A stretch of DNA of 63,773 nt, counting the filler, from Klebsormidium nitens (taxonomy: Eukaryota > Plantae > Klebsormidiophyceae): NCBI GenBank assembly GCA_000708835.1. It is 8 parts of 8 records of this genome, joined end to end, with 100 filler letters (N's around TTAATTAATTAA, not from the genome) between each part and the next. Parts side by side here need not be neighbours in the genome. Positions count along the whole stretch, not along the records: positions 4,035 to 20,430 come from DF238013.1; positions 20,531 to 25,498 come from DF238463.1; positions 25,599 to 33,539 come from DF238269.1; positions 33,640 to 54,198 come from DF237925.1; positions 54,299 to 57,833 come from DF238570.1; 3 more parts are not named here. The stretch is one strand, 5' to 3'. The notes beneath the pieces were generated by a model. It had not been told where the DNA came from. It searched no databases and saw only the letters and a program-made list of their open reading frames with translations. Positions 1-63,773 of the stretch are shown piece after piece; positions within the stretch are counted from its first letter, which is position 1; every line of letters starts with the position of its first letter. Made by a program: the position numbers and the translations under genes.

Positions 1-58
1 CCTGCAATCAAAGCTACCCAACGCTCAAAGTCAAACAGAGCTGCCCTACATTCAAATA

Positions 59-610
59 TCAAACAATGCAGCTCACTAACAAGCACTTGGCAAGCTCACT
101 TGTCCGATGACTGCCAGAACGTGGAGGATTAGGGTCCTCCTCCTCTCCGAATCCCTCCCCATCTTCCACACCTCTGGAGACATGAGACTGACCACTTTGC
201 AGGCCAGTGCCAGTGGACCCCCGCGTGGATCCTTGGCCTCTAGGATCTTCAAGGGCGTCCTTCTCATCCTCCTCCTCATCGTCAGTCCCTTGACCGGCAG
301 CTTCAGGATACAGCGATTGCATTTTTGGGCGTTCAACTGGAAATGGAAGGCGACCATTGACAACATCTGGATCCACCTCATGGATGTCGTCCTCATCCTC
401 CACTTCAAAACCATCCCCATGGCCATCATCATAGTTGTACTGCTGTGCTCCTTTGTCTTTCAAAACACCGGCCTTCCTTTTCTTGCCAGCAGCCCCATTT
501 GCGGCCTTCTGTGGAGGCTTCTTTGCTTGCTGGCCCCGGCCAGGCTTGTTCCGTCCCGCCACCAATTTCAACGCTGCAGCAACTTGTCTTTGCCCTTGCT
601 TTGACGCCAT
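59..610 (-). CDS. Hypothetical low-complexity protein (basic N-terminus, acidic middle); probably a first exon; divergent from the Plavaka-like transposase
   Basis: 183-aa ATG ORF with a KKRK NLS-like motif and DE-rich tracts; a possible GTGAGC donor lies near its 3' end; no recognisable domain. Confidence 0.35.
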   Translation of the reverse strand: MASKQGQRQVAAALKLVAGRNKPGRGQQAKKPPQKAANGAAGKKRKAGVLKDKGAQQYNYDDGHGDGFEVEDEDDIHEVDPDVVNGRLPFPVERPKMQSLYPEAAGQGTDDEEEDEKDALEDPRGQGSTRGSTGTGLQSGQSHVSRGVEDGEGFGEEEDPNPPRSGSHRTSELAKCLLVSCIV

Positions 611-1617
611 GCCAGTGGCGTCCGGATGCTATTGACGCTCTTGCTTGGAAGTACCTAGCCGCTGCGGCGCTCTTGCCTAAGGCTACAACTTGGAAGCTGC
701 CTTGTCGAGTCTGTTGAAAGTGAGACTTGTGTCGGCCTAGGTCACGCCCAGTCTAGTGTTACCGTCGAAAGCTTTGCAGACCTAGCTTACTCAGTCGCGT
801 CCGGCCGTCTCGGCCGACGCGACTTCGATATTTGAATTCAAATTGGCGGGTATTTATCTGTCGTTCGATAACTGATCGAGCAATCTGACGGCCTCAATAA
901 ATCGGGCGGTCACTGGGCTGTCGACGGTCGGTCTACCGTCCGATTATGGTTCAAGGTCATCAGTGTCGTCGATGATTTCATCCCGCCAAATGTCATCCAA
1001 ACGAGTAGGTACAGTCCAGCTCAAGGCTTTAATTTAGACTTAGACTTACACTAGGTAATAGTAGGCTGTAGGTAGTGGCGCNNNNNNNNNNNNNNNNNNN
1101 NNNNNNNNNNNNNNNNNNNNNNNNNNNNNNNNNNNNNNNNNNNNNNNNNNNNNNNNNNNNNNNNNNNNNNNNNNNNNNNNNNNNNNNNNNNNNNNNNNNN
1201 NNNNNNNNNNNNNNNNNNNNNNNNNNNNNNNNNNNNNNNNNNNNNNNNNNNNNNNNNNNNNNNNNNNNNNNNNNNNNNNNNNNNNNNNNNNNNNNNNNNN
1301 NNNNNNNNNNNNNNNNNNNNNNNNNNNNNNNNNNNNNNNNNNNNNNNNNNNNNNNNNNNNNNNNNNNNNNNNNNNNNNNNNNNNNNNNNNNNNNNNNNNN
1401 NNNNNNNNNNNNNNNNNNNNNNNNNNNNNNNNNNNNNNNNNNNNNNNNNNNNNNNNNNNNNNNNNNNNNNNNNNNNNNNNNNNNNNNNNNNNNNNNNNNN
1501 NNNNNNNNNNNNNNNNNNNNNNNNNNNNNNNNNNNNNNNNNNNNNNNNNNNNNNNNNNNNNNNNNNNNNNNNNNNNNNNNNNNNNNNNNNNNNNNNNNNN
1601 NNNNNNNNNNNNNNNNN

Positions 1618-3934
1618 CCCGGCGTGGATCCCTGCCCCGTGTTGCTGACATACAAGCCTGCGCTTGACGTCATCAAGGAGCTCTGTGCCAACACCCGGGC
1701 TGCCCAGGACGGATTTACCGTCAAGCCCGTCATCCGACAGGTCAAAACGCGACGACGGGAGGCGGACGGCACTATTGTGGAGGAGGTGCACGATGTTGAC
1801 GTGCAGTACAGCCATCCCAACACTGGGACTTGGTGGGCACGTGCTCAGGCAGAGGTGCGGACAAAGGCCTCAGCCTAATCTCCATTGGTACTACTGCCCG
1901 TTTGTTGGTCATTGCCTGAACTTCTCACATCAGCTCGAGCCACCTCAGCTCCACCCAGCTCAATTCATGTAAACAAGTCGTTTCGGTTGCGAGGCGCATA
2001 ATTTACGTTCTCATTGGAAAATCCTCTTACATCGTAAAGTACGCGCCGCACCCAGGAAGGCTACACGTTGAAGTTGGTGGAACAATCTATGGNNNNNNNN
2101 NNNNNNNNNNNNNNNNNNNNNNNNNNNNNNNNNNNNNNNNNNNNNNNNNNNNNNNNNNNNNNNNNNNNNNNNNNNNNNNNNNNNNNNNNNNNNNNNNNNN
2201 NNNNNNNNNNNNNNNNNNNNNNNNNNNNNNNNNNNNNNNNNNNNNNNNNNNNNNNNNNNNNNNNNNNNNNNNNNNNNNNNNNNNNNNNNNNNNNNNNNNN
2301 NNNNNNNNNNNNNNNNNNNNNNNNNNNNNNNNNNNNNNNNNNNNNNNNNNNNNNNNNNNNNNNNNNNNNNNNNNNNNNNNNNNNNNNNNNNNNNNNNNNN
2401 NNNNNNNNNNNNNNNNNNNNNNNNNNNNNNNNNNNNNNNNNNNNNNNNNNNNNNNNNNNNNNNNNNNNNNNNNNNNNNNNNNNNNNNNNNNNNNNNNNNN
2501 NNNNNNNNNNNNNNNNNNNNNNNNNNNNNNNNNNNNNNNNNNNNNNNNNNNNNNNNNNNNNNNNNNNNNNNNNNNNNNNNNNNNNNNNNNNNNNNNNNNN
2601 NNNNNNNNAAGTGTTGGATACTACCAAAAACAAGATTCGTCTTCTCATCACAGATTGACGCCGATCCAGCTTATGAAGGGGCACACATCATCATCCCCAT
2701 CATCGTGCACATCGACAAGACCACCCTCGACGGCTTGCGCAAGTACTCTGCGTTCCCCGTGTACATCTCCATCGCCAACTACTCGTGGAAGACGTACAAC
2801 GAACAAGGAGGAATGGTGCTGGTGGCATTGCTTCCACAGCCCGAGGCAGACCCCGACTGGCCGGGCGCAGGCTACAAGCCCGACAGCGAGGGCTTTCGAG
2901 GCACGAAGAGATTCTTCATGCACGGGGCGCTGGGGATCGTGTTCGAAAGCGCGCGGGCGGCGTCCTATACCGGCTTCGAGTTCGTCGACCCATTCGGCGA
3001 CAAGAGGAAGGGGGTCCCTCTGCTGTACGCCATCAGCAAAGACCTCGGCGAGGCCTCCTCCATCTCGGGCGTGCGATCCAACTGCTGCGACTCCTGCCTA
3101 GTGGGGCCGAAGGAGCTGAACAAGGTTCGTGAGGCGCTTGCGGGAGAGTACACGGTTCGCACAGAGGCACACATGTGCCCTAAGATCATGGAGATCATGG
3201 ACCTCCAGGACGCGGGCGCGCCGCAAGTGCGAATCACGGAGAAGTGCCGAGAATACGGGGTTCATCCAATCACGGTAAGTGCAACAGCGTTGAAGTAACC
3301 GGCGAAACGCTAAAAAGTATGCTTACAACAGTCGGCGCACACTTTACGTTCTTCGACTAGAAAGACCAGATAGCGTATTTTGCGCGCCCTCCTCCTCAAC
3401 GGCTGTCACGGTGCCCAACGTCTCGGCGCACACTTTACGTTTTTCGACTAGAAAGAGGCGAGAGCGTATTTTGCGCGCCCCCTTCTTCAACGGCTATTAC
3501 GGTGCCCCACGCTCATTGCTCACCCATTATTATTCTCAATTCATTGAACTCAACTATTCTGGTTCATTTGCAGCCATGGTTCTTCGACTGGAAGTACGGA
3601 AACGAGGATTGGAATTCCCCGTACCTGAAGATGGCGCCCGACGACTTGCATTCCGTGTACGGCGGCGTGCTCGGCGCGCACCTGCCCCAAATGATGAGAG
3701 CGCTTGGGAAGCTGCTGCCAATGGGAGCCACCAAGCTCCTCGAGACGCTGGACTGTCGTCTCCACCGTATCTACACTCACCACAAGCCTGGACACTTACG
3801 TCTTCCTGCCTCTCCAACCTTTTTCACCAACCGTTACCCCACCCCCAACTACGAGTGGAAGGCAGTTCTCCAGGTCCTCCCCGCTCTAGTGGCCGGCCTC
3901 TTCCGATCTGGGGGTCGTGACGTCCTCGTGGAGT
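1618..3934 (+). mobile_element. Plavaka-like DNA transposase, intron-containing and partial (exons about 1618-1854, 2654-3274, 3574-3934)
   Basis: Motifs YSHPNTGTWW..AQ, IPIIVHIDKT, FPVYISIAN, FMHGAL, PLLYAISKDLGEA and CCDSCLV resemble the Plavaka transposase pattern. Phase-0 splice sites (GAG|GTGCGG, CAG|ATT, ACG|GTAAGT at 3275, TTGCAG|CCA at 3573) join the exons in frame. Confidence 0.65.
3334..3507 (+). repeat. Two tandem copies of a ~90-bp unit inside the transposase intron
   Basis: cggcgcacactttacgtt...ctagaaaga...gcgtattttgcgcgccc...caacggct...acggtgccc occurs at about 3334 and 3424. Confidence 0.85.
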
Positions 3935-3978
3935 NNNNNNNNNNNNNNNNNNNNNNNNNNNNNNNNNNNNNNNNNNNN

Positions 3979-3990
3979 TTAATTAATTAA
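3979..3990. other. Artificial contig linker TTAATTAATTAA flanked by Ns (also near 20475, 25543, 33584, 54243, 57878, 61541)
   Basis: Identical 12-mer with stops in all six frames, always embedded in N runs. Confidence 0.95.
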
Positions 3991-4034
3991 NNNNNNNNNN
4001 NNNNNNNNNNNNNNNNNNNNNNNNNNNNNNNNNN

Positions 4035-4193
4035 GTGCTCCCACTCGTAGGCGTCCTGATCCAGCTGGATCTCCTCCACGGTCCAGAAATTGGCGACCGC
4101 CTTCTTGTAGAACGATCAGGTCTTGGGGTATTTGATGGGGAAGGTGCAGTACCTGTGAGGATCCGTCTCGAGGAGGGGTTCTCGTTCTGCCAT
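4035..4193 (-). pseudogene. RNR2: Ribonucleotide reductase small subunit (R2), 5' fragment with a premature stop
   Basis: Translates MAEREPLLETDPHRYCTFPIKYPKT*SFYKKAVANFWTVEEIQLDQDAYEWEH, the typical R2 N-terminus; TGA at 4116-4118 falls where a conserved Trp is expected; runs into a gap. Confidence 0.85.
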
Positions 4194-4302
4194 GTCTCAG
4201 AATGAAGCCCTCGTACCTTACAGTCTGTCCAGAATAAAATGGCACACGACGAATCTGCGTCTGAAGGTCTTCAGCAAGAGCTTAGAAGCATCCGAATGCC
4301 AC

Positions 4303-4535
4303 ATCATAGCGGAAGCATCCGAAAGCAAGTATTCAAAGAATGCGTCCGAAAACAATTTCGGGTACTGACGGCTATAGCCACATCGCAACAGAGACATCCG
4401 AAAGTCAGTATCCGAAAAATGCGTCCGAAAACATTTTCGGGTACTGACGGCTACAGCCACATCACAGCGGAAGCGCCCGAAAGCAAGTATCCCTGAAACA
4501 TTTTCGGACGCCGAAGGCTACGGGTATAACATCTT
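4303..4535 (+). repeat. About 3 tandem ~75-bp subterminal repeats rich in RYRTCCGAA motifs
   Basis: aaaca(a/t)tttcgggtactgacggcta(t/c)agccacatc at about 4351 and 4428, with a degenerate third copy at about 4496. Confidence 0.75.
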
Positions 4536-4862
4536 GGAGCGAAAGGCGGTCATCTCTCCAGAAAACAGGTCCTGACCGCCAGAGATGGAAGTCTACATGA
4601 GAGAACGGGTAAAAACTCTTCCTTACAGTCTGTCCAGAATACAAAGACACACCTGGAATCTCTGATTCTCGAGAGTATCGTGGAACGTCTCGGACGCCAG
4701 CGTCCGAAACCCCAGCTTTAGAACCTTCCAAATCGCCACGTCGTAACGACAGGTGTCCGAAAAGAGACAGCCCAGAAGCATCTCCCATTCGGACGACCGT
4801 CAGAGAGAAATCTCGCTCGGAGTATATATACCACAAAACTTCCTTTCTCACGACATTCACAG

Positions 4863-6761
4863 ATGGACGATGGGACGGATGGCTTCGAGGGGACGAAGAG
4901 GAAGCGCCCAGACATCGCTCTACGAATCCAACAGCGAAAGGGCAAAGAGACCTCCGTGGTACAGACGGGATAGAAGGCCCTCTGTCAGGACCTCGGGATC
5001 AGAGACCGGATCGAAGAGATCATCCCAGAAGTGAGTCGCATCCGAATCGAGACCTGCCTCCTGCTCAACCTGCACTTCATCCGCCTTCTGGAGGAAGGGA
5101 AGCCCATTCCCGTCATCGACCAGAACTTGGTCGGACGTGCGATGCAGTGCACATATGCAAAGAAAGCACAAGCGGACGCGGAACTCCAAGAGACATTCGA
5201 CCACCACTACCTACCTCTCTGCCCCAACCGTCCGATCAACAACTGCCTCCCTCGCATCACCAACGTACTCCTGGACCTGCGCAACCAGCTCCTCAGCAAC
5301 ATCAAGAATCACGTCGCGGTCCTCTTCCAGTCACGGCACCGGGCCTTCATGAAGCTCCTCCTCAGAGAAGCAGCCCCGGGCGTGCCTTTCTTCGAGGAAG
5401 CGGACGAGGATCTGGAGTCGTGCACCCGGCTGCTGACGACCGCCACCTTGTGGCGCCCGAACGAGAGCGTCCAAGAGCTGCTACCGGAGTATCCTCGCAT
5501 CTACGGAAGGATCCCAGAAGCTGCGATCGAGTGCCTACAAGATCTGGTCGACTCAGTCAGGCCGGAAGTCGGGCCGCTGCCTGCGGCGTCCCAGAGCAGA
5601 CCTCACCTCTACGTGCCCTGGATGAGGATCATCAGCGAGGAGTCCTCGGACCGACAGCTGCGATCATTCTCCCTCGTGCCTCACGCCTCCTTCTCTGCAC
5701 CTTTCATCGCTATCACTCCTACAACGTGGCCCGAGCTGCAACCAAAGAGCGGCAAGAGAAAGGCTCCGGGAGAGCTCCGCGATGCTTTTCCCTCCATCGG
5801 ACGGCTGGAGAGCGGTGGGAAGACCTTCGCAGACCGGATCACCACGGACGGAGTGTCCGCGAGCGTGTATTTCCCGGTGGAGAAGAGGACGCCCCCTCCG
5901 GAGGACAGAATGGTCCACATCCACCCCAAACAGCGCGTGGTGGGATTAGACCCAGGAAAGCATCCTGACTTCCTCACCGGCATCGCCGTGACCGGCGACT
6001 GGGATGGCATCTCGCATCAGGAGGAGGTCATCGGCCTGGGGACCCGGGACTTCTACCACCGAGCGGGATTCAAGAATCGGACGTTCCTCATGCACGCCTG
6101 GATGTCCAGAGACCTGGATGTGGCAGCCTTCAACAAGGATGCTCCTTCGGGGAACACCGTGAGTCTGGAGAAGTTCGGGAAGAGGGTGACCTTCGTCTCT
6201 GCGAACCTGTACTGTCTGGTACGCTTCCACACCGCGAGGAGGGTCCGAAAGCTGAGACGGCGAGTGACGATCAAGAAACAGATCGAGGTGGACAGAGCCT
6301 GCAAGAAAATCACGGCAGGGAAGAAAACCGTGGTGGCTTTCGGAGCAGCACAGGTGGATGCAGGCAGGACCAAGAGGCAGTGTGGGCCATGCGAGTCGGT
6401 GAAGAGACGACTCAGCAGCCACCACAAGGCGACGGTGGTCTTGATTGACGAGTTTAGGACGAGCCAGGTGTGCAGCACGTGCCACTCGGACGTCAACAAG
6501 TTCGCGGTGCTCAAGAGGCAGCGGGTGATGGAGGATGGACTCCCGACGGTGACCGAAGTAGGGCGTCGCGAGGACGAGGACGGAGGAGGGAGGACGAGCT
6601 ACAAGACGTGCCACAACGTGCGAGCGTGTACTAACCCGCTCTGTCGCATGGTGTGGAATAGAGACGTCAACGCAGCTCGTAGCATAGCTTGGATTTGTAT
6701 GAGCATAGCGAGAGGCGAGGGCAGGCCGGCAGAGTTCACGAGAGCAGGAGTCTGGGGCTGA
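4863..6761 (+). pseudogene. Fanzor (Fanzor1/TnpB-like RNA-guided RuvC nuclease), ~632 codons, with one in-frame TAG at 4971-4973
   Basis: RuvC-I VVGLDPG, RuvC-II LIDEFRTS, Zn finger CSTC...CTNPLC and RuvC-III WNRDVNAA. The upstream in-frame ATG at 4863 gives MDDGTDGFEGTKRKRP...KETSVVQTG*KALC, which aligns with the family-B N-terminus (ECTVVKTSLNSFC). Confidence 0.9.
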
Positions 6762-6897
6762 CAGATAGATAGTTCAAAGACATAGCTGCCTAGAAACGAG
6801 TTCATCTAGGCACCTCGGTGAGAACCCGAGATACGGCTGAGTACTATGGCGAGTGTGCCATTTTACTCTGAACAGACTGTATACGCGGTTTCGGACG
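6762..6897 (+). ncRNA. Predicted omegaRNA of Fanzor A (scaffold to the element end plus flank-derived guide TACGCGGTTTCGGACG); boundaries approximate
   Basis: Hairpins TGCCTAGA/TCTAGGCA (6787-6812), CTCGG/CCGAG (6814-6830) and ATGGC/GCCAT (6846-6861) lie between the stop and the right end; the last 85 nt are conserved in the mini-element at 17586-17670. Confidence 0.7.
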
Positions 6898-6968
6898 CGA
6901 GCCGACCGTTTGGACGCCCCGCGAGAACAAGTCTGTGGAAGCCCTTTCGGACGCCACTTTCGGGCGTC

Positions 6969-8048
6969 TCAGGCTTCGCCGTGGTAGATGTCGTCTACCA
7001 ACTGATAGTCCACCTTTTTCACTCTATATCTCCTCTTGAATTCCTCGATGAGTCTCTCCCGCAAGTACTTCTCGTTGGCGCTCGTCATGTGCCCGAAATC
7101 CTTGTGCGTCGTCCGGATCAATTGCGCGAATTCCAAGCGAGAGTCTCCCTTTCGGGCGGCGAAGCCAAAATCGATCAATAGAACTCGTCCGATATATTTC
7201 GTGCCCGGTCTGTACTTGAATGCTATGTTCTCCCAGTGGAGATCGCCGTGAGCGAGTCGCTTCTTCTGCATCTTGTCGATGAATGATATGAGGACTTTGA
7301 GCATGACGTCTAGCTCCCACCTCTTGCGATCCCGTCGCAGCCACGATGACAGCGTGGAATCCACCTGTTGCATGAGGACGACCGACACTTTCTTCTGCTT
7401 ACGGCCGTGCTTGATCTCGTCGAGCTCGAGTCCGAACGCTCGCGGCGCCAACCCATTGCGCCAGAATTCGTTCTGCATGTCCATCTCCACTCTATCTCGT
7501 GCTCTGTCGAGTTTCTTGGAGATCTTTGCGACGCGCCTCTGGCCGGTCTTCCTGTTTCGGACGAGGATCACCGACCCACTCGCCCCCTCGCCCAAGTGCT
7601 TCACGAAAGCCCACTTCTTCCAAAGGTTCATCGCAAAGCACCTCTCCGCCGCCAGGCACGGGGCCATGCTGCCCGTACCTTTCTGACCGTCCATAGCTTT
7701 CTTCCATTCGGTGACGGAGAACCCTCCCTCGAATAAGTCGCGCCCCATCTTCTGAGCACCGTCGACCCCGGCTTCGCACAGATTCTGCTTAACGCCGAGC
7801 TCCGCGAGTCCCTCTCCCGTGATCCAGTTCACCTTCTTCCCAGTCTTAAGCACGGCCGGCTTCAAGGCTTTCCTTGGTCTCCTCTCGCGCCGGGTCCTCC
7901 GTCTCCTCGGGACTTCGAGTCTCTTACGGTGCACTCTACAGTATCGATAGTCGCCCGACCCGCAGGCCGCCTTGTTCTTGCACCGCGCACCGTTCTTGGT
8001 CGGAGCTATGCAGCGTCCGCACGCCTTTTTCTTACGAGCTCGCGCCAT
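6969..8048 (-). CDS. Viral-type Ser/Thr protein kinase with an N-terminal Cys/His motif and an Arg-rich tract
   Basis: LGEGASGSV, VAK, HGDLHWENI and LIDFGFA kinase motifs; N-terminal CIAPTKNGARC...CRVH; intronless. Confidence 0.85.
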   Translation of the reverse strand: MARARKKKACGRCIAPTKNGARCKNKAACGSGDYRYCRVHRKRLEVPRRRRTRRERRPRKALKPAVLKTGKKVNWITGEGLAELGVKQNLCEAGVDGAQKMGRDLFEGGFSVTEWKKAMDGQKGTGSMAPCLAAERCFAMNLWKKWAFVKHLGEGASGSVILVRNRKTGQRRVAKISKKLDRARDRVEMDMQNEFWRNGLAPRAFGLELDEIKHGRKQKKVSVVLMQQVDSTLSSWLRRDRKRWELDVMLKVLISFIDKMQKKRLAHGDLHWENIAFKYRPGTKYIGRVLLIDFGFAARKGDSRLEFAQLIRTTHKDFGHMTSANEKYLRERLIEEFKRRYRVKKVDYQLVDDIYHGEA

Positions 8049-8099
8049 GTATCTCTCGTATGATTGAACGCGATATATTTTTCGTCGAAGCAAAGAGAT

Positions 8100-8786
8100 A
8101 TGATGCACTTCATAACTTTCGGTACGCATGGGATCTACAATAATTTCGCACGTCAGCTGGCCAAGAGCGCGCTAGCCGCCGGCTTCGACACCGCGACGGT
8201 CTACGACGAGACGGATCTAGACCCCGCGTTCCGGGAATCTCACAGGGACGTGCTCGCTCTCCCGCGTGGCTTCGGAGCGTGGTGCTGGAAGAGCTATTGC
8301 ATACTTAAGCGTCTGAGTGAGTTGGAGGAAGGAGACGTCGTGACTTACTGCGACTCTCTGTACGTGTTCACGAGGGACTTTAGGGAGGCCGCGGAGGACT
8401 GGCTGACGACCCGAAACCTGGTCTTGTTCGAGAACAAGCCTTCGGAGCCGAGCTACAAGGAGAGACACTGGACCAAGTACGACGCCTTCCGCATCTTGGG
8501 TGCAGACCCCGAGGTACACGGAGAGACGCCGCAATGCTGGGGCGGATTCCTTCTGTTACGCAAGACTCCAGAGACCGTGAGATTCATCCAGGAGTGGTAC
8601 GATAGATGTGCCGACGTACGCCTGATGAACGACGAGCGAAGCGTGCTAGGAGAAGAGCTTCCGAGCTTTATCTCGCATAGAGAGGACCAATCAAATTTAT
8701 CATTGATAAGCAAAGTCACAAAAATCGGATATCCTTTCTTGCATTTCCCCGCGGATCTCATGTATAATGTCAGGATGGGCAAGTAA
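8100..8786 (+). CDS. Putative glycosyltransferase (NCLDV-type)
   Basis: RGFGAWCWK, YCDS and HREDQS motifs typical of viral GT-like proteins; intronless. Confidence 0.6.
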   Translation: MMHFITFGTHGIYNNFARQLAKSALAAGFDTATVYDETDLDPAFRESHRDVLALPRGFGAWCWKSYCILKRLSELEEGDVVTYCDSLYVFTRDFREAAEDWLTTRNLVLFENKPSEPSYKERHWTKYDAFRILGADPEVHGETPQCWGGFLLLRKTPETVRFIQEWYDRCADVRLMNDERSVLGEELPSFISHREDQSNLSLISKVTKIGYPFLHFPADLMYNVRMGK

Positions 8787-8787
8787 C

Positions 8788-11124
8788 CTATTGTACGTAA
8801 ACCCATCTATAGCCGGCTGCCAGGATACTCGTGTCGCGTAGTGCTTTTCTCAAACTGCTGTTGTTTCTCAAGCCGTGCTGCCGAACAGCCTCCAACACGG
8901 ATGAATATGTACCGCTGATCTGGCCGGTCATGACGTCTATCCTGTGAACCGGACGAGTGCGGTCTCTATTCTGAGCCTGCTCAGCCGTCGTCGCGAATCG
9001 CAGGTTTTCTAGGCGATTATTCGACGGCTGCCGATCGATGTGATCGACGCTCGTGTGGTGGTCACTCGGAGGACTCCCGAGGAACGTGTACGCCACCAGC
9101 CCGTGCACCGGTAAATTTCTACCACCTCTTATTCCCACATACATGTAGGAGTTTATACGCTTTCCGTACCAGCGCCTGCCAGTTGCACTCTGCACGCGGC
9201 CCGATGTACTGACGAAAATGTTCCTCAACGCAGTGCCCTTGTATACGGCGGGCTTCCAGATTTCTCCGTCCATTGTAGCCTGTTGTCTGAGGTAGTCCTG
9301 ATCGATCTGAAAACGAAAGCCACTCTGCATCCCGCCCCCGCTTTTCATGATTCGCTTCAGTTTGTCCTCCCCCACTCCAGTGGCTCTAGCAGCTTCTGCG
9401 ATGCTCGTGTATACCGAAGTGAGACCCGTGGAAACGTCCTCCGTTGACACGGGGATGGATGTGTGGGACGTCCAACCTTTCTTGGCGTCTGGGTTGTCTA
9501 AAGCAGTCTTCGCCACGTGGTCGGCCACGCTCAGCTCTTGGAGGTTTTGCCAAGAGTCATCCGGTTCGGTGCCCTCGGGATGAGGTACGATGTGGTCGCA
9601 GACCATACCGGGCCCGATTGGACGTCCCAGCTTCACTTCCAGGTTGAAACGGTGCCGTTGATAATACTTCGTTTCGCCCACCCCGACCACCCAGTATTTA
9701 CAGNNNNNNNNNNNNNNNNNNNNNNNNNNNNNNNNNNNNNNNNNNNNNNNNNNNNNNNNNNNNNNNNNNNNNNNNNNNNNNNNNNNNNNNNNNNNNNNNN
9801 NNNNNNNNNNNNNNNNNNNNNNNNNNNNNNNNNNNNNNNNNNNNNNNNNNNNNNNNNNNNNNNNNNNNNNNNNNNNNNNNNNNNNNNNNNNNNNNNNNNN
9901 NNNNNNNNNNNNNNNNNNNNNNNNNNNNNNNNNNNNNNNNNNNNNNNNNNNNNNNNNNNNNNNNNNNNNNNNNNNNNNNNNNNNNNNNNNNNNNNNNNNN
10001 NNNNNNNNNNNNNNNNNNNNNNNNNNNNNNNNNNNNNNNNNNNNNNNNNNNNNNNNNNNNNNNNNNNNNNNNNNNNNNNNNNNNNNNNNNNNNNNNNNNN
10101 NNNNNNNNNNNNNNNNNNNNNNNNNNNNNNNNNNNNNNNNNNNNNNNNNNNNNNNNNNNNNNNNNNNNNNNNNNNNNNNNNNNNNNNNNNNNNNNNNNNN
10201 NNNNNNNNNNNNNNNNNNNNNNNNNNNNNNNNNNNNNNNNNNNNNNNNNNNNNNNNNNNNNNNNNNNNNNNNNNNNNNNNNNNNNNNNNNNNNNNNNNNN
10301 NNNNNNNNNNNNNNNNNNNNNNNNNNNNNNNNNNNNNNNNNNNNNNNNNNNNNNNNNNNNNNNNNNNNNNNNNNNNNNNNNNNNNNNNNNNNNNNNNNNN
10401 NNNNNNNNNNNNNNNNNNNNNNNNNNNNNNNNNNNNNNNNNNNNNNNNNNNNNNNNNNNNNNNNNNNNNNNNNNNNNNNNNNNNNNNNNNNNNNNNNNNN
10501 NNNNNNNNNNNNNNNNNNNNNNNNNNNNNNNNNNNNNNNNNNNNNNNNNNNNNNNNNNNNNNNNNNNNNNNNNNNNNNNNNNNNNTCTGAACAGACTGTA
10601 TTGTGACGGCAGCCTTTGAGGACCTGTCCTGCCTTGGCCGAGAAAACCTGCCCATCCGGTCGGCCATAGTAATCCGTCATCACCGGATGCGGCTTCCAGT
10701 CTTCGGACGGGTCAGGATGAAACAGTGCCGCTTGCGGGGGACGATCCAGAAGCCTCTTCACGCGTCGTTCTTCCTTTGACACTTCACGCAAGTTAGCCCA
10801 AGAGTCGTCGGGCTCCTCCTCGCGAGCATCTCTCTTCTCCACTATCCTGTCGCAGATCATCCCGGGTCCGAGCAGTCGACCGAGCTTGCATTCTAGCACG
10901 AGGTTGTGCCTCTGATAGCTGACGGTTTTGTTTCCATGTGCTATAATCAAGACCCAATCGATCGTTTTCTGCGGAGAACCTTTCACACACCGCCCGGATT
11001 TTGCCGAATAGATCTTTCCATCCTCGCGCGAATAGAGGTGTGTGAAAGTGGGATGAGACTTCCACCCCTCGTCCTCTGGGGGTGCCTTCAGTTCCCTCCC
11101 TTCGAGTTTGCGCTTACCCAGCAT
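8788..11124 (-). pseudogene. Multi-domain NUMOD4/HNH homing endonuclease (~478 aa when repaired), interrupted by a family-A element
   Basis: Repeated W(K)xHP...YxRxDG..S modules, VDHIDRQPSNNRLENLRFAT (HNH) and HTH-like SIAEAARATG. Removing 9701-10598 and one TA restores LKGCRHNKYWVV in frame. Confidence 0.85.
9701..10598 (+). mobile_element. Family-A TIR element, mostly unassembled (N gap)
   Basis: The left gap edge reads TTA|CAG and the right edge reads TCTGAACAGACTG|TA, matching both family-A ends with a TA duplication; length depends on the gap estimate. Confidence 0.8.
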
Positions 11125-11213
11125 TATGTACAGACTCGTAATATATCTATCGTGCATCGACCGCGTGCCCTATATAGCCGCAGGAACCTGCCTGTACCAC
11201 TCGAGCCGCGCGC

Positions 11214-11306
11214 GTCCTCAGCCTAGTAAGCAAGACGAACGGTCTAGGATATCCTTTCTTGCATTTCCCCGCGTATCTCATGTATAACGTCAGGATGGGC
11301 AAGTAA
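11214..11306 (+). pseudogene. Displaced original 3' end of the glycosyltransferase gene
   Basis: Encodes LSLVSKTNGLGYPFLHFPAYLMYNVRMGK* versus LSLISKVTKIGYPFLHFPADLMYNVRMGK* at the gene end; 11247-11306 matches 8727-8786 at 58/60 nt. Confidence 0.85.
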
Positions 11307-11307
11307 T

Positions 11308-11535
11308 CTACACATGAAAGACCAAGGGAAGCCACCAAGGCCCCGTGCATAGCATCATCACCACTATCACCCCTATGAGCAGACCCGTTCCCCACTTCTC
11401 GACTCTTTTGCCTCTCGCCGCAACGGTCGCTTTCGAGGACCTGCTCATGTCCCAACCCACGGCCGTCAACACGATTCCTGTGAGTACGAGCAAGGTCACT
11501 ACTGCGATGGCAGCAAACTCCACCGTACGGTCCAT
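11308..11535 (-). CDS. Small two-transmembrane hypothetical protein
   Basis: 75-aa ATG ORF with two hydrophobic segments, tightly packed among virus-like genes. Confidence 0.55.
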   Translation of the reverse strand: MDRTVEFAAIAVVTLLVLTGIVLTAVGWDMSRSSKATVAARGKRVEKWGTGLLIGVIVVMMLCTGPWWLPLVFHV

Positions 11536-11596
11536 GATATGTATATACTACTTTTGAACAGGAAATAAAATGTTTAACACCTGATATGTGTGTGCA

Positions 11597-12217
11597 ATGA
11601 ACGACTACACGCTTCTCATCCCTGGATTGGGTTCCACGGAGACGGCTATAGAATCGATCAGAGATATGCTACGGGAGAAGTGCACAGGAATGATCGAGGT
11701 CTTTGACTACGACTCGAGAGGTATGTGGGATCTCGGCGACGTTTTGCGTAATAGACTATTCACCAGCACAAAGACGGACAGGTTGACGAGGCTGCTGACC
11801 AAGCTCTCCGAAATCACGAGCCTGCCTTTGGACGTCCGCGTGCACATCATCGCACACTCACATGGGGCTCTCTTGCTACACAAGGCTCTCATGACGCTGT
11901 CAATCTCGGCTCGACACCAGCTTCAACTGCAAAACGTCATGGTGGACGCATACGGACCTGCGAAGCTGATCCCTGCCTCGTGCGAGCATTACGCGCTCCG
12001 GGGCGCGACCAATCATTTCCACGAGAAGGATTGGATTCTGAGGTTACATGGAAGGTTGCGGAGGACCGACGAATCCGAATTCGACCACAGGTCTTCCGAT
12101 GGGACCGTCTTTCATATCAAGATGACTAAAGATCCGCGTTACGCTTCCGGCAGAGATGCACACCAATCCTACTACGACGAGAGCATCTGGGACGCCATGG
12201 GCTCTTGCAAGATCTGA
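11597..12217 (+). CDS. Alpha/beta-hydrolase (lipase-like)
   Basis: LLIPGLG oxyanion-like loop and HIIAHSHG nucleophile elbow. Confidence 0.65.
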   Translation: MNDYTLLIPGLGSTETAIESIRDMLREKCTGMIEVFDYDSRGMWDLGDVLRNRLFTSTKTDRLTRLLTKLSEITSLPLDVRVHIIAHSHGALLLHKALMTLSISARHQLQLQNVMVDAYGPAKLIPASCEHYALRGATNHFHEKDWILRLHGRLRRTDESEFDHRSSDGTVFHIKMTKDPRYASGRDAHQSYYDESIWDAMGSCKI

Positions 12218-12264
12218 GGGTGGGCAGAGCCCCAAAATAAAATCTTTCTATATAGCAAGAACGC

Positions 12265-12681
12265 ATGTCTAACATCACGATCGCTCCGGGGAGTCGTGCA
12301 TACGTAAAGGATAACGACTTATTCGGAACCGTGACGCGTACCAATCTCTTAGGCCTGTCAAACACTCCGGTTATTCAGCTGGACGATGGGAAGAGCCAAG
12401 CATACATCGGACCACTGAGGAAGAACGTGGTGGATGCCGAGAAGAAGGTAGATTTCGATGGACAGAGCGTTTCGGTGCCACTGGATGTGTTTGGCGTGGG
12501 CAGAGACCAACTGACCGCGTTCGGGGTCTCGGCGGAGAAGCAGAACCAGATGTTCCAGAAGTGGAGAACACTGCCTAAGAATCAGCAAGAGGCTTACACT
12601 CAAAGCTGGGACTCCCTGGACAAGAACGATTCTACCGCTCTGCAGGGGTTCCTTCAAGGGATGATAGATGCTCTCTCCTAA
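12265..12681 (+). CDS. Hypothetical viral-type protein
   Basis: 138-aa ATG ORF preceded by an AAAATAAAAT...TATATA AT-rich stretch; no recognised domain. Confidence 0.6.
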   Translation: MSNITIAPGSRAYVKDNDLFGTVTRTNLLGLSNTPVIQLDDGKSQAYIGPLRKNVVDAEKKVDFDGQSVSVPLDVFGVGRDQLTAFGVSAEKQNQMFQKWRTLPKNQQEAYTQSWDSLDKNDSTALQGFLQGMIDALS

Positions 12682-12686
12682 TTCAT

Positions 12687-13277
12687 CTAGCTCATCTTCG
12701 AGGCTACTACAGCTGCAGCTGCTCGCAGCACCTCCCGTGCACTCTGACGACCATCTATGCGGTACACCTCGTCGAAGTGAGCTTCCTCGCTGGAGAGGAA
12801 GTCGTGATACTTCGCCTCCAACTTCTTCAAATAGGCCAGAGTGAGCGGCGTCTCCGCCTCTCTCCCCCTCTTGCGTGCGCGTTCGAAGCAGACCTCAGCT
12901 GGAGTGTCCACCCATATGCAGATCTTGGGCACCTCCAGCTGCTGCGTGCTCCGGTCATATAGCTGCCTGAAAAGGGCCCATTCCTCAGGGTCCAGAGTTC
13001 CGTCCTCGTGCAGGAGCTCTCCAAAGACGAACCTGCACGAGGCGGGTGATCTCTCTATGAAGCTGAGTCCGGTGCGCTTGGGCATAGACATGAAGCTGCA
13101 GAGGACCTTAGTCTGTAGTGCAAAAGCCCATCTCCTTGGGTCTTCATAAAATCTACGCAAGATAGGTGCCCACTCATCCACGGGTTCCAGCTCGATAGGG
13201 CATTCGAAGAGTCGACCCAGACCGTCTATGAGAGAACTCTTGCCACTGCCTATCGAGCCTTCGACCGAGATATTCAT
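12687..13277 (-). CDS. Deoxynucleoside kinase
   Basis: ISVEGSIGSGKS P-loop, EPVDEW, ERS and RKRGREAE lid motif; start in an AAAAATG context. Confidence 0.9.
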   Translation of the reverse strand: MNISVEGSIGSGKSSLIDGLGRLFECPIELEPVDEWAPILRRFYEDPRRWAFALQTKVLCSFMSMPKRTGLSFIERSPASCRFVFGELLHEDGTLDPEEWALFRQLYDRSTQQLEVPKICIWVDTPAEVCFERARKRGREAETPLTLAYLKKLEAKYHDFLSSEEAHFDEVYRIDGRQSAREVLRAAAAVVASKMS

Positions 13278-13387
13278 TTTTGCGATCTCTGTTGTCCGAG
13301 TCGTGCCACACGCCCCTCTTCTTATATAGACGGCCGCTTTTTCGGACGCTGCTCCCGGGTCCGCGTCCACGACTGCGTATTCTTCGC

Positions 13388-14122
13388 TACCAGGCACGCG
13401 ACTTTCCCGTCTTTACTTCCACGCGTGCCACTTGTCGAGACAAGTGTTGACAGTATCCACGAAAACATGGCCTCACATGGCCACGGTGCCACTTGTTCGA
13501 CGATAATCTAATTCTCTCTTCTTATTGGATAGAAAGCAGCAAAAGCTGGAGACATGTGCACATGTGATTGGCTTCTACGTGACGAATGGACCACCGATTT
13601 GTGAGGAAAAGGCGGGAACGAGTGCGTGGGTGCTTGACTGGCGTTGACTTCGACGGTATCACGGATATCAACCATTAGCGGGAAATACTACGTCATAATA
13701 TCCAAGTACAAGATTACCAGTACCAATATTAGTACGGCACCCATCGTTTTGTCATAGCTGCACTCGAAGTACATGTCAGCAACCGAAAAACCGCATGCTA
13801 CCAGGCACGCTACTTTTCCCGTGTTTATTTCCATGTGTCCATTTGCCCATGTGTCCAGACGGTTGTCCGTACTCCCAGAAACTTATCTGGCTTACATGCA
13901 TGCGTTCAGACGATATTCCGTACTCCCGAGAACTTATCTGAACTCACATGGCTTCGGTGCCACCTGCTCGACGGATAGTTCTTCTTATTGGACGACTGGA
14001 CCCGATCGCGAGAAAAGAATGCGGGAACAGGCGCGTAGGATATGGAAATTTTACGTCATAATATCCAAGTACGGTGCCCATTGTTTCGTCATAGATTGCA
14101 CCTGAAGTACATGTCAGCAACC
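13388..14122 (+). repeat. Degenerate tandem duplication (13388-13784 and 13799-14122)
   Basis: Shared blocks taccaggcacgc, cggtgccac.tg.tcgacg, ttcttattgga, tacgtcataatatccaagtac and gaagtacatgtcagcaacc. Confidence 0.8.
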
Positions 14123-15409
14123 CTAATTGATCCGTATATTATATCAGAAAAATATATTCGCTCGGCAGTGTCTAAAATTCTCTTTCGTATACCATAAGTC
14201 CGAGGTAGTGGTAACCGCCGCTGACGAGCAGGCTGAGTCACAACTGAGAATGATCATTCGCACTTTTTCACGTGCATATTTCGGTTTCGGGCGCGATAGC
14301 TACCCAAGGCGCGTTGCCTATAGTCTTTTCGGCTGCCCCTTCCGTTTCCACTTTGACGGTACCACATACCATATCGAGCAAGAGCTCAAACCTCACTGCT
14401 TCCTTCAGCATCGCTCACGCCTCCACGCCTCCTGAAAAGCGCTCACCTGGCTGACGGAGGAGCATGCCATTATGGCATCCGGCTTTTCGGCAGCAGACGA
14501 TGCGGGGTGAGAATCCTGGCCGAGCTTTAGCGCACATTGGGCTGGGTTCCTTCTTTCTGTGCAATCCTAATCGCCGTGCATCTACTGTGTGCTAGACCTT
14601 TGCAAGAGAGGTCACCAAATCCAGACCTATGTAGGCAGCCTAGAATTGCATTCATTAGGGTGGTGGGTTTTAAGAATTGCATCCAGTAGGATGGTGGAGT
14701 CCGGAAGTCAGACTGATTCTTACGTTCAAAAAGTTTCACCTTGGGTTTTTCTCAAACAACCCATCAATCTATTAGAGCAGATTCAGATTGCCTACAATCA
14801 GGATATTTCATTCCATAGGCTCTAAACCTGTACGCTTGATCTGAGCAGAATCGCAGAGTAGCAGAGGTAAGGGTTCCTTTTCCCTACTTTCTGCTTGGAT
14901 TTCTTCCTAGAAACTCATCAAAGCTGCAGAGTGGTGGTGAAGTCTGATACTTTACATGTAGGGTTGCTTCCTGATACCTCAGGTTTCTGCTTGGATAAAC
15001 CCTACTTTTTGCACATTTATAGGAGATGTGAAGCTGCACTTGCGATTCAGCACAGTGAGGCTCCTGGAGCGATCAACGACGCGTTTGTGGGTTTCCTTCT
15101 CGGGCAGCTGGAGTCGGCCAGACAGGCAGCCGAGAAGGCTAATGATGAGAACAGCCGGTTGCGCATTCAGTTGGAATTGTGCAACGAGGAAATCAAAAGG
15201 CTGATGAGCAGCGGGGGCTCTGGTCATCCTGGCCTGGAGCTTCCTAATTCTAGCATTCACACTTCGCATTCGAGCTAGAGAAGATCAGCACTAACCGCGA
15301 GGTAAGCTAGCAGTATGTGCCAACCTGCTGCTGCAGCACGATCAATTTCGGACGGCGTTCCGACTCGCCGATCAGGGCAAACCTCTTGTTGTAGAAGGTG
15401 CAGCCTTAG

Positions 15410-16095
15410 AGAGGTTTACGTGGAGCTTTGATAGTTGAGACCACAGAACCGGTGTTTGAATAGTGGGCTGAGTTGAGGTGTGACTTAGTCTGTAACTTAG
15501 TTGTACTTGTACTGAGGTTTACGTGGAGGTTTGGTTGTTGCAGATCACGGATGTAAGACTGAACCGGTGCTTATTACCAGTTTCGCCCAAACTGTCGCCT
15601 CTTTGACGTAACGCAGGTGACGAATAGGAGCGAGAAATGATAATAATACCAGAGTTGACTGGCTTTCCTCTGGCCGCCAGGGCTGGCCTGGTACCAGAAG
15701 AAACTTTTCGTTTTTAGGACATCACTTGCTGTGACTCCCTAGCTATACCGTAGACCTTCGGCCCATAACGAGTACACCTGCGGAACACCTCGCGAACTGA
15801 ATCACTGAGGTCCCATCGGAGGGACTGAGATGGTGCCTTTTGAATGAAGGTCTCTATCCGTTTTGCGACGGGGTATTCTAGGAGCAAGGGTCCAAGGTCA
15901 GCGAAGCCCAGTGATGCAACATGTGTTAGCATACTATCCCTTAAGGAAGAAAGTTAGTCCATACAAACGCGGTCAAACGCACTCAGAATTTCCAAGCGTT
16001 ACGTTCGAAGTGCGACACTCTGGACGAAAAGGGTAATAAATAGCTGGGCTGAGAGTCAAAGTGTAATTTAGTTTGTAACTTAGTTGTAAGATGCG
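15410..16095 (+). repeat. Two ~105-bp tandem units; the second is split by the family-B mini-element
   Basis: gaggtttacgtggag...gaaccggtg...atag.tgggctgag...tgtaacttagttgta occurs twice. Confidence 0.75.
15574..16036 (-). mobile_element. Family-B non-autonomous TIR mini-element with an omegaRNA-like end and a 72-aa ORF (15714-15932)
   Basis: Imperfect 16-bp TIRs TTACCAGTTTCGCCCA / TTACCCTTTTCGTCCA; TA duplications at 15572-73 and 16037-38 in a T-TA-A context; the first 26 nt match the Fanzor-B end (55709) with 1 mismatch. Confidence 0.8.
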
Positions 16096-16275
16096 GGTTG
16101 GGTCCGCGCAACTTACAGTGGTTCTGTGTCTGTACAAAGAGGATAGTCTGATAGGATGTATCCATATGCTCGTCAATAGAATCCGCTCATCTACAGATAA
16201 CCATACAAACTAGTTTAGGATCCCACAAACACTAAGCTGAATGTTTGTGTGTAGATAGTCTGGGTGGGGCTTCCC

Positions 16276-17544
16276 TTAAAACAGTATCGTTTCGCCGCCA
16301 CAATGTGCTTCGAACAATGGTCCTATCCACACTGCATGCCTGCTTCTAGGTCCAGTTGTCGAGCTGGTCGATGTTTTCGAAGATGATGAGCTCGATTTAG
16401 TCGTCACCGTCGAGCCAGAGCTGGTTCGCAAAGAGCCTCCGCTCTGCGATGTGGGTGGACTCGGACCTCTAAAGTAATCTGGGTGATTACCCCCCCTATC
16501 ATGCGTGAATGTATACTCTTCGAGTCGGAAGCCGTGCTCTTGCAACGGCTTTAAGTCTTGGTAATCCCTGTTCTCTAATCGACGGTATGCGGGTACATCG
16601 TCTACTGGCACTTTTGCAAGTCGCCACATCAACTTCTGCAGATATTTTCGTTCTGCCTCCCGTCTGAAGGTTTCGACATAATGTGGATCTAAAAGTTCGG
16701 ACCCCCTCCTTTCCCGTCTGACTCCAGTCAACCTCGATGCAACATTTCGTAAATCTCTGAGCTGTTGTTGCCTCGCTGGATCTACGCCGTCCAACATGTT
16801 ATCCCGGAGTTGAGCCGTCCTGACCGTTCGGCTCTTTTGGTCATCGCGCAACAAGCATGATTCTACGTAGAATTCGTTGTCACCCCAATCTCGCTGCAGA
16901 TGCTCCTTCTTGTCTGGAACTTTCCTCTTATCCCCTCTGTCGTACACGCGACCATCGCCGTACAGCCGCTTGCAAGCGAAATTTTTCGCATTCCTTCTCG
17001 TCAACCACTCCATCTGCTCCCTCGGTTCCTGCGGCATGAGCATGTTCACCGATCTCTCGTCGTGTTTGGCCGGAATTTCCTGACCGCCATACCGAGGATT
17101 CCCTCTAAATCTGCGGCCTGTGCCCGCCCACGGCGAATGATCTCCGCAATGTGCTCTATGGAAGCGATGACGTGGCCGATCGCTCGCGAGATCCTTTATC
17201 AAGGCGCTCCTGTCTTTGGCGCTCAGGGATAACAGGGGGGGATAGTAACGACTCACCCTTCCGAATTCTTTTTGGCACGTTTGGTCGTGTGCCCTCAGCG
17301 TTCGCCTCAGGCGTAGTCTCTCGTCCGGCGAGAGGCCTCTCACGTTGCGCTTGAATGACTCTAGATCGTCCGAGTACTCTATATCTAAGAATTGCTTTTG
17401 CTCCCGCCATCTCTCAGAGGCATCAGCGAGTCTAGGATTCCGTGCACGACTTATACGGGTATCGAGTATGGGATACCAGCCGTCATCGCTTTGGAATATC
17501 GGTGCCGTCGTGAGCGCACAGTCTATCCATTCTTGCAGAGACAT
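16276..17544 (-). CDS. Hypothetical viral-type protein (422 aa)
   Basis: Long intronless ATG ORF with an AT-rich leader and a Ser/Thr-rich tail; no recognised domain. Confidence 0.65.
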   Translation of the reverse strand: MSLQEWIDCALTTAPIFQSDDGWYPILDTRISRARNPRLADASERWREQKQFLDIEYSDDLESFKRNVRGLSPDERLRLRRTLRAHDQTCQKEFGRVSRYYPPLLSLSAKDRSALIKDLASDRPRHRFHRAHCGDHSPWAGTGRRFRGNPRYGGQEIPAKHDERSVNMLMPQEPREQMEWLTRRNAKNFACKRLYGDGRVYDRGDKRKVPDKKEHLQRDWGDNEFYVESCLLRDDQKSRTVRTAQLRDNMLDGVDPARQQQLRDLRNVASRLTGVRRERRGSELLDPHYVETFRREAERKYLQKLMWRLAKVPVDDVPAYRRLENRDYQDLKPLQEHGFRLEEYTFTHDRGGNHPDYFRGPSPPTSQSGGSLRTSSGSTVTTKSSSSSSKTSTSSTTGPRSRHAVWIGPLFEAHCGGETILF

Positions 17545-17585
17545 GGTGTAATTTAAGCTCTGATTTTTTTGCTATGCGGAGACTA

Positions 17586-17766
17586 CAGTCTGTTCAGAGT
17601 AAAATGGCACACTCGCCACAGTACTCGGCCGTATCTCGGATTCTCACCGAGATGCCTAGATGAACTCGTTGTTCGGACGCTACCTGATGCCACGTGGTTG
17701 CTACGTGGTGCCACGTGTTGAAGTCGTTCTCGGACGCTAGTGTGCCATTTTATTCTGAATAAACTG
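17586..17766 (-). mobile_element. Family-A mini-element (181 bp) retaining the 3' 85 nt of the omegaRNA scaffold
   Basis: TIRs at both ends; TA duplications at 17584-85 and 17767-68; 17586-17670 is the reverse complement of 6795-6879 with 4 substitutions. Confidence 0.92.
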
Positions 17767-17772
17767 TAAAGG

Positions 17773-18991
17773 ATGTCCAGCCCTATCCCCTATCTCTAGC
17801 CCGATCGAGAGGTTGTACAAACTGTACGAAGCGGCAGAGTACCTCTATAATAAAGGCATAGGTCACGATCGGAGAGGCGATGAAGCTACGGCGCAAACAT
17901 ACTACGAACACGTATCAACTCTCGTAGACGAAGGATTGTTGCACGCCTCTGCATTGACAGCAATTCAGATGAGTCAAGTGCACTCGAAGATCGAAGATAT
18001 GAAAAGGTGGAAGGTATATCTGAAGAAGATATTGAGACGTTCCGATCCGACTCCGAAGGGCAACCTCGTACGCTTCGAAGAGCAGATCATAGGAGAGATC
18101 ATGCAAGCAAGAGATGATACCACGTTCAAGGATATCGGAGGTATGAAGCAAGTCAAGATCGCTCTCACCGAGATGGTCATATTGCCATCCGTTCGGAGCG
18201 ACATCTACACCGGGCTCAGGACTCCCCCGAGAGGCCTTCTCCTGTTTGGTCCCCCCGGTAACGGAAAGACGTACATCGCACGCGCCGTCGCGAACGAAGT
18301 CAAGGCGACCTTCTTCTCCATAAGTGCGACCTCGTTCGCGTCCTCTCTAGTAGGCGATGCGGAGAATCTCCTTCGAGCTCTGTTTACGGTGGCTCGGAAG
18401 AAACAACCTTCTCTCATATTGATAGACGAGATAGACAGCATCCTCACGAAGAGGTGCGAGAACGACCAGGAGTATACCCGCAAGCTGAAGACCGAGTTCT
18501 TCGTTCAATTCGACGGGGTGGCGACCGACAAGAGCGACAGGGTCACGGTCATCGCGGCTACGAACCTGCCGCAGGAGCTGGACGACGCAGCCGTGCGACG
18601 ATTCGAAAAGAGGATCTACGTCGGCTTGCCGGATCTCTCGACGAGAAGGCAATTACTGGAAAAGCATCTGCAGCCAAACATTCCGAATCCTAGATCACGT
18701 AAACTACCGAACGAGCTGAATTCCAATCAAGTGCATGACATCGCCGCCCTTACGAAATGCTACTCCGCGTCCGATCTGAATTCACTGTGCAAAGAGGCAG
18801 CTATGATCCCTCTGAGAAATCAGAGAGAACATATCCTCGATATCCCCGTAGAGAAGATAGAAGCAGTGACCTTCAAAGACTTCAGAGAGGCAGCAAAGGT
18901 CATCAAACCCAGCGTCAAGAGAGAGAGCCTGGCGGCTCTCGAGAAGTGGAACGCCGACTTTGGATCCTTTCCCAACAAGGAGCTGGACTGA
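17773..18991 (+). pseudogene. Spastin/Vps4-like MIT-AAA ATPase, intronless, frameshifted at the 5' end by a 7-bp duplication
   Basis: LRTPPRGLLLFGPPGNGKT (Walker A, spastin-like), IDEID (Walker B) and AATNLPQELDDAAVRRF; removing one CCCTATC copy (17781-17794) joins ATG 17773 to the ORF. Confidence 0.85.
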
Positions 18992-19056
18992 AACCTACTT
19001 TCATTGGAACATACTGAGAATCACAAAAATTTCTCACGTAAAATTACATACTCATA

Positions 19057-19677
19057 ATGGATGCTCGTAAGGCAGAGAAGAATAGGGCCGAACTCTTGAT
19101 TGCAAAGGAAATCGCCAGGAAGCAAGAAGCCGCCAGGCAACGGGAAAGGAACGAGGCTGCCCGTCGGATGACGGAGAGGCTCCATCAGGCTGCAGAAGCA
19201 AGACGCAGGCGGGCCGCGGAAGAGGCACGTGCCCAGGCAGAAGCTGAGAGAAGACGAGCCGAGGAGGAGTATGCAGAGAGCGTTAGACAGCGGGCCGAGG
19301 AGTTTGCACGTGCCTATGCAGAAAATGCTGAGCGACGACGACGGGCGGAGGAGGCCGCGCGTGCCCAGGCAGAAGCCGACCGACCGGTCCTCACCGCTTA
19401 GGATCGTCAATGGAAGGCGGAGTTTGACGAGTTGGTCAAAGAAGCTGTGCTAAAGGGCATCCGAAGGGGCTGGCATACTGCTAATGCAGAGATAGGACGT
19501 ACGGGAGTGTCTCCTATTATCCCACTCACTCGGTCGATCCTGAAGAAGCTGCTTCTTGTCTACCATCCAGACAAATCCAAGAACCGCATCGCATTGTACC
19601 CTCCTGGGATCACGGAAGGTAATGTGCTTAGCATATCAAAGGCATTGACGGCTCGCTTACAAAGACCAAATGCCTGA
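19057..19677 (+). pseudogene. Coiled-coil protein with a J-domain-like HPDK segment, split by one in-frame TAG (19399-19401)
   Basis: An A/E/R-rich coiled coil continues in frame past the stop into PLTRSILKKLLLVYHPDK. Confidence 0.65.
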
Positions 19678-19720
19678 ATTCCATAGACTCACATTTTCAT
19701 CTCCAATAGTATACGTCCAC

Positions 19721-20035
19721 ATGTCATCCAGAGGCCTACGGGAACTCATCGAAGCTCACCCGGACAGGGTGCCTCTCATGATCTCAGGAGACGCGATGGA
19801 ACACGAGAAGAAGCTGTTGGTCCCAAAGTCTACCACACCCAGCCAGCTTTTGCTCATACTCAGGAATCGACGTATGTTGAGACCCACGGAGAAACGAGAA
19901 GCACAGTTTCTGATGGTAGGTGGTATCCTGCCGAGCTCGCATCAGACGCTTGGAGAACTGCGAGCGGCAACTTGTGCTCCAGATGAGCCCCTCAAGGCGA
20001 CCGTATGCAGGGAGAGCACGTTCGGCGGGCCGTGA
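19721..20035 (+). CDS. ATG8: Divergent ATG8/LC3-like ubiquitin-fold protein
   Basis: HPDRVPLMI, KKLLVP, FLMVGGILPSS and C-terminal ESTFG-GP with the lipidation Gly; intronless. Confidence 0.75.
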   Translation: MSSRGLRELIEAHPDRVPLMISGDAMEHEKKLLVPKSTTPSQLLLILRNRRMLRPTEKREAQFLMVGGILPSSHQTLGELRAATCAPDEPLKATVCRESTFGGP

Positions 20036-20430
20036 TCATGCTGGGGTGAACATGAGGATCTTCGGTTTGCAATCATCGTTCCTGGTCACGAGCATCTTGA
20101 ACGCCTTCTGACCGTATTGATCCACTCCGTATTCCACGCCGATCGGCTTCTGCTTCGCCGCGTCCAAGAAGGTGTATGTTATGATCTTACCAAAGTTCTT
20201 TGGCGTACTCCAGCCAGCACCCACCAGCACCTTCTCCGCGAGACCGTCCGGCAGATCCCATTGCTGGAGCTTACCCACCGAGATCGTCGTATCTGGTAAG
20301 CTTGTCATATAGCGTTTCCGTATGTAGTCATCGATCGCACTCCTGGCGGGCTCATTGAAACCCGGCTCCACAGACCAAGTGTCGCAGCGTGGAAGTACGG
20401 GTTGTGAAGCAGAAGCTTGGCTGGTTGTAA
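20036..20430 (-). CDS. Hypothetical protein, 5' end in a gap
   Basis: Reading frame is open from the gap edge to the stop; no recognised domain. Confidence 0.45.
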
Positions 20431-20535
20431 NNNNNNNNNNNNNNNNNNNNNNNNNNNNNNNNNNNNNNNNNNNNTTAATTAATTAANNNNNNNNNNNNNN
20501 NNNNNNNNNNNNNNNNNNNNNNNNNNNNNNAACTG

Positions 20536-23500
20536 TCAATCGGTAAAGAAGGCCAACTGGAAGCACTGGATGCGCTGCCTATCAAGAACTGAAGGCTGTG
20601 CATGTCCATCGTGCTGCCGAGAATTCGGCGGCGGTCCGCCTCTTAGATTGAGGGGCACACTTTGGTAGTTCCGTCCATGAACCCCATAGCGCGCTCTCTT
20701 TTCAGGGCCGTAGGTTCGTCCCAGAACCCGGTTGCATGCTGGATCATGCTCTGCTGTCCCGGCTGGTAGGCTTAAAAGCCTCGAACCGTCACGAACGTGG
20801 ACAGAGCGCAAAGCGGCTCGCCACGCACATTGACTGAGTGCCGGCCAGGTGCGTGGGCATGTGAGGCGTTGTGAGCACGGTGCCCTGGTTCCAGAATCTT
20901 TTTGGACGGTCTGGTCGGGGTTTTTGTGCTTGAACTTCTTCTCGACCATCTCAAGCATCAAGGTGCTTGGAGCGAGATTGGTCCACCAGCGGCGCTGGCG
21001 GTGGGCGTAGGAGCCGACGGCGATTGCGTCAAACGCAAAGCCGTGTCCAAGCAATCCCTTCACAACGTTGTTGGATTCCCCGCGAACCTCAGGCTGAGGG
21101 TGATCGCTGGGGTCAACGTTCTCGAAAAGATAGCCGACCTGACCTGGCCAAATGCCGTTGATCAGATGCACAATTCGGACTGCCTCCGGGAGGAGTCATG
21201 TGCGCGAGTCGCGCAAGCCTAGGGCGAAGTCCGTGGCGCGCGAGAAACCTTGGCAGGGGAATCCGGCTACCACCAGGTCAGGACGCTCGAGCGCGGCTAC
21301 CTGACCACGGGTGATTTTGCGAACATCGTTGCCTAGTGGTTCATGGCATTCCTTGATGGCCTCCACGCTCAGAAGCTGAGGGAACAGCGCATGAAGGACG
21401 GCCAGACGTCGAGTCGCAATCTTGCGAGTCTTGTCATCTAACTCACAGGCGTAAACCTTTCGGATAGTGACGCCTTGTCGAAGCAGAGCTTCGGTTGTGG
21501 CCATGAGGCCAGAAAAGAGCTCAACGACCACCATGCCAGGATCTGGGGTGGCTAGAGCCTCTTTCTTGTCAACCAAGACTGTGGCCAACGGTCGCAAGTG
21601 CCGGTACTCAGGGTCCCGGATCACAGGCGGCGGCCGGTCTGGCGTGGCCAGTGACCGAATGCTGCGGTCGAAGATTTCGGTCATCTCCGGCAGCGCACGT
21701 CGCTGGAACTAACCCAGCTTACATTTGGCGTCGGCGATGGCCTGAGCGTTGCTTGGGCTCTTTATCATGGGTGGGACGGCGCCTGTATAAGCGTTCAAAG
21801 CCTGGTACCCGCGTAGCGGCGGCTTGAAGTAGTCGATGGGATATGGCAGCGCAGAAAGCACTTGCGAGCCGCCTGTCCCCTCTCCACATAATACTTTGCC
21901 CGTTTCCTCCGCATATCCGGAGTCAACTCGGCGGGTCCCATGACGCTCATGCCGATAACAGTATCGGGCACGTTCTGATTCACAATGACCACATGGGCCA
22001 TGATGATGAGCTCGTCAGGAGTATCCGGGTTAAGCACAAAGCTAACCGGTTCCTTGGTTTGGTCTAACCGTTCGGTCAGAGCCCCGGTGCAAGTGCGAAA
22101 GACAATGGCATTGCGATCGATCATGTCAGGGGTGATCCCCATGGCAGCAGCGCTTGAGCGGCCAGTGATGGCGGCTTCGGCTCCGCCGTCTAGTAGCAGG
22201 TTGTGTACGACGCGGCCGTTGATCAACATGGCGGGTTTCGAACCCCTGTTGTCAATGCGCGGCGAGCGGTGGAAACCGGCGCGTCGGTCACTGTGGTAAG
22301 TACCGGGCAGGTGGCTCAGAAGCGCACCTAAGTTGGGGATCTCTGGATCATAAAGATCCTCAGAGGCTTTGAGTCCTCGAAGTGGTTTCCCCCTTTTGAA
22401 CGGCACGTTGTGCTCAGCGTTGTGGTTGTCCGCAATCTGAGGCACACTGGGCGCGTATATCATGCCCTGACGCTGAGGTGCGTCGGCTGGCAACTCTTCG
22501 AACCCTGCCGGCACCATCAAGTGAAGTGTCGGTGGGTTGCAGAGAGGTTGGTGCGTCCGCTTGGGCTGGTACAGCCTCAATTTGGACGGCCTCTGGCCCT
22601 ACGGCAAGTGCCGGTGCGGGCGCACTGTGAATAGGCTCCAAGGGAGCGGCCGTAGTGCGCGCGGCCTCAAGGACCGGCTCCACGTTCGTTGGCATAGTCA
22701 GCATTGCTGGCGGCGGGCGAACCGGCGCGTCCAGAAAGTCTTTAGGAAGGAAGCTGAGCGGCATAAGGGACAACGGTCCGCGCAGCCTCTCATCCTTTGT
22801 CACGGTCCGTCTAGTGAGACCAGTGTGAACGGGCGCCACGTTGCCGGCTGGCACGTACGCACACCGTTTGGCTACCAGCGTGGAGTCAATCCGAGCACTG
22901 TACCCGTTCGGGTTGTTGTGATGAGCGTCCCAGAGCGCCTGAAGCTGTGCAAGCGAAGGCTGAGACTCATCTGAGTTGTGATAGGCCGCGGCGGCTCGCG
23001 CGGCGGCTCGTGCAGAGGCACTCTGAGCGCGCGGCGTCTTGCCGGCCTGGAGCGCCTTGCATTCGGCAGTGTCGTGGGAGTCCGTCTTATGGAACGTACA
23101 CCATTTCTTGGAGGTGCCTGACTTGGCCAGCTCAGCGCGCTTGCGAGCGCACTTGTTGGCATAGTGATCTGGCTCTCCGCAATGATAGCATATGGGCTCC
23201 GAGTGAGCCGAGGGTTTAGGCTGGAATCTGGCAGAGCCCCCCTTAACCACAGCAGGTGACCGGCAGTCCCTTGCAATGTGCCCGTACTTGAGGCACTTGT
23301 GACACTGAAGTGTCTGTTGCTTCCGGCTCGGTCCATGACTCGAGGGCGCGGCAAGCACAGTGGGTGCGCGAACCATGGAGCGCGGCGGGGCCGCGGCGTG
23401 CATGGTCGCCGACCATAAGTTGGCTTGGGTCGTAGCTTGATCAATCTTGATAGCTACCTGTCCCACGAGCTCAACCGTCCAGTTCGAAGTCTCCAAGCTA

Positions 23501-23913
23501 GTTGTCAGTAACTGGCGATGGACTTCCTTTCCCAGCTCAGTCGGCCTGATCGTGGCTATGAGCTTGAACACGGCCATCTTTTCGGGCCGGTCGAGGGCGT
23601 GCATGAGCGTTTGCATACGCTGCACCAGACTAGCAACCGTCTCGGTAGGTCGCATAGCAAAATCCCGGAATTATTCCATCCGAGTGGTCGACTTCTCTGG
23701 ATATAGTTTCTCCATCATAGTCCAAAACTGCTCAACGGGTTTGTCATAAACCTCCTCATCCACATGCACTGCGGGTGCCTGCGGCTCAGTCGCGGCGGCT
23801 TTTTCGTCAGCCGGCAAGGCGTCATAGTCGGCCTTGGCTTTATCATGTGCGGCGCGGTCGCGGATGTACTGCTCCGACTTGGCAGCATTCCGAGCGCGAA
23901 GTTCGTTTCTCAT
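20536..23913 (-). mobile_element. Degenerate retrotransposon polyprotein: Gag (zinc knuckles) - aspartic protease - C5 cytosine methyltransferase
   Basis: CHKCLKYGHIARDC and CYHCGEPDHYANKC knuckles; LLLDGGAE protease motif; ELFSG, AGFPCQ, FENV, HRQRRWWTN and RERAMGF MTase motifs; several in-frame stops and frameshifts. Confidence 0.85.
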
Positions 23914-25600
23914 GCGGCGCTCGAGGTCGGCAGCCTAATCGCGTGCCCCCCCGGCCAAATACTTCATGAGGAAGTTGAACATGTCATTCTCATTCAAAAC
24001 CACGGTTGGTTTCAACTTAAGCTCCGACTTAAGTGTGTTGTAATTCTGGCGCAAGTGCAATATGCTTCGCCGCGTTCGGGTCACCCGTAAAGAGTCCCGT
24101 TCCATGCTACATAGTTAGGATCGACATGCTGTCGGAATCGTCTAACTCAAAACACACAACGGCGGAAGGTGTTCGAATTGCAGCATACTCAGTTTGCGTC
24201 TCTTGATGTGCATGCACAGTCGATTGTGATGACAAATGAGGCGAAGCGTTACTTGATTCGGCAAGACTTCGACTCTCTTCAATTGCTTGAATAAGGTCAA
24301 TGTCTTCGTCTCAACTTCGCTCACAATTTCTCTATGTGGAAAGCTGAATCCAGAGCGAAGTCTACTCTGCCACAAAAGAGCAGTACAACTCCTCTCTCTA
24401 AGAACTACCACTTCAATGGTATCCTTATACTCGTCTATCTCCTTGGGTTCCTTGGATTGAAGTCACGGCTGCGACCGTTCTTCCCCCCCGCACGTCCAAA
24501 GCCACGGCCCCCGCGGTTCTGGGCGTGAAAACTTGCGCAAGGGATGAGGCGCGTCAGTCCTGATGCTTAGGACACGTGTCAAGTCGTTGGCACGGTTTAG
24601 AATCGTACAGGGTTCTCCTCGGGGGCACCCTGCAGAAATACAAGTGTGGAGACACTTGCAAGACCAGTCGCTGTGAGAGCACTAGCCAATCTTAACCAAA
24701 TCCGTCTACAAAGTTCCTGGAACTTTGCAAGTACAAAGGCCCCCTTAAGGCAGCCTTGCAGTGTCAAAAAGAAAGTAGCACAACCCCTCTGACGGGCCAG
24801 GCTGTCACAACTCGTAGCACAGCGCCTCTACTAAGGGCCTGACTTTCCCACTTGTCACCAAAACTACAAGTGTCTGACACACTTCAACAATTACCACTGT
24901 ACGAGTGAGTAATGCTGTCTAGACGGCGGCCGTCGCTGAAAGGACTCAACGACCCGTCCTAACAAACAATGATGGTCTAGAACAAACTTCCTGAGGAGGC
25001 TCCACACTCGGTGAGGCCTCCCAAGGCAAGAATAGTCACCCAGACCCCTGCAAACGAGCGGGCTATCGCGCTATATAGAAAGACAAGAAGCATGCCCCGC
25101 GAAAGGCCTACAGCGAACCAAGCACCCTTAGCACCGAGAGCGGCGCATGGTACCTAGTCTGCGAATTTGCAATGGGCCCGTTGCCAACACACAAAAACTC
25201 AGGCGCAAGCAAGCAAGTCACTCGTCAGCAAGCATGCCTCCCGGCAGTTGCATGTCTAGGCGATGTCCTACTCGAAGCTCAAGAGCACTGACGTCACTGT
25301 AACACGATCGCAAGCGAGCAGGAATGAAGCAGAAAGAGAGATATGGTGCAAGAGAGAGACAAAGCAAGCAGGACTGAGTCAACACCGAGAGTGGTGCTGA
25401 CCTGGAAACGGCGCGGGGGCTGTAGGAGTCGATGGCGCGCCCAGGGAGTAGCCCAGAGCCAGCAGATGCTGGAGACTGGCGATGATAGCTCCCGGGTCNN
25501 NNNNNNNNNNNNNNNNNNNNNNNNNNNNNNNNNNNNNNNNNNTTAATTAATTAANNNNNNNNNNNNNNNNNNNNNNNNNNNNNNNNNNNNNNNNNNNNTG

Positions 25601-26391
25601 TACGTGCGCAGGACCCTGGCGGGCGAGTTCGTGGTCACAAACTCTCACCTCATGGCCGATTTGGTCCGGCTGGGGCTCTGGAACGAGTCGCTGAAGGAGC
25701 AGATCATGGCCAACCGGGGGTCCATCCAGGCTATCCCTGAGATCCCGGACGACCTCAAGGAGCTGTACCGCACGGTGTGGGAGATCAAGCAGAAGGTCGT
25801 GATCGATTTCGCAGCCGATCGCGGGATCTTCATCGATCAGTCCCAGAGCTTGAATTTGTTCATGGCCAAGCCGACGCCTGCAAGCCTCTCCTCGGCGCTA
25901 GTCTACGGCCACAAGCTGGGCCTCAAGACAGGTGAACACGCATGGAGCGCAAACACGGAGGTTTCAGAGCTCTCCCCTGGGAGGAAATATTGGTGTTTCA
26001 AATTCTCAAATACTTTTGAAAGTTCCGCTCCATCTGCGCACGCGTGGGACGTGCAGTTGTTCACAACATCTTTTGTATTGTGTGAGGGATGTGCTGCGCG
26101 CATTGCGCGCAAACACGGAGGTTTCAGAGCTCTCCCCTAGGAGGAAATATCGGTGTTTCAAATTCTCAAATACTTTTGAAAGTTCCGCTCCATCTGCGCA
26201 CGCGTGTGACGGCCTGCTAACTACAACGTCATTGTATTGTGCAAGGGATGTACTACTTGAGAACCCTGCCATCCACTACACCGACGGCGGTCACGGTTCC
26301 TGTTAAGAGGGCGAGAAAGGAGAAAGTAGTCGAAAAGCAAGACAAAAGTGCTGTCTGTACAGATGAGGTCTGTGTGAGCTGCTCCGCTTGA
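25601..26391 (+). CDS. RNR1: Ribonucleotide reductase large subunit (R1), 3' part, with a 314-bp GT-AG intron (25932-26245)
   Basis: [29 protein letters not shown] and GLKTG|MYYLRT after splicing; short viral-style tail [11 protein letters not shown]. Confidence 0.9.
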
Positions 26392-26577
26392 GGGGTTGGT
26401 GGAGTAGAAAGTGGCTCCAGTATAAGCTGATACAAACCAAACTTGTTGCATAACGAGCACGTATTTCGTTTCCGTTCGGTTGGTAAATGTTGCCAGACGC
26501 TACTGCTTTGGAGATACCGAGCGCTGACGGTGCGGCATCTGCATAGAGGTTGCTACATTGCTGAGTGAACTACGTTG

Positions 26578-27186
26578 TCATCTTGCTTCTTTGATCAAGT
26601 GTAAGTGAATCCTATTGATCACATCCAGAATGTCAAAGTCTTTAACATCAGGATTGAATCTTATCCAACTGCATCCAAGCGTGCGGTTTATGAAAGCCGT
26701 TCGTTCTGCATCGCGTGTCTTGTTGTATCCCTTGTGGTCCTTCTCGTCGCATTCAATTGTCAGATTGTATGCCACGAAGTAGAAGTCAAGATAGTAGTTG
26801 CCAACAGCATACTGTCTGCTAATTGTATGCCCCTTGAAGGCTTTGAAGAAGCAGCGTGCTGCATGCATTTCATGATAGTACGCCTTGAACCTTGGGTCTA
26901 TTGGAATCCCCAAGGATCTGGCCACATCGATACTGTTCGGCAACCTTGAACGACATACGAGAAAATTTGCTCCTTCAGCTGTCGTGTATCGTGCACGAAG
27001 GTCGTTACCATTTCCTTTGGATCCAATGTTGACAGCCTTGATTAGCAAATCTGCAGGGATATGGGTGCTTGCCGCCTTCTTAAAGTTGGTGTATCCAAGA
27101 CAACGTGCCAGATCATTTGCCTTGTAGTAAGTGACCCCTTGGAACTCCAGTTGAGCAACGGTCAAGAAGCTCTCTTTCGAAGCCAT
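26578..27186 (-). CDS. BRO-N-like DNA-binding domain fused to a DUF559/PD-(D/E)XK-type endonuclease
   Basis: YYKANDLARCLGY...H N-terminal motif; YYLDFYF, IECDEKDH and WIRFNPD C-terminal motifs common in NCLDVs. Confidence 0.75.
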   Translation of the reverse strand: MASKESFLTVAQLEFQGVTYYKANDLARCLGYTNFKKAASTHIPADLLIKAVNIGSKGNGNDLRARYTTAEGANFLVCRSRLPNSIDVARSLGIPIDPRFKAYYHEMHAARCFFKAFKGHTISRQYAVGNYYLDFYFVAYNLTIECDEKDHKGYNKTRDAERTAFINRTLGCSWIRFNPDVKDFDILDVINRIHLHLIKEAR

Positions 27187-27479
27187 TTGCCCTGTTGTAC
27201 GAGAGGTGTAGTCCCTAAGCTTCTGCACGAAGGAATCCCCATCAATTGTACGCTAAGCGGATATATGCATGGCGTGCAACTCTCTAAAGTATTGCAGAGA
27301 CTGAAACACCGGTAGTCCTGCCACTTTTGCACGCTATCTCCTTCCCTGGTTCGAGAGCCCAGCCAGTGATGAGAGAAGTAATAAGAGAAGTGAAGGAGCG
27401 CATTGTGCTGCTTTGCATAGCAGCAATCAAAGGCTTCGTTGCTTAGGGCGACGCTTCACCATGATATTGCATAAGAAGC

Positions 27480-29166
27480 ATGGAGGAGAAGAGAGAGGCC
27501 ATCGTGCTGCTGCCGTCACAGCAGCCTCACGTGGCAAAGCTCTGGAATATCCTACGGCGTCATGCATTCGCTCTAGACTTTTCATCCTTGGGTTCGGGGA
27601 AGACATTCTCGAGCAGCAAGATCGCCCTTGAGCTCGAGATGCCCCACGTGGTCGTGATCTGCCCCGTTTCTGTCCAGCCAAAGTGGCAGGAGATGCACGA
27701 GAAGTATGGGGTGCCAATCAAGCACAACCTGAGCTACTGTGGGATCCGTTCGATGAAGGGGAAGCAGCCGAAGCACGGGCTTCTGACCCGAAGGGACTAC
27801 ACTGTGGCCGTCCCTCAGCCTCGCGGGGAGCCTCGGCGCGTGGAGAAGACCGACTTTGGGATCACCAACGCCTTCAGGTCGCTCCTGGCAGAGGGCGTTC
27901 TCCTGATTGCGGACGAGATGCAGCACCTCAAGAACGTGTCCTCGCAATTTGCCGCCTGCCAGACACTGATAAAGGCGATTAAGGAGTCGTGCGAGGCCGG
28001 GGGCCGGTCGAGAGTGCTTATGCTGTCGGGGAGCCCGATCGACAAGCAGGAGCAAGCCGTCACCCTGTTCCGTTCCCTGAACGTCATGCACCATGCGGAG
28101 CTGTGCAAGTTCAATCCGGGGCTCAGGCAGATGGAGCTGCGTGGCATCTCGGACATCATCGAGTTCTGCCGGAGCGTCGACCCCGTTGCCACCGATCGGA
28201 TCCTCGCAGCAAAACGCTACTGGATGTGCTCAGAGTCCGTGATGCGTCCCATGTGCTACACCCTGTTCCAGGAAGTCGTCAAGCCGCACTTTTCCAGCGC
28301 GATGCCGCCCCCTGCCCCCGGCTGCACCCTGCACAAGACGAACGCTTTCTACCGGATTGACCACGAGGAGGATCGCAGGANNNNNNNNNNNNNNNNNNNN
28401 GGACATGGGCCGCGGGATCGAATCTTTGCGCGCCATGTGCGCTGCTCTGGTGAAGATCGAGAGTGCAAAGGTTCAGACTTTTGCGCGCGTGGCCCTCAAG
28501 GCGCTGAAGTCCAACCCGCAGAAGAAGCTTGTCATCTGCGTTAACTACAACGACTCTCTACACAGACTGCGGGACCTGCTAAGTTGCTACTCGCCGTTGG
28601 TGCTGAACGGGACGGTGCAGAAGGAAGAGCGCAAGCACGTAATCGACAAGTTTCAGGCTCCGAGCGACGAGCACAGGGTGCTCCTGGGGAACGTAGCCGT
28701 CTGCTCAACGGGGATAGATCTCGATGATAAGTTTGGGGGCTGGCCCCGGCTCGCGTTGATCAGCCCGAATTATCACACACTCAATCTCTACCAGCTGGGG
28801 CACCGTTTTCAGCGCATGGACACCAAGTCATCGGCTACTGTGCATATGGTTTTTGCACAGCACGCCCACGAGCTGCCGATCCTCGACGCACTCTCCCGGA
28901 AGGGCGGCGTAATGCGAGAGACGACGCCTGAGCAGGTGGCTGCGGGCATCCTCTTTCCCGGCAGCTTTCCCAGCTGGGTGGAGGAGGATCTCGAGACCTC
29001 GCTGAAGAGGGCGGGCCTCGAGGGCCTGAAGCGCAACGCCGAGGAGCGCAAGTGGGCACGGCAAGTCGTTGGCGCAGCCGTTTTGGAATGGGGGCTTCGA
29101 CCGGGAGGGGTCTTGTACAAGATGGCGATGCAGCGATTTGCAGAGAGTGCAAGAAGCACGTTATGA
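27480..29166 (+). CDS. Superfamily II (SNF2-like) helicase; a small N gap at 28381-28400 causes an apparent frame change
   Basis: LGSGKT, ICP, IADEMQH, LSGSP, LNG, STGIDL and HRFQR helicase motifs. Confidence 0.85.
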
Positions 29167-29646
29167 TTACTGGTACAAACATTGAAATCCGGACGTGCTT
29201 GGCAGGCACAACATCCTGCGGGGTGTGAACAGCATTGCATCTTTGTCCAGGAAATTCGCCGTTGCCTGCTTCTTAGGGTCCGCCTTCTCGACCTTGAAGA
29301 CCTTCTTCACATCTGCAACACTGGTTTTGATGGCCGCTTTAGCTACCTTTTTCACAACCTGAATTGGTTTAGCTTTTGGAGCATCCGCCTCTGCAACAAC
29401 TGGAGCAGCGGGCAGAGAGCTTTTCTCCTTTGGTGGCTTGCGCGTGTCTGGCTCGGTTGTTAAGGGCTGCACCTCATTGCCAGGTTCCTGCTCGTCTTCT
29501 TCGTTCCCATCATCATCGTCCTCTCCATCAAAATCATCATCATTTGCATCCTCTGCATCCTCGAATCTTTCTGGCATGTGTGCCGAACAGAGAAGCAGGA
29601 TGCAGAATAGAAGCACTCCTATCACAATCAGCCATTGGGTGTCCAT
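29167..29646 (-). CDS. Membrane-anchored acidic/Lys-rich protein (NCLDV virion-protein-like)
   Basis: N-terminal TM helix followed by an ERF motif, a D/E tract and a K/A-rich region. Confidence 0.65.
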   Translation of the reverse strand: MDTQWLIVIGVLLFCILLLCSAHMPERFEDAEDANDDDFDGEDDDDGNEEDEQEPGNEVQPLTTEPDTRKPPKEKSSLPAAPVVAEADAPKAKPIQVVKKVAKAAIKTSVADVKKVFKVEKADPKKQATANFLDKDAMLFTPRRMLCLPSTSGFQCLYQ

Positions 29647-29826
29647 GACTTAGCCGCAGAAATTCATTGCACATATGCAGGCTTGTGAGTGAGATTGCAT
29701 CATGGGTCCACGGTCACGCTATTGCAAATGCATTTGTCAAAGTGGTGGACCTGAAGGAGGTCCATGTGCAAAGCTCTTGCAAGGCTTAGGGACATGTGTA
29801 ACCTGACAAAGGCATCTATTCGCGAG

Positions 29827-30351
29827 ATGGCAGGTGCAATTGCGGTAGGACTCGAACGCAAGTGCGGCCACATCAGCGATCCGGCCCAGTTTGTCTGTGA
29901 TTCTGCTGGTTGCGGCAAGACGTTCAACGGGGAGAAGTTACTCAAGCGCCACCTGAGATCTCACTCTAAGCAGAATGCGCCCCCGATAAGCTACGAGGGC
30001 TGGAAACAGCACTACAAATACAAGCACATCTACGGCCTCCCGGACGGCAGCGTCTGGAGCTGCAAATCCGGTCGCTTCCTAAAAGGTACGAAGCTCAATG
30101 GCTACATCATGCTGGGAATCGATGGGAAGTTGATTGGACGACACCGCCTTAATTTCGAGATCGCACATGGGCGCGCTGTCTTCCCCGGCATGGAGATCGA
30201 CCACATTGCCCCGCCACCTGCACCGGAAAGCGGAGGATCGGAACGGCCGCCCCAGGACGACAGTTGGGCCAACCTGCAGGAGTTGACGAACCCCGATCAC
30301 AGGCGACGTCACCTTAAAACCGCAAAACCCCTGAAACATGTGCATCCTTGA
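29827..30351 (+). pseudogene. C2H2 zinc finger-NUMOD4-HNH protein, N-terminal half only
   Basis: FVCDSAGCGKTF...LKRHLRSH, then EIDHI...DDSWANLQEL, then truncation. Confidence 0.75.
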
Positions 30352-30466
30352 GAGGAAGTGGGCCGAGTTGTCAATGACGATCTCTCGACGGGGTGTTGAT
30401 GTGAATGTACCAATGCTCACGAACTTAGGAACATGTTTACTCCCACAAAGGGCATCTGTAGAGGAG

Positions 30467-31672
30467 ATGGCAAGTGGCCCCGTGGGAGTGAAGCGCAAGC
30501 ACGGCCAGATCAACGGTCCCAAGCAATTCGTTTGTGATTTTGCCGGCTGTGGTGAGACTTTTACCGGTCCGGAATATCTTACATGCCACTTGCGCTCACA
30601 CTCGAAGCAAAACGCACCACCAACGAGCTATGAGGGCTGGAAGCAGCACTACAAGTATAAACACATCTTTGGGCTTCCGGACGGCCAAGTCTGGAGCTGC
30701 AGATCCGGGCGCTTCTTGAAGGGTACGAAATTCAACGGCTATGTTCAGCTGGAAATTGATGGGAAGAAGATCCAACGCCATTGTCTGAACTTCGAGATCG
30801 CCCACGGGCGTGCGATCGCTTCCGGAATGGATATCGATCACATCATTCCTTCGCCCACACCTAAGGATGGGTCCGAACGGCAGCCTCAGGACGACAGCTG
30901 GGCCAACCTGCAGGAGCTAACCCGGTGGGAGCACAACTCAAAGACCCTTGCGGACAACCCAGACTCGGGCAAGAAGAGGGGTGCTACCCAGGGCTTTCCG
31001 ATTATTGCACTTCATGCCACGAGCGGCAGAGAGGAAAGGTACAGTTCTATTACGGAGGCTGCATCAGCTCTGGGACTTAAACTGTCGACGGTTAAGTTGC
31101 GAATTCGGCAAGGGTCGAGCGAAGAGTATGGCGGCCACGTGTTCCGCAGGTGCCCGGTGCATGTTGCAGAACAGGCGGACAGGCCTGGTGAAGAATGGAA
31201 GGACGCAAAGCTGGATGGGAGGCTGATCAGAGGCATAAGGGTGAGCAGCCTGGGGCGCGTTCAGCTCCGTGATGGGAGGCGGACAGAGGGCAAAGTTAAG
31301 CACGGGCGTCACAAGGTCGGGCTTGAGGTCGATGGGAAGGATGTTCAAGTCTTCGTTCACATACTGATGGTTCACACGTTCATCGGTCCGCCACCGAGTG
31401 ACAAGCACACCGTCGACCACATCGACGGCAACTGCCGCCGCAACGTGAGTGGGAATCTCCGCTGGGCAACAAAGAGTGAGCAAGGGCGGAACCAAACGAC
31501 GAACAGGGCTGTCTGCAAGTACGATCTTCAGGGGAAGCTTCTCGAGACATACGGCACCATTGCAGAGGCCTCAGAGAAGAGCGGCATTTCGTGGGACAGA
31601 TTGAAGTATGCTGTAACATCAGGCAGCACGGCGACCGGCTTCTGCTGGAAGCCGGCACAGCATGATGCATAG
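30467..31672 (+). CDS. Full-length C2H2 zinc finger - (NUMOD4-HNH)x2 - HTH endonuclease
   Basis: CDFAGC...HLRSH; IDHII...WANLQEL; VDHIDGNCRRNVSGNLRWAT; TIAEASEKSG. Confidence 0.85.
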   Translation: MASGPVGVKRKHGQINGPKQFVCDFAGCGETFTGPEYLTCHLRSHSKQNAPPTSYEGWKQHYKYKHIFGLPDGQVWSCRSGRFLKGTKFNGYVQLEIDGKKIQRHCLNFEIAHGRAIASGMDIDHIIPSPTPKDGSERQPQDDSWANLQELTRWEHNSKTLADNPDSGKKRGATQGFPIIALHATSGREERYSSITEAASALGLKLSTVKLRIRQGSSEEYGGHVFRRCPVHVAEQADRPGEEWKDAKLDGRLIRGIRVSSLGRVQLRDGRRTEGKVKHGRHKVGLEVDGKDVQVFVHILMVHTFIGPPPSDKHTVDHIDGNCRRNVSGNLRWATKSEQGRNQTTNRAVCKYDLQGKLLETYGTIAEASEKSGISWDRLKYAVTSGSTATGFCWKPAQHDA

Positions 31673-31721
31673 GGTAACGGCAAAGGCTGTGTTCTTCGCT
31701 CTGGGGCTCTGGTTCTTAGTT

Positions 31722-32435
31722 GCGGACAACCCACGTGCAAGCAAGAAGGGAGGAGTCACCAAAGGCTTCCCGGTGATGGCGCTCCATGTTGCAAGCGGCA
31801 AAGAAAACCTGCACGCTTCGGTAAGGGCCGCCGCATCAACTTTGGGGCTCACCCTGGCGACGGTGCAGAAACGAATCCGACAGGGGTCGAGCAAGGAGTA
31901 CCGGGGCTACATATTCCGCAGGTGTCCAAAACATACGGCCGAGCAAGATGACAGGCCAGGCGAGGTCTGGAAGGATGCAGAGCTTCATGGGCGCCTGATC
32001 AAAGGCATAAGGGTCAGCACCATGGGGCGGGTCCAGCTCCAGTTCGGGAGGCGCACAGAGGGGTGGATCGTGAACAACCGGCGCAATGTCAACCTTCGGG
32101 TGGATGGGCGGACAAAGGTTGTCAAGCTATATGTCCTCATGGCCCACACGTTCATCGGACGGCCGCCCAGTGCCGAGCACACGGTTGACCACATCGACGG
32201 CAACTCCATTCACGATGTCATCTGGAACCTCCGCTGGGCGACCAGGGTGGAACAAGGCCGAAACATCAAGAGCAACAGGGCCGTCCACAAGTACGATCTC
32301 CAGGGCACACTCCTGCAGACGTATGACACAATCGCAGAGGCCGCAGAGAAGAATAGGTTGTCAAGGGGACAGGTGAAGTATGCTGCGAGCACAGGTAGCA
32401 CGGTGACCCGTTTCTGCTGGGTGTTTGTGTCTTAG
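31722..32435 (+). pseudogene. HNH endonuclease paralog, C-terminal half only
   Basis: Begins at ADNPRASKKGG, homologous to ADNPDSGKKRG of the previous gene; VDHIDGNSIHDVIWNLRWAT. Confidence 0.75.
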
Positions 32436-32580
32436 GTCGTGGCCACATCCCTGTGAGGACAGCCGGATCAAGCGTACAGGTACTGGCGCATACTTGGGGA
32501 GCATAAACATTTTGCGAGGCACAATGTTTGTGAAGGACAATTGTCAGCCCGGTGATGTCACATATATTCGTCCCACAGAT

Positions 32581-33087
32581 TCATGGCATTCTGACATTCT
32601 TATGCGTGAATGCGAAAACCATCATGATTCTGTCGCAATTCGGATTTATGCTTCCATCGGGACCGCTAAAGTCGTCATATGTGAGAGTGGTACCGTCGTG
32701 TTTCTTGAATTGAATACGCATGTCGTCGAGGCGTGCCAGGGGGGGGTCATAGATTGTGGGCCCAGTGATGTTGTCACCACACAGAGTATTCAACTGTAAG
32801 TAATCCGAGTTTGAATAACAGCCTATTGCAAACGCATCTTCTCTGCCATCTTCGGAGCATTTCACGGTCCCATTTAAAGGGTCGATTTGGATTATCACAT
32901 AATCTTCCATTACCATCTTTGCAATCTGTAGCTGCACTAGCTTTATGGAGGATATATATTTGAACGGTGCAGATGCACTTGGAATCCGCACTCGGAAATC
33001 GAATGGAGAATCATGAGAGTCACGCACACGATTGTCCACAAGTACAAAAGTCGTCACCTCTGCAGGGCTTTTGGTAGGGTTCTCCAT
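32581..33087 (-). CDS. NCLDV minor-capsid/penton-like (single jelly-roll) protein
   Basis: VLVDNRVRD...F.VRI...ISSIKL N-terminal pattern and YDPPLARLDDMRIQFKKHDG C-terminal pattern, as I recognise from giant-virus structural proteins. Confidence 0.55.
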   Translation of the reverse strand: MENPTKSPAEVTTFVLVDNRVRDSHDSPFDFRVRIPSASAPFKYISSIKLVQLQIAKMVMEDYVIIQIDPLNGTVKCSEDGREDAFAIGCYSNSDYLQLNTLCGDNITGPTIYDPPLARLDDMRIQFKKHDGTTLTYDDFSGPDGSINPNCDRIMMVFAFTHKNVRMP

Positions 33088-33312
33088 TACTGCTTTCTTT
33101 ACTGTACAGAGACAAACTTTACACAATCTATGACGCGGGCAAACAAAGCAAAGACGCAATATACCTGTTGGAATGGAGTCGAAGCATTTGCAAGCGGGAC
33201 ATTGAAGTCAAATGGTGAATCAGATGGGGAACGCTTGCGATTGTCGATCAAAACGTATGTACAGACAGCGTTCGCTTGCGGGTGTCCGTATGTAAGTGGG
33301 ACAGATTACTTC

Positions 33313-33537
33313 CTACGGCTGATCAAAGAGAGAGGAACCTAAGAACTGTCGAAAGGCCATCTGACCACCTCGTAGCGTACGAACAACTGTCCCCGTGCCC
33401 CCACAGCGTACGGGGCAGCCCGCCTCCATGAAGTTGTCCTTGTGGGTGACGGTATAGCAGACCGAGCAGGCTGCATGCGCGCAGCTGGTGCTGAGGCTCG
33501 ACAGCTGGTCCAGCTCCTCTGCACCGCAGAGATGGCA
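33313..33537 (-). CDS. RING-finger C-terminal fragment (5' end in a gap; absent from the ORF track)
   Basis: CHLC-x-CAHAACSVC-x-CPVRC spacing. Confidence 0.65.
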   Translation of the reverse strand, partial: CHLCGAEELDQLSSLSTSCAHAACSVCYTVTHKDNFMEAGCPVRCGGTGTVVRTLRGGQMAFRQFLGSSLFDQP

Positions 33538-33640
33538 CANNNNNNNNNNNNNNNNNNNNNNNNNNNNNNNNNNNNNNNNNNNNTTAATTAATTAANNNNN
33601 NNNNNNNNNNNNNNNNNNNNNNNNNNNNNNNNNNNNNNNA

Positions 33641-33945
33641 AACTCTGGTTAACGTTTGGTTGAGGCGTCAACCAGAGCCTTAACCAACCTTTGGTCGAGA
33701 GGGTTTTTACCTAAGCCTGGTCGACGGTCAACCAAGGGGTTGGTTAACAGCTTGGTTAACCGTCAACCAATCGATGGTTGAAAGCATGGTTGACACGTAC
33801 TGTGCACGGTCGAGAGACTGGTTGAAAGCTAACCAAGGACTGGTTGAAACTAGCCCGACACTGGTTGTACGAACAACCCAATCTGGTTGATAGACAAGTA
33901 ACAGGTTGATAAACAATTAACAGACTCCAATCGAGTTCAACCAGG
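33641..33945. repeat. GGTTGA/TCAACC/GGTTAA-rich palindromic repeat tract
   Basis: Dense tggttga, tcaacca and ggttaacc motifs in both orientations; a similar tract lies at 36819-37072. Confidence 0.7.
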
Positions 33946-36818
33946 ACGTTTATAATCCAACGAAAAAGCTAAGACTGCAGCTACTATTTGTTGACAAATG
34001 TCTTTGCTGGAAGGAAAGGCACGGAAACATGCCGTCCTGGTGCGACCTTCTTCGTCACACAGCCGATTGCGTCCCTTAACAAGGAGGTAGTAGGTCACGT
34101 ACCTCCGAAGGACTTTCCTGGACTCAACGCTTTTTCAGGTCTGTCGCTTTTTCGGCCACTCTGCTCTTGACCACGCTGGTCCTCTGCGCGGCGCTCTGCT
34201 CGAGCTGCAAGATGAGGGCTCGGTCGGCCTGAGTCGGCCGGTGGCAACGCCAGAGCGTTGACTCGAACCTTCTGGAACAACGTCTTCGAAGTCTGATCGA
34301 CCTGCAGGGGGACAAGACACGCAATGTTGAACCCCTCGCAAAGTCCTGAAGCGCGCTTAGTACGGCGCTTGGTAATCTAAGCAAATCCTTGAGGAGTACC
34401 ACGTGGTACTCACCAGGACTAAACTGGACACGTCAACGCAGGATGGATTGAAGGTCCGGACAAGGCCAGTGGTCCGGACAAGGCCAGATGTGCCAATCGG
34501 TGCCAACGCAAGGGCAGAGAAGCCTGCAGGAGAGTCTGGCGTGCTGCACAGGGAAAGCGGGGAGCACGAGCTGAACGCGGGAGGTTTCAGGAGCAGTAAA
34601 GACCCGGTCTAAGAGGTTTAGAAAGCTATTAGTCTCGACAAGGTTTATAGGGGTAATCGAAGATACCGCGACTCACGTTACAGAGGTGGACACGAGGGCC
34701 TTTTATTGGCAATGAAAATGGAATGTTCGACTGAGGGTCCATTGGCAGGCTATAGTGAGTGTCCACGGCAAGCAGGATATTCAAAAGCCTGAGCTATCTT
34801 TTCCATAGAACGTGCTTCTTCTCCCTTGAAGCACGTGTGGTGAAGCAAAAGCACGGGAAGGTTCACATGACTCTCATATTCTCAGATTCGCACAAAAGTA
34901 TTGGCGACTTCAATAGCTAGGTGGTTCCTGACTTGCTTAAAGGAGAGCTGTCAATCTTCTCTTCAATACTGAACATGCTCTCTGGGGCTTTGCCTTTTCA
35001 AGGAGTCCGCTCAGGGGTGCCTAGCCTCGTCAACACAAGATTTGCATTTTTAGCTCACCTTACTTCTGGACAAGAAGCTTCTAGTTTTTTTAGACCAACC
35101 AAGGCCGGTGCTGATCTTGCATATGCGGACATGCAGGACGACTTCGCCATGGTGTTACCGTCTCGTTTAGAGCCCTGTAGACAGAATCACCTGGAGAGAG
35201 ATAAGGGATTAGCACAGATTGTGATTTGGCTGTCTGCTTCAAACCCACGGGCACCAATCACAAACGCTCAATCTAGTAACTCCTGGTCAGACGTTCTGAT
35301 CATCTCCAGTAACCTCCCAAGTCTGAGGCTTAATGATTAGACAAACAAAGCCCAGCTCTAGTCCAAAGTACTGGAGATGCTTGTATTGGCATCTGGAGTA
35401 CCACACTTCAACTCAAGCATTTGGTCAGAAGCATTAACACAATAAGAAGCAAGTTGGCTATCAAGATGAAGACAGTCATGCAAAACCACTACAGCTAAAG
35501 GGCGCACGTGTTAAAGCTTGCATCAAAGCAGTATGATCAAGATTTAATTGTAAAAATCTGTAGAAATATGTGACCTGACTGGTAGACATTCTTCAGTACA
35601 GGCTCAGAATCCAAGGAAAGTCCATACTTGCAGGCATGTAAATCTGATGACAAGCATAAATACATGGCTCTCAAAGCCCCTCTTACCATCATTCAGCTCA
35701 CCAGCACAAGCAATTTTGCTTCCTTGAAGAATGCATATTTGCACTTCATGTGATCCAAGAATCGCACGGAATCGAGCACCATTCTCACCTCTCCTCTGAT
35801 CTGCCAAGATATGCGCTTAGATTCTGTGATTGGTAGCTTAGGATTGATCACAACCACGTGGTGTTAGACTGTAGTACCTACGATTGAAAATCCCCTTGTC
35901 AGTTTTAAGAAAAAACCCGGCCCAGCTACGGTCATTGAAACCTGTTCTTTGTGTAGCAGTGAAGACTCATAGCTCGTATTTTCATCTGCAATCTGCAGAA
36001 CAGGTACATCTTGCTTGGCATTATGAAGGTTCGCCGCCTGTCTGCCGCAGTGCAACCAATCTCCTGGCGAGCTCCTGGCACTTGCATTCTCCTGGCACCG
36101 GCAGCATTTTAGCCTGGCAGAGTCCTCAGCAAATCTCCCGCATATCTTATGGAGCTTGTGAGCAGGTGCTTGCACGTTAAAGCACTAAACCATTGGCAAA
36201 CCCTTTTACAGCAGCTCTTGCAGGTTTCACGCAACGTCGCTCTTGTTTTGCACCAGAGAGATTTCAGTCTCCATCATGAGCAACGCAGCTTCAGGGGCCT
36301 TGATGCCTGCTGGGAGAGATTTCTCTAAGGAGGAGCTTGCTGATCGTGGCGTTTCTGCTGCCGCTGCGCCACTATAAGCCCCTTGCGAGCTGCAAAATGT
36401 ATTCAGAACGATGGCCGCAATCTGCTACACCAGCTCAGCTCACAAACCCTAGGTAGCCAAAACTGGGGATACCAACTGGGTTGCAAGATGCGTTACGTCG
36501 AGAATTGTCAAAATAAAGCCTTGACGCTACCATTACAACATGGAATTATCGGAAACGCTCAACTTCTCTAATCATTCTCAACCTCCTGACCGGAAACTTC
36601 GTAAACCCTGCATGCCACAACGAGGGTGGCCGCCGCGCGCGGCGCGGCCGCGTCGGATAGACGTTGCTCAGACATTGTGCGGTCGATCACTGACCACCCG
36701 TCCGACCCGATTCTGGTGACTAAACGGCTGTTGTTGGACACTGCCGACTTGCAAGCAGTATTCGTGCTGCTCTTCAAACATGTTTCTGATGTCTACGGTT
36801 GTGTAGTCAGCCGAACTT

Positions 36819-37072
36819 TAACCAAGTGTTAACCATGGTCCAGTTGGTGGTTGACCGTCAACCGTGCTTCGGTTGACAGGTTCTTCAACCAGGCTTTCTC
36901 CTGGTTGACGATCTACCAAACTCCTCAACCAAACCGTGCCTGCTGGTTGACGATCTACCAAGCTCGTCAACCAGACTCCGCTTGGTGAACTTCCAACCAA
37001 GCATGGTTAAGACTTTCAACCAAAAGAAGTCTGGTTGACGTCAGGTAGAGTTTGGTTAAGGTTGTTGGTAGA
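36819..37072. repeat. Second GGTTGA/TCAACC-rich tract
   Basis: ctggttgacgatctaccaa occurs twice, with many tcaacc/ggttga motifs. Confidence 0.7.
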
Positions 37073-37299
37073 CTGCGAAAACGCCCTGTGCGAATCTTTA
37101 GGGCGTGAAATGCAGCTGACTCGACTTCGACGGCCCAGCAATTGCCGCGCACGCACGCCAGAGGATACTTCTTGGTGGCGGGTCGACCTTTGCGTGCTTG
37201 CTTCGGCCATCAGGCTCCTCGACGTTCGTCTGTGAAACGTGCGTGCAGAAGGCTATACTTCGCTTGTTGGAAGATTTTGGACCGCCGGATGAAGAAGAG

Positions 37300-40200
37300 C
37301 ACTTATCGGCTATGACAAACGTAAAGCTGGGGGTCGGTTTCAAGAGCCCATTGTAGCCGTGTATGCGTTGGCGGTTGGACGGAGCCACGGATTTGCTGGA
37401 GCGGTTTCGAATTCACTCACGTTCGTTCAGTTGGGCACCAACGGTGCAATGAAGTCCGGAAAGTCCGGGCGTCCGCTGGATCCCACAAGAAAGGTTTTTG
37501 AATGTTCCAAACGAGTCTCTTCGTGAGCAAGTCGGACGGGGGTTCGAGTTGCACTGGAGCGACATACCGCATGCTCCAGATTCCCGTCCAGTATTCTCTT
37601 GACGCGTTTCTTGAGCGGTCTCTCCCTTCTCATTTCTGGTTCGAACCTCAAGCTTCGATCTATGAACCAGTAAGAAACATGGCCTTAACGATGAGTCTGC
37701 TTTTCCATGGATAGTTGGGCATTCGTAATCAGCCCACAGCACGTTAGCAAGTTTCTCAACGGCGGCATGAACCATTATGCATCCAAGTAAAATAATATTT
37801 ATGTTAAAGGCGTTGTAAGTTGTGTTGCTAAGCGGTCAATGTATCCCGCGACCATTTGAGGCCGCAATAATAGCACGCCGATAAGGGAATCATCGGGCAG
37901 AATGCCTCCATCTTGAAGTACCAGATTAGACTAAACTAGGGAGGCAGAAAGTCTTGCACAGCCGCAACCTGGCGCCTGCAAGCAATCATATATCAGCCCG
38001 TCTCTTTTATATTCCGGCTATAGACAGACAGAAATGAGATGCTATATTTTTTTGCCATGATTTATCCGATAGTGGAAGGATGCGGCAAACGGATGGAGTG
38101 CCGTTCGAAAGTGGCTGTGACGCCTAGACCTGTGGGTTGCTCTTTGCTTCCCAACCTCTGCTCGTCCGAGTCCGGAGCCGCAAGGAAAGCAGCCCGAAGG
38201 TCTTATTCATTCCTATACAGTCTACTTGGCTAAGATTAGTTTCGTGCCTGATTTGTTCGTAAGGAACTCGAATCTTCACGTTACAAGCAGGTAAAAACTC
38301 CGACAACACAGTGGTCACGGAGGAAACGCTGCCAAGCTTTTTCAAATACGAAACTGGTCGTCTGGACAGGAACGCCCAAAATTTGTATGGGTTATAAATA
38401 GAGCATCACAGTAAGAGCACAATGTCTTCCGGCTCGGCCTGTGTAAGATTCCTGTATGAGATGGTCCTTCGGAAGACGGCGAAAAGTGCAGCGTCAACGG
38501 CAAACTTTGAGTGCACTTCGTGTCTGAATTCGATCGCCGCTCGGCTCAAATCTAAGTTTAGCTATTTCGCTTCTACCCTCCTGAGGGGACGAATATTTCC
38601 CGTCCGTCATCGTTTTCCTCTTGTTCCGCGTTGTTCTGAATGCATCTCTTAATGTGGGTCGAAAATGGATTTCTCCGATTTCGTTCCCATCCTCTTTCAG
38701 CGCGGACAGGTTGCTGACGTACGCGGATTCCGTTTGAACGGAGTGCTGATCGTCGCCAAGCGCTGTTAACCGGCCGTTGAACTTTTTGCCCGCGCTCGCC
38801 GGTCCACCTTCTGATTAGGAGGTCACATCCTAATCACAGAAGATTCTTGTACAGACTGCGAGATTCGACAAAGAAGTGTGCTGTCCACATATGTGGCGCC
38901 AAGAAGAAGGTTCTCTTGTCTCGTATCGTAGGTTAAGAATGTCGCCCCGCCGCTTCTTGTGGGCTCCGCCAGTGGGAGGGTGTCTTTCTGAAATTTCACG
39001 TTGCTTCGCCACCCGGCAATTCAGAATAACGAAACAAATACAAATGCTCGGGTTCGTGCAGCTTGACTGCGATATTTCAAGCATTGGGACTGCCTTCGAG
39101 CGAGCATACAGAATATCCGACACATTTCCTGAGCCAGATTTGATGTGCAAAAGGCGGCACTTCCAAGGTCGGTCATGAGGCTGCGGACTTCACGTCTTTG
39201 ATAAGATACCACATAAGTTACGTGTTTGGTCTATCCGGGCTTCTGAAAGCAATCGGACAATGCGTATCCCTGACCTTTCATTTTAGGGGTGCCACGAGAT
39301 GAATTGTTCACTTAGGGTCAACGGCTTGGAAGCAATACATTCCAGCGTTCGACGGTCTTTCATGAGTTAGGGTTATCCTTCGCAGAAATAGCTTTACAAG
39401 GATTGAAGACAGTCAATGGCGCAGATTGGACTTCCGTACCGCGGGAACGCTTTGGTGAACTTGTTCAAAGACCCTGCTTGGAGAGTCGCTCAAGTATGCT
39501 TCCTGATTCCAACGAACTCATGGACTTTCGAGTTTTCCTTATGTCGCGCCTCTTTTATGGCTTGACCTGTATGGTTGAAGGTTAGTCAAGTTCGTCTGCC
39601 TGTCACGCGACGTTGACGATTGAGTGGCTGTGATATTCGCCAGTCGCGTTTGGGTTCATCCTACGGACCCACATGTGGCTTAGGTGGCCTTGGCCACTGA
39701 TGCTGCTCCCATAGAAAGCTCTGCACCTTCTACCGCCTGATTTTTCTTTAATCACCAGATCAAAATTCCAACGTGCTTTGTGCGGCCTTACGGCTCCCTC
39801 GAATTGCATTTTGGTTGTGACCCATGCGTAGCAAAGGTTTTTTGCTCGGTGAAAAATTGTAGACCGCCGGATGCAGGAGAGCACTCAGCGGCTGTGAAAG
39901 ACGCCAAGCTGACTAGGGTCGGCCATTTTTGTGTGCCCAGTGCAGCTCTACACCAATTCTGGACGGATCGTTGCAACGCTTGAGCCGCTGTGTTGTATCA
40001 GCAGTCCCCGCTTTGGGGCCTTTCCTGTGAACCCACATGAAATCCTCGTGGGCTTGCTCTCACAAAGGACTTGCACCTCCGAAAACGTGCTTCTTGTATA
40101 TGGATTGCCTTGCTTAATGGATTTTGCATGGCGCTAGATGCAGTCGTTGCGTCAATTTCCCTTCAGGTCGACAGTACGGCGCTGGCCGCGCGCTTGCGCC

Positions 40201-43200
40201 GTCCCACGTGTCACGCAAGGCTTGCGGTGCTTGCTGTGATTGCTGCGGCCGCAGGTGGGGCGCCCTTTTCGCCCATTATGAGTCAGTTCAGAGGGAATGA
40301 CTTTTGCTTAATCTTCGAGATGCTTGACCGGCGGATGCCAAGGATCACGCCTCGGCGATGAGGTACGCAAAGTCTGGGGTCGATTTCAAGAGCCTATTGT
40401 AGCGCAGTACCGGTTGATTTGAATGGACTCAGCCACAGCTCTACTTCCAGTCCCGTTCTTTTCTTATACCCTCTTGAGTAGAAAGACTCCCCTTCCATGA
40501 CGTTCCTCTAACTTCATCTGCTATTGGATGCATCTTGTGGGTCGAAAATTACAGTCTCCGCTTTCGCTTCTTTCTGCATTAGCGCGGACAGGTTGCGGAA
40601 GTCCGCGTTGGGCCGTTTGAAACGAGTGCTGGTCGTCGCCCTGCGGTTTCAAGCGGCCGTTGAAGTTATCGCCCGCGCTCGCCGGTGCATCTTCTGATTA
40701 GGAAGGCACCTTTTGTTTCGAACTCACAAAAGGGCCCCTTCGGTTCGACTACCGTAATGTTCCTTCGAAAGGGTCCTTTGGAATCGTTCAGCTTTGCCGT
40801 TGCTGTGACGGCCGTTTAAATGGTAAGTTGTGAGTGACTGTGATCCGCCAACAGATGAAACGGCACTGGGGCCTCTGTAATGCGCCCGCGATAACATGAC
40901 CCACCCTGCTCCATAAGCATTGCTTAGGAATGAAGCCAGGTCGATTGCGCCAGCCTTCAGAAGACGACTGTGATGCTGCCACAACCGTTTGGGTTGTCAG
41001 AACCTAGATGTGCTTTTGGACTCGAAGCCAGCCTGCTGACCGCCCCCGATCCCAACCATCCTGATCTGGCGGTTGGCTAGATCATGTGGTAAGACAAGCT
41101 GACAAAGGGACGCATTTCGTGCCTTTGCAAAGGAGAGAAATGCCGGAAGTTTCGATAGGTTCCTCCGAGTCTGGCTTCTCTTAAATTTGCAGAGGTTTTT
41201 AGACAACTAACACAGCGGCTGTGACAGTCTTATGGCAGGTCCGCTGGGTTGCGCACGAGTCGATCGCTTCACTCAATTCTGAGCCAGCGCTGACATTGCT
41301 CCGTAGCATCAGTTGTAAACTGGCCAGCTGGCTCACGTTCCGGTCCATCGAAGTTTGTGTTTTGTCCTAGTCTACACTATCTCTTGGTTCCCCGCAAAGG
41401 TTTTGCACGAGTGGACTAGCGTGAATCAAGTGGCTGTGACTCAAAGCTCTTCTCCCACTGGGCATGTATCATACGAGCCCAGAGGGCAGAGCACAATGGT
41501 CTGACGCCTTTCTTGGATGGGAAAAACGATTCTGTGCAGACCCGCTTGACTTTTGCCTACAACGGGTCTGCAGCGAAGATCTTGGAATGGGTACTTCCAC
41601 GGTACTTCCAAACTTTCAGCTACTGAGATTTGAATAGCTCTTGAGCAGACAGAAGCCTGAGAATGGCTCGTGGATTCCCGCGACCGTCGCACCGTGTGGC
41701 GGTAATCCAATGAGTTCTTGCTGCAACATGACATGAAATGCGCCCCATATTTCAACTGGTCTAGTCGTAAAAGAGCCCCTCTAGAAACTGATCCTTGTAT
41801 GAATTTGGAAGCCAATCCTCGACATGAATAGTAGAGGAATGAAGCGATTTTAACTTGTCACAAGATGACGGCTGAGAAGAGACCTATGTCCGGACTGGGC
41901 GGTCCCGCCCAGAAAGCTGAGCTCGGATTTTGGAGCCAAAAGACGTGTTGTGTAGAGTCGCCAAAAGGTTCTTTGCAACCCGGCAGCCCGTTATCAGTGC
42001 GGTCCAAACACGTCCGTCGGGTGAAAAGAGCCCGAGAATTGGCGGGTTGTCAACTAGACGTGCAGCACATTGAAGTGCTGCGGACGGGCATGCCATTTGT
42101 GTGACTTTTTCGAAGTGCGAGAGCCGTCGAGAAATCAAATTTTTGATCGGACGGTTTCGCACCGGCAAAAAAAGTCACGAAAACAACAAGATCGTACGGC
42201 CTGCGACTTGCAGTATAACATATATCGGACGGCCTGCGACCGCCGCGCTGACCGCAAACACGACAAAACCTCGAATACAGCTGTATGCCGGGCGTGTTCA
42301 GATACAAGAAAACGCCGGAAGATGTCGTAAAGCAGATTCCAAATGCCCAGCTATTAAAGCGCCACATACGTAAATTACGGATAATTACGCCCCGGCTATC
42401 CTGCTGATAGGCCCGCGGGCAATTCTACCTACGAGTCGCACTAGTGAGTCGCGCCGTCGTACAGCACAAAAATTCGTATCCACTTCAACGGCTTTCGCCA
42501 TTTTCAATAACGCGAGCGTGCGCGCGGGCGCGGACTGCTACTAGACCCGCCAGTTTACAGGTGTTCTCATCGAAAATGGCATGCCAAAAATTATTACAGA
42601 CCTTCGTGGCCGCAAGAACACCGCCGCTGTCAAAGTTGGGACAAGTGCCGAAGCACAGCCGACATGCGCGCGAGTACCTGGTCCGTTAACCTCACTGCTT
42701 GTCAATTGCCCAATGCCCACCGTCAGACAGATATTTTCTGACTCCTACACGGATTTCGTCTCCAGATTTCTGCGCGGGTCAAAGCTTTGGGCACCTCAAA
42801 AAGACCTTGCTTTTAAATCTACAGCTTCGAGATGCAACTCGCCACGTGCAAGTATTGGGAGCTAGCAGTGCCCCCGCCTTACCCGCCTCTCCGGCCGCGG
42901 CCACGTTGCGCGCGCAGGTCGGCATTCTTTCACCGCTTTTGAACATTGCCCTTGTATGCTGTTCGTATCAGAAAAGAGGCGATGATCAATTACCCGACTC
43001 TCGGTTCTCGCAGTTGTTACAATTACGCGAGAGCCAGGGCAGAAAGAATTAGAGAAGCTTCTCGTTCGTGCGCCTCCTCGAGGAAGTTTTGCGATGCCGA
43101 AGACTTTGGCTGAAGGCGCGTGCCGAGATGGCGTGCAGTACGGATCAAACTCGTAAGCCAATTCGGCTGACAACGATGCCGCTTTATCATAGTCAAGACT

Positions 43201-46200
43201 CGCCAGTCGGAAAATCTTACGGTGCAATGGACTGATTGGTCGCCGTCGTAATTGGTGTCAATCTATCCGTGGTTTCTCTGTGCTTTTCATCACATATACT
43301 GTGTGAACATCTTCTCGAATATGATCATTGTTTCACATTACGCTTGCCCCCGGCGCGCCTATTCGACCGCGTCTGGTCCGAAGTTAGCGGCGACCGCACC
43401 GCTTATTATTCTGGGCGGCAGTCGATCACGGATTTACACGAATGACCTCTACAAGAATGTTCTCGAACAGCCTGAGGGATTGATGCGAAGGCTCGGACTT
43501 TGAGGACACGGCTTGCGTCCTTACTTGTCCTCTTTTAGCAGAGTTGTTGATCCTACACAAGGCTCGGAGCTAGAATTCTATGCTTCTGAACCTGCGCGCA
43601 AAGGCAATACTAGAGTAAAAGCTGGATTCCACTCTGAACGTTTTCGACCTAACTTGAATGCATCGCAGACTGGCGCTGCAACATGTTGACCCTATATTTA
43701 ACGGGCCCGAGGTGGGCGAGTCGCCGTCAACAAAACAACCTTTTTCCAAGCCAGCGCGGTTGAGCACCTCCTTAGTGGGCACCCACACTCATGAAGGTCG
43801 GGTGCTGCTTTCATCGAGTTCGATTGATATTGCAGATTCCTAACGTAAATGGGTCGTTCGTTTTAACGGAGCTCCTGCAGGGCTTAAGACCTAGTTAGTG
43901 GCTGTGATTCTTGACGGCACCTTTCCATACTGGGCACGTATATTGCACGAGTCCAGCAAAGAATGACCTGACGCCAATCTTTGAGGGGACAGTGGTGGTA
44001 CCATGGGACCCACCTGTTTGCATACGACGGACTTGCATGTTTGTACCTAACAAGTGATCTACGGGTACCCCAAAATCATCACCTCTCAAATGTACGGTCA
44101 CTGGGCAGTTAACAGCTGACAGAATGGCATATGCAGTACCAACCTTACCGTCTGGCGCTAAGCCGAAGTATCGCCTCAATACTGGGGGCCCACGTCCTTT
44201 GTTGCGTCAGTGCATGAAAGCTCTTACGAACAGGTGATTGCGTACACGACTTGGAATCAAAAAAAATCAAACAGTTCGAAATTGTATGTGTCAGCGGCTA
44301 ACACGACAGTCCCATGTCCGGGTCGGGCTGCCCCGCCCACGCTTGAATTTTCTGCTTCTGAGCCATGGAATACGGCTGACGCATTCGTTTCCTGAAAATT
44401 CCCTGCGATTCGTCCGGTCTTTAACCCTCCCAATGAGTGCGTTTCAAGACTCCACCTACATCCTTTGTTTGACGAGCGCTCAGTGGTTTGGCGGTTTGAC
44501 AAGCTGTCCTTTCCAGGATTTTTTCTTCGGATTCAATCCACGCAGTTACTCACAGGCGATTCATGAACCTGAGTGAATACTCAGCTTCGAGTAATGGGAT
44601 ATTATAAGAGCGCTGTACTGGCAAGCGTCGTCTTTAGGTCATCACGCCGTTTAAGATTTGCCATTTCGAAAGCAATTTGATTTCCTCTCTGCGACTGGTC
44701 TTCTTCCGCGAGACCCCGGCCCGATTCACGTGCACCGAGCTGGCTGCAACGCCAGCGCCATGGCCGCGTTTCGCTGTTCGGCGTTCTTTTCAAAGAACGT
44801 TAGTATTGCTCGAATGCATGCTGTTATTTTTGCGAGACAGGCGATGATTGCGTTTCCAACTCTCGGTTCTGGCGGTCCATTCGATTAGCCGAGAGCCGTG
44901 GTTAGAAAGAAACGGAAAAGCTACGTTTCTGTGCGCCTCCTCGGGGAGAGAAGGCGAGTGGCGTGATGCGCGTGCAGTACGTCGAACCAACTTGAAATTT
45001 GTTAATATGGGCTGTCAACATCGCCGTCAATTCACTTGTTCCACTCAAGTCTCGATAATCCCTAACCGTTCAAATATTAAATGGGGGCGTGGATTAGTGT
45101 GGATCTATAAGAGGCTTCTCTGATTGAGTGCTTGAGTGCTTAACACAGTAGGTATCTTATCGCTTTTCACGTGTCGTAATATCAAAGATCCTGTTCCAAG
45201 GACGGCCCACGAACCTTAATTTCGTAGTCGACACAAGATGAACTGGCCGGCCGGGCTTGACTCCATGAGCAAAATTTTGGATGCCACGACAAAGACGCGT
45301 TACTCATGAGAACAGCGAGGAGATACAGATCGAAGAACTTCGAATGACATGAAAAGCCCGGGACTCTAGATTGACGAAGCAGATTGACGAAATTGGATTT
45401 AGTGGCCGTGATCATTGGATTGAGGATAGCCTCATGCACCTCATAAACATTCTTTTATGCTAAGGAGCCCTCGGAGTCCCCTCGGAGTCATTGCGAGAAA
45501 GGAGTGCTCGGTCGACAATCTTAAATGAGACTAATTGGAGCGTTTACCTGTGTCTGTTAGTTCAATTGTCTATTAAGTCCTCATCGAGCTGAGCAGCGTC
45601 AAGCCCGACCGAGCTCTTTGTTCGACACGCAGTGGGCAAGTTGCAGCGCGACAATGGATAGAAATCTTGATTACTCCTCCGGACGCAGCCATATTTAGGC
45701 GACGCTTGACGCCGTGCTTTTGACATCGATCCTTTTAGCCCCGTACTTCGCTCCTGGGCGGCTGTTAACCGTTTCCACGTACAATCACCGTTTGAATATG
45801 ACCTCCTTTTCATGTCCATTGTATGTCTTTTGTATTTCAATCAACAGTGGCGATGATTAATCAGCTGATTGGGAAATAGACGCCCAGTCTGTGATGCGCA
45901 TTTGTTGTACGATGAAGCCACCGCGCTTCAAGGCGGCGCATGTAGCCTTTCACAAGCTTTTTCTATTTTGTGCGCCGTGTAAGAGGACTTTCGGACTGGC
46001 TTGGATTAACCACAAGACAGTCCAAGCAGTAATCTGCAACACGACTAAATATTTTCTCCATTGTACTAGCGTTTGTCCAAGCTTCATACTTGCCAAAAAC
46101 GAAACGGTGAGTCGGGGCGCCAGAATGTCCCGCAGACAGCTGCTGAAGTCATCTGCCCGTCGCAAACTGCGACGAACTCGCGACTCGCAAGCAGCCGTTA

Positions 46201-49200
46201 ATTGCTGAGGGCCCTTCCCCGGATTCCGCAGATGTCGATCCGATCGAAGCGGGCCGGTCCCCGGTTCCGGTCATCAGTTCCGTTCCTTTCCTGAGGAGGG
46301 GATGTAAATCATTTCGTTGCCATTGTGGGAACCTGAGCCCAAATGACCGAAGGAAGATTGAAACTTTCAAGGGCCGCGCCCTATTCCTTATAAGTCAAGC
46401 GCAACCGCCTGCGGTTCACAGTCGCAGCAGCTCGTCAGACGAACCGAGTCGGTACGAAGCTAGAGCAGTCTGCAAACCTCAAACCACTCAAGAAGGACAA
46501 ACTTCAATTCAAGGAGACAAGCGCAGCGCCCTGCACCTCGGTAGGGATATGGCTGACCCATCGCTTCGCGCGCGCCAAACGGAAGCGGATAGAACCCGCT
46601 TGAAGCAGGAGCGGGAAGGCGCCATTTTGAAAGCCGTAAAGACCGGGGCCCCCGGTAGTAGGTCAGCTTAAAAGTTCAGCAGTTATTAATTGCAACCAGA
46701 GCTTCATAGTTGCATATGTAGTTGGAAGGACTGTTGGAAGGACTCACTGCGCCGCCTGCCGCTGCCGTAGGCGCAGTCGGTACTGCGACAAACTCCATCG
46801 ACATCCACCCTAAAAAAGGATGGACCTATGGTCACTGTGCCGAAGTGCCAGCAATGATCCATTGACTGGTTTGAAAACGTCCAAGTCTGCCCGATGGAGT
46901 CTATTGAGCTGGCACCGCGCAAATAGCGGAAGGGAATTTTTGCCATCATCAGAGGATATAAAATCTGTCTTAAATGGCGTTTTATCACGTGGGCTTTCTG
47001 GGGTCTTTACCTTAACCCCAACAATGAGTTTCTGGATGATAATGAATGCACGAGGGATGCTTAATCAACATTCCGACTCGAGAGTGGGCATGATGCAATG
47101 AATTTTCGGGTTACCATTATGCTTCCTTATACGCGTTAAGGTACATTCTTGAAGCCAGATCTCGAATTCGAATGGCTCTTGATACACCAAACCACGCGTC
47201 TCGATTGATATTGAGTGCATAATGCTGTGCAGAAGTGGCATCTTTAACAGGGAAAACGACAGAGATGTGCTAACCTGTCAGTCTGCGCTCAAACGCGACA
47301 ACTCGGATGCAAAAAGTGCTTTCTTAGTCGGGCCTGCGGAAGTGCCACTTGTTGGTTGCATGTATAGCTTAATAAAACGCGTTTCCATTACTGAAAGCCG
47401 TCAAAAATCCCAAAATTTGTAACTCTCAATTCGCCGGGGGTAATGTCAAAGAACCCAGAGCAGTTCATGGATCTAGCTAGAGGAAGAACTGACGCCTGTG
47501 AAGTAGTCGAACATTTTTGCTTCATCTAATGAAGGTTTGTTTCCTGGCCGCAGAAACGGTCTTTCTACCCCTTTTTGCTCGCACTGTCTTTGTCTTCTTT
47601 CAGTAGATGTTTTAAGGACGTCGGATGGCTCTGATGCTGCTTAACATGTTGGGATAGCCTCAAGGACCCAGGACCGAACTCCAAACGTCTGAAGCCAGTA
47701 CTAGACGCACAGGAGTCAAGAACTCGGTTTGCTTTCTTAAGCCGCTTAAGTTGGACAGCTACATACAGAGACCCGGAAAAAGCGCTCCGACTTCAAGTGC
47801 CACAGCGACTCTAACGCGCGGCCGCCCGCGGCCGCGCCACTATGGTTCGCCTCCTTATACTGTGTTCACGTAAACCAGTCAGCTTGCGCCGGCCGACAAG
47901 CCGCCTATCAAGTTTCTCAAGCTTTGACTCGGAAGGGCTCCCGAGAAGCGTGCTTCTTGTTTTTCCAGCGATTCCACCAATTCCTTGTCAGCCGTAAACC
48001 GGTGATCTACGAATCCAACTAGATGATTTCAAGGAGCCAAACTGAGCGACTTGGGTCAAGAGTCGGGTTTTATGAAGTTTCAGGCTCCTCCAATTTGGCT
48101 GTGACATATGGAGCGCTGAGATCGCCTTCAGGCGACCTCACAAAATCTAGGGTGATCGTAACGAGCCAAATTTGGTACGACGTAGACAGTAGGTTGCTTT
48201 TGGTGGGTCAACCCATTTTTAGTGCGTTAGCTATCTAGAGGCTTTTTCGGGCAGTCGAAAAATTTGCCTGCCATTTTCGGATGCTTGGAAGTGCAAAATC
48301 CTCCCCCGCGGTCAATTTGCAGCGCTTCCGTCTACTTTCGAAGCTTTCTTACGAAGGTTCTGCTTCTCAGGTTAGCCGTTTGTGAGAGAGGAAATGGTCT
48401 TCGGCACGGGTTCTAAGTTGCGCGCATGGAACGTCAGAGTAAAGGTGGTGGAGACTCTGGCCGAGGTGTGATGCAAAACGTCTCCCTCCTATTCAAATCC
48501 TCAAACGTATCCTCGAAGGCAATTGCTCCACATGTCCAGAGGTCGCGCTGTTTCTCCGACTATAACGATCGAAGAAGGTTTTCTGATCTGTGATTCTGTC
48601 AAACGCTTCGACTGTTGAGCGGCTGTGATGTTCGCCGGTCGTATTGGGGACCATCCGGTCCCACTTATGTTTTGCCGCAACCTTCAGACAAGCCGTTGAC
48701 CGCTTTGCTTCCAATAAGGACAACGCACATTCCGCATTTAAATCTTTGCATGAGCTACCACACAAGAATTTCGGAGCCCGTGATCCATGAAGCTGCGGCT
48801 GATGCGGCCGTCACAAAAGCATCATCCATCTCGACGGTGCGGATTTGCTGCGTGCGCGCCGTTACACGTGTGTTCAGCGTCAGGCCTTCTCGTGCTTGCT
48901 GCGTCTTAGATGGGCACCCTTCTCCTCTCTTTCATTAGCCATGCAAAGGAGAAACTTATTCGTTCATTTTCGTCCATTTTTTCAGAGACCGTTAATTCCA
49001 AACGAAGCACTGAGCAGCTGTGATGTGAAAGCTTGGGTTTACTTCCGAGCACCCACTGTAAGCCTTTTTACCGTGAATGAGCTGCGAGGTTTGCTGGAGC
49101 ACATATAAGCGCGCCTGTTAATTTGTAGAAGAATACAATTGACATCCGACAAAAGGTGATCGGTCCGGTGCCAAATGGGAGAAATTGACCTCGGCAGATC

Positions 49201-52200
49201 CGAATCGAAGTGAACGTTTACCGTGGGCGAGTCGCCGTCAACAAATCTACCTCCTGACAATCCAATGCGGCTGATCACCTCCTTAGTGGGCGATCAAAAT
49301 CATAAAGGTGGGGTGCTGGTTTAAATGACGTTCGATTGAAGATTGCAGATTCCTGACGTAGTTGAGTCGTCCGTTTATCACGGAGCTCTTGCATGGACTT
49401 GGTCTTAATTGGCTGTGATTCGATCTTGACGGCGCAATCTCATATTGGGCGCGTATATAGCATGAGCCCAAGAAATGAAGCCTAATCTGACGCCAATCTT
49501 GAGAGAGGAGAGATTTTACCAAGGAACCCACTTGTTTGCGTACGACGGAATTGCATGTTTGTGCCGAAGAAGTAATCTACGAGTGCACCAGATTCTGCAG
49601 GAGTGCAAATTCGGTCACGGGCAGCTAGCAGCCTAAAGAAATGGCATGTGCTGTACAACCTTCTGTGCGGCGCTAAGCCGAAGGTTCCCAGAAGAAGATA
49701 GGCCCCCCTATGATCGCGTCAGTGCATTAAACCCCTCACAAACAGGTACTAGACCTGGAATTACATACGAAGACGTGGAAGTGAATTTGGAGACCCTGAA
49801 TATCATTTGAGTGCCGCTTAGACGGCATCCCCATGTCCAGTCTGGGCTGCCCCGCCCAGTATGCTTCTCAGAGCCATGGATTTTTGATGACGCGCGCATG
49901 ACGTTCTGTATATTCTCTGCATTTCGGCCATAACCACCCCACTTTGAGTGCGTATTAAGAGTCCACCCACATCTGTTGTTTGACAAACGCTCAGCAATCT
50001 GGCCGGTCGACAAGCTGTCTTCGGATCTAATCAACGCAGCTCATTGGCGAGCGTCATCAAGACGATGCAAAACGCAGCTTTCATAAGTAAAAGGATGTTG
50101 TAAGACCCATATGCAAGCTTCGTCTTTGGGCCACTACGCTGGTTATAAATTATCCCTTCGAAATAACATGATCTCCTGTCTGCAACTGGTCTCCTCACGC
50201 TATTCCTCCTGGGCGTTCGCAGGATCAGGTAGGGCCAATTCCGGCACTCATAGTTTTGGCTCCCTAGCGGCATGGTAAAAAGAAAAGTTTTTGGCGTTCT
50301 TGGTTGNNNNNNNNNNNNNNNNNNNNNNNNNNNNNNNNNNNNNNNNNNNNNNNNNNNNNNNNNNNNNNNNNNNNNNNNNNNNNNNNNNNNNNNNNNNNNN
50401 NNNNNNNNNNNNNNNNNNNNNNNNNNNNNNNNNNNNNNNNNNNNNNNNNNNNNNNNNNNNNNNNNNNNNNNNNNNNNNNNNNNNNNNNNNNNNNNNNNNN
50501 NNNNNNNNNNNNNNNNNNNNNNNNNNNNNNNNNNNNNNNNNNNNNNNNNNNNNNNNNNNNNNNNNNNNNNNNNNNNNNNNNNNNNNNNNNNNNNNNNNNN
50601 NNNNNNNNNNNNNNNNNNNNNNNNNNNNNNNNNNNNNNNNNNNNNNNNNNNNNNNNNNNNNNNNNNNNNNNNNNNNNNNNNNNNNNNNNNNNNNNNNNNN
50701 NNNNNNNNNNNNNNNNNNNNNNNNNNNNNNNNNNNNNNNNNNNNNNNNNNNNNNNNNNNNNNNNNNNNNNNNNNNNNNNNNNNNNNNNNNNNNNNNNNNN
50801 NNNNNNNNNNNNNNNNNNNNNNNNNNNNNNNNNNNNNNNNNNNNNNNNNNNNNNNNNNNNNNNNNNNNNCTAAACCGAGCTGGCAGTGCCCTTGCCGCTG
50901 CGGCCGCAAGTCGCACGCGGTCCGCATGCTTTTGCTGGTCTGCCGTATGTTCTAAAAGCTCTTCTTATCGCGAGAGAGGCGATGATCGCTCCCCCACCTC
51001 TCGGTTCTGGCGGTCATTCCGAAAGGCCGAGAACAGGCGGAGAATGTGGAGAAGCTTTTTTTGGCGCGCGCCTTTTCGAGAAAGAACCGCGGTGCGGGAG
51101 ACTCCGGCCAGAGGCGCGCGCGCGTGACGGGATGCGCGTGCAGAATGGACCAAGTTGAGTTCTGAGATCGATCCCCAACGTTGCCGCCTTTCGTTTCTCA
51201 AGCATTGCCAATAGCCACCGTGCAACTGTAAAGTGGGCGTTGAGGCTATTGTCGCTCTGAGGCTGCTTCAAACGCTTGCGCCTTTCAAGCGGTACCTTTC
51301 AGGAGCGCTTCACTTGCCAAGATAGAAACTGGAAGAGACATGGTGATGATGTTCAGCCGCCGCGGCGATAGCAGCCAGTCGGCCGACTAGCCGCGACCGC
51401 GCTCTTGAGAATCTGCGAAGCGTTTGGAGACTGGTCTTACTAGAGACGTGGTGAGTGAAACGCTTGACCATGAATCGTCTTATATCCAATTAGCCTCCGG
51501 AGTCGGCCGTGAAAACTCTGACTATACACTGAGGACGTGCTTGAGTCCCTACTTGTACTTTCGCAAGAGATTTGCTTATCGACAAGCCGTCCGGATCCAG
51601 GAGTTTTTATGACAGCGCAGAAAGATTGGATGACAGATTGCAAAGGAAAGCGCGTTACTGGGGCTCCCTTGCTCGCACTAGCTTCTTCAGGTCCTGTATC
51701 TAATTACGCCGCTGTGCTTACAGCCGCGACGATGCTATTGGCGGCGGAGTCGAAATATTAGCGTAGCCAAGACCTGCACATGCCTTTGCGAACATGCGTA
51801 CACCGGCCAGCGGGCCGCCCTTAAAGTGCAGTACGTACTGCTGATCCGTCCCCAATCTGTTCAGACTGTGCCTTTCTGCTGTTTATGATATCGCAATTCG
51901 ACCGAGACTTTTGAGAAGGCGCGTCAAGAATTGGTATCAAGAATTTATATGCTACAAGCGACATGCGTTTCGTGAGTCAGATGTTGCACCAGGATTCTCT
52001 GCGAAGCGTTGAAGGTGCGTTTCATTATGATACGTCCAGGCTGGCCTCAGTACGCTGGCCTCCGCGTACTGCAAAAAATACGGCCAATGAAGATATCTTT
52101 TCCTGCTACGATCCGCCTGAGCATTGGCAGATCAGGGTGACGACGACCGGCCGATGAAGAGCTTTACCTCGTTTAAACCCTACTTGTTATTACGGACTGA

Positions 52201-53400
52201 ATCTGGCACTTTCAGGAGCCCAATGGCAGGCAAGCTGACTCGTCTTTTTATAAGGCGTTTCAGCTGCTCAAATAAAATAACCAGTGCAAAGCAAATCGGG
52301 CTGACAGAATTGCTTCCATGCATGTCGCCTTCTGTCGGGTTTCAAGACCGCAACCTTTTGTTGCACTCCGCGAAGGATGGCGATGATACTTCAGGTTTTC
52401 TCTCGAGGTCGGGAGATCGATCGTGACTGCACAAGCCATGAAGCCGCCTCTCCTTTTCCGGTCATGTCTCGTCGAGTGGCATGCCGCCTTCGATTTCCGG
52501 CGTTTAAGGTAGTTTCTCACGCTCAATGCTCAAAACGGCGTGCCCAGGCCGAAATCCTTCTTACATAAATTGAGAACTATGTAAAAGCATCCGGCTGAAT
52601 CACAAGATTTGTCCTTGTACGACTCCGACACACTTCTGCATTGCCAGTAGGCATTTTTGTTGGAGGCTCACCTACCATCTTACCAGATTGACCGAATGAG
52701 TGCAACTTTTGTTAAACAATGGGGTTCTGGACGGTTTCTTACAACGCGTTTAGCCCTGGCTGGGATGCATAGGACTTCGTAGGTATTCGAAGTTTCCTCT
52801 CGGGTATCGACTCTCCTGAAGCCACAGATTGAGCGGGCTGAATAACCATTTGGTCTTCGTAGTGCTCCAGGATGAACTCGGGAACATAATCCGAGTGGAA
52901 GAATCTGCGACCAACATTGACGTCAGCCAGAATGAACGGGCAGGATTGTATACGACGCCCTTAAGCCATTGGAGCTCCTCTGCCGTCTTTCGGCTAGATG
53001 GTCCAACGTGAATCCAGCGTACTTGTTTCTTGAAGTGTCTAATAAGCTTCCACCTTTCTCATGTGCGGCTGACCCGGCTCCCTACGAAACCCCGGTGGCC
53101 CGCCGGTGCACGTATATTGGGCCATGCATGTTATAACATCGTGCACGTGCTGCCGCCGCCGCGGCCGCGCATTGCGGCCCGCCCTTTTTTCACAGGTCTT
53201 TGACTTTTTGGCTTCCAAATGCTGTTTCTGGTGGTCCGTCCGCCTGTTGTACTGCCCGTTTGCTGGTATATGGTATTCTCGAGTGGCGGGGTGAAAACGA
53301 AAAACACAAAAACGCTGTTTGAGATCGTGAGAGGGGCGATGATCGTTTCTCCAAGCGTGGATTCTGGCGCCCAAGACGCCAGTAATGCTTACAGGTTGGA
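37300..53400. repeat. Decayed multi-copy repeat or pseudogene field
   Basis: Diverged duplicate pairs 38654-38820/40537-40703, 37320-37390/40368-40438 and 43711-44560/49223-50030; AGGCGATGAT...TTCT(G/C)GC block at about 42976, 44838, 50977 and 53335; no long ORFs. Confidence 0.65.
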
Positions 53401-54299
53401 GAAGCTGCTTTGTAGCGGTACTTCGCGAACTGGGGAAAGTTGAGATGCAGGAACTTTTGGCAGAACGCGAAGTGGCCAAGTTGCACGCAACCTGACAGAT
53501 TGAAGATTCCAGATTGACAACTGTCCCATCACCGACATGGTCAATTTTATACTTTATCCTCGTCCGTCGGCAGCAGTCAAAAGGGGCATTCACGTCTTCT
53601 TTCTCTTTAGTTGAAGCCTCTCCTTGCATGCTTTCTGCTTTCACGCGTTTCCGCGCGCGCGCATGGCTTACTTCAAGAGGACCACGCCGCTCAGCCGCCT
53701 TCGCATTTCTGGAGCCGGGCGCTTCAGATTCACATTCAAATTTGGAACTTTGAGTCGGGCAAACGACAGGAAGCGTTCTGTTCCAGAACGAGTCACCCGT
53801 TACTTACACAGTATGCAAGCTGTCTCAAACGAGCCAGTGACCTCGATCGAGTGCAATGTGTATACAAGGCGCCTTCTGAAGTGGCTGTGAAGCTTTGAGA
53901 CTTTGAGAGCGCGCTTGCGACCTCAGAGGGGTCAGGATCAAGAAACTGCTGAGAGCATCCAGAGCCAAGAGAGTTGTAAAAATTAACACGTCCGAGAATT
54001 CTTGTTTACTTTGCAGATGGCCCTTGACTGGCCGCACGGTAACGCTGCAAGCGATGGTCGTCCGGCGGGAATGTGGTCTCGCTCTTCTCTTCCCAAAAGC
54101 GTACCGCTGAGCCCAAGATTTTTAATTCTTCATTACCTTCGACGTTTTTCTCATCAGCCTCAGTCTATCCGCTATCCACGGGTGGCCAAGATATGCCCNN
54201 NNNNNNNNNNNNNNNNNNNNNNNNNNNNNNNNNNNNNNNNNNTTAATTAATTAANNNNNNNNNNNNNNNNNNNNNNNNNNNNNNNNNNNNNNNNNNNNT

Positions 54300-55493
54300 G
54301 CTCGAAAGCTCGAGGACGACGCTAGGAGGGAGCGCGACAGGAGGGCGCTGAGACTCGCGGAGACCAAGGTTAGGACCCTCGAAGGGGTAGTGAAAGGAGC
54401 ACGTATTCAAGCTGCAAAACAATCCGCGCAGGCAGCTCTGACGGCGGCCCGGGAGGCACTCGCCGCAATCCGGCAGAGGATCGAAGCGGCGGAGCGCATC
54501 TGGACGAACCGAGGCAGTCAGGTCGCCGAGGAGGAGCGACGGAAGACCGACGCCCGATGGGCCCCGCCAGCCATGAAAGGACTTCAGAGCCGCATGTCTG
54601 AAGCGATTCGTAGCGGCGCGCCCGGATCAGCGAGACCCGCCGGAAAAGCCGCGAGCCGCACGGGTCCGCTGGAGGCCGACGTACAGCGGGTCGTGAATGA
54701 GTTCGCTCCGAACGCGCGGCGAACCGGGCGAAATGTGCCCCCGCAGGATGAAGGAGGGGCCGGGGATAAGCGTGAACGTGAGAGTGCGCCGAAGGAGAGC
54801 GCGCGGAATCGAGGAGTGAACGATGCGCGCGAGCAAGAAAACAGGAGGAAGAATCGAGAAAGAGAGGAGGTGCTGAAGCTGCGAGCGGACGCAAAGAAAG
54901 AGAGGTTAGCGAGACGAGAGGAGAAACCTACGTCGCAGCCCGCGATGCCCACTTGGATAGATAAATTGAAAAGACTCGTCGAAGGGGCGAAGCGAGAGGG
55001 GATCGCGAGGCGGCGATTGAAAGGGGACGAGAATCTCGACGCATTCTTGATTGCGAACGATCGGAACATACCACTCACCGCTCCGATCATCAAACAGTTA
55101 CTCCTCAAGTACCACCCCGACAAGGCATCACCGATGGGTCTCAATCGTAATCGCCGTAAGGTCGTAACACAATTGCTGATCGAGAGGCTGAAGAGCCCGG
55201 ACACGAAGGAGTCCATGGCTCCGCCCCATGATCCGGCTCCACAGCGGGCTCCTTCTCCTCGACCGACACCCCAGCGACCCTACCAATACCAGGCAGACGC
55301 GGAAACTGAAAACCAGGATGCACGTTCGTATTGGGGATGGGGATCGTTCTGGGGATCCCCACGCCGGAATGATCCGGGTTTCGACCCGCGACGAGGCGCC
55401 GCCCCACGGCGAGGACCTCCTCAAAATTCGGGCTACAAACAAGACATACCGAATGACTTTGAACAGCGACGGAGCCGATGGGCGTTTTCCTGA
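54300..55493 (+). CDS. Coiled-coil protein with a J-domain-like HPDK segment and a Pro/Arg-rich tail; 5' end in a gap
   Basis: Frame is open from the gap edge; PLTAPIIKQLLLKYHPDK is paralogous to 19057-19677. Confidence 0.7.
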   Translation, partial: ARKLEDDARRERDRRALRLAETKVRTLEGVVKGARIQAAKQSAQAALTAAREALAAIRQRIEAAERIWTNRGSQVAEEERRKTDARWAPPAMKGLQSRMSEAIRSGAPGSARPAGKAASRTGPLEADVQRVVNEFAPNARRTGRNVPPQDEGGAGDKRERESAPKESARNRGVNDAREQENRRKNREREEVLKLRADAKKERLARREEKPTSQPAMPTWIDKLKRLVEGAKREGIARRRLKGDENLDAFLIANDRNIPLTAPIIKQLLLKYHPDKASPMGLNRNRRKVVTQLLIERLKSPDTKESMAPPHDPAPQRAPSPRPTPQRPYQYQADAETENQDARSYWGWGSFWGSPRRNDPGFDPRRGAAPRRGPPQNSGYKQDIPNDFEQRRSRWAFS

Positions 55494-55689
55494 GTTGCTG
55501 CTGTACAGCTGGGAGCACCATCCCGCATATCACTAAGATCCGGTCTTCCCGGATCTTCGAGAGCTTGACGGAACGCGTCCGTCTTACGCGAGTTGGAGAG
55601 TATCTCTAGACGGCATATTTCGCGCATGGTGACTGCTATAGAGCGCAGCTACACATACAAGGCATCGAGAGCGCGTGTTGTCATAAGAA

Positions 55690-55858
55690 AGCTCGAAGTG
55701 GGGAATTATTACCATTTTCGCCCAAACTGTCGCCCGTACCGGGCGCTTCTTCGGACGGAAAATGAATAATAATACCGGATTGGGTCCATACGTGTACGGA
55801 CTGGTACCGGCTATCCACGAACCGCCGGGTTATGAAGCCCGGTATTCGCGAACAATCC
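55690..55858 (-). ncRNA. Predicted omegaRNA of Fanzor B (scaffold plus guide ATTCCCCACTTCGAGC); boundaries approximate
   Basis: Minus-strand stems GUCCGUAC/GUAUGGAC (a G-U pair forms only on this strand), CGCCCG/CGGGCG and a terminal CAGUUU...AAAAUG hairpin; the terminus is conserved with the mini-element at 15574. Confidence 0.65.
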
Positions 55859-57833
55859 TCACATGGTAACCGACCGGCAAAACTCCACCGGTCTGGCGCG
55901 GCCTTCGAGCCGCAGCCTCAACAGCCTCAGGATGTTCCGGGCAGCGTTCACGTCTCGGTTCACCGTCATGCCATTACAGCCACTGTTTCGGCAGTGGAGC
56001 ACACTGTGAACTTTGACGGTCTTCACCGCCCCATCCTTGCACCGCTTCTCCGAGTATTGATTGCGCAGCTGCGCCTTGCAATCGAAGTGCAGCTTGCTGG
56101 TCCTGAACTCGTCCATCGAGACCACCCTGCAATGCTTGCGGAGCTCTCGCTCCAACCGCTTCACGGGCCCAGAAGGAGATCCCTTGATGATGCCTCCGGA
56201 GTCCTTGTTAGACCAGTCTCCGAAGCCCACAACCGTCTTGTAACCCACTCGCCTCGTTATGGCCTTGCAGAGTGCATGCAGCTTCTTCTGAGCTGAGATG
56301 TACCGCTTGAACTTGAGCCCTCTGAATCCCTGCCTCATGTGGTAGACGAGGAGCATGTCGAGCCTGGGCAGCATAAAGTGCACGTAAGCGAGAAACTTGG
56401 TGCTCTCCGATGTCTTCTTGGTAGGCATGTTCCGGATGGCCTCGAGCACCTCCGGGCTCTTATCGTACCACCGCTTGATCTTGGCGTTGCTGTGCTTGTA
56501 CTTGGCGTCGCCATAGAATTCTCGAGTTGAGCACTTCAGCTTCTCTCCTTCTTCGTTGACCATGACAAAGAGGTCTCGCCTGCCTGGATCTAGGCCCCAC
56601 AGCTCCTCTTCTCCCGTGAGGTCGGGGAGCGTTGCTTCGCCTGGGGCTTGCCTGGGTTTTGGCTTCCTCAGCACGATGCAGACGGCCTTCCCGTCCGTGA
56701 GGATCTCGCCTGCGAACTTGCGGTTGCACGTCTCGAACTTTGCGATGTCGAAGAGGTCCCTCCAGTAGTCGTCAGCCACCTTCCTGAACTCCGCTCCCGA
56801 GGCTGGAAGCTTGACCCCTCCCCTCTTGAGAAGCCCATAGAGTCCGTTGGTGCACATCTTGAGATGATTGCACTCGAAGCCCCTCTTCGTAGGTAGGAGG
56901 CTGAAGAGCCTCAGCTGCTTACCTTTCTTCAGTTCTTCTTCTGTCAGGGGGTGATGCGACTCCATGTAGCGCAGGAACATGTATTGCATTGGCATGAGTA
57001 TGTGAGGGGTGGAGTCTGCCCTACCAGTAGTGGCTTTCGGAAGCATGGCTCGGTACCTCAAAACCAGTGGGTCGTCGCCTTCGTACTCATCAGCGAACAT
57101 GTCCCGCATCTTGGAATAGCATGAAGGGCCGTCGAGGGAGTACTCGTGCTTCAGGTAGCGCTTGAAGCGCTTGTAGAAGTTGGTGGCGATAGAGTTCTTG
57201 GTGCACGTGGCCATCTGAAGGCTCGCATTCTGGTACCAGCCTGAAGAGAGATGCTCACAGTCCGGATGCAGACAGTCTGCAGGGCGTGATGCCAGGTAAA
57301 GCTCTACGGTCTCCCTGAGGTAGAGGTCTTTGACGGAGCTCTTCTTCCTACCGGCCACACTGACGGCAGAGAGGCAGTTGTAGAAGAAGGGTTGGTCCAG
57401 AGGTGGAACTTCGCGACCCAACTCAGACATCCGTAGTACATGAAGGTTAGCAAGGATGTAGGCTTCACAGATAGCCTTATTCACTTCCTTGAGCACGCTC
57501 TCCAGAGGGAGGGCCCTGGCAGCCTCCTTGCAGAAGCTGTTCAGGCTGGTCTTGACCACGGTGCATTCGGTCTCTTTGTTCCTCAGGGCCCGGAGCTTGA
57601 CGTCCTCTCGGGTCCTAGGCTCTTTGAAGAGCTTGCTCACGTAGGCCAGGCATTCATGGTGGAGAGCGACGTCGGGGGGCTTCTTTGGTGGCATCAGACC
57701 ACCCCTATGCGTCTCCTTAGGAAAATAGATCTCGGGAATTTTACGCACGGCCCAGGTTATGTATACGAGCCTAGCGCTTATAATGTCGGACTCTCGTATA
57801 CATCAACCAAACAGGTGCTTATATGCAACAATC
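55709..57833 (-). mobile_element. Family-B Fanzor-carrying TIR element (left end lost in a gap)
   Basis: Right end TTACCATTTTCGCCCAAACTGTCGCC with TA at 55707-55708, shared with the mini-element 15574-16036. Confidence 0.75.
55859..57694 (-). CDS. Fanzor (Fanzor1/TnpB-like RNA-guided RuvC nuclease), 611 aa from the first ATG, apparently intact
   Basis: WGLDPG (RuvC-I), SMDEFRTS (RuvC-II), HFDC...CRNSGC (Zn site) and VNRDVNAARNI (RuvC-III); VVGFGDWS and GPVKRL motifs; N-terminal MPPKK NLS-like sequence. Confidence 0.93.
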   Translation of the reverse strand: MPPKKPPDVALHHECLAYVSKLFKEPRTREDVKLRALRNKETECTVVKTSLNSFCKEAARALPLESVLKEVNKAICEAYILANLHVLRMSELGREVPPLDQPFFYNCLSAVSVAGRKKSSVKDLYLRETVELYLASRPADCLHPDCEHLSSGWYQNASLQMATCTKNSIATNFYKRFKRYLKHEYSLDGPSCYSKMRDMFADEYEGDDPLVLRYRAMLPKATTGRADSTPHILMPMQYMFLRYMESHHPLTEEELKKGKQLRLFSLLPTKRGFECNHLKMCTNGLYGLLKRGGVKLPASGAEFRKVADDYWRDLFDIAKFETCNRKFAGEILTDGKAVCIVLRKPKPRQAPGEATLPDLTGEEELWGLDPGRRDLFVMVNEEGEKLKCSTREFYGDAKYKHSNAKIKRWYDKSPEVLEAIRNMPTKKTSESTKFLAYVHFMLPRLDMLLVYHMRQGFRGLKFKRYISAQKKLHALCKAITRRVGYKTVVGFGDWSNKDSGGIIKGSPSGPVKRLERELRKHCRVVSMDEFRTSKLHFDCKAQLRNQYSEKRCKDGAVKTVKVHSVLHCRNSGCNGMTVNRDVNAARNILRLLRLRLEGRARPVEFCRSVTM

Positions 57834-57933
57834 NNNNNNNNNNNNNNNNNNNNNNNNNNNNNNNNNNNNNNNNNNNNTTAATTAATTAANNNNNNNNNNN
57901 NNNNNNNNNNNNNNNNNNNNNNNNNNNNNNNNN

Positions 57934-60900
57934 TACACGGTTGCTCCGGTGGCTCCAACGGCTGAAGCAACCCATAAGGCTTGTGGCGACGAGCCTTATT
58001 TCGCATACAGAGGTCACAAGTAGAAACATGGTGCGGCACGTCTGCCTTCAACGACGGCCACCAAAAGAATTTAGCAACTGCCTCGTAGGTTTCGTTTGTC
58101 CAAAATGGCCAGAGTACGGCGTATCATGGAACTCCATGATCAGAAGCCGACGCAGATCCGGATTTTCCGGGATGACAATCCTGGATTCCCTTACAACGAA
58201 ACCGTGCGAGTTGACACGCAGATGCCGATTACCGGTACTGGTTACATCTCCCAGTACAGAATCTCGCAGACTTTGACTTTCCCGAAGGATGGAATCTCGT
58301 AAAGGAGTAGAGAGTTCACACGTCAAAGCGGAGTCAATATATGCGTGGCTCACAGCGCGGACAGGTCGGCCAACCTTATCCCCGAGTGGCGTAGTCTCCT
58401 CCCTGTTCACAACTTCCGTGAGCGAAGTCGGGATTCCCGATTGGGAAGCAGCCAGATCCGCAGAAGAGTCGTTAGGGCGATTCGAGCCCCGGGACGCAAC
58501 GTAGAGGGCGGACAGAATGTCGACAGAATACCTGCTAAGAGGATCAACGACGTTGTTTCGTCCCGCCCGATAAGACCAGTCAAAAGGGCGAAACCGCTGC
58601 AGAAACTCAGACCACCTAGTTTGACGTCTCGACAGTGAAGGCTGAGTCTGAAAGAAGGTATTGGAGACATGGTCAGTAACTACTGTGAAAGTAGCACCCT
58701 CCAAATAACATCGCCAAGTCTTCAGAGCATGAATTACCGCAAGCATTTCCTGTTCAGTGGTGTGGTAATTCTTTTCCGCGTCACTGAGCTTACGGGATTC
58801 AAAAGCGATTGGACGGTTGTCGTGCAGGAGAACCGCACCCAGACCAACAGTTGAGGCGTCAGTAACAACCTCGTATGGCTTATTTACATCAGGGGATACC
58901 AGAAGCGGAGCTTGAGTAAGGCAGTGTTTCAAAGCCAGGAACGCTTGTTGACACTTATCAGTCCACTCCCACTGGTGTTTAGCACGTGTAACATCAGTCA
59001 GAGGTGCAGCCAACGTCGCGAAGTCCTGAATAAACTTACGAAAGTAGTTTACCAGCCCTAAAAAGGAGCGAACGTCGTGCACATTCTTCAGAATAGGCCA
59101 CTCCTGAACACAAGCAACCTTCTTGGATCAAGGCGAATACCTTCAGCGCTGACAATGTGACCCAAGAACTTAGTTTCAGGATTAGCAAAGGATGATTTGG
59201 CCTGACAAACAAAGAACTTTCGCGGCGCAGAACCTCTTAGACCTGCCGGACATGCAACTGGTGCTTCTCCGCAGTCTTCGAGTAAATTAGAATGTCGTCC
59301 AGATATACGACAACAAACCGCCCGGAAAGGATGAAAGATCGAATTCATTACAGACTGGAAGGTTGCCGGCGCATTCGTCAACCCTTCAATCAAAACCTTA
59401 AACTGATAGTGACCTCAAGGAGTACGAAAAGCAGTTTTAGGACGATCCTCCTCAGAAATTAGCACCTGATGGTACCCAGAAGTCAGATCAAGACTGGTAA
59501 AATACTTCGAACCGGAAACCGCGTCCAGAAGATCGTCGATCCTAGGAATAGGATAACGATTCTTAACAGTAATGTTATTGAGCGCCCGGTAATCGACACA
59601 AAGCCTGAGCCCACGGCCATGAGGTTTTGGTACGAACAAAACCGGAGCCCCATACGATGATTTAGACGGTTCGAGGATACCAGCTTCCAGAAAAACAGAC
59701 ACCTGAGTTTGCAGTTCCTTATATTCCAAAGGAGACAGGCGATACATCGGCCGAAATGGAGGCGGATGACCCGGTTCAGTAGGAATCGAATGACCTTCCT
59801 GCCGCTCGGGCGGGAGACCAATTGGCTCTGAGGATCCTTGAACACGTCAGCAAACTCATGAACTAAGGCAGATGTCCATACCTCCTTTTGAGTAGGATCG
59901 TCGAGGTTTTTACAGACGGTGTACGACGACGTAGGACGAGCAGAAGCAGACGGCCGCGAAGTAGAATCAGAATCCGCGTCCGGAACGTCAAGCGGCTTGA
60001 TGGCAGCTAGGAAGACGCGTTGCTTCCTTCGTATCGCGCGCTTGACCTGCATCGCACTCAGAGACGAAAGGGGTTTAGATTCCGCGTTTTCTGTCACGCG
60101 CGCGCGATGCGCGGACTTAAGGACGGTGACTCGGCGCCGACCTTTCTTCATCAGAACGGACATCCTTTCGAAATCCAGAATACACTTGTGTGACGTCATA
60201 AACTGCTGACCAAGGATGACGTCAACCCCGTGCAGCAGAGGCATGACAACACAACAAACTGCCTGATGATAGGATCCAAGCCTAAGATAGACGTTAGCCT
60301 CTCCTTTGGCCTCAACAATTTGATCAGATCCTAAACGTACGGAACGCGCAGACGCGAGCACAGAGATGCCAGTTTGACGTGCGAAAGACTCAGAGACAAA
60401 GTTCTCCGATGCTCCGCTGTCGAATAGAATGTTGGCATCAGCTCCAGCTGCTTGTCCTGCGAACAGCATCTTCAAGTGCTTGTCAGAGTCATTAGCCGAT
60501 GCAGCGAGAACAGAATACAAGGCGGAAGATCCAACTAGAGTAGAGAGAGACTCATCGGCAGCAGGGGCAAGATACATGACTCGAAATGTTATGTTGGAGA
60601 CCTCAGTCTTCAACATCCCATCAGACATTAGGCGGCGAACAACGCTACCCTTGGGGACTGACATCAATTCGCGCCAACCTTTAACTAGAGCGGGACTAAA
60701 CAGACAGCGAGAAGGCACAAGCAAGCAAGCAGAGGTATTCTCAGGATCAGCTTCGTGTTCTGACTGGAAGTAAAGCAACTTGTCTCTCAGCTCGGACTGA
60801 GAGACTGCATTTAGCCAGATATGCTTTCCAACCAGCTTCTCCCTGAAGAATTCAGATTGTGAACACCATTCAATGGAGATAGACTCTGATTCAGATTTGA

Positions 60901-61498
60901 CTCCCAGATCGAATGTTTTGCCAACAAGGGCAGTAACATGTTTGAAGTCTTCAGAGACGATGTCTAGTCCTAACGTAGAATGCGATTCTGCTTCAGATAA
61001 TGGTTCACTCTTATCCGAAGCTAAGAGAAATCCTGCTTCTTGTTCTTCTTGCCCTTCTTGCTCTTCCACTCTACCTTACGCTTAGGGCACTTGTTGCTAA
61101 AGTGGTCAGGGCTACCACAAAGGTGGCATACGCCATCTTTGATGTTCTTAGCCTTCTGCTCCGCAGATAGACGAGGAAACTTGCCAGGGCTTCCAGTCTC
61201 AGATTGGGTCTCTTTGGACCTACCAGAACGGTTCCAGGAGACATTGCTTTGCGCTTGCCCCCGACCTTGCCAGATGGAGCTCGGTTTGAGCCTCCCACTC
61301 CCCTTTCCAGACGTGCCTGAACAGTAGGCCACTGAAGAGTGCAGTAAGTAATCAGATCAGAGAGAGAAGTCCAACGCTTACCAGAGGGACTAACTCTTGC
61401 GAGTTCTTTAATGTCCTTCTGCGCAGACCAGATTTGTACTTCTCGATCAGGACCTGTTCATCATGAATCTCATCAGCAAGATCAGTCCTGGCTTGCTN
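57934..61498 (-). mobile_element. Ty3/gypsy LTR retrotransposon gag-pol, frameshifted
   Basis: CHLCGSPDHFSNKC knuckle; LFDSGASENF protease; LRLCVDYRALN, LDLTSGYHQ and GLTNAPATFQ RT; TDASTVGLGAVL RNase H; HDTPYSGHFG integrase start. Confidence 0.93.
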
Positions 61499-61598
61499 NN
61501 NNNNNNNNNNNNNNNNNNNNNNNNNNNNNNNNNNNNNNNNNTTAATTAATTAANNNNNNNNNNNNNNNNNNNNNNNNNNNNNNNNNNNNNNNNNNNNA

Positions 61599-61765
61599 GG
61601 CTCTTGTCCCCGGTTAGGTGCTGGGAGCTACCCGAATCGACGAGCCACTCGTCCGCAGCTATCCCTTCAACCACGCTAAAGGCCACTCCCTTGGAAGGTT
61701 TCCCTCCCTTCTTTTGCTCCGATGAGCTCCCGCCTATTCGGGTTGCTGCACTTCCGGGCAATGTG
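61599..61765 (-). mobile_element. Ty1/copia gag-protease fragment
   Basis: HIARKC knuckle remnant and WLVDSGSSQHLTGD protease motif. Confidence 0.75.
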
Positions 61766-62180
61766 TGTTGAGATTAAGGAGTCTTTGGTCTTGATCTCTG
61801 TTAGAATTAAGGAGTCTTTGGTCTTAGTCTCTGTTGAGATTAAGGAGTATTTGTCTTGATTACGCCCTAACATCCTATACCATTGTAGTTTGGTGGGTTC
61901 ATTGTGTGATGCATAGGTTTGGTCTTAATGAGGCCAAGATTAAGGTCTTAATGTGGATGAGATTAAGACCGGATGAGGCCGAGATTATGGTCTTGATGCT
62001 TGTGAGATTAAGGACTTGATGTAAGCGAGATTGGATTTAATGTGTTGTAAGATAGGCGTCTGAAGGTGGTTAAGATTAAGATCAATCGAGATTAAGACAA
62101 CCAACGTAAAGAGCACGTAGATTAAGATCAAATTAAGATCAGATTAAGATGAACGCAGACGAGACCATCGAGATTAAGGA
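61766..62180. repeat. 33-bp tandem repeat (x3) followed by a GATTAAG-rich tract
   Basis: tgttgagattaaggagtctttggtcttgatctc units at 61766, 61799 and 61832; GATTAAG recurs many times to about 62180. Confidence 0.8.
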
Positions 62181-62219
62181 CAGATCAATAGGGAGTCGTG
62201 TGGATCGTCCGATGGTAAT

Positions 62220-62406
62220 TGTTGGAGTAATTGAAGGTAGGCCGTCGATTTGAAAAAGGGACCACCTAGGCTCATTAAGGACTCCACATAAGCCAGAGTA
62301 GACCTAGCTACGTGATTGGACTTGATTTGGACTCTTGACTTGTGATGGACACTCATTCCTAGTAGTTGTGCATGTGAAAGGCGCTTCAAGACGCTTGCTT
62401 TCAACA
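62220..62406 (+). repeat. 5' LTR of a copia element
   Basis: TGTTG...CAACA inverted termini immediately followed by the PBS. Confidence 0.75.
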
Positions 62407-62419
62407 GGTTATGGGCCCA
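62407..62419 (+). promoter_or_regulatory. Primer-binding site complementary to the internal (half-molecule) region of initiator tRNA-Met
   Basis: GGTTATGGGCCCA directly after the LTR CA. Confidence 0.8.
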
Positions 62420-62617
62420 CGACGCTAGGGAGTGAGGGGAGATAGTAAGCCGTTGCTAGCAACAACAATTCTAGGTTGGTGAGAGGTATTGCCGTGGGGG
62501 CTAAAGGAGTGGAGTATAGCACTCTATCTCGCGACGCCTGTGAAAATACCCACAAACCGCTCTCGGCACAAAGATAGTGCCCAGCCCAAGAAGCGTTGTT
62601 TGGCTAGCGACCTAAAG

Positions 62618-63773
62618 ATGGCTGAAGGACTCAAGGTTCATATAGAGCCTCTAGACGTTGACAACTATATGGTGTGGTCACAAAGGATGCAACTTTTCTT
62701 GACACACAAAAAATTGTGGAAGGGGGTCACGGACCCGGCCGGTGATGCCGAGAGGACCGAGGAAGCAAAGGCTTTGATAGGTTTGCACGTCCGGCAACAG
62801 CACCTAGGGGCAATCTTAGAAGCTGTGAATGCCAGGATAGCGTGGGACGCGCTGGAAAAGACCTACAATAGCAAAAGTGCTGCTCGGAAGTTGCAACTCC
62901 GTCATGAGTTGAGCACCCTCAAGATGCAATCCGGTGAGTCCGTTGCCACGTATGTGGGCAGAGCCCAAGATCTCTACCGGGATCTGATAGCCGCGGGCTC
63001 TGACATGAAGTCGGATGATCTATCCTTTAGCGTGCTTGCCGGGTTGTCAAGCCGGTTTGAGGGGGTGGTAACGGTGTTGACAACCACCAAAGAGGAGCTA
63101 GACTCGGCGGAAAAGCTGCTTCCAACGTTGCAAGTGTTTGAGCAAAGGCATGGGCTGTTGGAAGAGCAAGATAGCGGGGCCTCGGGATCGGCAACGGCCG
63201 TGGCCTACGCGGCCATTGGGGTGGCAACTTTGCCGGTAAAGGCAAGGGTGGCTCGGGGAAGGCTTCCATGCCCTGCCACAAGTATGGAAAGTTGGGGCAC
63301 TTTGCGAGAGAGTGCCGGTCCGGGGCTCGGGAGCCCGAGAAGTCCAAGACGGGGAAGAAGTGCTACACTTGCAGTAGCCCGGACCACTTGAAGAACGATT
63401 GCCTAAAGAAGGTGGAAACCGGGGGCCGGCAAGGGATTGCTTTTGTAGCCCGGTAAGGGCCGGAGACCGGAAGGTGGATTGTCGACTCCGGGCCGAGCCA
63501 ACACATGACCGGGGATTAAGAACTCGTTCTCAACTTTGGAGATGCTTGAGCCGGGGACTCGGGCGATCAGATTTGGGAACAAGGGGTTCCTCGAGGTAGC
63601 CGGGGTGGGCACCGTGGAGTTGCGGTGTGAGACGTCAACCGGTGAGCGTCTTAATCTTCTTCGTGAGGTGGCGTATGTTCCCGGTGTGGCGGAGAACCTC
63701 TTCTCGGTGAAGAAAGCAACCGCGGTAGGGGCCGAGGTTGTGTTCCGCGGTGAAGTGTGTGAAGTGTCTATGG
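62618..63773 (+). mobile_element. Ty1/copia gag-protease, frameshifted, running off the window
   Basis: LDVDNYMVWSQRM, AWDALEKTY...KLQLRHELSTLKM gag motifs; CHKYGKLGHFAREC and CYTCSSPDHLKNDC knuckles; WIVDSGPSQHMTGD protease. Confidence 0.9.

What the first reader, a model, noticed from the sequence alone, without database searches (positions are those of the whole stretch)
4221..57833. All Fanzor elements sit in giant-virus DNA: a possible RNA-guided defence against the parent virus
Seen: all five copies (4221, 9701, 15574, 17586, 55709) lie in the virus-like contigs, and none in the retrotransposon or decayed contigs. Three disrupt apparently functional viral sites: the RNR2 TATA, the HNH coding sequence, and 5 nt upstream of the AAA ATPase ATG. 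The 15574 copy sits in a non-viral-looking insert within a viral contig. Each right flank yields a guide (TACGCGGTTTCGGACG, TTGTGACGGCAGCCTT, GTCTCCGCATAGCAAA, ATTCCCCACTTCGAGC, AGCACCGGTTCAGTCT) that with a TTA TAM matches the uninterrupted allele. Inferred (speculative): an endogenised virus seeded with omegaRNA cassettes could act as a dispersed guide bank that cuts incoming wild-type virus or drives homing into it.
Basis: inference. Interest (0 to 1): 0.82.

Follow-up and report, generated by a model that had tools for sequence, protein, structure and literature searches.

The report
Virus-borne Fanzor transposons in algal genome
Five copies of two jumping-gene families of the RNA-guided DNA-cutter (Fanzor) type sit in or beside giant-virus-like DNA in an alga's genome; they are most likely selfish passengers that came with the virus, as already reported in another green alga, and likely not a host defence against it.

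Summary
The five elements and their five flank 'guides' are real. They are two unrelated Fanzor1 transposon families (inverted repeats, TA duplication, TTA on all 4 visible left flanks) in scaffolds matching Klebsormidium nitens records. Four lie in one 16-kb scaffold; a second virus-like scaffold has none; one copy sits in a non-viral-looking insert. The 'functional' sites are not: RNR2 has an in-frame stop, the AAA ATPase a frameshift, the third gene is itself a homing endonuclease, and the 4221 Fanzor has a stop at codon 37. A guide matching its own empty site is built into every TnpB/Fanzor transposon, so it is no sign of defence. Empty alleles do exist, at about 1:1 in one sample and in a soil metagenome, but 3 of 3 readable ones mismatch the guide within its first four bases, a possible footprint of past homing. 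No close free virus was found. Relatives cluster on the viral-insertion scaffold of Asterochloris, and Fanzor/Tc1 families with miniature copies are published for the Chlamydomonas endogenous virus. Verdict: new member of a known kind, likely virus-borne selfish homing elements now decaying; host guide bank about 7%.

The parts
4221..6879 (+). E1, family A composite element: outer left TIR 4221, inner left TIR 4626, Fanzor gene, right TIR; TA on both sides, TTA on the left
4863..6761 (+). Fanzor A gene, in-frame TAG at codon 37 (4971-4973); RuvC motifs GLDPG, DEFRTS, RDVNAA and zinc-finger cysteines present; 92% identical to KFL_005560180
6785..6897 (+). Predicted omegaRNA of E1 (scaffold to 6881, guide 6882-6897); fold z = -2.8; last 87 nt 95% identical to E4
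4035..4193 (-). RNR2 5' end with in-frame TGA at codon 26; contigs of X2, X3 and X5 read TGG there
9701..10598 (+). E2, family A copy seen only as 3 nt of left end, 882 N and 13 nt of right end; interrupts an HNH/NUMOD gene at a TA
8788..11157 (-). HNH_3/NUMOD1 homing-endonuclease-type gene split by E2; paralogues at 29764-32435
13420..16270 (.). ORF-poor, non-viral-looking insert that holds E3 (limits approximate); also covered by X5 contigs
15574..16036 (-). E3, family B miniature element (463 nt, TIRs 21 of 30 alike, structured 3' end z = -4.2), guide 15556-15571; absent from an X5 contig
17586..17766 (-). E4, family A miniature element (181 nt), guide 17568-17583; absent from an X1 contig
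17773..18991 (+). AAA ATPase gene; the ATG next to E4 is out of frame with the long ORF; an X1 contig lacks 7 nt at 17789
55709..57833 (-). E5, family B element; right TIR at 55709, structured 3' end (z = -5.2), guide 55691-55706; left end not in the scaffold
55859..57694 (-). Fanzor B gene, 611 aa, open frame, RuvC motifs present; record KFL_016210020
4035..20430 (.). Virus-like scaffold: RNR2, kinase, HNH, deoxynucleoside kinase, AAA ATPase, ATG8-like; long single-exon ORFs; no NCLDV hallmark gene detected by Pfam
25599..33539 (.). Second virus-like scaffold (RNR1, Bro-N/DUF559, helicase, three HNH ORFs) with no element

Best explanation
These are two families of Fanzor1-carrying, TA-inserting transposons with miniature non-coding copies, and they most likely lived in the giant virus and entered the algal genome with it. 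Shown: the anatomy (TIRs, TA duplication, TTA on the left, structured right end, RuvC motifs), polymorphic presence between alleles, and decay on the element-bearing allele. Inferred: a Tc1/mariner-type transposase supplied in trans inserts them at TTA; a transcript running out of the right end makes an RNA whose last ~15 bases are the flank; Fanzor cuts TTA+flank on an empty copy (sister chromatid, second integrated copy or co-infecting virus) and repair copies the element back, which is selfish homing. Inferred: they stay concentrated in viral DNA because they arrived in it, were probably transcribed by its programme, and are tolerated in methylated, dispensable DNA; today they are likely mostly silent.
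For: Anatomy; a family-B relative in the same species is fused to a DDE_3 transposase (P0153); a K. nitens Fanzor1 has a measured TTA TAM (PMC10530073). Precedent: three Fanzor+Tc1 families, guide-only and non-autonomous copies in the Chlamydomonas endogenous virus, packaged in virions (10.1101/2024.09.03.611062); ghost omegaRNA loci in a fungus (PMC10432273); homing role (PMC13565253). Cross-species: 4 of 4 named Asterochloris family-B relatives are on scaffold 80, which carries 441 kb of a viral insertion; Aster-02321 has RPKM 0.01. The motif CGTCCGAA occurs 13 times in the window against 2.3 expected, 12 in the viral scaffold and 1 in E5; 5 are in E1's left arm and it stands before TATA-like boxes of dNK, RNR2 and Fanzor A, which suggests shared viral-type promoters. 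Decay. Empty alleles mismatch the guide at position 4 (X1-3), 2 (X5) and 2 plus an indel (E4 site, X1), as expected if perfect targets were removed by homing.
Against: No whole genome was held, so enrichment was not measured genome-wide. E3 sits in a non-viral-looking insert that X5 shares without E3, so the elements also moved into non-viral DNA, possibly after integration. One family-A gene model is fused to an F-box/LRR domain of eukaryotic type, and scaffold kfl00665 holds two family-A copies and an expressed gene with an Arabidopsis best hit. Family-B relatives are also common in oomycete genomes, whose context was not checked. No close Fanzor relative was found in IMG/VR (best segments 20-37%). 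The promoter role of the motif is inferred, and the second virus-like scaffold has no exact copy.
Confidence: 0.7

Rival explanations
1. Safe-haven accumulation: the elements are ordinary host transposons that insert anywhere and survive in dead, methylated viral DNA and other junk because insertions there cost nothing.
For: E3 lies in a non-viral-looking insert; insertions differ between very similar alleles; the element-bearing alleles are pseudogenes; all 12 other Fanzor-bearing scaffolds of this species seen are under 60 kb, a class holding roughly 23% of the assembly, which fits repeat-rich DNA of any origin; viral genes here are methylated.
Against: The five non-viral junk scaffolds hold about 71% of the window's TTA sites and no copy; the shared promoter-like motif; the Asterochloris and Chlamydomonas parallels.
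Confidence: 0.16
2. Host-co-opted guide bank: the alga keeps omegaRNA cassettes in its endogenous virus and an intact Fanzor elsewhere, and uses them to cut incoming wild-type virus.
For: Intact nucleases exist (E5; other family-A copies); miniature copies keep a folded RNA end and ghost omegaRNAs work in another species; empty alleles exist; two guides point at conserved viral genes' upstream regions; mismatches in surviving empty alleles show that cutting may have mattered.
Against: Guide = flank follows from the anatomy of any copy; no array or target bias; one guide targets non-viral DNA and one a selfish HNH gene; insertions are not shared between the window allele, its sister allele and X5; the known empty alleles would likely escape; nearest other dNK relatives are 68-69% identical and 36% in IMG/VR; guide searches in IMG/VR gave 1 hit, in a phage-type gene, and 0 hits; viral genes are reported methylated.
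Confidence: 0.07
3. Virus-versus-virus weapon: a latent, still reactivating copy of the virus uses its Fanzors, possibly packaged in virions, to cut co-infecting relatives that lack the insertion; any host benefit is a by-product.
For: Proposed for the Chlamydomonas virus, where Fanzors are in virions; a second, better-preserved allele of this viral region exists at about equal depth in X1-X3; promoter-like motif shared with viral genes.
Against: The allele with the elements carries stops and a frameshift; nothing here shows virions or reactivation; mechanistically this is homing seen from the virus's side.
Confidence: 0.07

Closest known systems
Fanzor/IS630-Tc1-mariner elements of the Chlamydomonas reinhardtii endogenous giant virus (10.1101/2024.09.03.611062; passages read)
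   Same: Several Fanzor1 families in an integrated algal giant virus, with full-length, Fanzor-plus-guide and non-autonomous copies, alongside HNH-3 homing endonucleases; inter-viral competition already proposed.
   Different: There the virus is active and copies are >99% identical and carry a transposase; here copies differ by 4-13% in protein, several genes are broken, no transposase is in the window, and the host is a streptophyte alga.
KnFNuc and the K. nitens Fanzor1 entries of Jiang et al. 2023 (PMC10530073; passages, Discussion and Data S1 searched)
   Same: Same species; TTA TAM measured in vitro; family-A relatives KFL_005560180 and KFL_006200070 are in Data S1 as family4.
   Different: The passages read do not mention a viral setting; which family KnFNuc belongs to could not be read (main supplement PDF too large); the one family-B motif searched was not found in Data S1.
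Spu-1 Fanzor1 and ghost loci of Spizellomyces punctatus (PMC10432273; passages read)
   Same: TIR elements with a ~75-nt scaffold and 14-15-nt flank guide; protein-less copies forming a repertoire of guides.
   Different: No viral context described in the passages read; expression and cleavage were shown there, not here.
TnpB/OMEGA restorative and non-restorative homing (PMC13565253; passages read)
   Same: Left duplication read as part of the TAM, right flank as guide, empty allele as target.
   Different: Shown in bacteria; for Fanzors in their native eukaryotic hosts it remains inferred.

Membership tests
Fanzor1 | RuvC triad with the second acidic residue just before the zinc finger; ~600 aa | tested here: met
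   GLDPG / DEFRTS / RDVNAA and cysteines in both proteins; Cas12f1-like TNB domain just under the Pfam cut-off; 92% identity to a protein listed in the Fanzor catalogue
Fanzor1 | Conserved structured RNA region at the right end followed by a variable flank | tested here: met
   87 nt shared by E1 and E4; fold z -5.2, -4.2, -2.8 for E5, E3, E1 but only -1.5 for E4; a 198-nt E1 window gave -1.0; E2 not visible
Fanzor1 | omegaRNA expressed and RNA-guided cleavage next to a TAM | not testable with these tools
   No small-RNA data; TTA TAM published for a K. nitens Fanzor, TTA at 4 of 4 visible left flanks
Tc1/mariner-type transposon | TIRs and TA duplication | tested here: met
   the HNH frame is continuous across E2 with one TA; X5 joint skips 465 nt = E3 plus TA
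Tc1/mariner-type transposon | DDE transposase in an autonomous copy | tested here: inconclusive
   None in the window; DDE_3 fused to a family-B relative (83% to E5) elsewhere in the species; none seen for family A
Giant endogenous viral element | NCLDV hallmark genes (capsid, PolB, A32, VLTF3) | tested here: inconclusive
   None among the 40 window ORFs scanned; reported for this species' genome (PMC5294986; 10.1101/2025.04.15.648976)
Giant endogenous viral element | Dense single-exon genes of viral type, chromosomal copy level | tested here: met
   RNR1, RNR2, dNK, Bro-N, HNH, helicase; two alleles at similar low depth in X1-X3; junction to host genes not in the window
Host RNA-guided antiviral memory (CRISPR-like) | Guides acquired from the invader into a dedicated, maintained locus | tested here: not met
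   Each guide is the element's own flank; insertions differ between alleles and samples
Host RNA-guided antiviral memory (CRISPR-like) | Matching targets in circulating virus | tested here: inconclusive
   2 of 5 guides searched in IMG/VR: 1 unrelated hit, 0 hits; no close virus in that collection; natural empty alleles mismatch
Host RNA-guided antiviral memory (CRISPR-like) | Expression in the host and protection from infection | not testable with these tools
   needs small-RNA sequencing and a virus isolate

The most novel reading that the evidence does not exclude
The integrated virus brought a self-updating RNA-guided immune memory: every Fanzor jump into viral DNA writes a new guide, intact Fanzors elsewhere in the genome load them, and viruses or sister copies with a perfect TTA+guide site are cut. 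The mismatches near the TAM in 3 of 3 readable empty alleles would then be natural escape mutations, an in-genome footprint of Fanzor cutting in a eukaryote.
Probability: 0.08. Interest if true: 0.85.

Novelty: new member of a known kind. Interest (0 to 1): 0.32.

Why it matters
As filed, it extends a known pattern (Fanzor transposons riding endogenous giant viruses) from chlorophytes to a streptophyte alga and puts the already studied K. nitens Fanzors in a viral setting; a search for Klebsormidium + giant virus + Fanzor returned only the Fanzor survey, and Fanzor + GEVE only the Chlamydomonas work. The useful extra is that one sample holds occupied and empty alleles side by side, with mismatches next to the TAM, which offers a direct test of the open question of what Fanzors cut in their own hosts. 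If the defence reading were true it would be a eukaryotic DNA-targeting adaptive memory against giant viruses.

Tried and rejected
No whole genome was held. No RNA holder was listed for 4035-9700 and one RNA-type run laid no contig on 4035-20430: not used as evidence on expression. Family-A alignment in JGI metagenome contigs: 102 pattern hits, none confirmed; family-B alignment: 4 short loci, context uninformative. Single-protein Fanzor scans of IMG/VR: one 26% hit and none. Exact look-up of 10 window ORFs found 1. The kinase search of 50% representatives (next relatives 66% and 39%) cannot show absence of near-identical viruses. The E1 guide hit in IMG/VR (L029) lies in a phage-type head-tail-connector-like gene (my reading of the ORF) with no other similarity to the window: taken as chance. 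The high-light transcriptome supplement lists only changed genes, so the absence of Fanzor ids there says nothing. The Coccomyxa elongata paper gave no statement on a viral insertion, so the clustering of 5 listed relatives (g725-g1171) on one scaffold is unexplained. Asterochloris fam_562 (11 of 12 on scaffolds 80/120; six more members at RPKM 0.01-0.19) mixes domains, so only the 4 sequence-confirmed relatives were counted. CpG and CHG ratios did not separate viral from host segments. The tree is the quick version with long branches; used only to show two families. Three look-ups of earlier findings returned nothing. Contig depth was used only as a rough guide.
Full report
Setting. The window is eight small scaffolds joined by linkers: a Plavaka-transposase scaffold (1-3934), a virus-like scaffold (4035-20430), a DIRS-like retroelement scaffold (20531-25498; gag knuckle, methylase), a second virus-like scaffold (25599-33539; RNR1, Bro-N/DUF559, helicase, HNH), a 20-kb decayed scaffold, a 3.5-kb scaffold with an intact Fanzor (54299-57833), and gypsy and copia scaffolds (the labels DIRS-like and decayed are my reading). 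Named records of Klebsormidium nitens match the proteins and have the same scaffold lengths. Phycodnavirus-like core genes and methylated endogenous giant-virus regions are published for this species (PMC5294986 and 10.1101/2025.04.15.648976, passages read; supplements of the preprint are closed and may list these scaffolds). No capsid, PolB or A32 gene was found among 40 ORFs scanned, so 'giant virus' here rests on gene content and that literature.

The elements. All five are present, in two families. Family A (E1, E2, E4) has 27-nt TIRs starting CAGTCTG; family B (E3, E5) has TIRs starting TTACC. The two Fanzor proteins share about 25% identity and form separate clades. Each end is flanked by TA, and TTA stands left of all 4 visible left ends. 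Both proteins keep the RuvC motifs. E1's gene has a TAG at codon 37; E5's is open. E3 and E4 are miniature copies with the RNA end only. E2 is an assembly gap between two ends. E1 has two left ends (4221, 4626), and an abundant contig in X1 and X4 joins 4623 to 6787, so E1 looks like a Fanzor element nested in a miniature copy. Right ends fold better than shuffles for E5, E3 and E1, not clearly for E4. Contig depth at the family-A TIR is about 380 against 12 for each single allele in X1, a rough hint of some 15 copies, so the window shows a small part of the family.

Is the distribution more than chance? In the window, the three virus-like scaffolds hold 39% of bases and 29% of TTA sites outside the elements; 5 of 5 gives P = 0.002-0.009, but four copies share a scaffold and the scaffold-level figure is 0.107. 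Counting E3's insert as non-viral gives 4 of 5, P = 0.011. Outside the window, 14 gene models with Fanzor parts lie on 12 scaffolds, all under 60 kb, a class I estimate at 23% of the 104-Mb assembly; repeats break assemblies, so this does not prove a viral setting. Fused neighbours in those models are ThyX, an ABC1-type kinase (name), a kinase with a short basic ORF, and a weak kinase-like piece, which I recall as typical of algal giant viruses but did not test by phylogeny; one is an F-box/LRR, one a DDE_3 transposase, the rest uninformative. One scaffold with two copies also has an expressed plant-like gene. Of 3 single-contig left flanks printed for X5, one matches by eye (23 of 26 bases) the start of the window's ORF 16279-17544, i.e. 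a further insertion in a virus-type spacer; I could not place the other two. In Asterochloris 4 of 4 named family-B relatives are on scaffold 80 of 151, the scaffold with most of a 540-kb viral insertion; I did not confirm their coordinates inside it. So 'enriched in viral DNA' is likely; 'all' is not shown.

Are the sites functional? RNR2 has an in-frame TGA, and contigs of X2, X3 and X5 read TGG. The ATG beside E4 meets a stop after 8 codons; an X1 contig lacks 7 nt at 17789. The HNH gene is of the homing-endonuclease type. The element-bearing allele is therefore the decayed one; the order of insertion and decay is unknown.

Empty alleles. They exist. X1-X3 (one sample) hold the E1 junction and an E1-free allele at about equal depth (12.1 and 11.8 in X1), X1 holds an E4-free allele, and the soil metagenome X5 holds E1-free and E3-free alleles. 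A second dNK copy on another scaffold agrees with a duplicated viral region. Of these 4 empty alleles 3 could be read: against the E1 guide the X1-X3 allele differs at position 4 and the X5 allele at position 2; against the E4 guide the X1 allele differs at position 2 and lacks one base near position 10. With 2-3% local divergence (X5: 2 of 187 and 10 of 381) three mismatches within five bases of the TAM have P = 0.001-0.003, with 10% divergence 0.07. This is post hoc, two cases are the same site, one change is a CpG transition, the seed length is recalled from TnpB/Cas12 work, and the E1-free allele also has 15 extra bases between two TTA sites, so it is not the simple pre-insertion state. 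It is a lead for past homing, and it means the targets actually found would likely escape. Whether X5's DNA is alga or free virus was not determined.

Free viruses. None close was found: dNK relatives drop from the species' own copies to 68-69%, IMG/VR gave 36%, and 2 of 5 guides searched gave one unrelated hit and none. These collections are thin for soil-alga viruses, so this is weak.

Mechanism. A guide that matches the empty site is the standard anatomy of TnpB/Fanzor transposons and serves homing (PMC13565253 passages; PMC10530073 Discussion). The Chlamydomonas endogenous virus already shows several Fanzor/Tc1 families with guide-only and non-autonomous copies, with inter-viral competition proposed (also reviewed in PMC13359090, passages), and protein-less guide repertoires are known from a fungus. 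One local clue favours viral residence: CGTCCGAA is over-represented (13 against 2.3), confined to the viral scaffold and E5, repeated in E1's left arm and placed before TATA-like boxes of viral genes and of Fanzor A; its role is inferred. I therefore read the elements as virus-borne selfish homing transposons, now decaying (0.70), with safe-haven accumulation (0.16), host defence (0.07) and virus-versus-virus use (0.07) as rivals.

Verdict: new member of a known kind; interest 0.32, raised slightly by the side-by-side occupied and empty alleles that make Fanzor's native role testable.

Noticed in passing
window 4260-4800, 6890-6953, 13341, 17672, 55750: CGTCCGAA motif, 13 copies against 2.3 expected, in three 79-nt repeats of E1's left arm and upstream of viral nucleotide-metabolism genes; candidate viral promoter element borrowed by the transposon.
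   Followed up: partly
window 4218-4221 and 6880: The E1-free allele has 15 more bases between two TTA sites than the simple empty site, suggesting an adjacent deletion or an end that moved to a nearby TA and so changed the guide.
   Followed up: partly
window 8727-8790 and 11247-11310: 64-nt direct repeat (95%) on both sides of the HNH gene; an X1 contig joins 8672 to 11214, i.e. an allele without the HNH gene, as expected for a mobile homing-endonuclease gene.
   Followed up: no
window 19670-20035: ATG8-like gene in the virus-like scaffold, close to the AAA ATPase with a Vps4-type C-terminal match: possible membrane-remodelling genes captured by the virus.
   Followed up: no
window 19402-19674 and 54300-55490: Two coiled-coil ORFs share a short YHPDK-containing segment (39% over 51 aa), reminiscent of a J-domain (recalled); the main link between E5's scaffold and the viral scaffold.
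   Followed up: partly
window 29764-32435: Three tandem HNH/NUMOD ORFs with 70% DNA repeats in the element-free viral scaffold.
   Followed up: no
window 20531-25498: Retroelement-like scaffold with zinc-knuckle gag and a cytosine-methylase match.
   Followed up: no
P0032, P0036, P0179, P0200, P0201: Five family-B relatives of Coccomyxa elongata (g725-g1171) on one scaffold; may mark an undescribed viral insertion.
   Followed up: partly

Follow-up and report, generated by a model that had tools for sequence, protein, structure and literature searches.

The window, that is, the whole 63,773-nucleotide stretch of DNA analyzed here, contains on its plus strand a predicted Fanzor1 reading frame extending from position 4863 to 6761 (632 codons plus a TGA terminator), which is interrupted by a TAG at codon 37. 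The frame is preceded by a 5' untranslated region (4653-4862, plus strand) that harbors the palindrome TCGGACGC-CA-GCGTCCGA at 4690-4707 and, ∼35 nt upstream of the ATG, an AT-rich TATATATA stretch. In agreement with a preliminary description of this DNA, the Fanzor gene is the only one within the element, and a tblastn search of the piece carrying it revealed no transposase.

The gene is bracketed by inverted repeats. Together with their adjoining TA dinucleotides, these span 4219-4247 and 6853-6881 and are complementary at 27 of 29 positions. Without the TA, the outer left repeat (4221-4247, plus strand) and the right repeat (6853-6879, minus strand) are each 27 nt long, begin with CAGT, and agree at 25 of 27 positions, much as previously described. 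An 18-nt end pattern occurs six times in the window against 0.05 expected, and thus the ends are not a product of chance. The TA target-site duplication that had been claimed is likewise borne out: TA lies on both sides of the element, at 4219-4220 and 6880-6881, and it adjoins all further end copies, both those in the window and those from 13 related loci. A TA target-site duplication and terminal inverted repeats are the hallmarks of the IS630/Tc1/mariner superfamily.

The earlier view of the element as complete is too strong, given the stop at codon 37 and a left end that is composite. It consists of a perfect outer repeat, followed by 378 bp of unique DNA and then by a degenerate inner repeat at 4626-4652 (plus strand) preceded by TA at 4624-4625; this second left-end copy was absent from the preliminary description. 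According to the sequence alignments, the inner repeat is the family's canonical left end, for all relatives begin there, including the aligned Klebsormidium nitens copies. It carries three mismatches within or beside the conserved AAAATGGCAC core, which most family ends keep and which is unchanged in the outer repeat. Starting at the outer end (4221), 405 bp of unique sequence that contains repeats precede the inner one. Within this addition, the segment from 4248 to 4623 (plus strand) is missing from all relatives and contains 79-bp tandem repeats at 4298-4492, also not noted before, each of which includes GCGTCCGAAAAC. A comparison of 4248-4625, and of the 87 bp to the right of the element, with all loci returned self-matches only.

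Judged from its sequence, the encoded protein is a Fanzor1. The published C-terminal motif of these proteins, D ... [TS][TS]-x-x-C4 zinc finger ... RD, corresponds to RuvC I/II/III interrupted by a zinc finger (Bao and Jurka 2013, PMC3627910), and it is present in the window copy. Neither the RuvC D/E/D residues nor the CxxC...CxxxxC zinc finger is damaged, and the sequences GLDPGK, IDEFRTSQVCSTC, CTNPLC, and WNRDVNA are kept in all homologues; the motifs conserved among the copies are GLDPGK, DEFRTS-CxxC, CxxxxC, and NRD. The Pfam Cas12f1-like TNB domain is matched with an E-value of 3e-5 and 24.5 bits, just below the gathering cut-off of 26.3 bits, and in the Fanzor of the related locus L043 it reaches 40 bits. 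Among solved structures, a phmmer search with the single sequence identified SpuFz1 (8GKH, E = 8.5e-5) and PpFz1 (9CF0, E = 1.7e-3). With a family profile these values improved to 3.7e-8 over 384 positions and 1.1e-4, respectively, and the two Fanzor1 structures were the only matches at E ≤ 0.01, the remainder lying at about 0.6. RuvC-I, RuvC-II, RuvC-III, and the zinc finger align with both, although the similarity is distant (profile E = 3.7e-8). An AlphaFold2 model, built from an alignment of only nine sequences, had a mean pLDDT of 45.9 and a pTM of 0.33 and was too poor for a fold comparison.

The premature stop (W37*) lies at 4971-4973, where all compared copies have TGG and hence tryptophan. 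As a consequence, the window copy cannot make the full-length protein; the 36 N-terminal residues ahead of the stop contain the NLS-like sequence KRKRPD. An in-frame intron across the TAG was considered and rejected because the homologues are colinear through the site with tryptophan in place and the K. nitens Fanzor1 is reported to be intron-less. The TAG is the sole disabling change in the 632 codons. Full-length coding sequences are intact in the K. nitens copies L001, L002a, and L002b; dN/dS is 0.15-0.32 in all pairs, those between K. nitens copies included, and is about 0.18 for the intact paralogues. With undamaged ends and an undamaged RNA region, the window copy could still be served in trans by these ∼90% identical intact copies.

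The most closely comparable characterized protein is KnFNuc, a Fanzor1 of Klebsormidium nitens (Jiang et al. 2023, Sci Adv, PMC10530073). In that report KnFNuc is described as intron-less and multi-copy, with five copies per genome, as co-purifying with RNA from the 3' noncoding region adjoining its reading frame, and as cleaving DNA in an RNA-guided manner that depends on a TTA motif. The window copy likewise has no intron and belongs to a multi-copy family, its closest named relatives come from the same organism, and the TTA motif fits the T plus TA of the family's left flank (see below). The likeness of KnFNuc to this family is one of description, and in contrast to KnFNuc the window copy has a premature stop. 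The main text of PMC10530073 assigns KnFNuc to no transposon family and does not mention a viral setting.

Additional members of the family are present in the window. A second insertion at 9699-10600, whose interior is lost in an N gap, splits an HNH_3/NUMOD1 gene; the HNH_3 frame is restored only by removing the insertion together with exactly one TA, and it then continues the internal repeat of the host protein. A miniature derivative at 17584-17768 (minus strand), comprising 181 bp plus two TA flanks, still has the two ends as well as the final ∼85 nt of the 3' RNA region. A DDE transposase with the same ends, which the preliminary description had suggested might exist, was found in three related loci. 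In L045 (4940-8034), the ends enclose a 312-residue transposase followed by an intact 615-residue Fanzor, and L043 and L047 are built in the same manner, with an IS630-family DDE transposase, a Fanzor, the same ends, and TA flanks. The full-length order in the family is DDE transposase, then Fanzor. The family transposases contain the Pfam DDE_3 domain (2e-28 for the L043 copy) and an HTH domain, and they score 104.7 bits against the NCBIfam IS630 model (cut-off 100).

The existence of relatives that have the same ends and encode an IS630-family DDE transposase supports the assignment of the window copy as a non-autonomous derivative. The Fanzor-only copies and the 181-bp miniature look like internal-deletion derivatives, and one Fanzor-only relative, L004, still contains transposase remnants. 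Accordingly, the earlier proposal of a Tc1/mariner-type, non-autonomous element mobilized in trans stands with respect to its type. Searches for its cognate transposase were negative for the window, for the two K. nitens loci (L001 and L002), and for the K. nitens proteins of the database. The flanks differ among the 14 insertions of the flank analysis and the gap-flanked copy at 9699-10600, which indicates that the insertions were independent; copies at unrelated sites attest to past mobility. The copies differ by dS values of 0.23-0.37, and thus nothing points to recent transposition in this genome. Further afield, a search of IMG/VR with the end repeat gave 33 single hits, each with at least six mismatches in the 12 upstream bases, which were rejected as unrelated, and a protein-profile search of the same resource returned distant Fanzors only (22-27% identity). 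The end repeat had no hits in the JGI metagenome collection, which evidently does not include the samples of the relatives; the family's source metagenomes are JGI 3300060284 and 3300060285.

On the basis of sequence comparisons, the element lies in giant-virus-like DNA, and its closest named relatives are K. nitens sequences with 89-90% protein identity. All relatives sit in giant-virus-like contigs, those with both transposase and Fanzor being on metagenome contigs. A neighboring gene resembling the ribonucleotide reductase (RNR) small subunit contains an in-frame TGA. K. nitens is reported to hold giant-virus endogenizations, the viral fraction of its genes being methylated.

In such a setting, the window copy might be a dead relic, namely an immobile, decaying fossil in an endogenized giant-virus region, one that makes no functional nuclease itself and finds no transposase in the genome, such that its conserved features reflect the past. 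The W37* change, the TGA in the RNR-like neighbor, the degenerate inner left end, the missing transposase in the sequences searched, the divergence of the copies (dS about 0.3), and the reported endogenization and methylation of viral genes would all be expected of a relic. Yet a single disabling change in 632 codons is little decay; no damage is seen in the outer left end, the right end, or the RNA region; the K. nitens paralogues have intact frames evolving at a dN/dS of about 0.18; and one K. nitens Fanzor1 is reported to be active in vitro (PMC10530073). We regard this explanation as a serious one that is nonetheless somewhat improbable, and it concerns the present activity of one copy rather than the identity of the element.

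The viral surroundings also raise the question of whether the Fanzor serves mainly as a viral weapon or domesticated viral gene, for example in competition between co-infecting viruses, with the ends being incidental. Every relative is in a giant-virus-like contig, one locus (L003) has an intact Fanzor and hairpins 1 and 2 with no ends, and virions of an endogenous giant virus of Chlamydomonas package Fanzor proteins (bioRxiv 10.1101/2024.09.03.611062). Most copies, however, keep both ends and TA flanks at unrelated sites, and a transposon family typically leaves just such a set of autonomous versions, deletion derivatives, and a miniature copy. A primarily viral role is thus considered unlikely.

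The region between the stop codon and the right end is predicted to be structured. The RNA fold of 6762-6881 has an energy of -36.4 kcal/mol (z = -2.76, with none of 200 shuffles as stable) and, as stated in the preliminary description, comprises three hairpins, located at 6787-6812, 6814-6830, and 6839-6868, and the last of these overlaps the right end starting at 6853. Hairpin 1 (6787-6812, plus strand), delineated by the RNA fold, per-sequence folds, and pair counts, exists in three sequence versions in the family; five of its eight pairs are changed on both sides with pairing kept in most copies. Hairpin 2 (6814-6830, plus strand; CUCGG/CCGAG), seen in the RNA fold, displays C-G to U-G changes across copies and, in the MAFFT alignment, has one letter fewer on each arm in L043 and L045. 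Hairpin 3 is compound (6832-6881, plus strand): the inner hairpin at 6839-6868 is extended by a basal stem between AUACGGC and the tip of the end together with TA, and the right end itself makes up the 3' half of the compound hairpin. Note that hairpins 2 and 3 exhibit wobble-type changes only and that transposase binding to the ends constrains their 3' halves as well.

This arrangement is conserved. The three-hairpin layout was seen in 11 of the 13 complete Fanzor-linked right ends that were folded, and 91.8% of cells pair on the proposed structure, compared with 31-44% when the partners are slid. Owing to misalignment of the hairpin-1 variants by MAFFT, RNAalifold recovered neither hairpin 1 nor hairpin 3 from that alignment; per-sequence folds and pair counts were used in its place. 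A covariance model of the 3' region, a check proposed at the outset, gave 57-125 bits for the right ends and the miniature copy and at most 14.6 bits for the left ends. Between hairpin 1 and the right end, the window copy and L007 are identical at 37 of 39 nt, whereas their four-fold sites are 50% identical. No match was obtained in Rfam at E ≤ 1. Taken as structure predictions, these results support the right end being part of a conserved, right-end-specific structured RNA region that overlaps it, as is characteristic of Fanzor1 systems.

Within the reading frame, synonymous change is suppressed at 6609-6680 (plus strand; 0.82-0.90 versus about 0.5), for which reason the 5' part of the omegaRNA scaffold probably lies inside the gene at about these positions. 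The predicted long-range pairing of this block shows no compensatory change. The previous proposal that the inverted repeat doubles as the end of the scaffold is therefore upheld with regard to the right end, but the scaffold does not appear to be confined to the stretch between the stop codon and that end. It is very improbable that the 3' hairpins are instead DNA-level features, either a subterminal transposase-binding structure or a terminator of the Fanzor mRNA, even though the inverted end forms the 3' half of hairpin 3, hairpins 2 and 3 have no double compensatory change, and Rfam has no matching family, for the structure is found at the right end only, the shape of hairpin 1 is retained through three unrelated sequences, the constraint extends into the reading frame, and, as reported for K. 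nitens and other Fanzors, RNA of exactly this region, overlapping the end, co-purifies with the protein.

The flanks provide a further clue to function. The base preceding the left TA (position -3) is T in 10 of 14 insertions (p = 3e-4), giving TTA, and the right flank displays no mirror bias (3/14). This asymmetry is consistent with homing by empty-site cutting, which we infer, but with only 14 sites it could reflect a preference of the transposase instead.

The locus is most probably a non-autonomous IS630/Tc1/mariner-type transposon whose sole cargo is a Fanzor1 gene and its omegaRNA scaffold, and which would operate as follows. A transposase acting in trans would bind the ends and cut and paste the element into TA sites, thereby duplicating the TA. 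A transcript covering the 3' portion of the gene, all three hairpins, and the right end, and continuing into the flank, would provide an omegaRNA with a scaffold ending in ...CUGUA and a guide derived from flanking DNA, the putative guide upon read-through past the right end being 6882-6901 (plus strand). The Fanzor with its omegaRNA would then recognize and cut the unoccupied allele, in which the left flank, T, TA, and the right flank constitute the TTA motif plus target, and repair of the cut allele would copy the element back in. An occupied site would read GTA before the target and so would be spared. Given the asymmetric left T, with no mirror on the right, and a scaffold predicted to end in ...CUGUA, the TTA motif of the Fanzor and the TA target of the transposase may be coupled, such that a vacant TTA plus target is cut and an occupied GTA plus target is spared; this more specific idea is put forward tentatively and is, in our estimation, rather doubtful.

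Elements of this type have been known for some time. PUl-4 has a Fanzor1 only, Mariner ends, and flanking TA duplications, and PUl-1 and PGv-1, the latter from an algal giant virus, combine a Mariner transposase with Fanzor1 (Bao and Jurka 2013, PMC3627910). Their hosts are different, their description predates the discovery of the RNA-guided function and so includes no omegaRNA analysis, and the likeness drawn here is one of description. Also likened by description, and similar in both their green-algal giant-virus carrier and their series of elements, are Fanzor families A-C of an endogenous giant virus of Chlamydomonas reinhardtii, which comprise full-length copies with an IS630-Tc1-Mariner transposase and Fanzor1, Fanzor-only copies with a guide at the right end, non-autonomous copies devoid of genes, and fragments (bioRxiv 10.1101/2024.09.03.611062). 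Their host is a chlorophyte and their copies are >99% identical, whereas the present family is linked to a streptophyte with a dS of about 0.3. In Pandoravirus salinus, Tc1/mariner-type Submariner miniature elements colonize a giant-virus genome (PMC4495683); the abstract of that report mentions no Fanzor or guide-RNA module, while the window miniature keeps the 3' RNA region. For the IS200/IS605 TnpB-omegaRNA systems, PMC10690162 describes a guide running from the right end into the flank, a motif corresponding to the insertion-site sequence, and cutting of vacant sites with restoration of the element by recombination. The partner there is a Y1 (HUH-type) or serine TnpA, unlike the cut-and-paste DDE transposase, inverted ends, and TA duplication of the window family, and such homing is not known for any Fanzor.

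With Fanzor1-only mariner elements published in 2013, a K. nitens Fanzor1 nuclease in 2023, and families with transposase and Fanzor from an algal endogenous giant virus in 2024, the window element is an ordinary copy of a known kind of jumping gene, and there is little new in kind. What it offers is a clean, well-annotated series from one family, with transposase plus Fanzor, Fanzor-only, and miniature members, all in giant-virus-like DNA linked to a streptophyte alga. It may also provide guides for experiments on the use of a Fanzor to its transposon, namely an apparent scaffold start inside the reading frame and a left-flank base that fits the published TTA. The 2023 paper called the natural role of these proteins unknown. 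If the proposed coupling is true, the family would offer evidence from natural sequences, and a simple system for testing it, for RNA-guided homing in which a eukaryotic or viral Fanzor works beside a cut-and-paste DDE transposase inside giant-virus genomes.

The reading frame of the transposon opens with an ATG at position 4863, ends with a TGA at 6759-6761 (632 codons) and contains a sole interruption, an in-frame TAG at 4971-4973 (codon 37), which the preliminary description missed. The 595-residue segment downstream of the TAG matches the Pfam Cas12f1-like TNB domain with E = 3e-5 and a score of 24.5 bits, slightly below the gathering cut-off of 26.3 bits. Among solved structures, significant matches were observed only to two Fanzor1 proteins, SpuFz1 (8GKH, 8.5e-5) and PpFz1 (9CF0, 1.7e-3), and the family profile matched SpuFz1 at 3.7e-8 across 384 positions with the RuvC motifs aligned. 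An alignment of the window copy with six complete or nearly complete homologues (608-640 residues) reveals an NLS-like RKRPD close to the N-terminus and conserved GLDPGK, DEFRTS-CxxC, CxxxxC and NRD motifs. Given these matches and motifs, the element was correctly assigned to the Fanzor class. Each of the six homologues carries a tryptophan at the position of the TAG, internal stops were not found in the Klebsormidium nitens copies L001, L002a and L002b (the latter two from one locus), and dN/dS is 0.15-0.32 across all copy pairs. The window copy is therefore a Fanzor1 gene that a single TGG-to-TAG change has inactivated or at least shortened at the N-terminus.

The inverted arms detected by a repeat finder lie at 4219-4247 and 6853-6881 (29 nt, 93% complementary). 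The inverted end proper is 27 nt long, begins with CAGT and has a TA outside both arms, just as previously described; it matches at 25 of 27 positions. An 18-nt end pattern occurs six times in the window, as compared to the 0.05 matches expected from shuffles. Two features had been overlooked: a second copy of the left end at 4626-4652, preceded by a TA, and a 79-bp tandem repeat located between the outer and inner left ends. The alignment of the K. nitens copies with the window begins at the inner end, 4626, rather than at 4221, and the 378-bp stretch separating the outer from the inner left end matched only itself, with no counterpart in any compared locus. For these reasons, the canonical element is 4626-6879, a length of 2254 bp that is comparable to those of eight Fanzor-only relatives (2161-2598 bp). 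The earlier term "complete" was wrong. Note that the inner left end has three mismatches within or beside the AAAATGGCAC core retained by most family ends, whereas this core is unaltered in the outer end, and thus the originally proposed unit, 4221-6879, may be the version still recognisable to a transposase. One speculative origin of the double left end is that an element inserted into another and their two Fanzor bodies then recombined. Internal rearrangement does occur in the family: the L001 element (L001 9755-13209) owes its 3455 bp to a tandem duplication of the last ~1.27 kb, comprising half of the Fanzor gene and the RNA region. The public 864-residue gene model at L001 apparently spans this duplication. 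At L002 4456-7702, the public model joins the L002a Fanzor to an adjacent protein kinase in a 1040-residue product, and this fusion through the right end seems to be an artefact of annotation.

The TA reported beside the inverted ends flanks every end copy found, and different copies sit in unrelated surrounding sequence. A second family insertion is positioned at 9699-10600. Its interior has been replaced by the N gap of the 4035-20430 piece (9704-10585), such that only 5 and 15 terminal bases survive, and its borders read TACAG (9699-9703) and ...ACAGACTGTA (last base at 10600). It interrupts a homing-endonuclease-like gene (HNH_3/NUMOD1) with an internal repeat, located on the minus strand at 8788-11157. 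When the flanks are rejoined with exactly one TA, a single continuous reading frame results and the junction extends the protein's internal repeat; if no TA or two TAs are kept, the sequence downstream is thrown into stop-filled frames. The TA is a true target duplication of this family.

The RNA fold of the region following the stop, 6762-6881, contains the three hairpins noted in the preliminary description (6787-6812, 6814-6830 and 6839-6868), the third of which overlaps the right end. The fold has an energy of -36.4 kcal/mol (z = -2.76), a stability reached by 0 of 200 shuffles. Of the 13 complete Fanzor-linked right ends, 11 show hairpins 1 and 2 and a compound hairpin 3, in whose basal stem AUACGG is predicted to pair with the end tip plus the TA, in their individual minimum-energy folds; the lowest-energy folds of L002b and L042 pair the third region otherwise. 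Across the family, 91.8% of cells pair in the proposed structure versus 31-44% with the partners slid by 1-3 columns. Five of the eight pairs of hairpin 1 are altered on both sides, and hairpins 2 and 3 display one-sided wobble-type changes only. In the MAFFT alignment, hairpin 2 of L043 and L045 lacks one letter per arm. A covariance model of the 3' region gave 57-125 bits for right ends linked to Fanzor and for a miniature copy, and no more than 14.6 bits for left ends. The claim that the RNA extends into the inverted end was right. The lowest of the scores for Fanzor-linked right ends belongs to L003, where an intact 640-residue Fanzor and the hairpins 1 and 2 that follow it occupy 6001-8010, with an inverted end on neither side; this copy, which lies in a giant-virus-like contig, may have been immobilised or domesticated. 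The 39-nt stretch from hairpin 1 to the right end is identical at 37 positions between the window and L007, as against 50% at the four-fold degenerate sites of the gene. The conservation of hairpin 3 is not assignable to the RNA alone because its 3' half is also the transposase-binding end.

The omegaRNA scaffold probably starts inside the Fanzor gene, as judged from its codons. Synonymous-codon identity between divergent subgroups is ~0.5 over most of the gene and 0.82-0.90 at alignment codons 571-615, corresponding to window ~6609-6680 and encoding CHNVRACTNPLCRIVWNRDVNAAR. RNAalifold predicts a local hairpin in this block and long-range pairs between it and the right-end region, for which 96% of cells pair versus 23-47% when slid. 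Compensatory evidence is absent for this pairing because both partners are nearly invariant.

The autonomous form of the element was located in L045, where family ends at 4940 and 8034, each with a TA, enclose a 312-residue protein and an intact 615-residue Fanzor. The smaller protein scored 104.7 bits on the NCBIfam IS630-family model (cut-off 100). L043 has the same architecture with a frameshifted Fanzor, and its copy of the protein, 93% identical, displays an N-terminal HTH domain and matches Pfam DDE_3 at 2e-28. In L047, the transposase is ~60% identical to that of L045 and the Fanzor match is divided between two frames. Transposase homologues were found neither in the window nor in L001 or L002, and the protein database returned none of this family from K. 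nitens. The earlier proposal of a non-autonomous element with Tc1/mariner-type ends holds. The Fanzor-only element of L004 retains the first 15 and last ~81 transposase codons between the left end and the Fanzor ATG, which points to the Fanzor-only copies being internal-deletion derivatives of a two-gene element.

The miniature copy (17584-17768; 181 bp, TA on both sides) has two family ends and an 11-bp tandem repeat. It keeps the last ~85 nt of the 3' RNA region (covariance score 101.6 bits), and is situated between two divergent genes, immediately upstream of an AAA/Vps4-like reading frame. It contains neither the 6609-6680 block nor the 5' arm of hairpin 1, so it may make no complete scaffold. 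A motif of 8 nt, GCGTCCGA or in complement TCGGACGC, is found repeatedly, at window positions 4342, 4421, 4504, 4690-4707, 6891, 6947, 17673 and 17730, at L002 4175-4359 and at L001 9828-9845. K. nitens-type elements carry it in their 5' regions, both as a palindrome and within tandem repeats of 46 bp and 79 bp; the miniature copy has it too, and two occurrences lie directly beyond the right end. The metagenomic relatives lack it in their 5' regions.

The closest named proteins are two K. nitens hypothetical proteins (89-90% identity), and the other Fanzor relatives, at 55-82%, derive mostly from JGI metagenome samples (3300060284 and 3300060285 for the loci compared). The relatives' contigs look like giant-virus DNA because they encode Pox_A22, PCNA, ribonucleotide reductase, UvrD, dNK, DNA methylase and HNH genes. 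Giant-virus endogenisations have been reported in K. nitens. The window itself encodes a protein kinase, a deoxynucleoside kinase and, uninterrupted within a giant-virus-like stretch, the AAA/Vps4-like ATPase (17813-18991) and an ATG8-like frame (19670-20035). Adjoining the element, 26 bp from its outer left end, is the first part of a gene resembling the ribonucleotide reductase small subunit (4035-4193, minus strand). Its in-frame TGA at 4116-4118 falls where that family, as in human RRM2, has a conserved tryptophan. Together with the Fanzor W37*, this makes two TGG-to-stop G-to-A changes less than 900 bp apart, which may reflect decay of methylated endogenous viral DNA.

Among 14 independent insertions read in the Fanzor orientation, 10 have a T and four have a C immediately before the left TA (binomial p = 3e-4); only three of the 14 have an A at the mirror position on the right. 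With this bias, the vacant site would in most cases present TTA and then the right flank, and in the occupied site that flank is preceded by GTA. KnFNuc, a K. nitens Fanzor1 with five intron-less copies, co-purifies with RNA from its 3' noncoding region, prefers a TTA motif, produces focused nicks and achieves up to 2% editing in human cells (Jiang et al. 2023, PMC10530073). Its motif agrees with the vacant-site TTA, and it may or may not belong to the same family. A nuclease discriminating vacant TTA from occupied GTA sites would be compatible with the homing logic established, in the account of PMC10690162, for bacterial TnpB, although 14 sites are a small sample.

The element is one more of a known kind, and its earlier interpretation is partly supported. 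Mariner/Tc1 is among the Fanzor-associated transposons, and Fanzor RNA overlaps the terminal inverted repeat (Jiang et al. 2023, PMC10530073). Elements with Fanzor1 alone between Mariner ends and with TA duplications (PUl-4) have been described, as have others that pair a Mariner transposase with Fanzor1, one of them in an algal giant virus (Bao and Jurka 2013, PMC3627910). An endogenous giant virus of Chlamydomonas harbours three Fanzor1 families, whose full-length members carry an IS630-Tc1-Mariner transposase, along with non-autonomous copies devoid of genes and copies that hold Fanzor alone and have a right-end guide (bioRxiv 10.1101/2024.09.03.611062). The window element is probably one of the K. 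nitens Fanzor copies already counted. The additions made here are modest: an autonomous, Fanzor-only and miniature series for this Fanzor family, the empty-site proof of its TA duplication, the block of synonymous constraint at ~6609-6680, and the T bias before the left TA.

Follow-up and report, generated by a model that had tools for sequence, protein, structure and literature searches.

A 181-bp nuclease-less mini-element of Klebsormidium nitens with the right end of a Fanzor1 transposon and the anatomy of a ghost omegaRNA locus

We analyzed a stretch of 63,773 nucleotides of Klebsormidium nitens DNA (assembly GCA_000708835.1; hereafter the window, with positions counted along its whole length) and found, within the piece at 4035-20430, a coding-free mini-element of 181 bp. 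Judged from its ends and its homology, we interpret it with high confidence as a deletion-derived MITE of a Klebsormidium Fanzor1 transposon, with the omegaRNA-encoding right end still in place. The explanation that we favor as a whole, with moderate confidence, is that the mini-element is a non-autonomous, deletion-derived MITE of a TA-inserting Fanzor1 transposon family, that it has the anatomy of a ‘ghost’ omegaRNA locus, and that it would supply a guide in trans by the mechanism proposed below. For the last part, the supply of guides in trans, analogy with related systems makes the case plausible, with the chances roughly even.

The mini-element and its transposon family

The mini-element has the following parts.

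17586-17766, 181 bp: mini-element, with a TIR at both ends and TA on both sides
17584-17585, no strand assigned: TA target-site duplication on the omegaRNA (right-type) side, with the same TA/CAGT junction as in element A and the third copy
17586-17612, minus strand: right-type TIR, identical to the right TIR of Fanzor element A
17673-17680, minus strand: GCGTCCGA motif at the homology breakpoint, replacing the 5' arm of A's first hairpin
17688-17717, no strand assigned: CACGTG-core (G-box/ABRE-like) 11-nt tandem repeat, 2.9 copies
17730-17737, minus strand: second GCGTCCGA motif, adjoining the left-type TIR
17740-17766, minus strand: left-type TIR, the AGAATAAAA variant common to A's left ends, with two terminal transitions
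17767-17769, minus strand: TA duplication and the next base, 5' of the left-type end, reading TTA on the minus strand (TAM-like)

Both TIRs are of the CAGT... type, 27 nt each, read on the plus strand at 17586-17612 and on the minus strand at 17740-17766, and with the flanking TA counted (its second copy lies at 17767-17768) the arms reach 33 nt with 88% complementarity. A scan of the window with the family TIR pattern returned five matches where none were expected, and the ORF listing of the window places no ORF inside the mini-element, which has no coding capacity and no nuclease gene. The end asymmetry of element A is also kept: AGAATAAAA marks the left-type ends and AGAGTAAAA the right-type ends. 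The initial annotation had described a nuclease-less element with two TIRs and TA duplications, and with CACGTG G-box-like and further motifs in its interior; our analysis agrees on each of these points, and the element is a coding-free, TIR-bounded and TA-flanked MITE of the Fanzor family whose right end is homologous to that of element A. Judging from its two terminal transitions, the left-type TIR appears to be decaying, so that mobility may have been lost.

Three insertions of this TIR family lie within the piece at 4035-20430, and only one of them in these 16.4 kb is a mini-element. Another is present by its tips only.

9699-10600, no strand assigned: third copy of the TIR family (TA/CAG ... 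TCTGAACAGACTG/TA), in an HNH-endonuclease ORF

The assembled parts of this copy are TA/CAG (9699-9703) and, at the other end, the final 13 nt with the TA (10586-10600), and its interior is an assembly gap of 882 Ns, which the ‘789-aa’ HNH ORF spans. When this copy was excised in silico with one TA left in place, a 493-codon HNH-endonuclease frame became continuous over the junction. Given that its removal restores the frame, the TIR family does transpose with duplication of TA. No transposase domain was found in the ORFs of the window or in the K. nitens Fanzor gene models. The low GC content at 9-11 kb is an artefact of the Ns in the 882-N gap, and a giant-virus AT-rich island at this position was rejected. 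Separately, two 64-nt direct repeats (95% identical; 8727-8790 and 11247-11310) bracket the HNH-endonuclease gene region, and their arrangement suggests a duplication or another mobile unit.

The remaining insertion, Fanzor element A, is the parental type of the mini-element.

4219-6881, plus strand: Fanzor element A, with TA at both borders
4219-4247: outer left TIR of A (perfect)
4624-4652: second left-type TIR of A
6853-6879: right TIR of A
4863-6761, plus strand: Fanzor1 ORF of A, with an in-frame TAG at 4971-4973, RuvC residues and a CxxC zinc-finger motif
6762-6881, plus strand: 3' non-coding region of A, with the first hairpin at about 6787-6812 and the block common to the mini-element at 6795-6881

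Compared with solved structures, the part of this ORF from 5031 to its stop codon (6759-6761) matched SpuFz1 best (8gkh; E = 7.8e-5), and Parasitella Fz1 (PpFz1) at E = 1.6e-3. The motifs IDEFRTS (RuvC-II and zinc finger) and WNRD (RuvC-III) were aligned with the Fanzor1 structures, GLDPG corresponds to RuvC-I, and the catalytic residues D307, E474 and D545 (numbered from 5031) are present together with CxxC; the score against Pfam TNB, 24.6 bits, lies just below the cut-off of 26.3. In a word-based homology search, the ORF was 89% identical to K. nitens KFL_007780030 and KFL_006650100 and 55-74% identical to unnamed JGI proteins, and KFL_005560180, at 92% identity, falls in the 90% cluster of A's gene call. 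By these sequence relationships, the ORF of A is a member of the Klebsormidium nitens Fanzor1 family, and the contig derives from K. nitens or a very close relative. In the relatives of this ORF, the reading frame begins about 57 codons before position 5031 and includes a basic KRKRP stretch, and the TAG of A stands at a Trp that is conserved in the relatives P0001, P0003 and P0004. Therefore, Fanzor A is a nonsense pseudogene with intact catalytic residues. The two left-type TIRs of A lie 405 nt apart, each after CCTTA, with 79-nt tandem repeats rich in GCGTCCGA between them (4298-4520). No second right end was found, and the arrangement represents either a nested insertion or a duplicated left end.

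The retained right end and its predicted fold

The homology between the mini-element and element A is concentrated at one end.

17584-17670, minus strand: 87-nt block (85 nt plus TA), putative omegaRNA/fRNA scaffold, 95% identical to A's right end

The reverse complement of 17584-17670 is identical to 6795-6881 at 83 of 87 positions (95.4%; E = 9e-37), and the match continues more weakly to 99 nt at 91%. Whereas the homology covers only the TIR at the left-type end (29-30 nt), it extends over 87-99 nt at the right-type end, where about 58 nt of the 3' non-coding region beyond the TIR have been retained. In the Fanzor1 systems characterized so far (SpuFz1; KnFNuc of K. nitens), this region encodes the guide-RNA scaffold that runs into the right end. 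Given the TIRs, the TA borders, the lack of a nuclease ORF and this retained right end, the mini-element is a ghost omegaRNA locus by its anatomy: it has the inverted repeats of a Fanzor locus without the Fanzor ORF, it shares a region of scaffold length that includes the 3' inverted repeat, and a TAM-like motif lies 5' of its left end.

The predicted fold of the block consists of a closing stem, an AUCUCGG/CCGAGAU hairpin and a second hairpin spanning the inner TIR half. This second hairpin, formed by subterminal sequence and the inner TIR half, is predicted at right-type ends only, and left-type ends fold otherwise. All four changes between the two blocks are transitions. On the predicted fold, the first lies in a loop, the second turns C.A into U-A and makes AUCUCGG/CCGAGAU a perfect 7-bp stem, the third turns G.U into G-C, and the fourth turns A-U into G.U. 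The 5' arm of A's 8-bp first hairpin (around 6787-6812) is absent from the mini-element, where a GCGTCCGA motif stands in its place, and the 5' side of the scaffold would consequently fold differently there. The earlier description of this region (85 nt identical to the 3' end of Fanzor A apart from four changes, stem-keeping substitutions, including the perfected ATCTCGG/CCGAGAT stem and the change from A-U to G.U, and a missing 5' arm) was thus confirmed, with the pairing effects taken from the predicted fold. The further proposal that the mini-element brackets the minimal scaffold is only an assumption, because one arm of A's first hairpin is missing.

The initial annotation had also pointed to substitutions that keep or improve stems, and an argument from pairing carries no statistical weight here. 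Of the four changes, three fall at paired sites and all three are pair-compatible. A transition at a paired site preserves pairing in about 54% of cases, so that three compatible changes out of three are expected by chance with a probability of about 0.16. In simulations, 1.9% of random four-transition sets starting from A folded as well as the mini-element, and 33% of those starting from the mini-element folded as poorly as A. If the mini-element is the older state, the changes in A therefore look like neutral or random decay of a pseudogene locus. Since there are only two sequences and four changes, selection on pairing and drift are statistically inseparable. Folding z-scores were -2.6 for the mini-element, -1.0 for A and -2.4 for an unrelated left-end segment, and such modelled folding energies do not discriminate in the case of the mini-element RNA.

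A search against Rfam matched no family. Searches for further copies were also negative: the TIR and scaffold patterns found nothing related in IMG/VR, a search of a phage collection gave no match, and a metagenome pattern scan gave 33 matches, all of them due to chance and none extending beyond the pattern (one, on a microbial contig labelled as human-gut metagenome, was left out). Protein-guided scans of viral and prokaryotic contigs found one distant Fanzor and no relatives of the mini-element; this Fanzor-like ORF (23% identity) lies at L001:3001-4692 on a 281-kb IMG/VR contig.

Possible guide supply in trans and competing explanations

In the fungal nuclease SpuFz1, the scaffold is 75 nt long and spans the 30-nt right inverted repeat, and it is followed by a guide of 14-15 nt from the flank (Saito et al. 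2023, PMC10432273). KnFNuc, an intronless K. nitens Fanzor1 with five copies, uses the TAM TTA (Jiang et al. 2023, PMC10530073), and the RNA that copurifies with it originates in the 3' non-coding region next to the transposon's right end (PMC10530073). The K. nitens data at NCBI contain at least four loci that are at least 89% identical to A's Fanzor family; this family is therefore probably the published KnFNuc, although the identification is circumstantial, made by description and not by sequence. By analogy with both nucleases, SpuFz1 with its guide of 14-15 nt beyond the inverted repeat and KnFNuc, we infer a guide in the mini-element as follows.

17568-17583, minus strand: putative guide, in the flank directly 3' of the scaffold, inside the 39-nt spacer before the ATG of ORF 16276-17544

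The flanks of A and the mini-element support a fit to the published TTA TAM. CCTTA, which contains TTA, precedes both left-type ends of A and the left-type end of the mini-element, whereas ATA and CTA occupy the mirror position at right-type ends. The chance of finding TTA before the left-type ends is about 1/16 for two elements of independently known orientation, which is a small sample; in the third copy, whose orientation is not independently fixed, one end shows TTA and the opposite end ATA. When a single TA is restored at the empty site of the mini-element, TTA is followed by the putative guide, which is the geometry for an RNA-guided cut of the unoccupied site. No second match of the putative guides was found inside the window.

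The mechanism that we propose has two steps. In the first, a DDE-type transposase, encoded outside the window and acting in trans, would recognize the 27-29-nt TIRs; the resulting insertion at TA with duplication of the TA is shown for the family. In the second, a minus-strand transcript running across 17670 to about 17568 would then yield a scaffold of about 85 nt fused to a guide copied from the flank. The Fanzor protein of an intact paralogue would bind this RNA in trans, the neighboring copy having a nonsense codon, and the complex would cut at TTA followed by the flank, precisely the insertion site in its unoccupied state. Cut-and-paste excision from TA sites normally leaves footprints. 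Such footprints would separate the TAM from the target, and thus the homing logic of IS605 TnpB may not transfer unchanged.

The strongest competitor, which we regard as possible but clearly less probable than the favored explanation as a whole, is that the mini-element is an ordinary internal-deletion MITE: the extra 58 nt would reflect a chance breakpoint, with no guide RNA made or used, in a decaying passenger. The length of subterminal sequence is arbitrary in deletion derivatives, and the mini-element carries a 10-nt direct repeat, TAGCGTCCGA, at 17673-17682 and 17730-17739, so that the breakpoint has a repeat as in microhomology-mediated deletion. That all differences from A are transitions, that the left TIR is decaying, that three compatible paired-site changes arise by chance in about 16% of cases and that the neighboring Fanzor is itself a pseudogene fit this explanation as well. 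However, the retained block agrees in length and position with the ghost scaffold that functions with SpuFz1 (75 nt with the inverted repeat counted), conservation of the right-end block is 95% and its TIR is perfect, and TTA stands at the left flank, as the nuclease TAM requires.

The interior of the mini-element raises other possibilities. The CACGTG-core repeat lies between two GCGTCCGA motifs, and no recognizable promoter was found in the mini-element. In the window, the octamer GCGTCCGA has 11 occurrences where 0.74 are expected (15-fold enrichment), at 4342-4707, 6891, 6947, 13342, 17673, 17730 and 18767. Most lie in or beside TIR elements, but others precede the Fanzor ORF and the dNK gene or fall within the AAA ATPase ORF. 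It is a candidate protein-binding site or promoter element, and the occurrence of GCGTCCGA and an ACGT core in both the mini-element and the region upstream of the Fanzor ORF is only suggestive of a link. One could imagine the mini-element as a self-contained promoter-plus-guide cassette, transcribed on its own from GCGTCCGA and the triple G-box/ABRE-like repeat, and, as a nuclease-less MITE, hijacking Fanzor proteins made at other loci to protect or copy its own insertion site. We consider this unlikely; if true, the plant lineage would harbor a hyperparasite of an RNA-guided transposon, and the element would also define a natural minimal KnFNuc scaffold.

MITEs commonly supply regulatory motifs. 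An exapted cis-regulatory role, in which the triple repeat and GCGTCCGA would act as a promoter or enhancer for ORF 16276-17544 on the minus strand or for the AAA ATPase gene on the plus strand, appears very improbable. It draws on the 2.9 copies of the CACGTG-core repeat, on the enrichment of GCGTCCGA, which is also found upstream of the Fanzor ORF and the dNK gene, and on the position of the mini-element in a short stretch between divergently oriented ORFs, 39 nt before the ATG of ORF 16276-17544 and in the same orientation (minus). Yet this 422-aa ORF on the minus strand gave no Pfam family, no atlas match and no homologue, and its GC3 is only 0.55 with a weak codon-position bias, so that it may be an orphan or no gene at all; moreover, a regulatory role leaves the retention of the right-end block unexplained. 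Finally, although there is an assembly gap inside another family copy on the contig, a chance match or assembly artefact is of negligible probability, given the E value of 9e-37, the five TIR matches against none expected, the precise TA borders and the absence of N from the region of the mini-element.

Several features of the neighborhood were observed as well. On the other side of the mini-element, at 17756-17969, the AAA ATPase ORF has an MIT-like N-terminal stretch with no in-frame ATG before residue 53, and its frame opens at a TGA in the TIR of the mini-element. Excising the mini-element in silico gained no start codon when the junction was read by hand, and restoration of the ATPase start in this way was rejected; the gene may have an exon further upstream, or its 5' end may be damaged. 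Between 6969 and 20035, the contig carries ORFs without apparent introns at a high density (protein kinase, deoxynucleoside kinase, Vps4-like AAA ATPase, ATG8-like and HNH endonuclease), which is unusual for a streptophyte nuclear region. It may belong to an NCLDV-derived insert; such inserts have been reported for Klebsormidium flaccidum/nitens (PMC5294986). Several 23-42-nt repeats at 13386-14122, spaced 51-411 nt apart and mostly 338-411 nt, suggest local duplication.

Returning to the favored reading of a guide-supplying ghost locus, a functional mini-element would give the green or streptophyte lineage its first noted ghost omegaRNA locus, and one much smaller than those of the fungus. 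For KnFNuc, a Fanzor1 that already edits human cells weakly, it suggests a natural scaffold boundary of about 85 nt. It also connects the TTA TAM with a cut-and-paste insertion that duplicates TA, a point relevant to the role of Fanzors for eukaryotic transposons. If non-functional, it is a routine MITE.

Comparison with known systems

Among the closest counterparts are the 134 ghost Spu-1 loci, which have inverted repeats and the 75-nt region without an ORF and whose RNAs work with SpuFz1 in trans (PMC10432273; PMC13434818). Like the mini-element, the ghost Spu-1 loci of Spizellomyces punctatus are bounded by inverted repeats, lack a Fanzor ORF and share a region containing the 3' inverted repeat with the stretch from stop codon to inverted repeat of Fanzor loci; they likewise have a conserved TAM-like motif upstream of the 5' inverted repeat and a guide derived from the flank, which is putative in the mini-element. 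They differ in size (about 610 bp against about 181 bp) and in the shared region, which is 75 nt there and 85-87 nt, without one parental hairpin arm, in the mini-element. In addition, they are fungal, with 134 loci and active RNAs, whereas the mini-element was seen in one copy, in a streptophyte alga.

KnFNuc belongs to the same species or genus and the same protein class, is also intronless and multicopy, and has the TAM TTA that is found here in the flank 5' of left-type ends. Its description (PMC10530073) concerns nuclease-bearing loci only, in contrast to the nuclease-less mini-element. In bacteria, the PATEs of IS200/IS605 provide omegaRNAs that are acted on in trans by TnpB (Meers et al. 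2023, 10.1101/2023.03.14.532601). They too are protein-less miniatures that keep the guide-RNA end, with nuclease and transposase encoded elsewhere, but they move by single-stranded DNA peel-and-paste with palindromic ends and leave no scar, whereas the mini-element has the TIRs and TA duplication of the cut-and-paste type.

Tc1/mariner-derived MITEs (Stowaway-like elements, and Submariner of Pandoravirus; PMC4495683) resemble the mini-element in their TA duplication, TIRs, non-coding interior, reliance on a trans-acting transposase and probable origin through internal deletion. Unlike them, the mini-element has a parent that carries an RNA-guided nuclease instead of a transposase, and it has no sequence relation to Submariner. 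An assignment to the Pandoravirus Submariner MITEs was rejected, Submariner being a different family of 243 bp with TIRs of about 100 bp (PMC4495683). Ghost omegaRNAs are not new as a concept, having been described in a fungus (Saito et al. 2023, PMC10432273) and, in parallel, in bacteria; the mini-element is of value for its very small size, the lineage of its host and its clean TTA/TA geometry.

Follow-up and report, generated by a model that had tools for sequence, protein, structure and literature searches.

A probable Tc1/mariner-type element with an intact Fanzor1 gene and a predicted omegaRNA in Klebsormidium nitens

A contig of the alga Klebsormidium nitens is in all likelihood best explained by a non-autonomous Tc1/mariner-type element with an intact Fanzor1 and its omegaRNA, which would together support guided cleavage and homing-like repair. 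This complete contig of 3,535 bp occupies positions 54299-57833 of the window (the whole 63,773-nt stretch of DNA analysed). The element itself is very probably a 2.19-kb non-autonomous transposon of the Tc1/mariner type, with 28-nt terminal inverted repeats (TIRs) and Fanzor1 as its sole gene. By analogy with studies of TnpB and Fanzor, a transcript of the gene would run on through the 153-nt 3' UTR and across the right TIR into the flank, giving an omegaRNA with the structured UTR as the scaffold and ~16-20 nt of flank, from 55705 or 55706, as the guide. The protein-RNA complex would recognise TTA together with a match to the guide and, as deduced from the characterised K. nitens nuclease KnFNuc, would cut both strands via D369, E529 and D581. 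The natural role may be the cutting of an unoccupied or excised site (T-TA-A plus flank), with repair from an occupied copy restoring the element, which for its movement would rely on related autonomous elements to provide a DDE_3 transposase in trans. Homology gives the mechanism a firm footing; the homing role is extrapolated from bacterial TnpB, for which alone it has been shown, and the system may also be active in the alga itself.

Structure, copies and surroundings of the element

The reading frame from the first ATG (57694..55859, minus strand) codes for 611 aa plus a stop, the stop codon lying at 55861-55859, and was assigned to Fanzor1 from its motifs, homologue alignment, profile, fold and dN/dS. 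The open frame listed from GTG covers 55859..57748 (-); the start ATG is common to all copies (N-terminus MPPKKPPD). The product is 100% identical to GAQ93531.1 (KFL_016210020, annotated as a 'hypothetical protein'), the C-terminus of which (...SVTICAL) is reached via a predicted intron, while the uninterrupted frame ends in ...SVTM and a stop, matching the other copies. Upstream, the 5' leader of the element (57695..57833, -) is conserved between the K. nitens copies.

The element was compared with four further copies in K. nitens (L001, L003, L044 and L045) and two in JGI metagenome contigs (L002 and L004; 77-80% nucleotide identity), as well as with four relatives at ~55% amino acid identity (L040 to L043). 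The similarity of L002, L003, L004, L044 and L045 to the contig ends after 55706, the last common bases being ...GGTAATAA, and the flank beyond is unrelated and different in every copy. The right end is thus defined by the divergence of five copies directly after this position. The left ends (sequence TTATTACCGTTTTCG...) of L001, L003, L004, L044 and L045 are complementary at 24 of 28 positions to the right TIR (55706..55733, -). Complete copies measure 2,187-2,189 bp, their pairwise similarity starting and stopping precisely at the TIR termini, and no duplication is visible outside these termini. The left TIR of the contig's copy falls outside the contig, since base 57833 corresponds to position 6270 of L003 and the left end starts at L003 position 6211, 59 nt further on. 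The original prediction of an apparently intact Fanzor nuclease followed by sequence ending at a TIR stands for the ORF, the right end and the 28-nt repeat, which is real, but the element is truncated on the left, where the contig ends, and the repeat of that side, ~59 nt beyond, is seen in other copies only. Extra TIR-like ends occur in L004 at 11149, 12902 and 12972, without the full omegaRNA.

Every one of the eight left ends available opens with T-TA-T and every one of the ten right ends closes with A-TA-A. This invariant T-TA...TA-A would fit a TTAA target in which the TA was duplicated or, alternatively, bases belonging to the repeat, and the TA at 55707..55708, a candidate Tc1/mariner target-site duplication, is inseparable from the repeat. 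The mariner elements of Pythium ultimum and Phaeocystis globosa virus in which Bao and Jurka (2013) described Fanzor1 have TA duplications (PMC3627910), and the TA at the end of the K. nitens element appears to fit these. The neighbouring gene's homologue (L046, L047) yielded no empty site, its similarity stopping at 55500, ~205 nt before the insertion.

In two of the relatives, L043 and L040, a gene coding for a DDE_3 transposase (PF13358, IS630/Tc1-like) is located between a matching left TIR and the Fanzor gene, and L002 retains a remnant of such a transposase, which is absent from the contig's copy. The TIRs, together with the DDE_3 genes of L043 and L040, suggest that the contig's element is a non-autonomous Tc1/mariner-type derivative. 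A TnpB element of the IS200/IS605 or IS607 type was rejected, as no TnpA (Y1 or serine recombinase) is encoded in any locus and the ends are TIRs.

Five NCBI K. nitens proteins fall in the 90% cluster, further K. nitens proteins being more divergent or fragmented. The K. nitens copies are 94-96% identical in protein, and the 611-aa frame is open in the contig's copy, L044 and L045. L003 contains two frameshifts, and L001 is interrupted by an assembly gap and has had its 3' end replaced; an apparent 650-bp 'insertion' in L001, considered as a transposon, is in fact this gap of 651 N. Values of dN/dS are 0.06-0.07 among the K. nitens copies (dS 0.33-0.45) and 0.09-0.11 against L002, and on this measure all examined copies have diverged under strong purifying selection.

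The convergent neighbouring ORF (54300..55493, +), outside the element and cut by the contig edge, codes for an orphan protein with a KYHPDK motif and serves as a marker of the giant-virus-like surroundings. Its single homologue occurs in dense, intronless JGI contigs, adjoining topoisomerase II, thioredoxin and YqaJ genes. L044 is bordered by genes for a Peptidase_S74 protein and a ribonucleotide reductase that contains an intein, while L045 is annotated as a fusion to ThyX. The neighbours of L002 and L004, again in dense intronless contigs, are TFIIS, cap methyltransferase, patatin and ribonucleotide reductase genes. Endogenised giant viruses have been reported from K. nitens before (PMC11244446), and the K. 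nitens copies are very likely located in DNA derived from giant viruses. All examined copies lie in giant-virus-like DNA.

These surroundings bear on whether the contig's copy may be a silenced passenger of an endogenised giant virus, kept intact through selection in the virus, with nothing expressed or active in K. nitens. We consider the chance of this to be not far short of even. The genes beside the neighbouring-ORF homologue and beside other K. nitens copies favour it, as does the combination of dS 0.33-0.45 with dN/dS of 0.06, which would place the divergence of the copies, under selection, before entry into the algal genome or outside it. Methylation of viral genes and insertions in K. 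nitens has also been reported in the literature, so that a copy lying within such DNA may be silent in the alga. Three K. nitens ORFs are still open, however, and the KnFNuc protein, made from a K. nitens sequence, is active in vitro (PMC10530073); silencing would moreover concern the place where the system acts and not its identity as a guided Fanzor1 element. A broader proposal, which we put forward tentatively and regard as rather doubtful, is that Fanzor1-mariner is primarily a mobile element of giant viruses and that the K. nitens copies were brought in by several viral genomes that became endogenised, and not by recent transposition in the alga. If so, the natural arena of the nuclease would be virus-against-virus homing inside viral factories, and the published view that multiple copies denote recent mobility in the host would need qualification.

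Predicted omegaRNA and guide

The 153-nt 3' UTR (55706..55858, -) was designated the predicted omegaRNA scaffold on the basis of its fold, strand bias and conservation. It comprises hairpin 1 (~55854-55812), hairpin A (~55811-55774) and a long composite stem (55772-55706), all on the minus strand, and the last 8 nt of the right TIR (GGUAAUAA) pair with internal UUAUUAUU at 55772-55765. A fold of 164 nt of the coding strand reaches -69.7 kcal/mol (z -4.58), with none of 200 shuffles as good, compared with -51.6 (z -1.44) for the opposite strand, bearing out the ~150 nt of structured sequence originally predicted. The argument for an RNA in this direction, first made from one stem with a G-U pair on the coding strand only, proved to have a wider basis. 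G-U pairs account for five of the 39 pairs in the 3' domain, and in all ten homologues the sense strand folds better than the antisense, by 7-20 kcal/mol, with 3-8 G-U pairs which would be A-C on the opposite strand.

The six close copies yielded a consensus fold with 57 pairs, in which several one-sided C/U or A/G changes keep the pairing via G-U; no double compensatory changes occur across these six in the MAFFT alignment. The linked haplotypes TCA...ATG and CGT...ACG co-occur in six of six close copies, converting A-U to G-C with a one-base shift. The relatives L040 to L043 (~55% amino acid identity) were each folded singly, and their layout is that of the K. nitens element, i.e. a GCCGG/CCGGY hairpin separated by a single unpaired base from a long composite stem, which is closed by internal UUAUURYY pairing with terminal GGUAAUAA. 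Their inner helices are unrelated in sequence, and the first hairpin of L040 has a G-C to U-A change. A common 3' architecture is therefore present in ten homologues, four of which have unrelated internal sequence. A covariance model from the close copies finds L040, L041 and L043 at the expected coordinates, weakly (E 0.8-2.9), and missed L042. A joint MAFFT and RNAalifold analysis of the ten sequences was set aside as the inner helices of the distant relatives were misaligned. The UTR is 84% identical between the contig and L002 despite a dS of ~1.2 in the ORF, which argues that the UTR is under constraint. The ORF of the distant relatives extends into the first hairpins, whereas that of the K. 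nitens clade has an earlier stop, leaving the scaffold wholly 3' of it. Rfam holds no family for the 3' UTR; its sole match, Fungi_SRP (E 0.96), was attributed to chance. Taken as sequence evidence, these data support a conserved, strand-specific RNA structure that reaches the precisely defined right end.

That the conserved 3' structure is instead a feature of the DNA, such as transposase binding sites or a TIR cruciform, is very improbable. The terminal 28 nt are indeed the TIR, and the internal UUAUUAYY with which the terminus pairs is a repeat of the left-end terminal sequence, as might be expected of such a feature. The conserved structure nevertheless runs ~125 nt beyond the TIR, the superior folding of the coding strand with its G-U pairs holds in ten of ten homologues, and RNA of the corresponding region co-purifies with KnFNuc and other Fanzors (PMC10530073). 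An RNA scaffold is the preferred reading, to which the flank directly 3' of the right end (55686..55705, -; TTCCCCACTTCGAGCTTTCT) would add the native guide. This flank differs between all copies. The prediction of a native guide beside a defined right end agrees with this copy-specific flank, but the start originally given for it, 55706, is the invariant A; variation between copies sets in at 55705, from which the flank reads TTCCCCACTTCGAGC....

The scaffold/guide junction is ambiguous by 1-3 nt, and the guide may start at either 55706 or 55705. Were the TA a duplication, the unoccupied site would read T-TA-A plus flank, and the sequence next to a TTA TAM would be A plus flank, i.e. a guide from 55706; such a start would agree with the TTA TAM combined with a TA duplication. 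The TAM of KnFNuc is TTA (PMC10530073), which the invariant T-TA at the left end of the K. nitens element appears to fit. An analogous arrangement is found in the Spizellomyces punctatus element encoding SpuFz1, where a conserved CA occurs upstream of the left repeat and the TAM is CATA, as T-TA would give TTA in the K. nitens element.

The Fanzor1 protein

The original prediction of a 611-aa ORF with all three RuvC motifs and a zinc site was confirmed, GLDPGRRD, MDEFRTS and NRDVNAA all being found in the frame. In an alignment of 50 homologues, with identity down to 29%, residues D369, G371, G490, G492, E529, S533, C539, C568, C573, R580, D581 and N583 are invariant (50/50), while residue 536 is H in 32 and C in 18. 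The RuvC acidic residues are D369 (RuvC-I, DPG), E529 (RuvC-II, DEFRTS) and D581 (RuvC-III, R580-D581), and a predicted zinc site, H536/C539/C568/C573, with the pattern (H/C)x2C...Cx4C, is situated between RuvC-II and RuvC-III. The canonical RuvC-II site reads VVGFGDWS, with glycine (G490/G492) replacing the glutamate, and E529 lies 39 residues downstream. In Fanzor proteins the RuvC-II site is rearranged, the canonical glutamate being changed to G or P and an alternative glutamate occurring ~45 residues downstream (PMC10530073), and the VVGFGDWS site with the downstream E529 thus places the protein among those with the rearranged Fanzor active site. The glycine at the canonical site (GFGDW) might hint at a nuclease-dead or repurposed TnpB-like protein, e.g. 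an RNA-guided regulator, but this is highly unlikely, given that glycine with an invariant alternative glutamate ~40 residues on (E529) is the normal arrangement of active Fanzors, that mutation of the alternative glutamate abolishes cleavage by ApmFNuc (PMC10530073) and that all three acidic residues are invariant in the 50 homologues.

The Fanzor assignment made in the original prediction withstood profile and fold searches. The sole phmmer match among PDB sequences is SpuFz1, the S. punctatus Fanzor1 (E 1.6e-10), and the ORF motifs align with its IDPN, DEYKTS and NRD motifs, which contain the catalytic residues D383, E541 and D606 of SpuFz1 (PMC10432273). A profile of the 50 homologues matches SpuFz1 (2.2e-34), PpFz1 (2.9e-25) and GtFz1 (2.3e-23), and mimivirus Fanzor2 weakly (5e-6). 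Scores fall short of the cut-offs of two models built mainly on prokaryotic proteins, the Pfam Cas12f1-like TNB (24.8 bits; gathering cut-off 26.3) and the NCBIfam guided_TnpB (23.1; cut-off 100). The AlphaFold2 model of the 611-aa protein (mean pLDDT 88.3, pTM 0.84) gave SpuFz (9.6e-25, TM 0.68), PpFz (5e-23) and GtFz (1.5e-20) as the top Foldseek matches. Fanzor1 structures match the model over its full length (TM 0.61-0.69), whereas Cas12f, TnpB and Fanzor2 match the RuvC core alone (TM <=0.31); the best match outside Fanzor1 has an E-value of 2.8e-7 (TM 0.25) and Fanzor2 (9b0l) one of 6e-6. Sequence, profile and predicted fold agree in supporting an intact Fanzor1.

The family numbers 2,531 cluster representatives at E <=0.001, including proteins of Coccomyxa, Asterochloris and many oomycetes, with Globisporangium (Pythium) ultimum proteins ~50% identical to the 611-aa protein. 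A scan of IMG/VR viral contigs with the protein revealed no relative. A metagenome profile scan identified only distant relatives, with 23-32% identity over most of the protein and higher identity in short pieces only; these were dropped as too distant for RNA covariation, and closer relatives were gathered individually.

Relation to known systems

The finding is probably already known, as K. nitens Fanzor1 was published as KnFNuc by Jiang et al. (2023, Sci Adv, PMC10530073), who described five copies without introns. The original suggestion that this member may not be characterised is therefore probably wrong. The RNA bound by KnFNuc was sequenced and derives from 3' non-coding sequence that adjoins the right end, and the protein made focused cuts in both strands and edited human cells at up to 2% (PMC10530073). 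KnFNuc and the contig's Fanzor1 come from the same species and are both intronless and multi-copy (five copies and five proteins in the 90% cluster, respectively), and the 3'-end RNA and TTA TAM of the former match the position of the element's 3' UTR and its left-end T-TA. The two are likened by description and not by sequence, so that KnFNuc may be another K. nitens copy or, less likely, belong to another family. The chance that the protein tested as KnFNuc is from a different K. nitens family is minor but appreciable, of the order of a quarter, in which case the contig's Fanzor1 would be new, though of a known kind.

As a tool the contig's copy adds little, given that RNA guidance, a TTA TAM and human-cell editing have already been demonstrated for a K. 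nitens Fanzor1 (PMC10530073). The additions made here are, for the clade, a conserved omegaRNA architecture with its right-end boundary placed exactly, the DDE_3 transposase link in related autonomous elements, the match of the invariant left-end T-TA to the published TAM, and the occurrence of all examined copies in giant-virus-like DNA, with divergence under strong purifying selection. The last of these bears on where Fanzor1 acts in nature.

SpuFz1 (PDB 8gkh, 9ceu; Saito et al. 2023) is a full-length fold match (TM 0.68), and its element has ~30-nt inverted repeats, like that of K. nitens. The two proteins nevertheless share just 17-18% identity and differ in TAM, and the first zinc knuckle is CxxC in SpuFz1 but HxxC in the K. 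nitens protein. No mariner transposase link is described for Spu-1, unlike for the relatives of the K. nitens element. In PUl-1 and PUl-4 (Pythium ultimum) and PGv-1 (Phaeocystis globosa virus), TIRs with TA at the ends enclose Fanzor1, either by itself or together with a mariner-like transposase. The hosts of the Fanzor1 Tc/mariner elements of Bao and Jurka (2013) are an oomycete and a giant virus, as opposed to a streptophyte alga and giant-virus-like contigs here, and in the K. nitens element, unlike in theirs, the bases flanking the TA are also invariant (T-TA...TA-A). The bacterial TnpB proteins of IS200/IS605 and IS607 are likewise RuvC nucleases; their guide RNA is made from the right end and the adjoining flank, and their TAM lies beside the left end. 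The K. nitens element differs from these in the absence of TnpA and in having TIR ends in place of subterminal hairpins, while its Fanzor1 is distinguished from bacterial TnpB by the rearranged RuvC-II glutamate, a larger REC region and a scaffold located mostly downstream of the ORF.

Autonomous relatives and omegaRNA architecture

Two autonomous relatives of the Fanzor1 element, each about 3.3 kb in length, are found at L043 1187-4499 and L040 1116-4463, where a left repeat is followed by a DDE_3 transposase gene, the Fanzor1 gene, a short omegaRNA region and the right repeat. The termini of these elements read TTATAACC, while those of the K. nitens elements read TTATTACC. The Fanzor1 ORF of L040-L043 (about 55% amino acid identity) is about 25 residues longer than that of the K. 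nitens clade. When the final 110 nt before the right end in these four relatives were compared with the predicted scaffold at 55706-55858 in the window, the longer ORF was found to overlap the first omegaRNA hairpins, whereas the earlier-ending ORF of the K. nitens clade leaves an entirely non-coding scaffold, in which hairpin A carries an additional apical stem. The K. nitens copy L001 (KFL_009820010), which has a 651-N assembly gap within its ORF (L001 1377-2027), departs from all other copies shortly before the stop codon and therefore lacks the omegaRNA region.

Genomic setting of the Fanzor1 copies

Giant-virus-type genes (those for TFIIS, a cap methyltransferase, patatin, an intein-bearing ribonucleotide reductase, Peptidase_S74 and ThyX) surround every examined copy of this Fanzor1, namely those on two JGI metagenome contigs (L002 1-13917 and L004 1-13467) and two in K. 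nitens (L044 1-13088 and L045 5001-8046). As the K. nitens copies differ by dS values of 0.33-0.45, their sequences argue against a recent transposition burst in the alga. L004 also carries three other sequences (11129-11156, 12902-12931 and 12972-13001) that resemble terminal repeats of this element family, one being similar to the right end and two to the left end. Neither a Fanzor gene nor a full omegaRNA is present at any of the three, which may represent solo ends or miniature derivatives.

The convergent neighbour in the window (54300-55493, plus strand), an ORF truncated at the contig edge, is rich in charged residues and coiled-coil-like sequence and includes a KYHPDK motif which recalls the J domain, with no Pfam match at E-values up to 1. 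Its sole homologue (80% identity) adjoins topoisomerase II, thioredoxin and YqaJ genes on JGI contigs that look like giant-virus DNA.

Gene models and database labels

The public gene models for Fanzor1 (55859-57694) and its paralogues appear to be wrong. That of GAQ93531.1, the window product, includes a spurious terminal intron and ends in ...SVTICAL, that of the paralogue GAQ93111.1 is fused to the thymidylate synthase ThyX, and the frameshifted K. nitens copy L003 is annotated as two genes, one named 'protein kinase-like domain' in UniRef. P0010, a 648 aa protein with 55% identity to the window Fanzor1, is listed under a Thermoplasmata archaeon MAG, with the label of a transposase. Most likely, its 3.3-kb contig is of eukaryotic or viral origin and was mis-binned.
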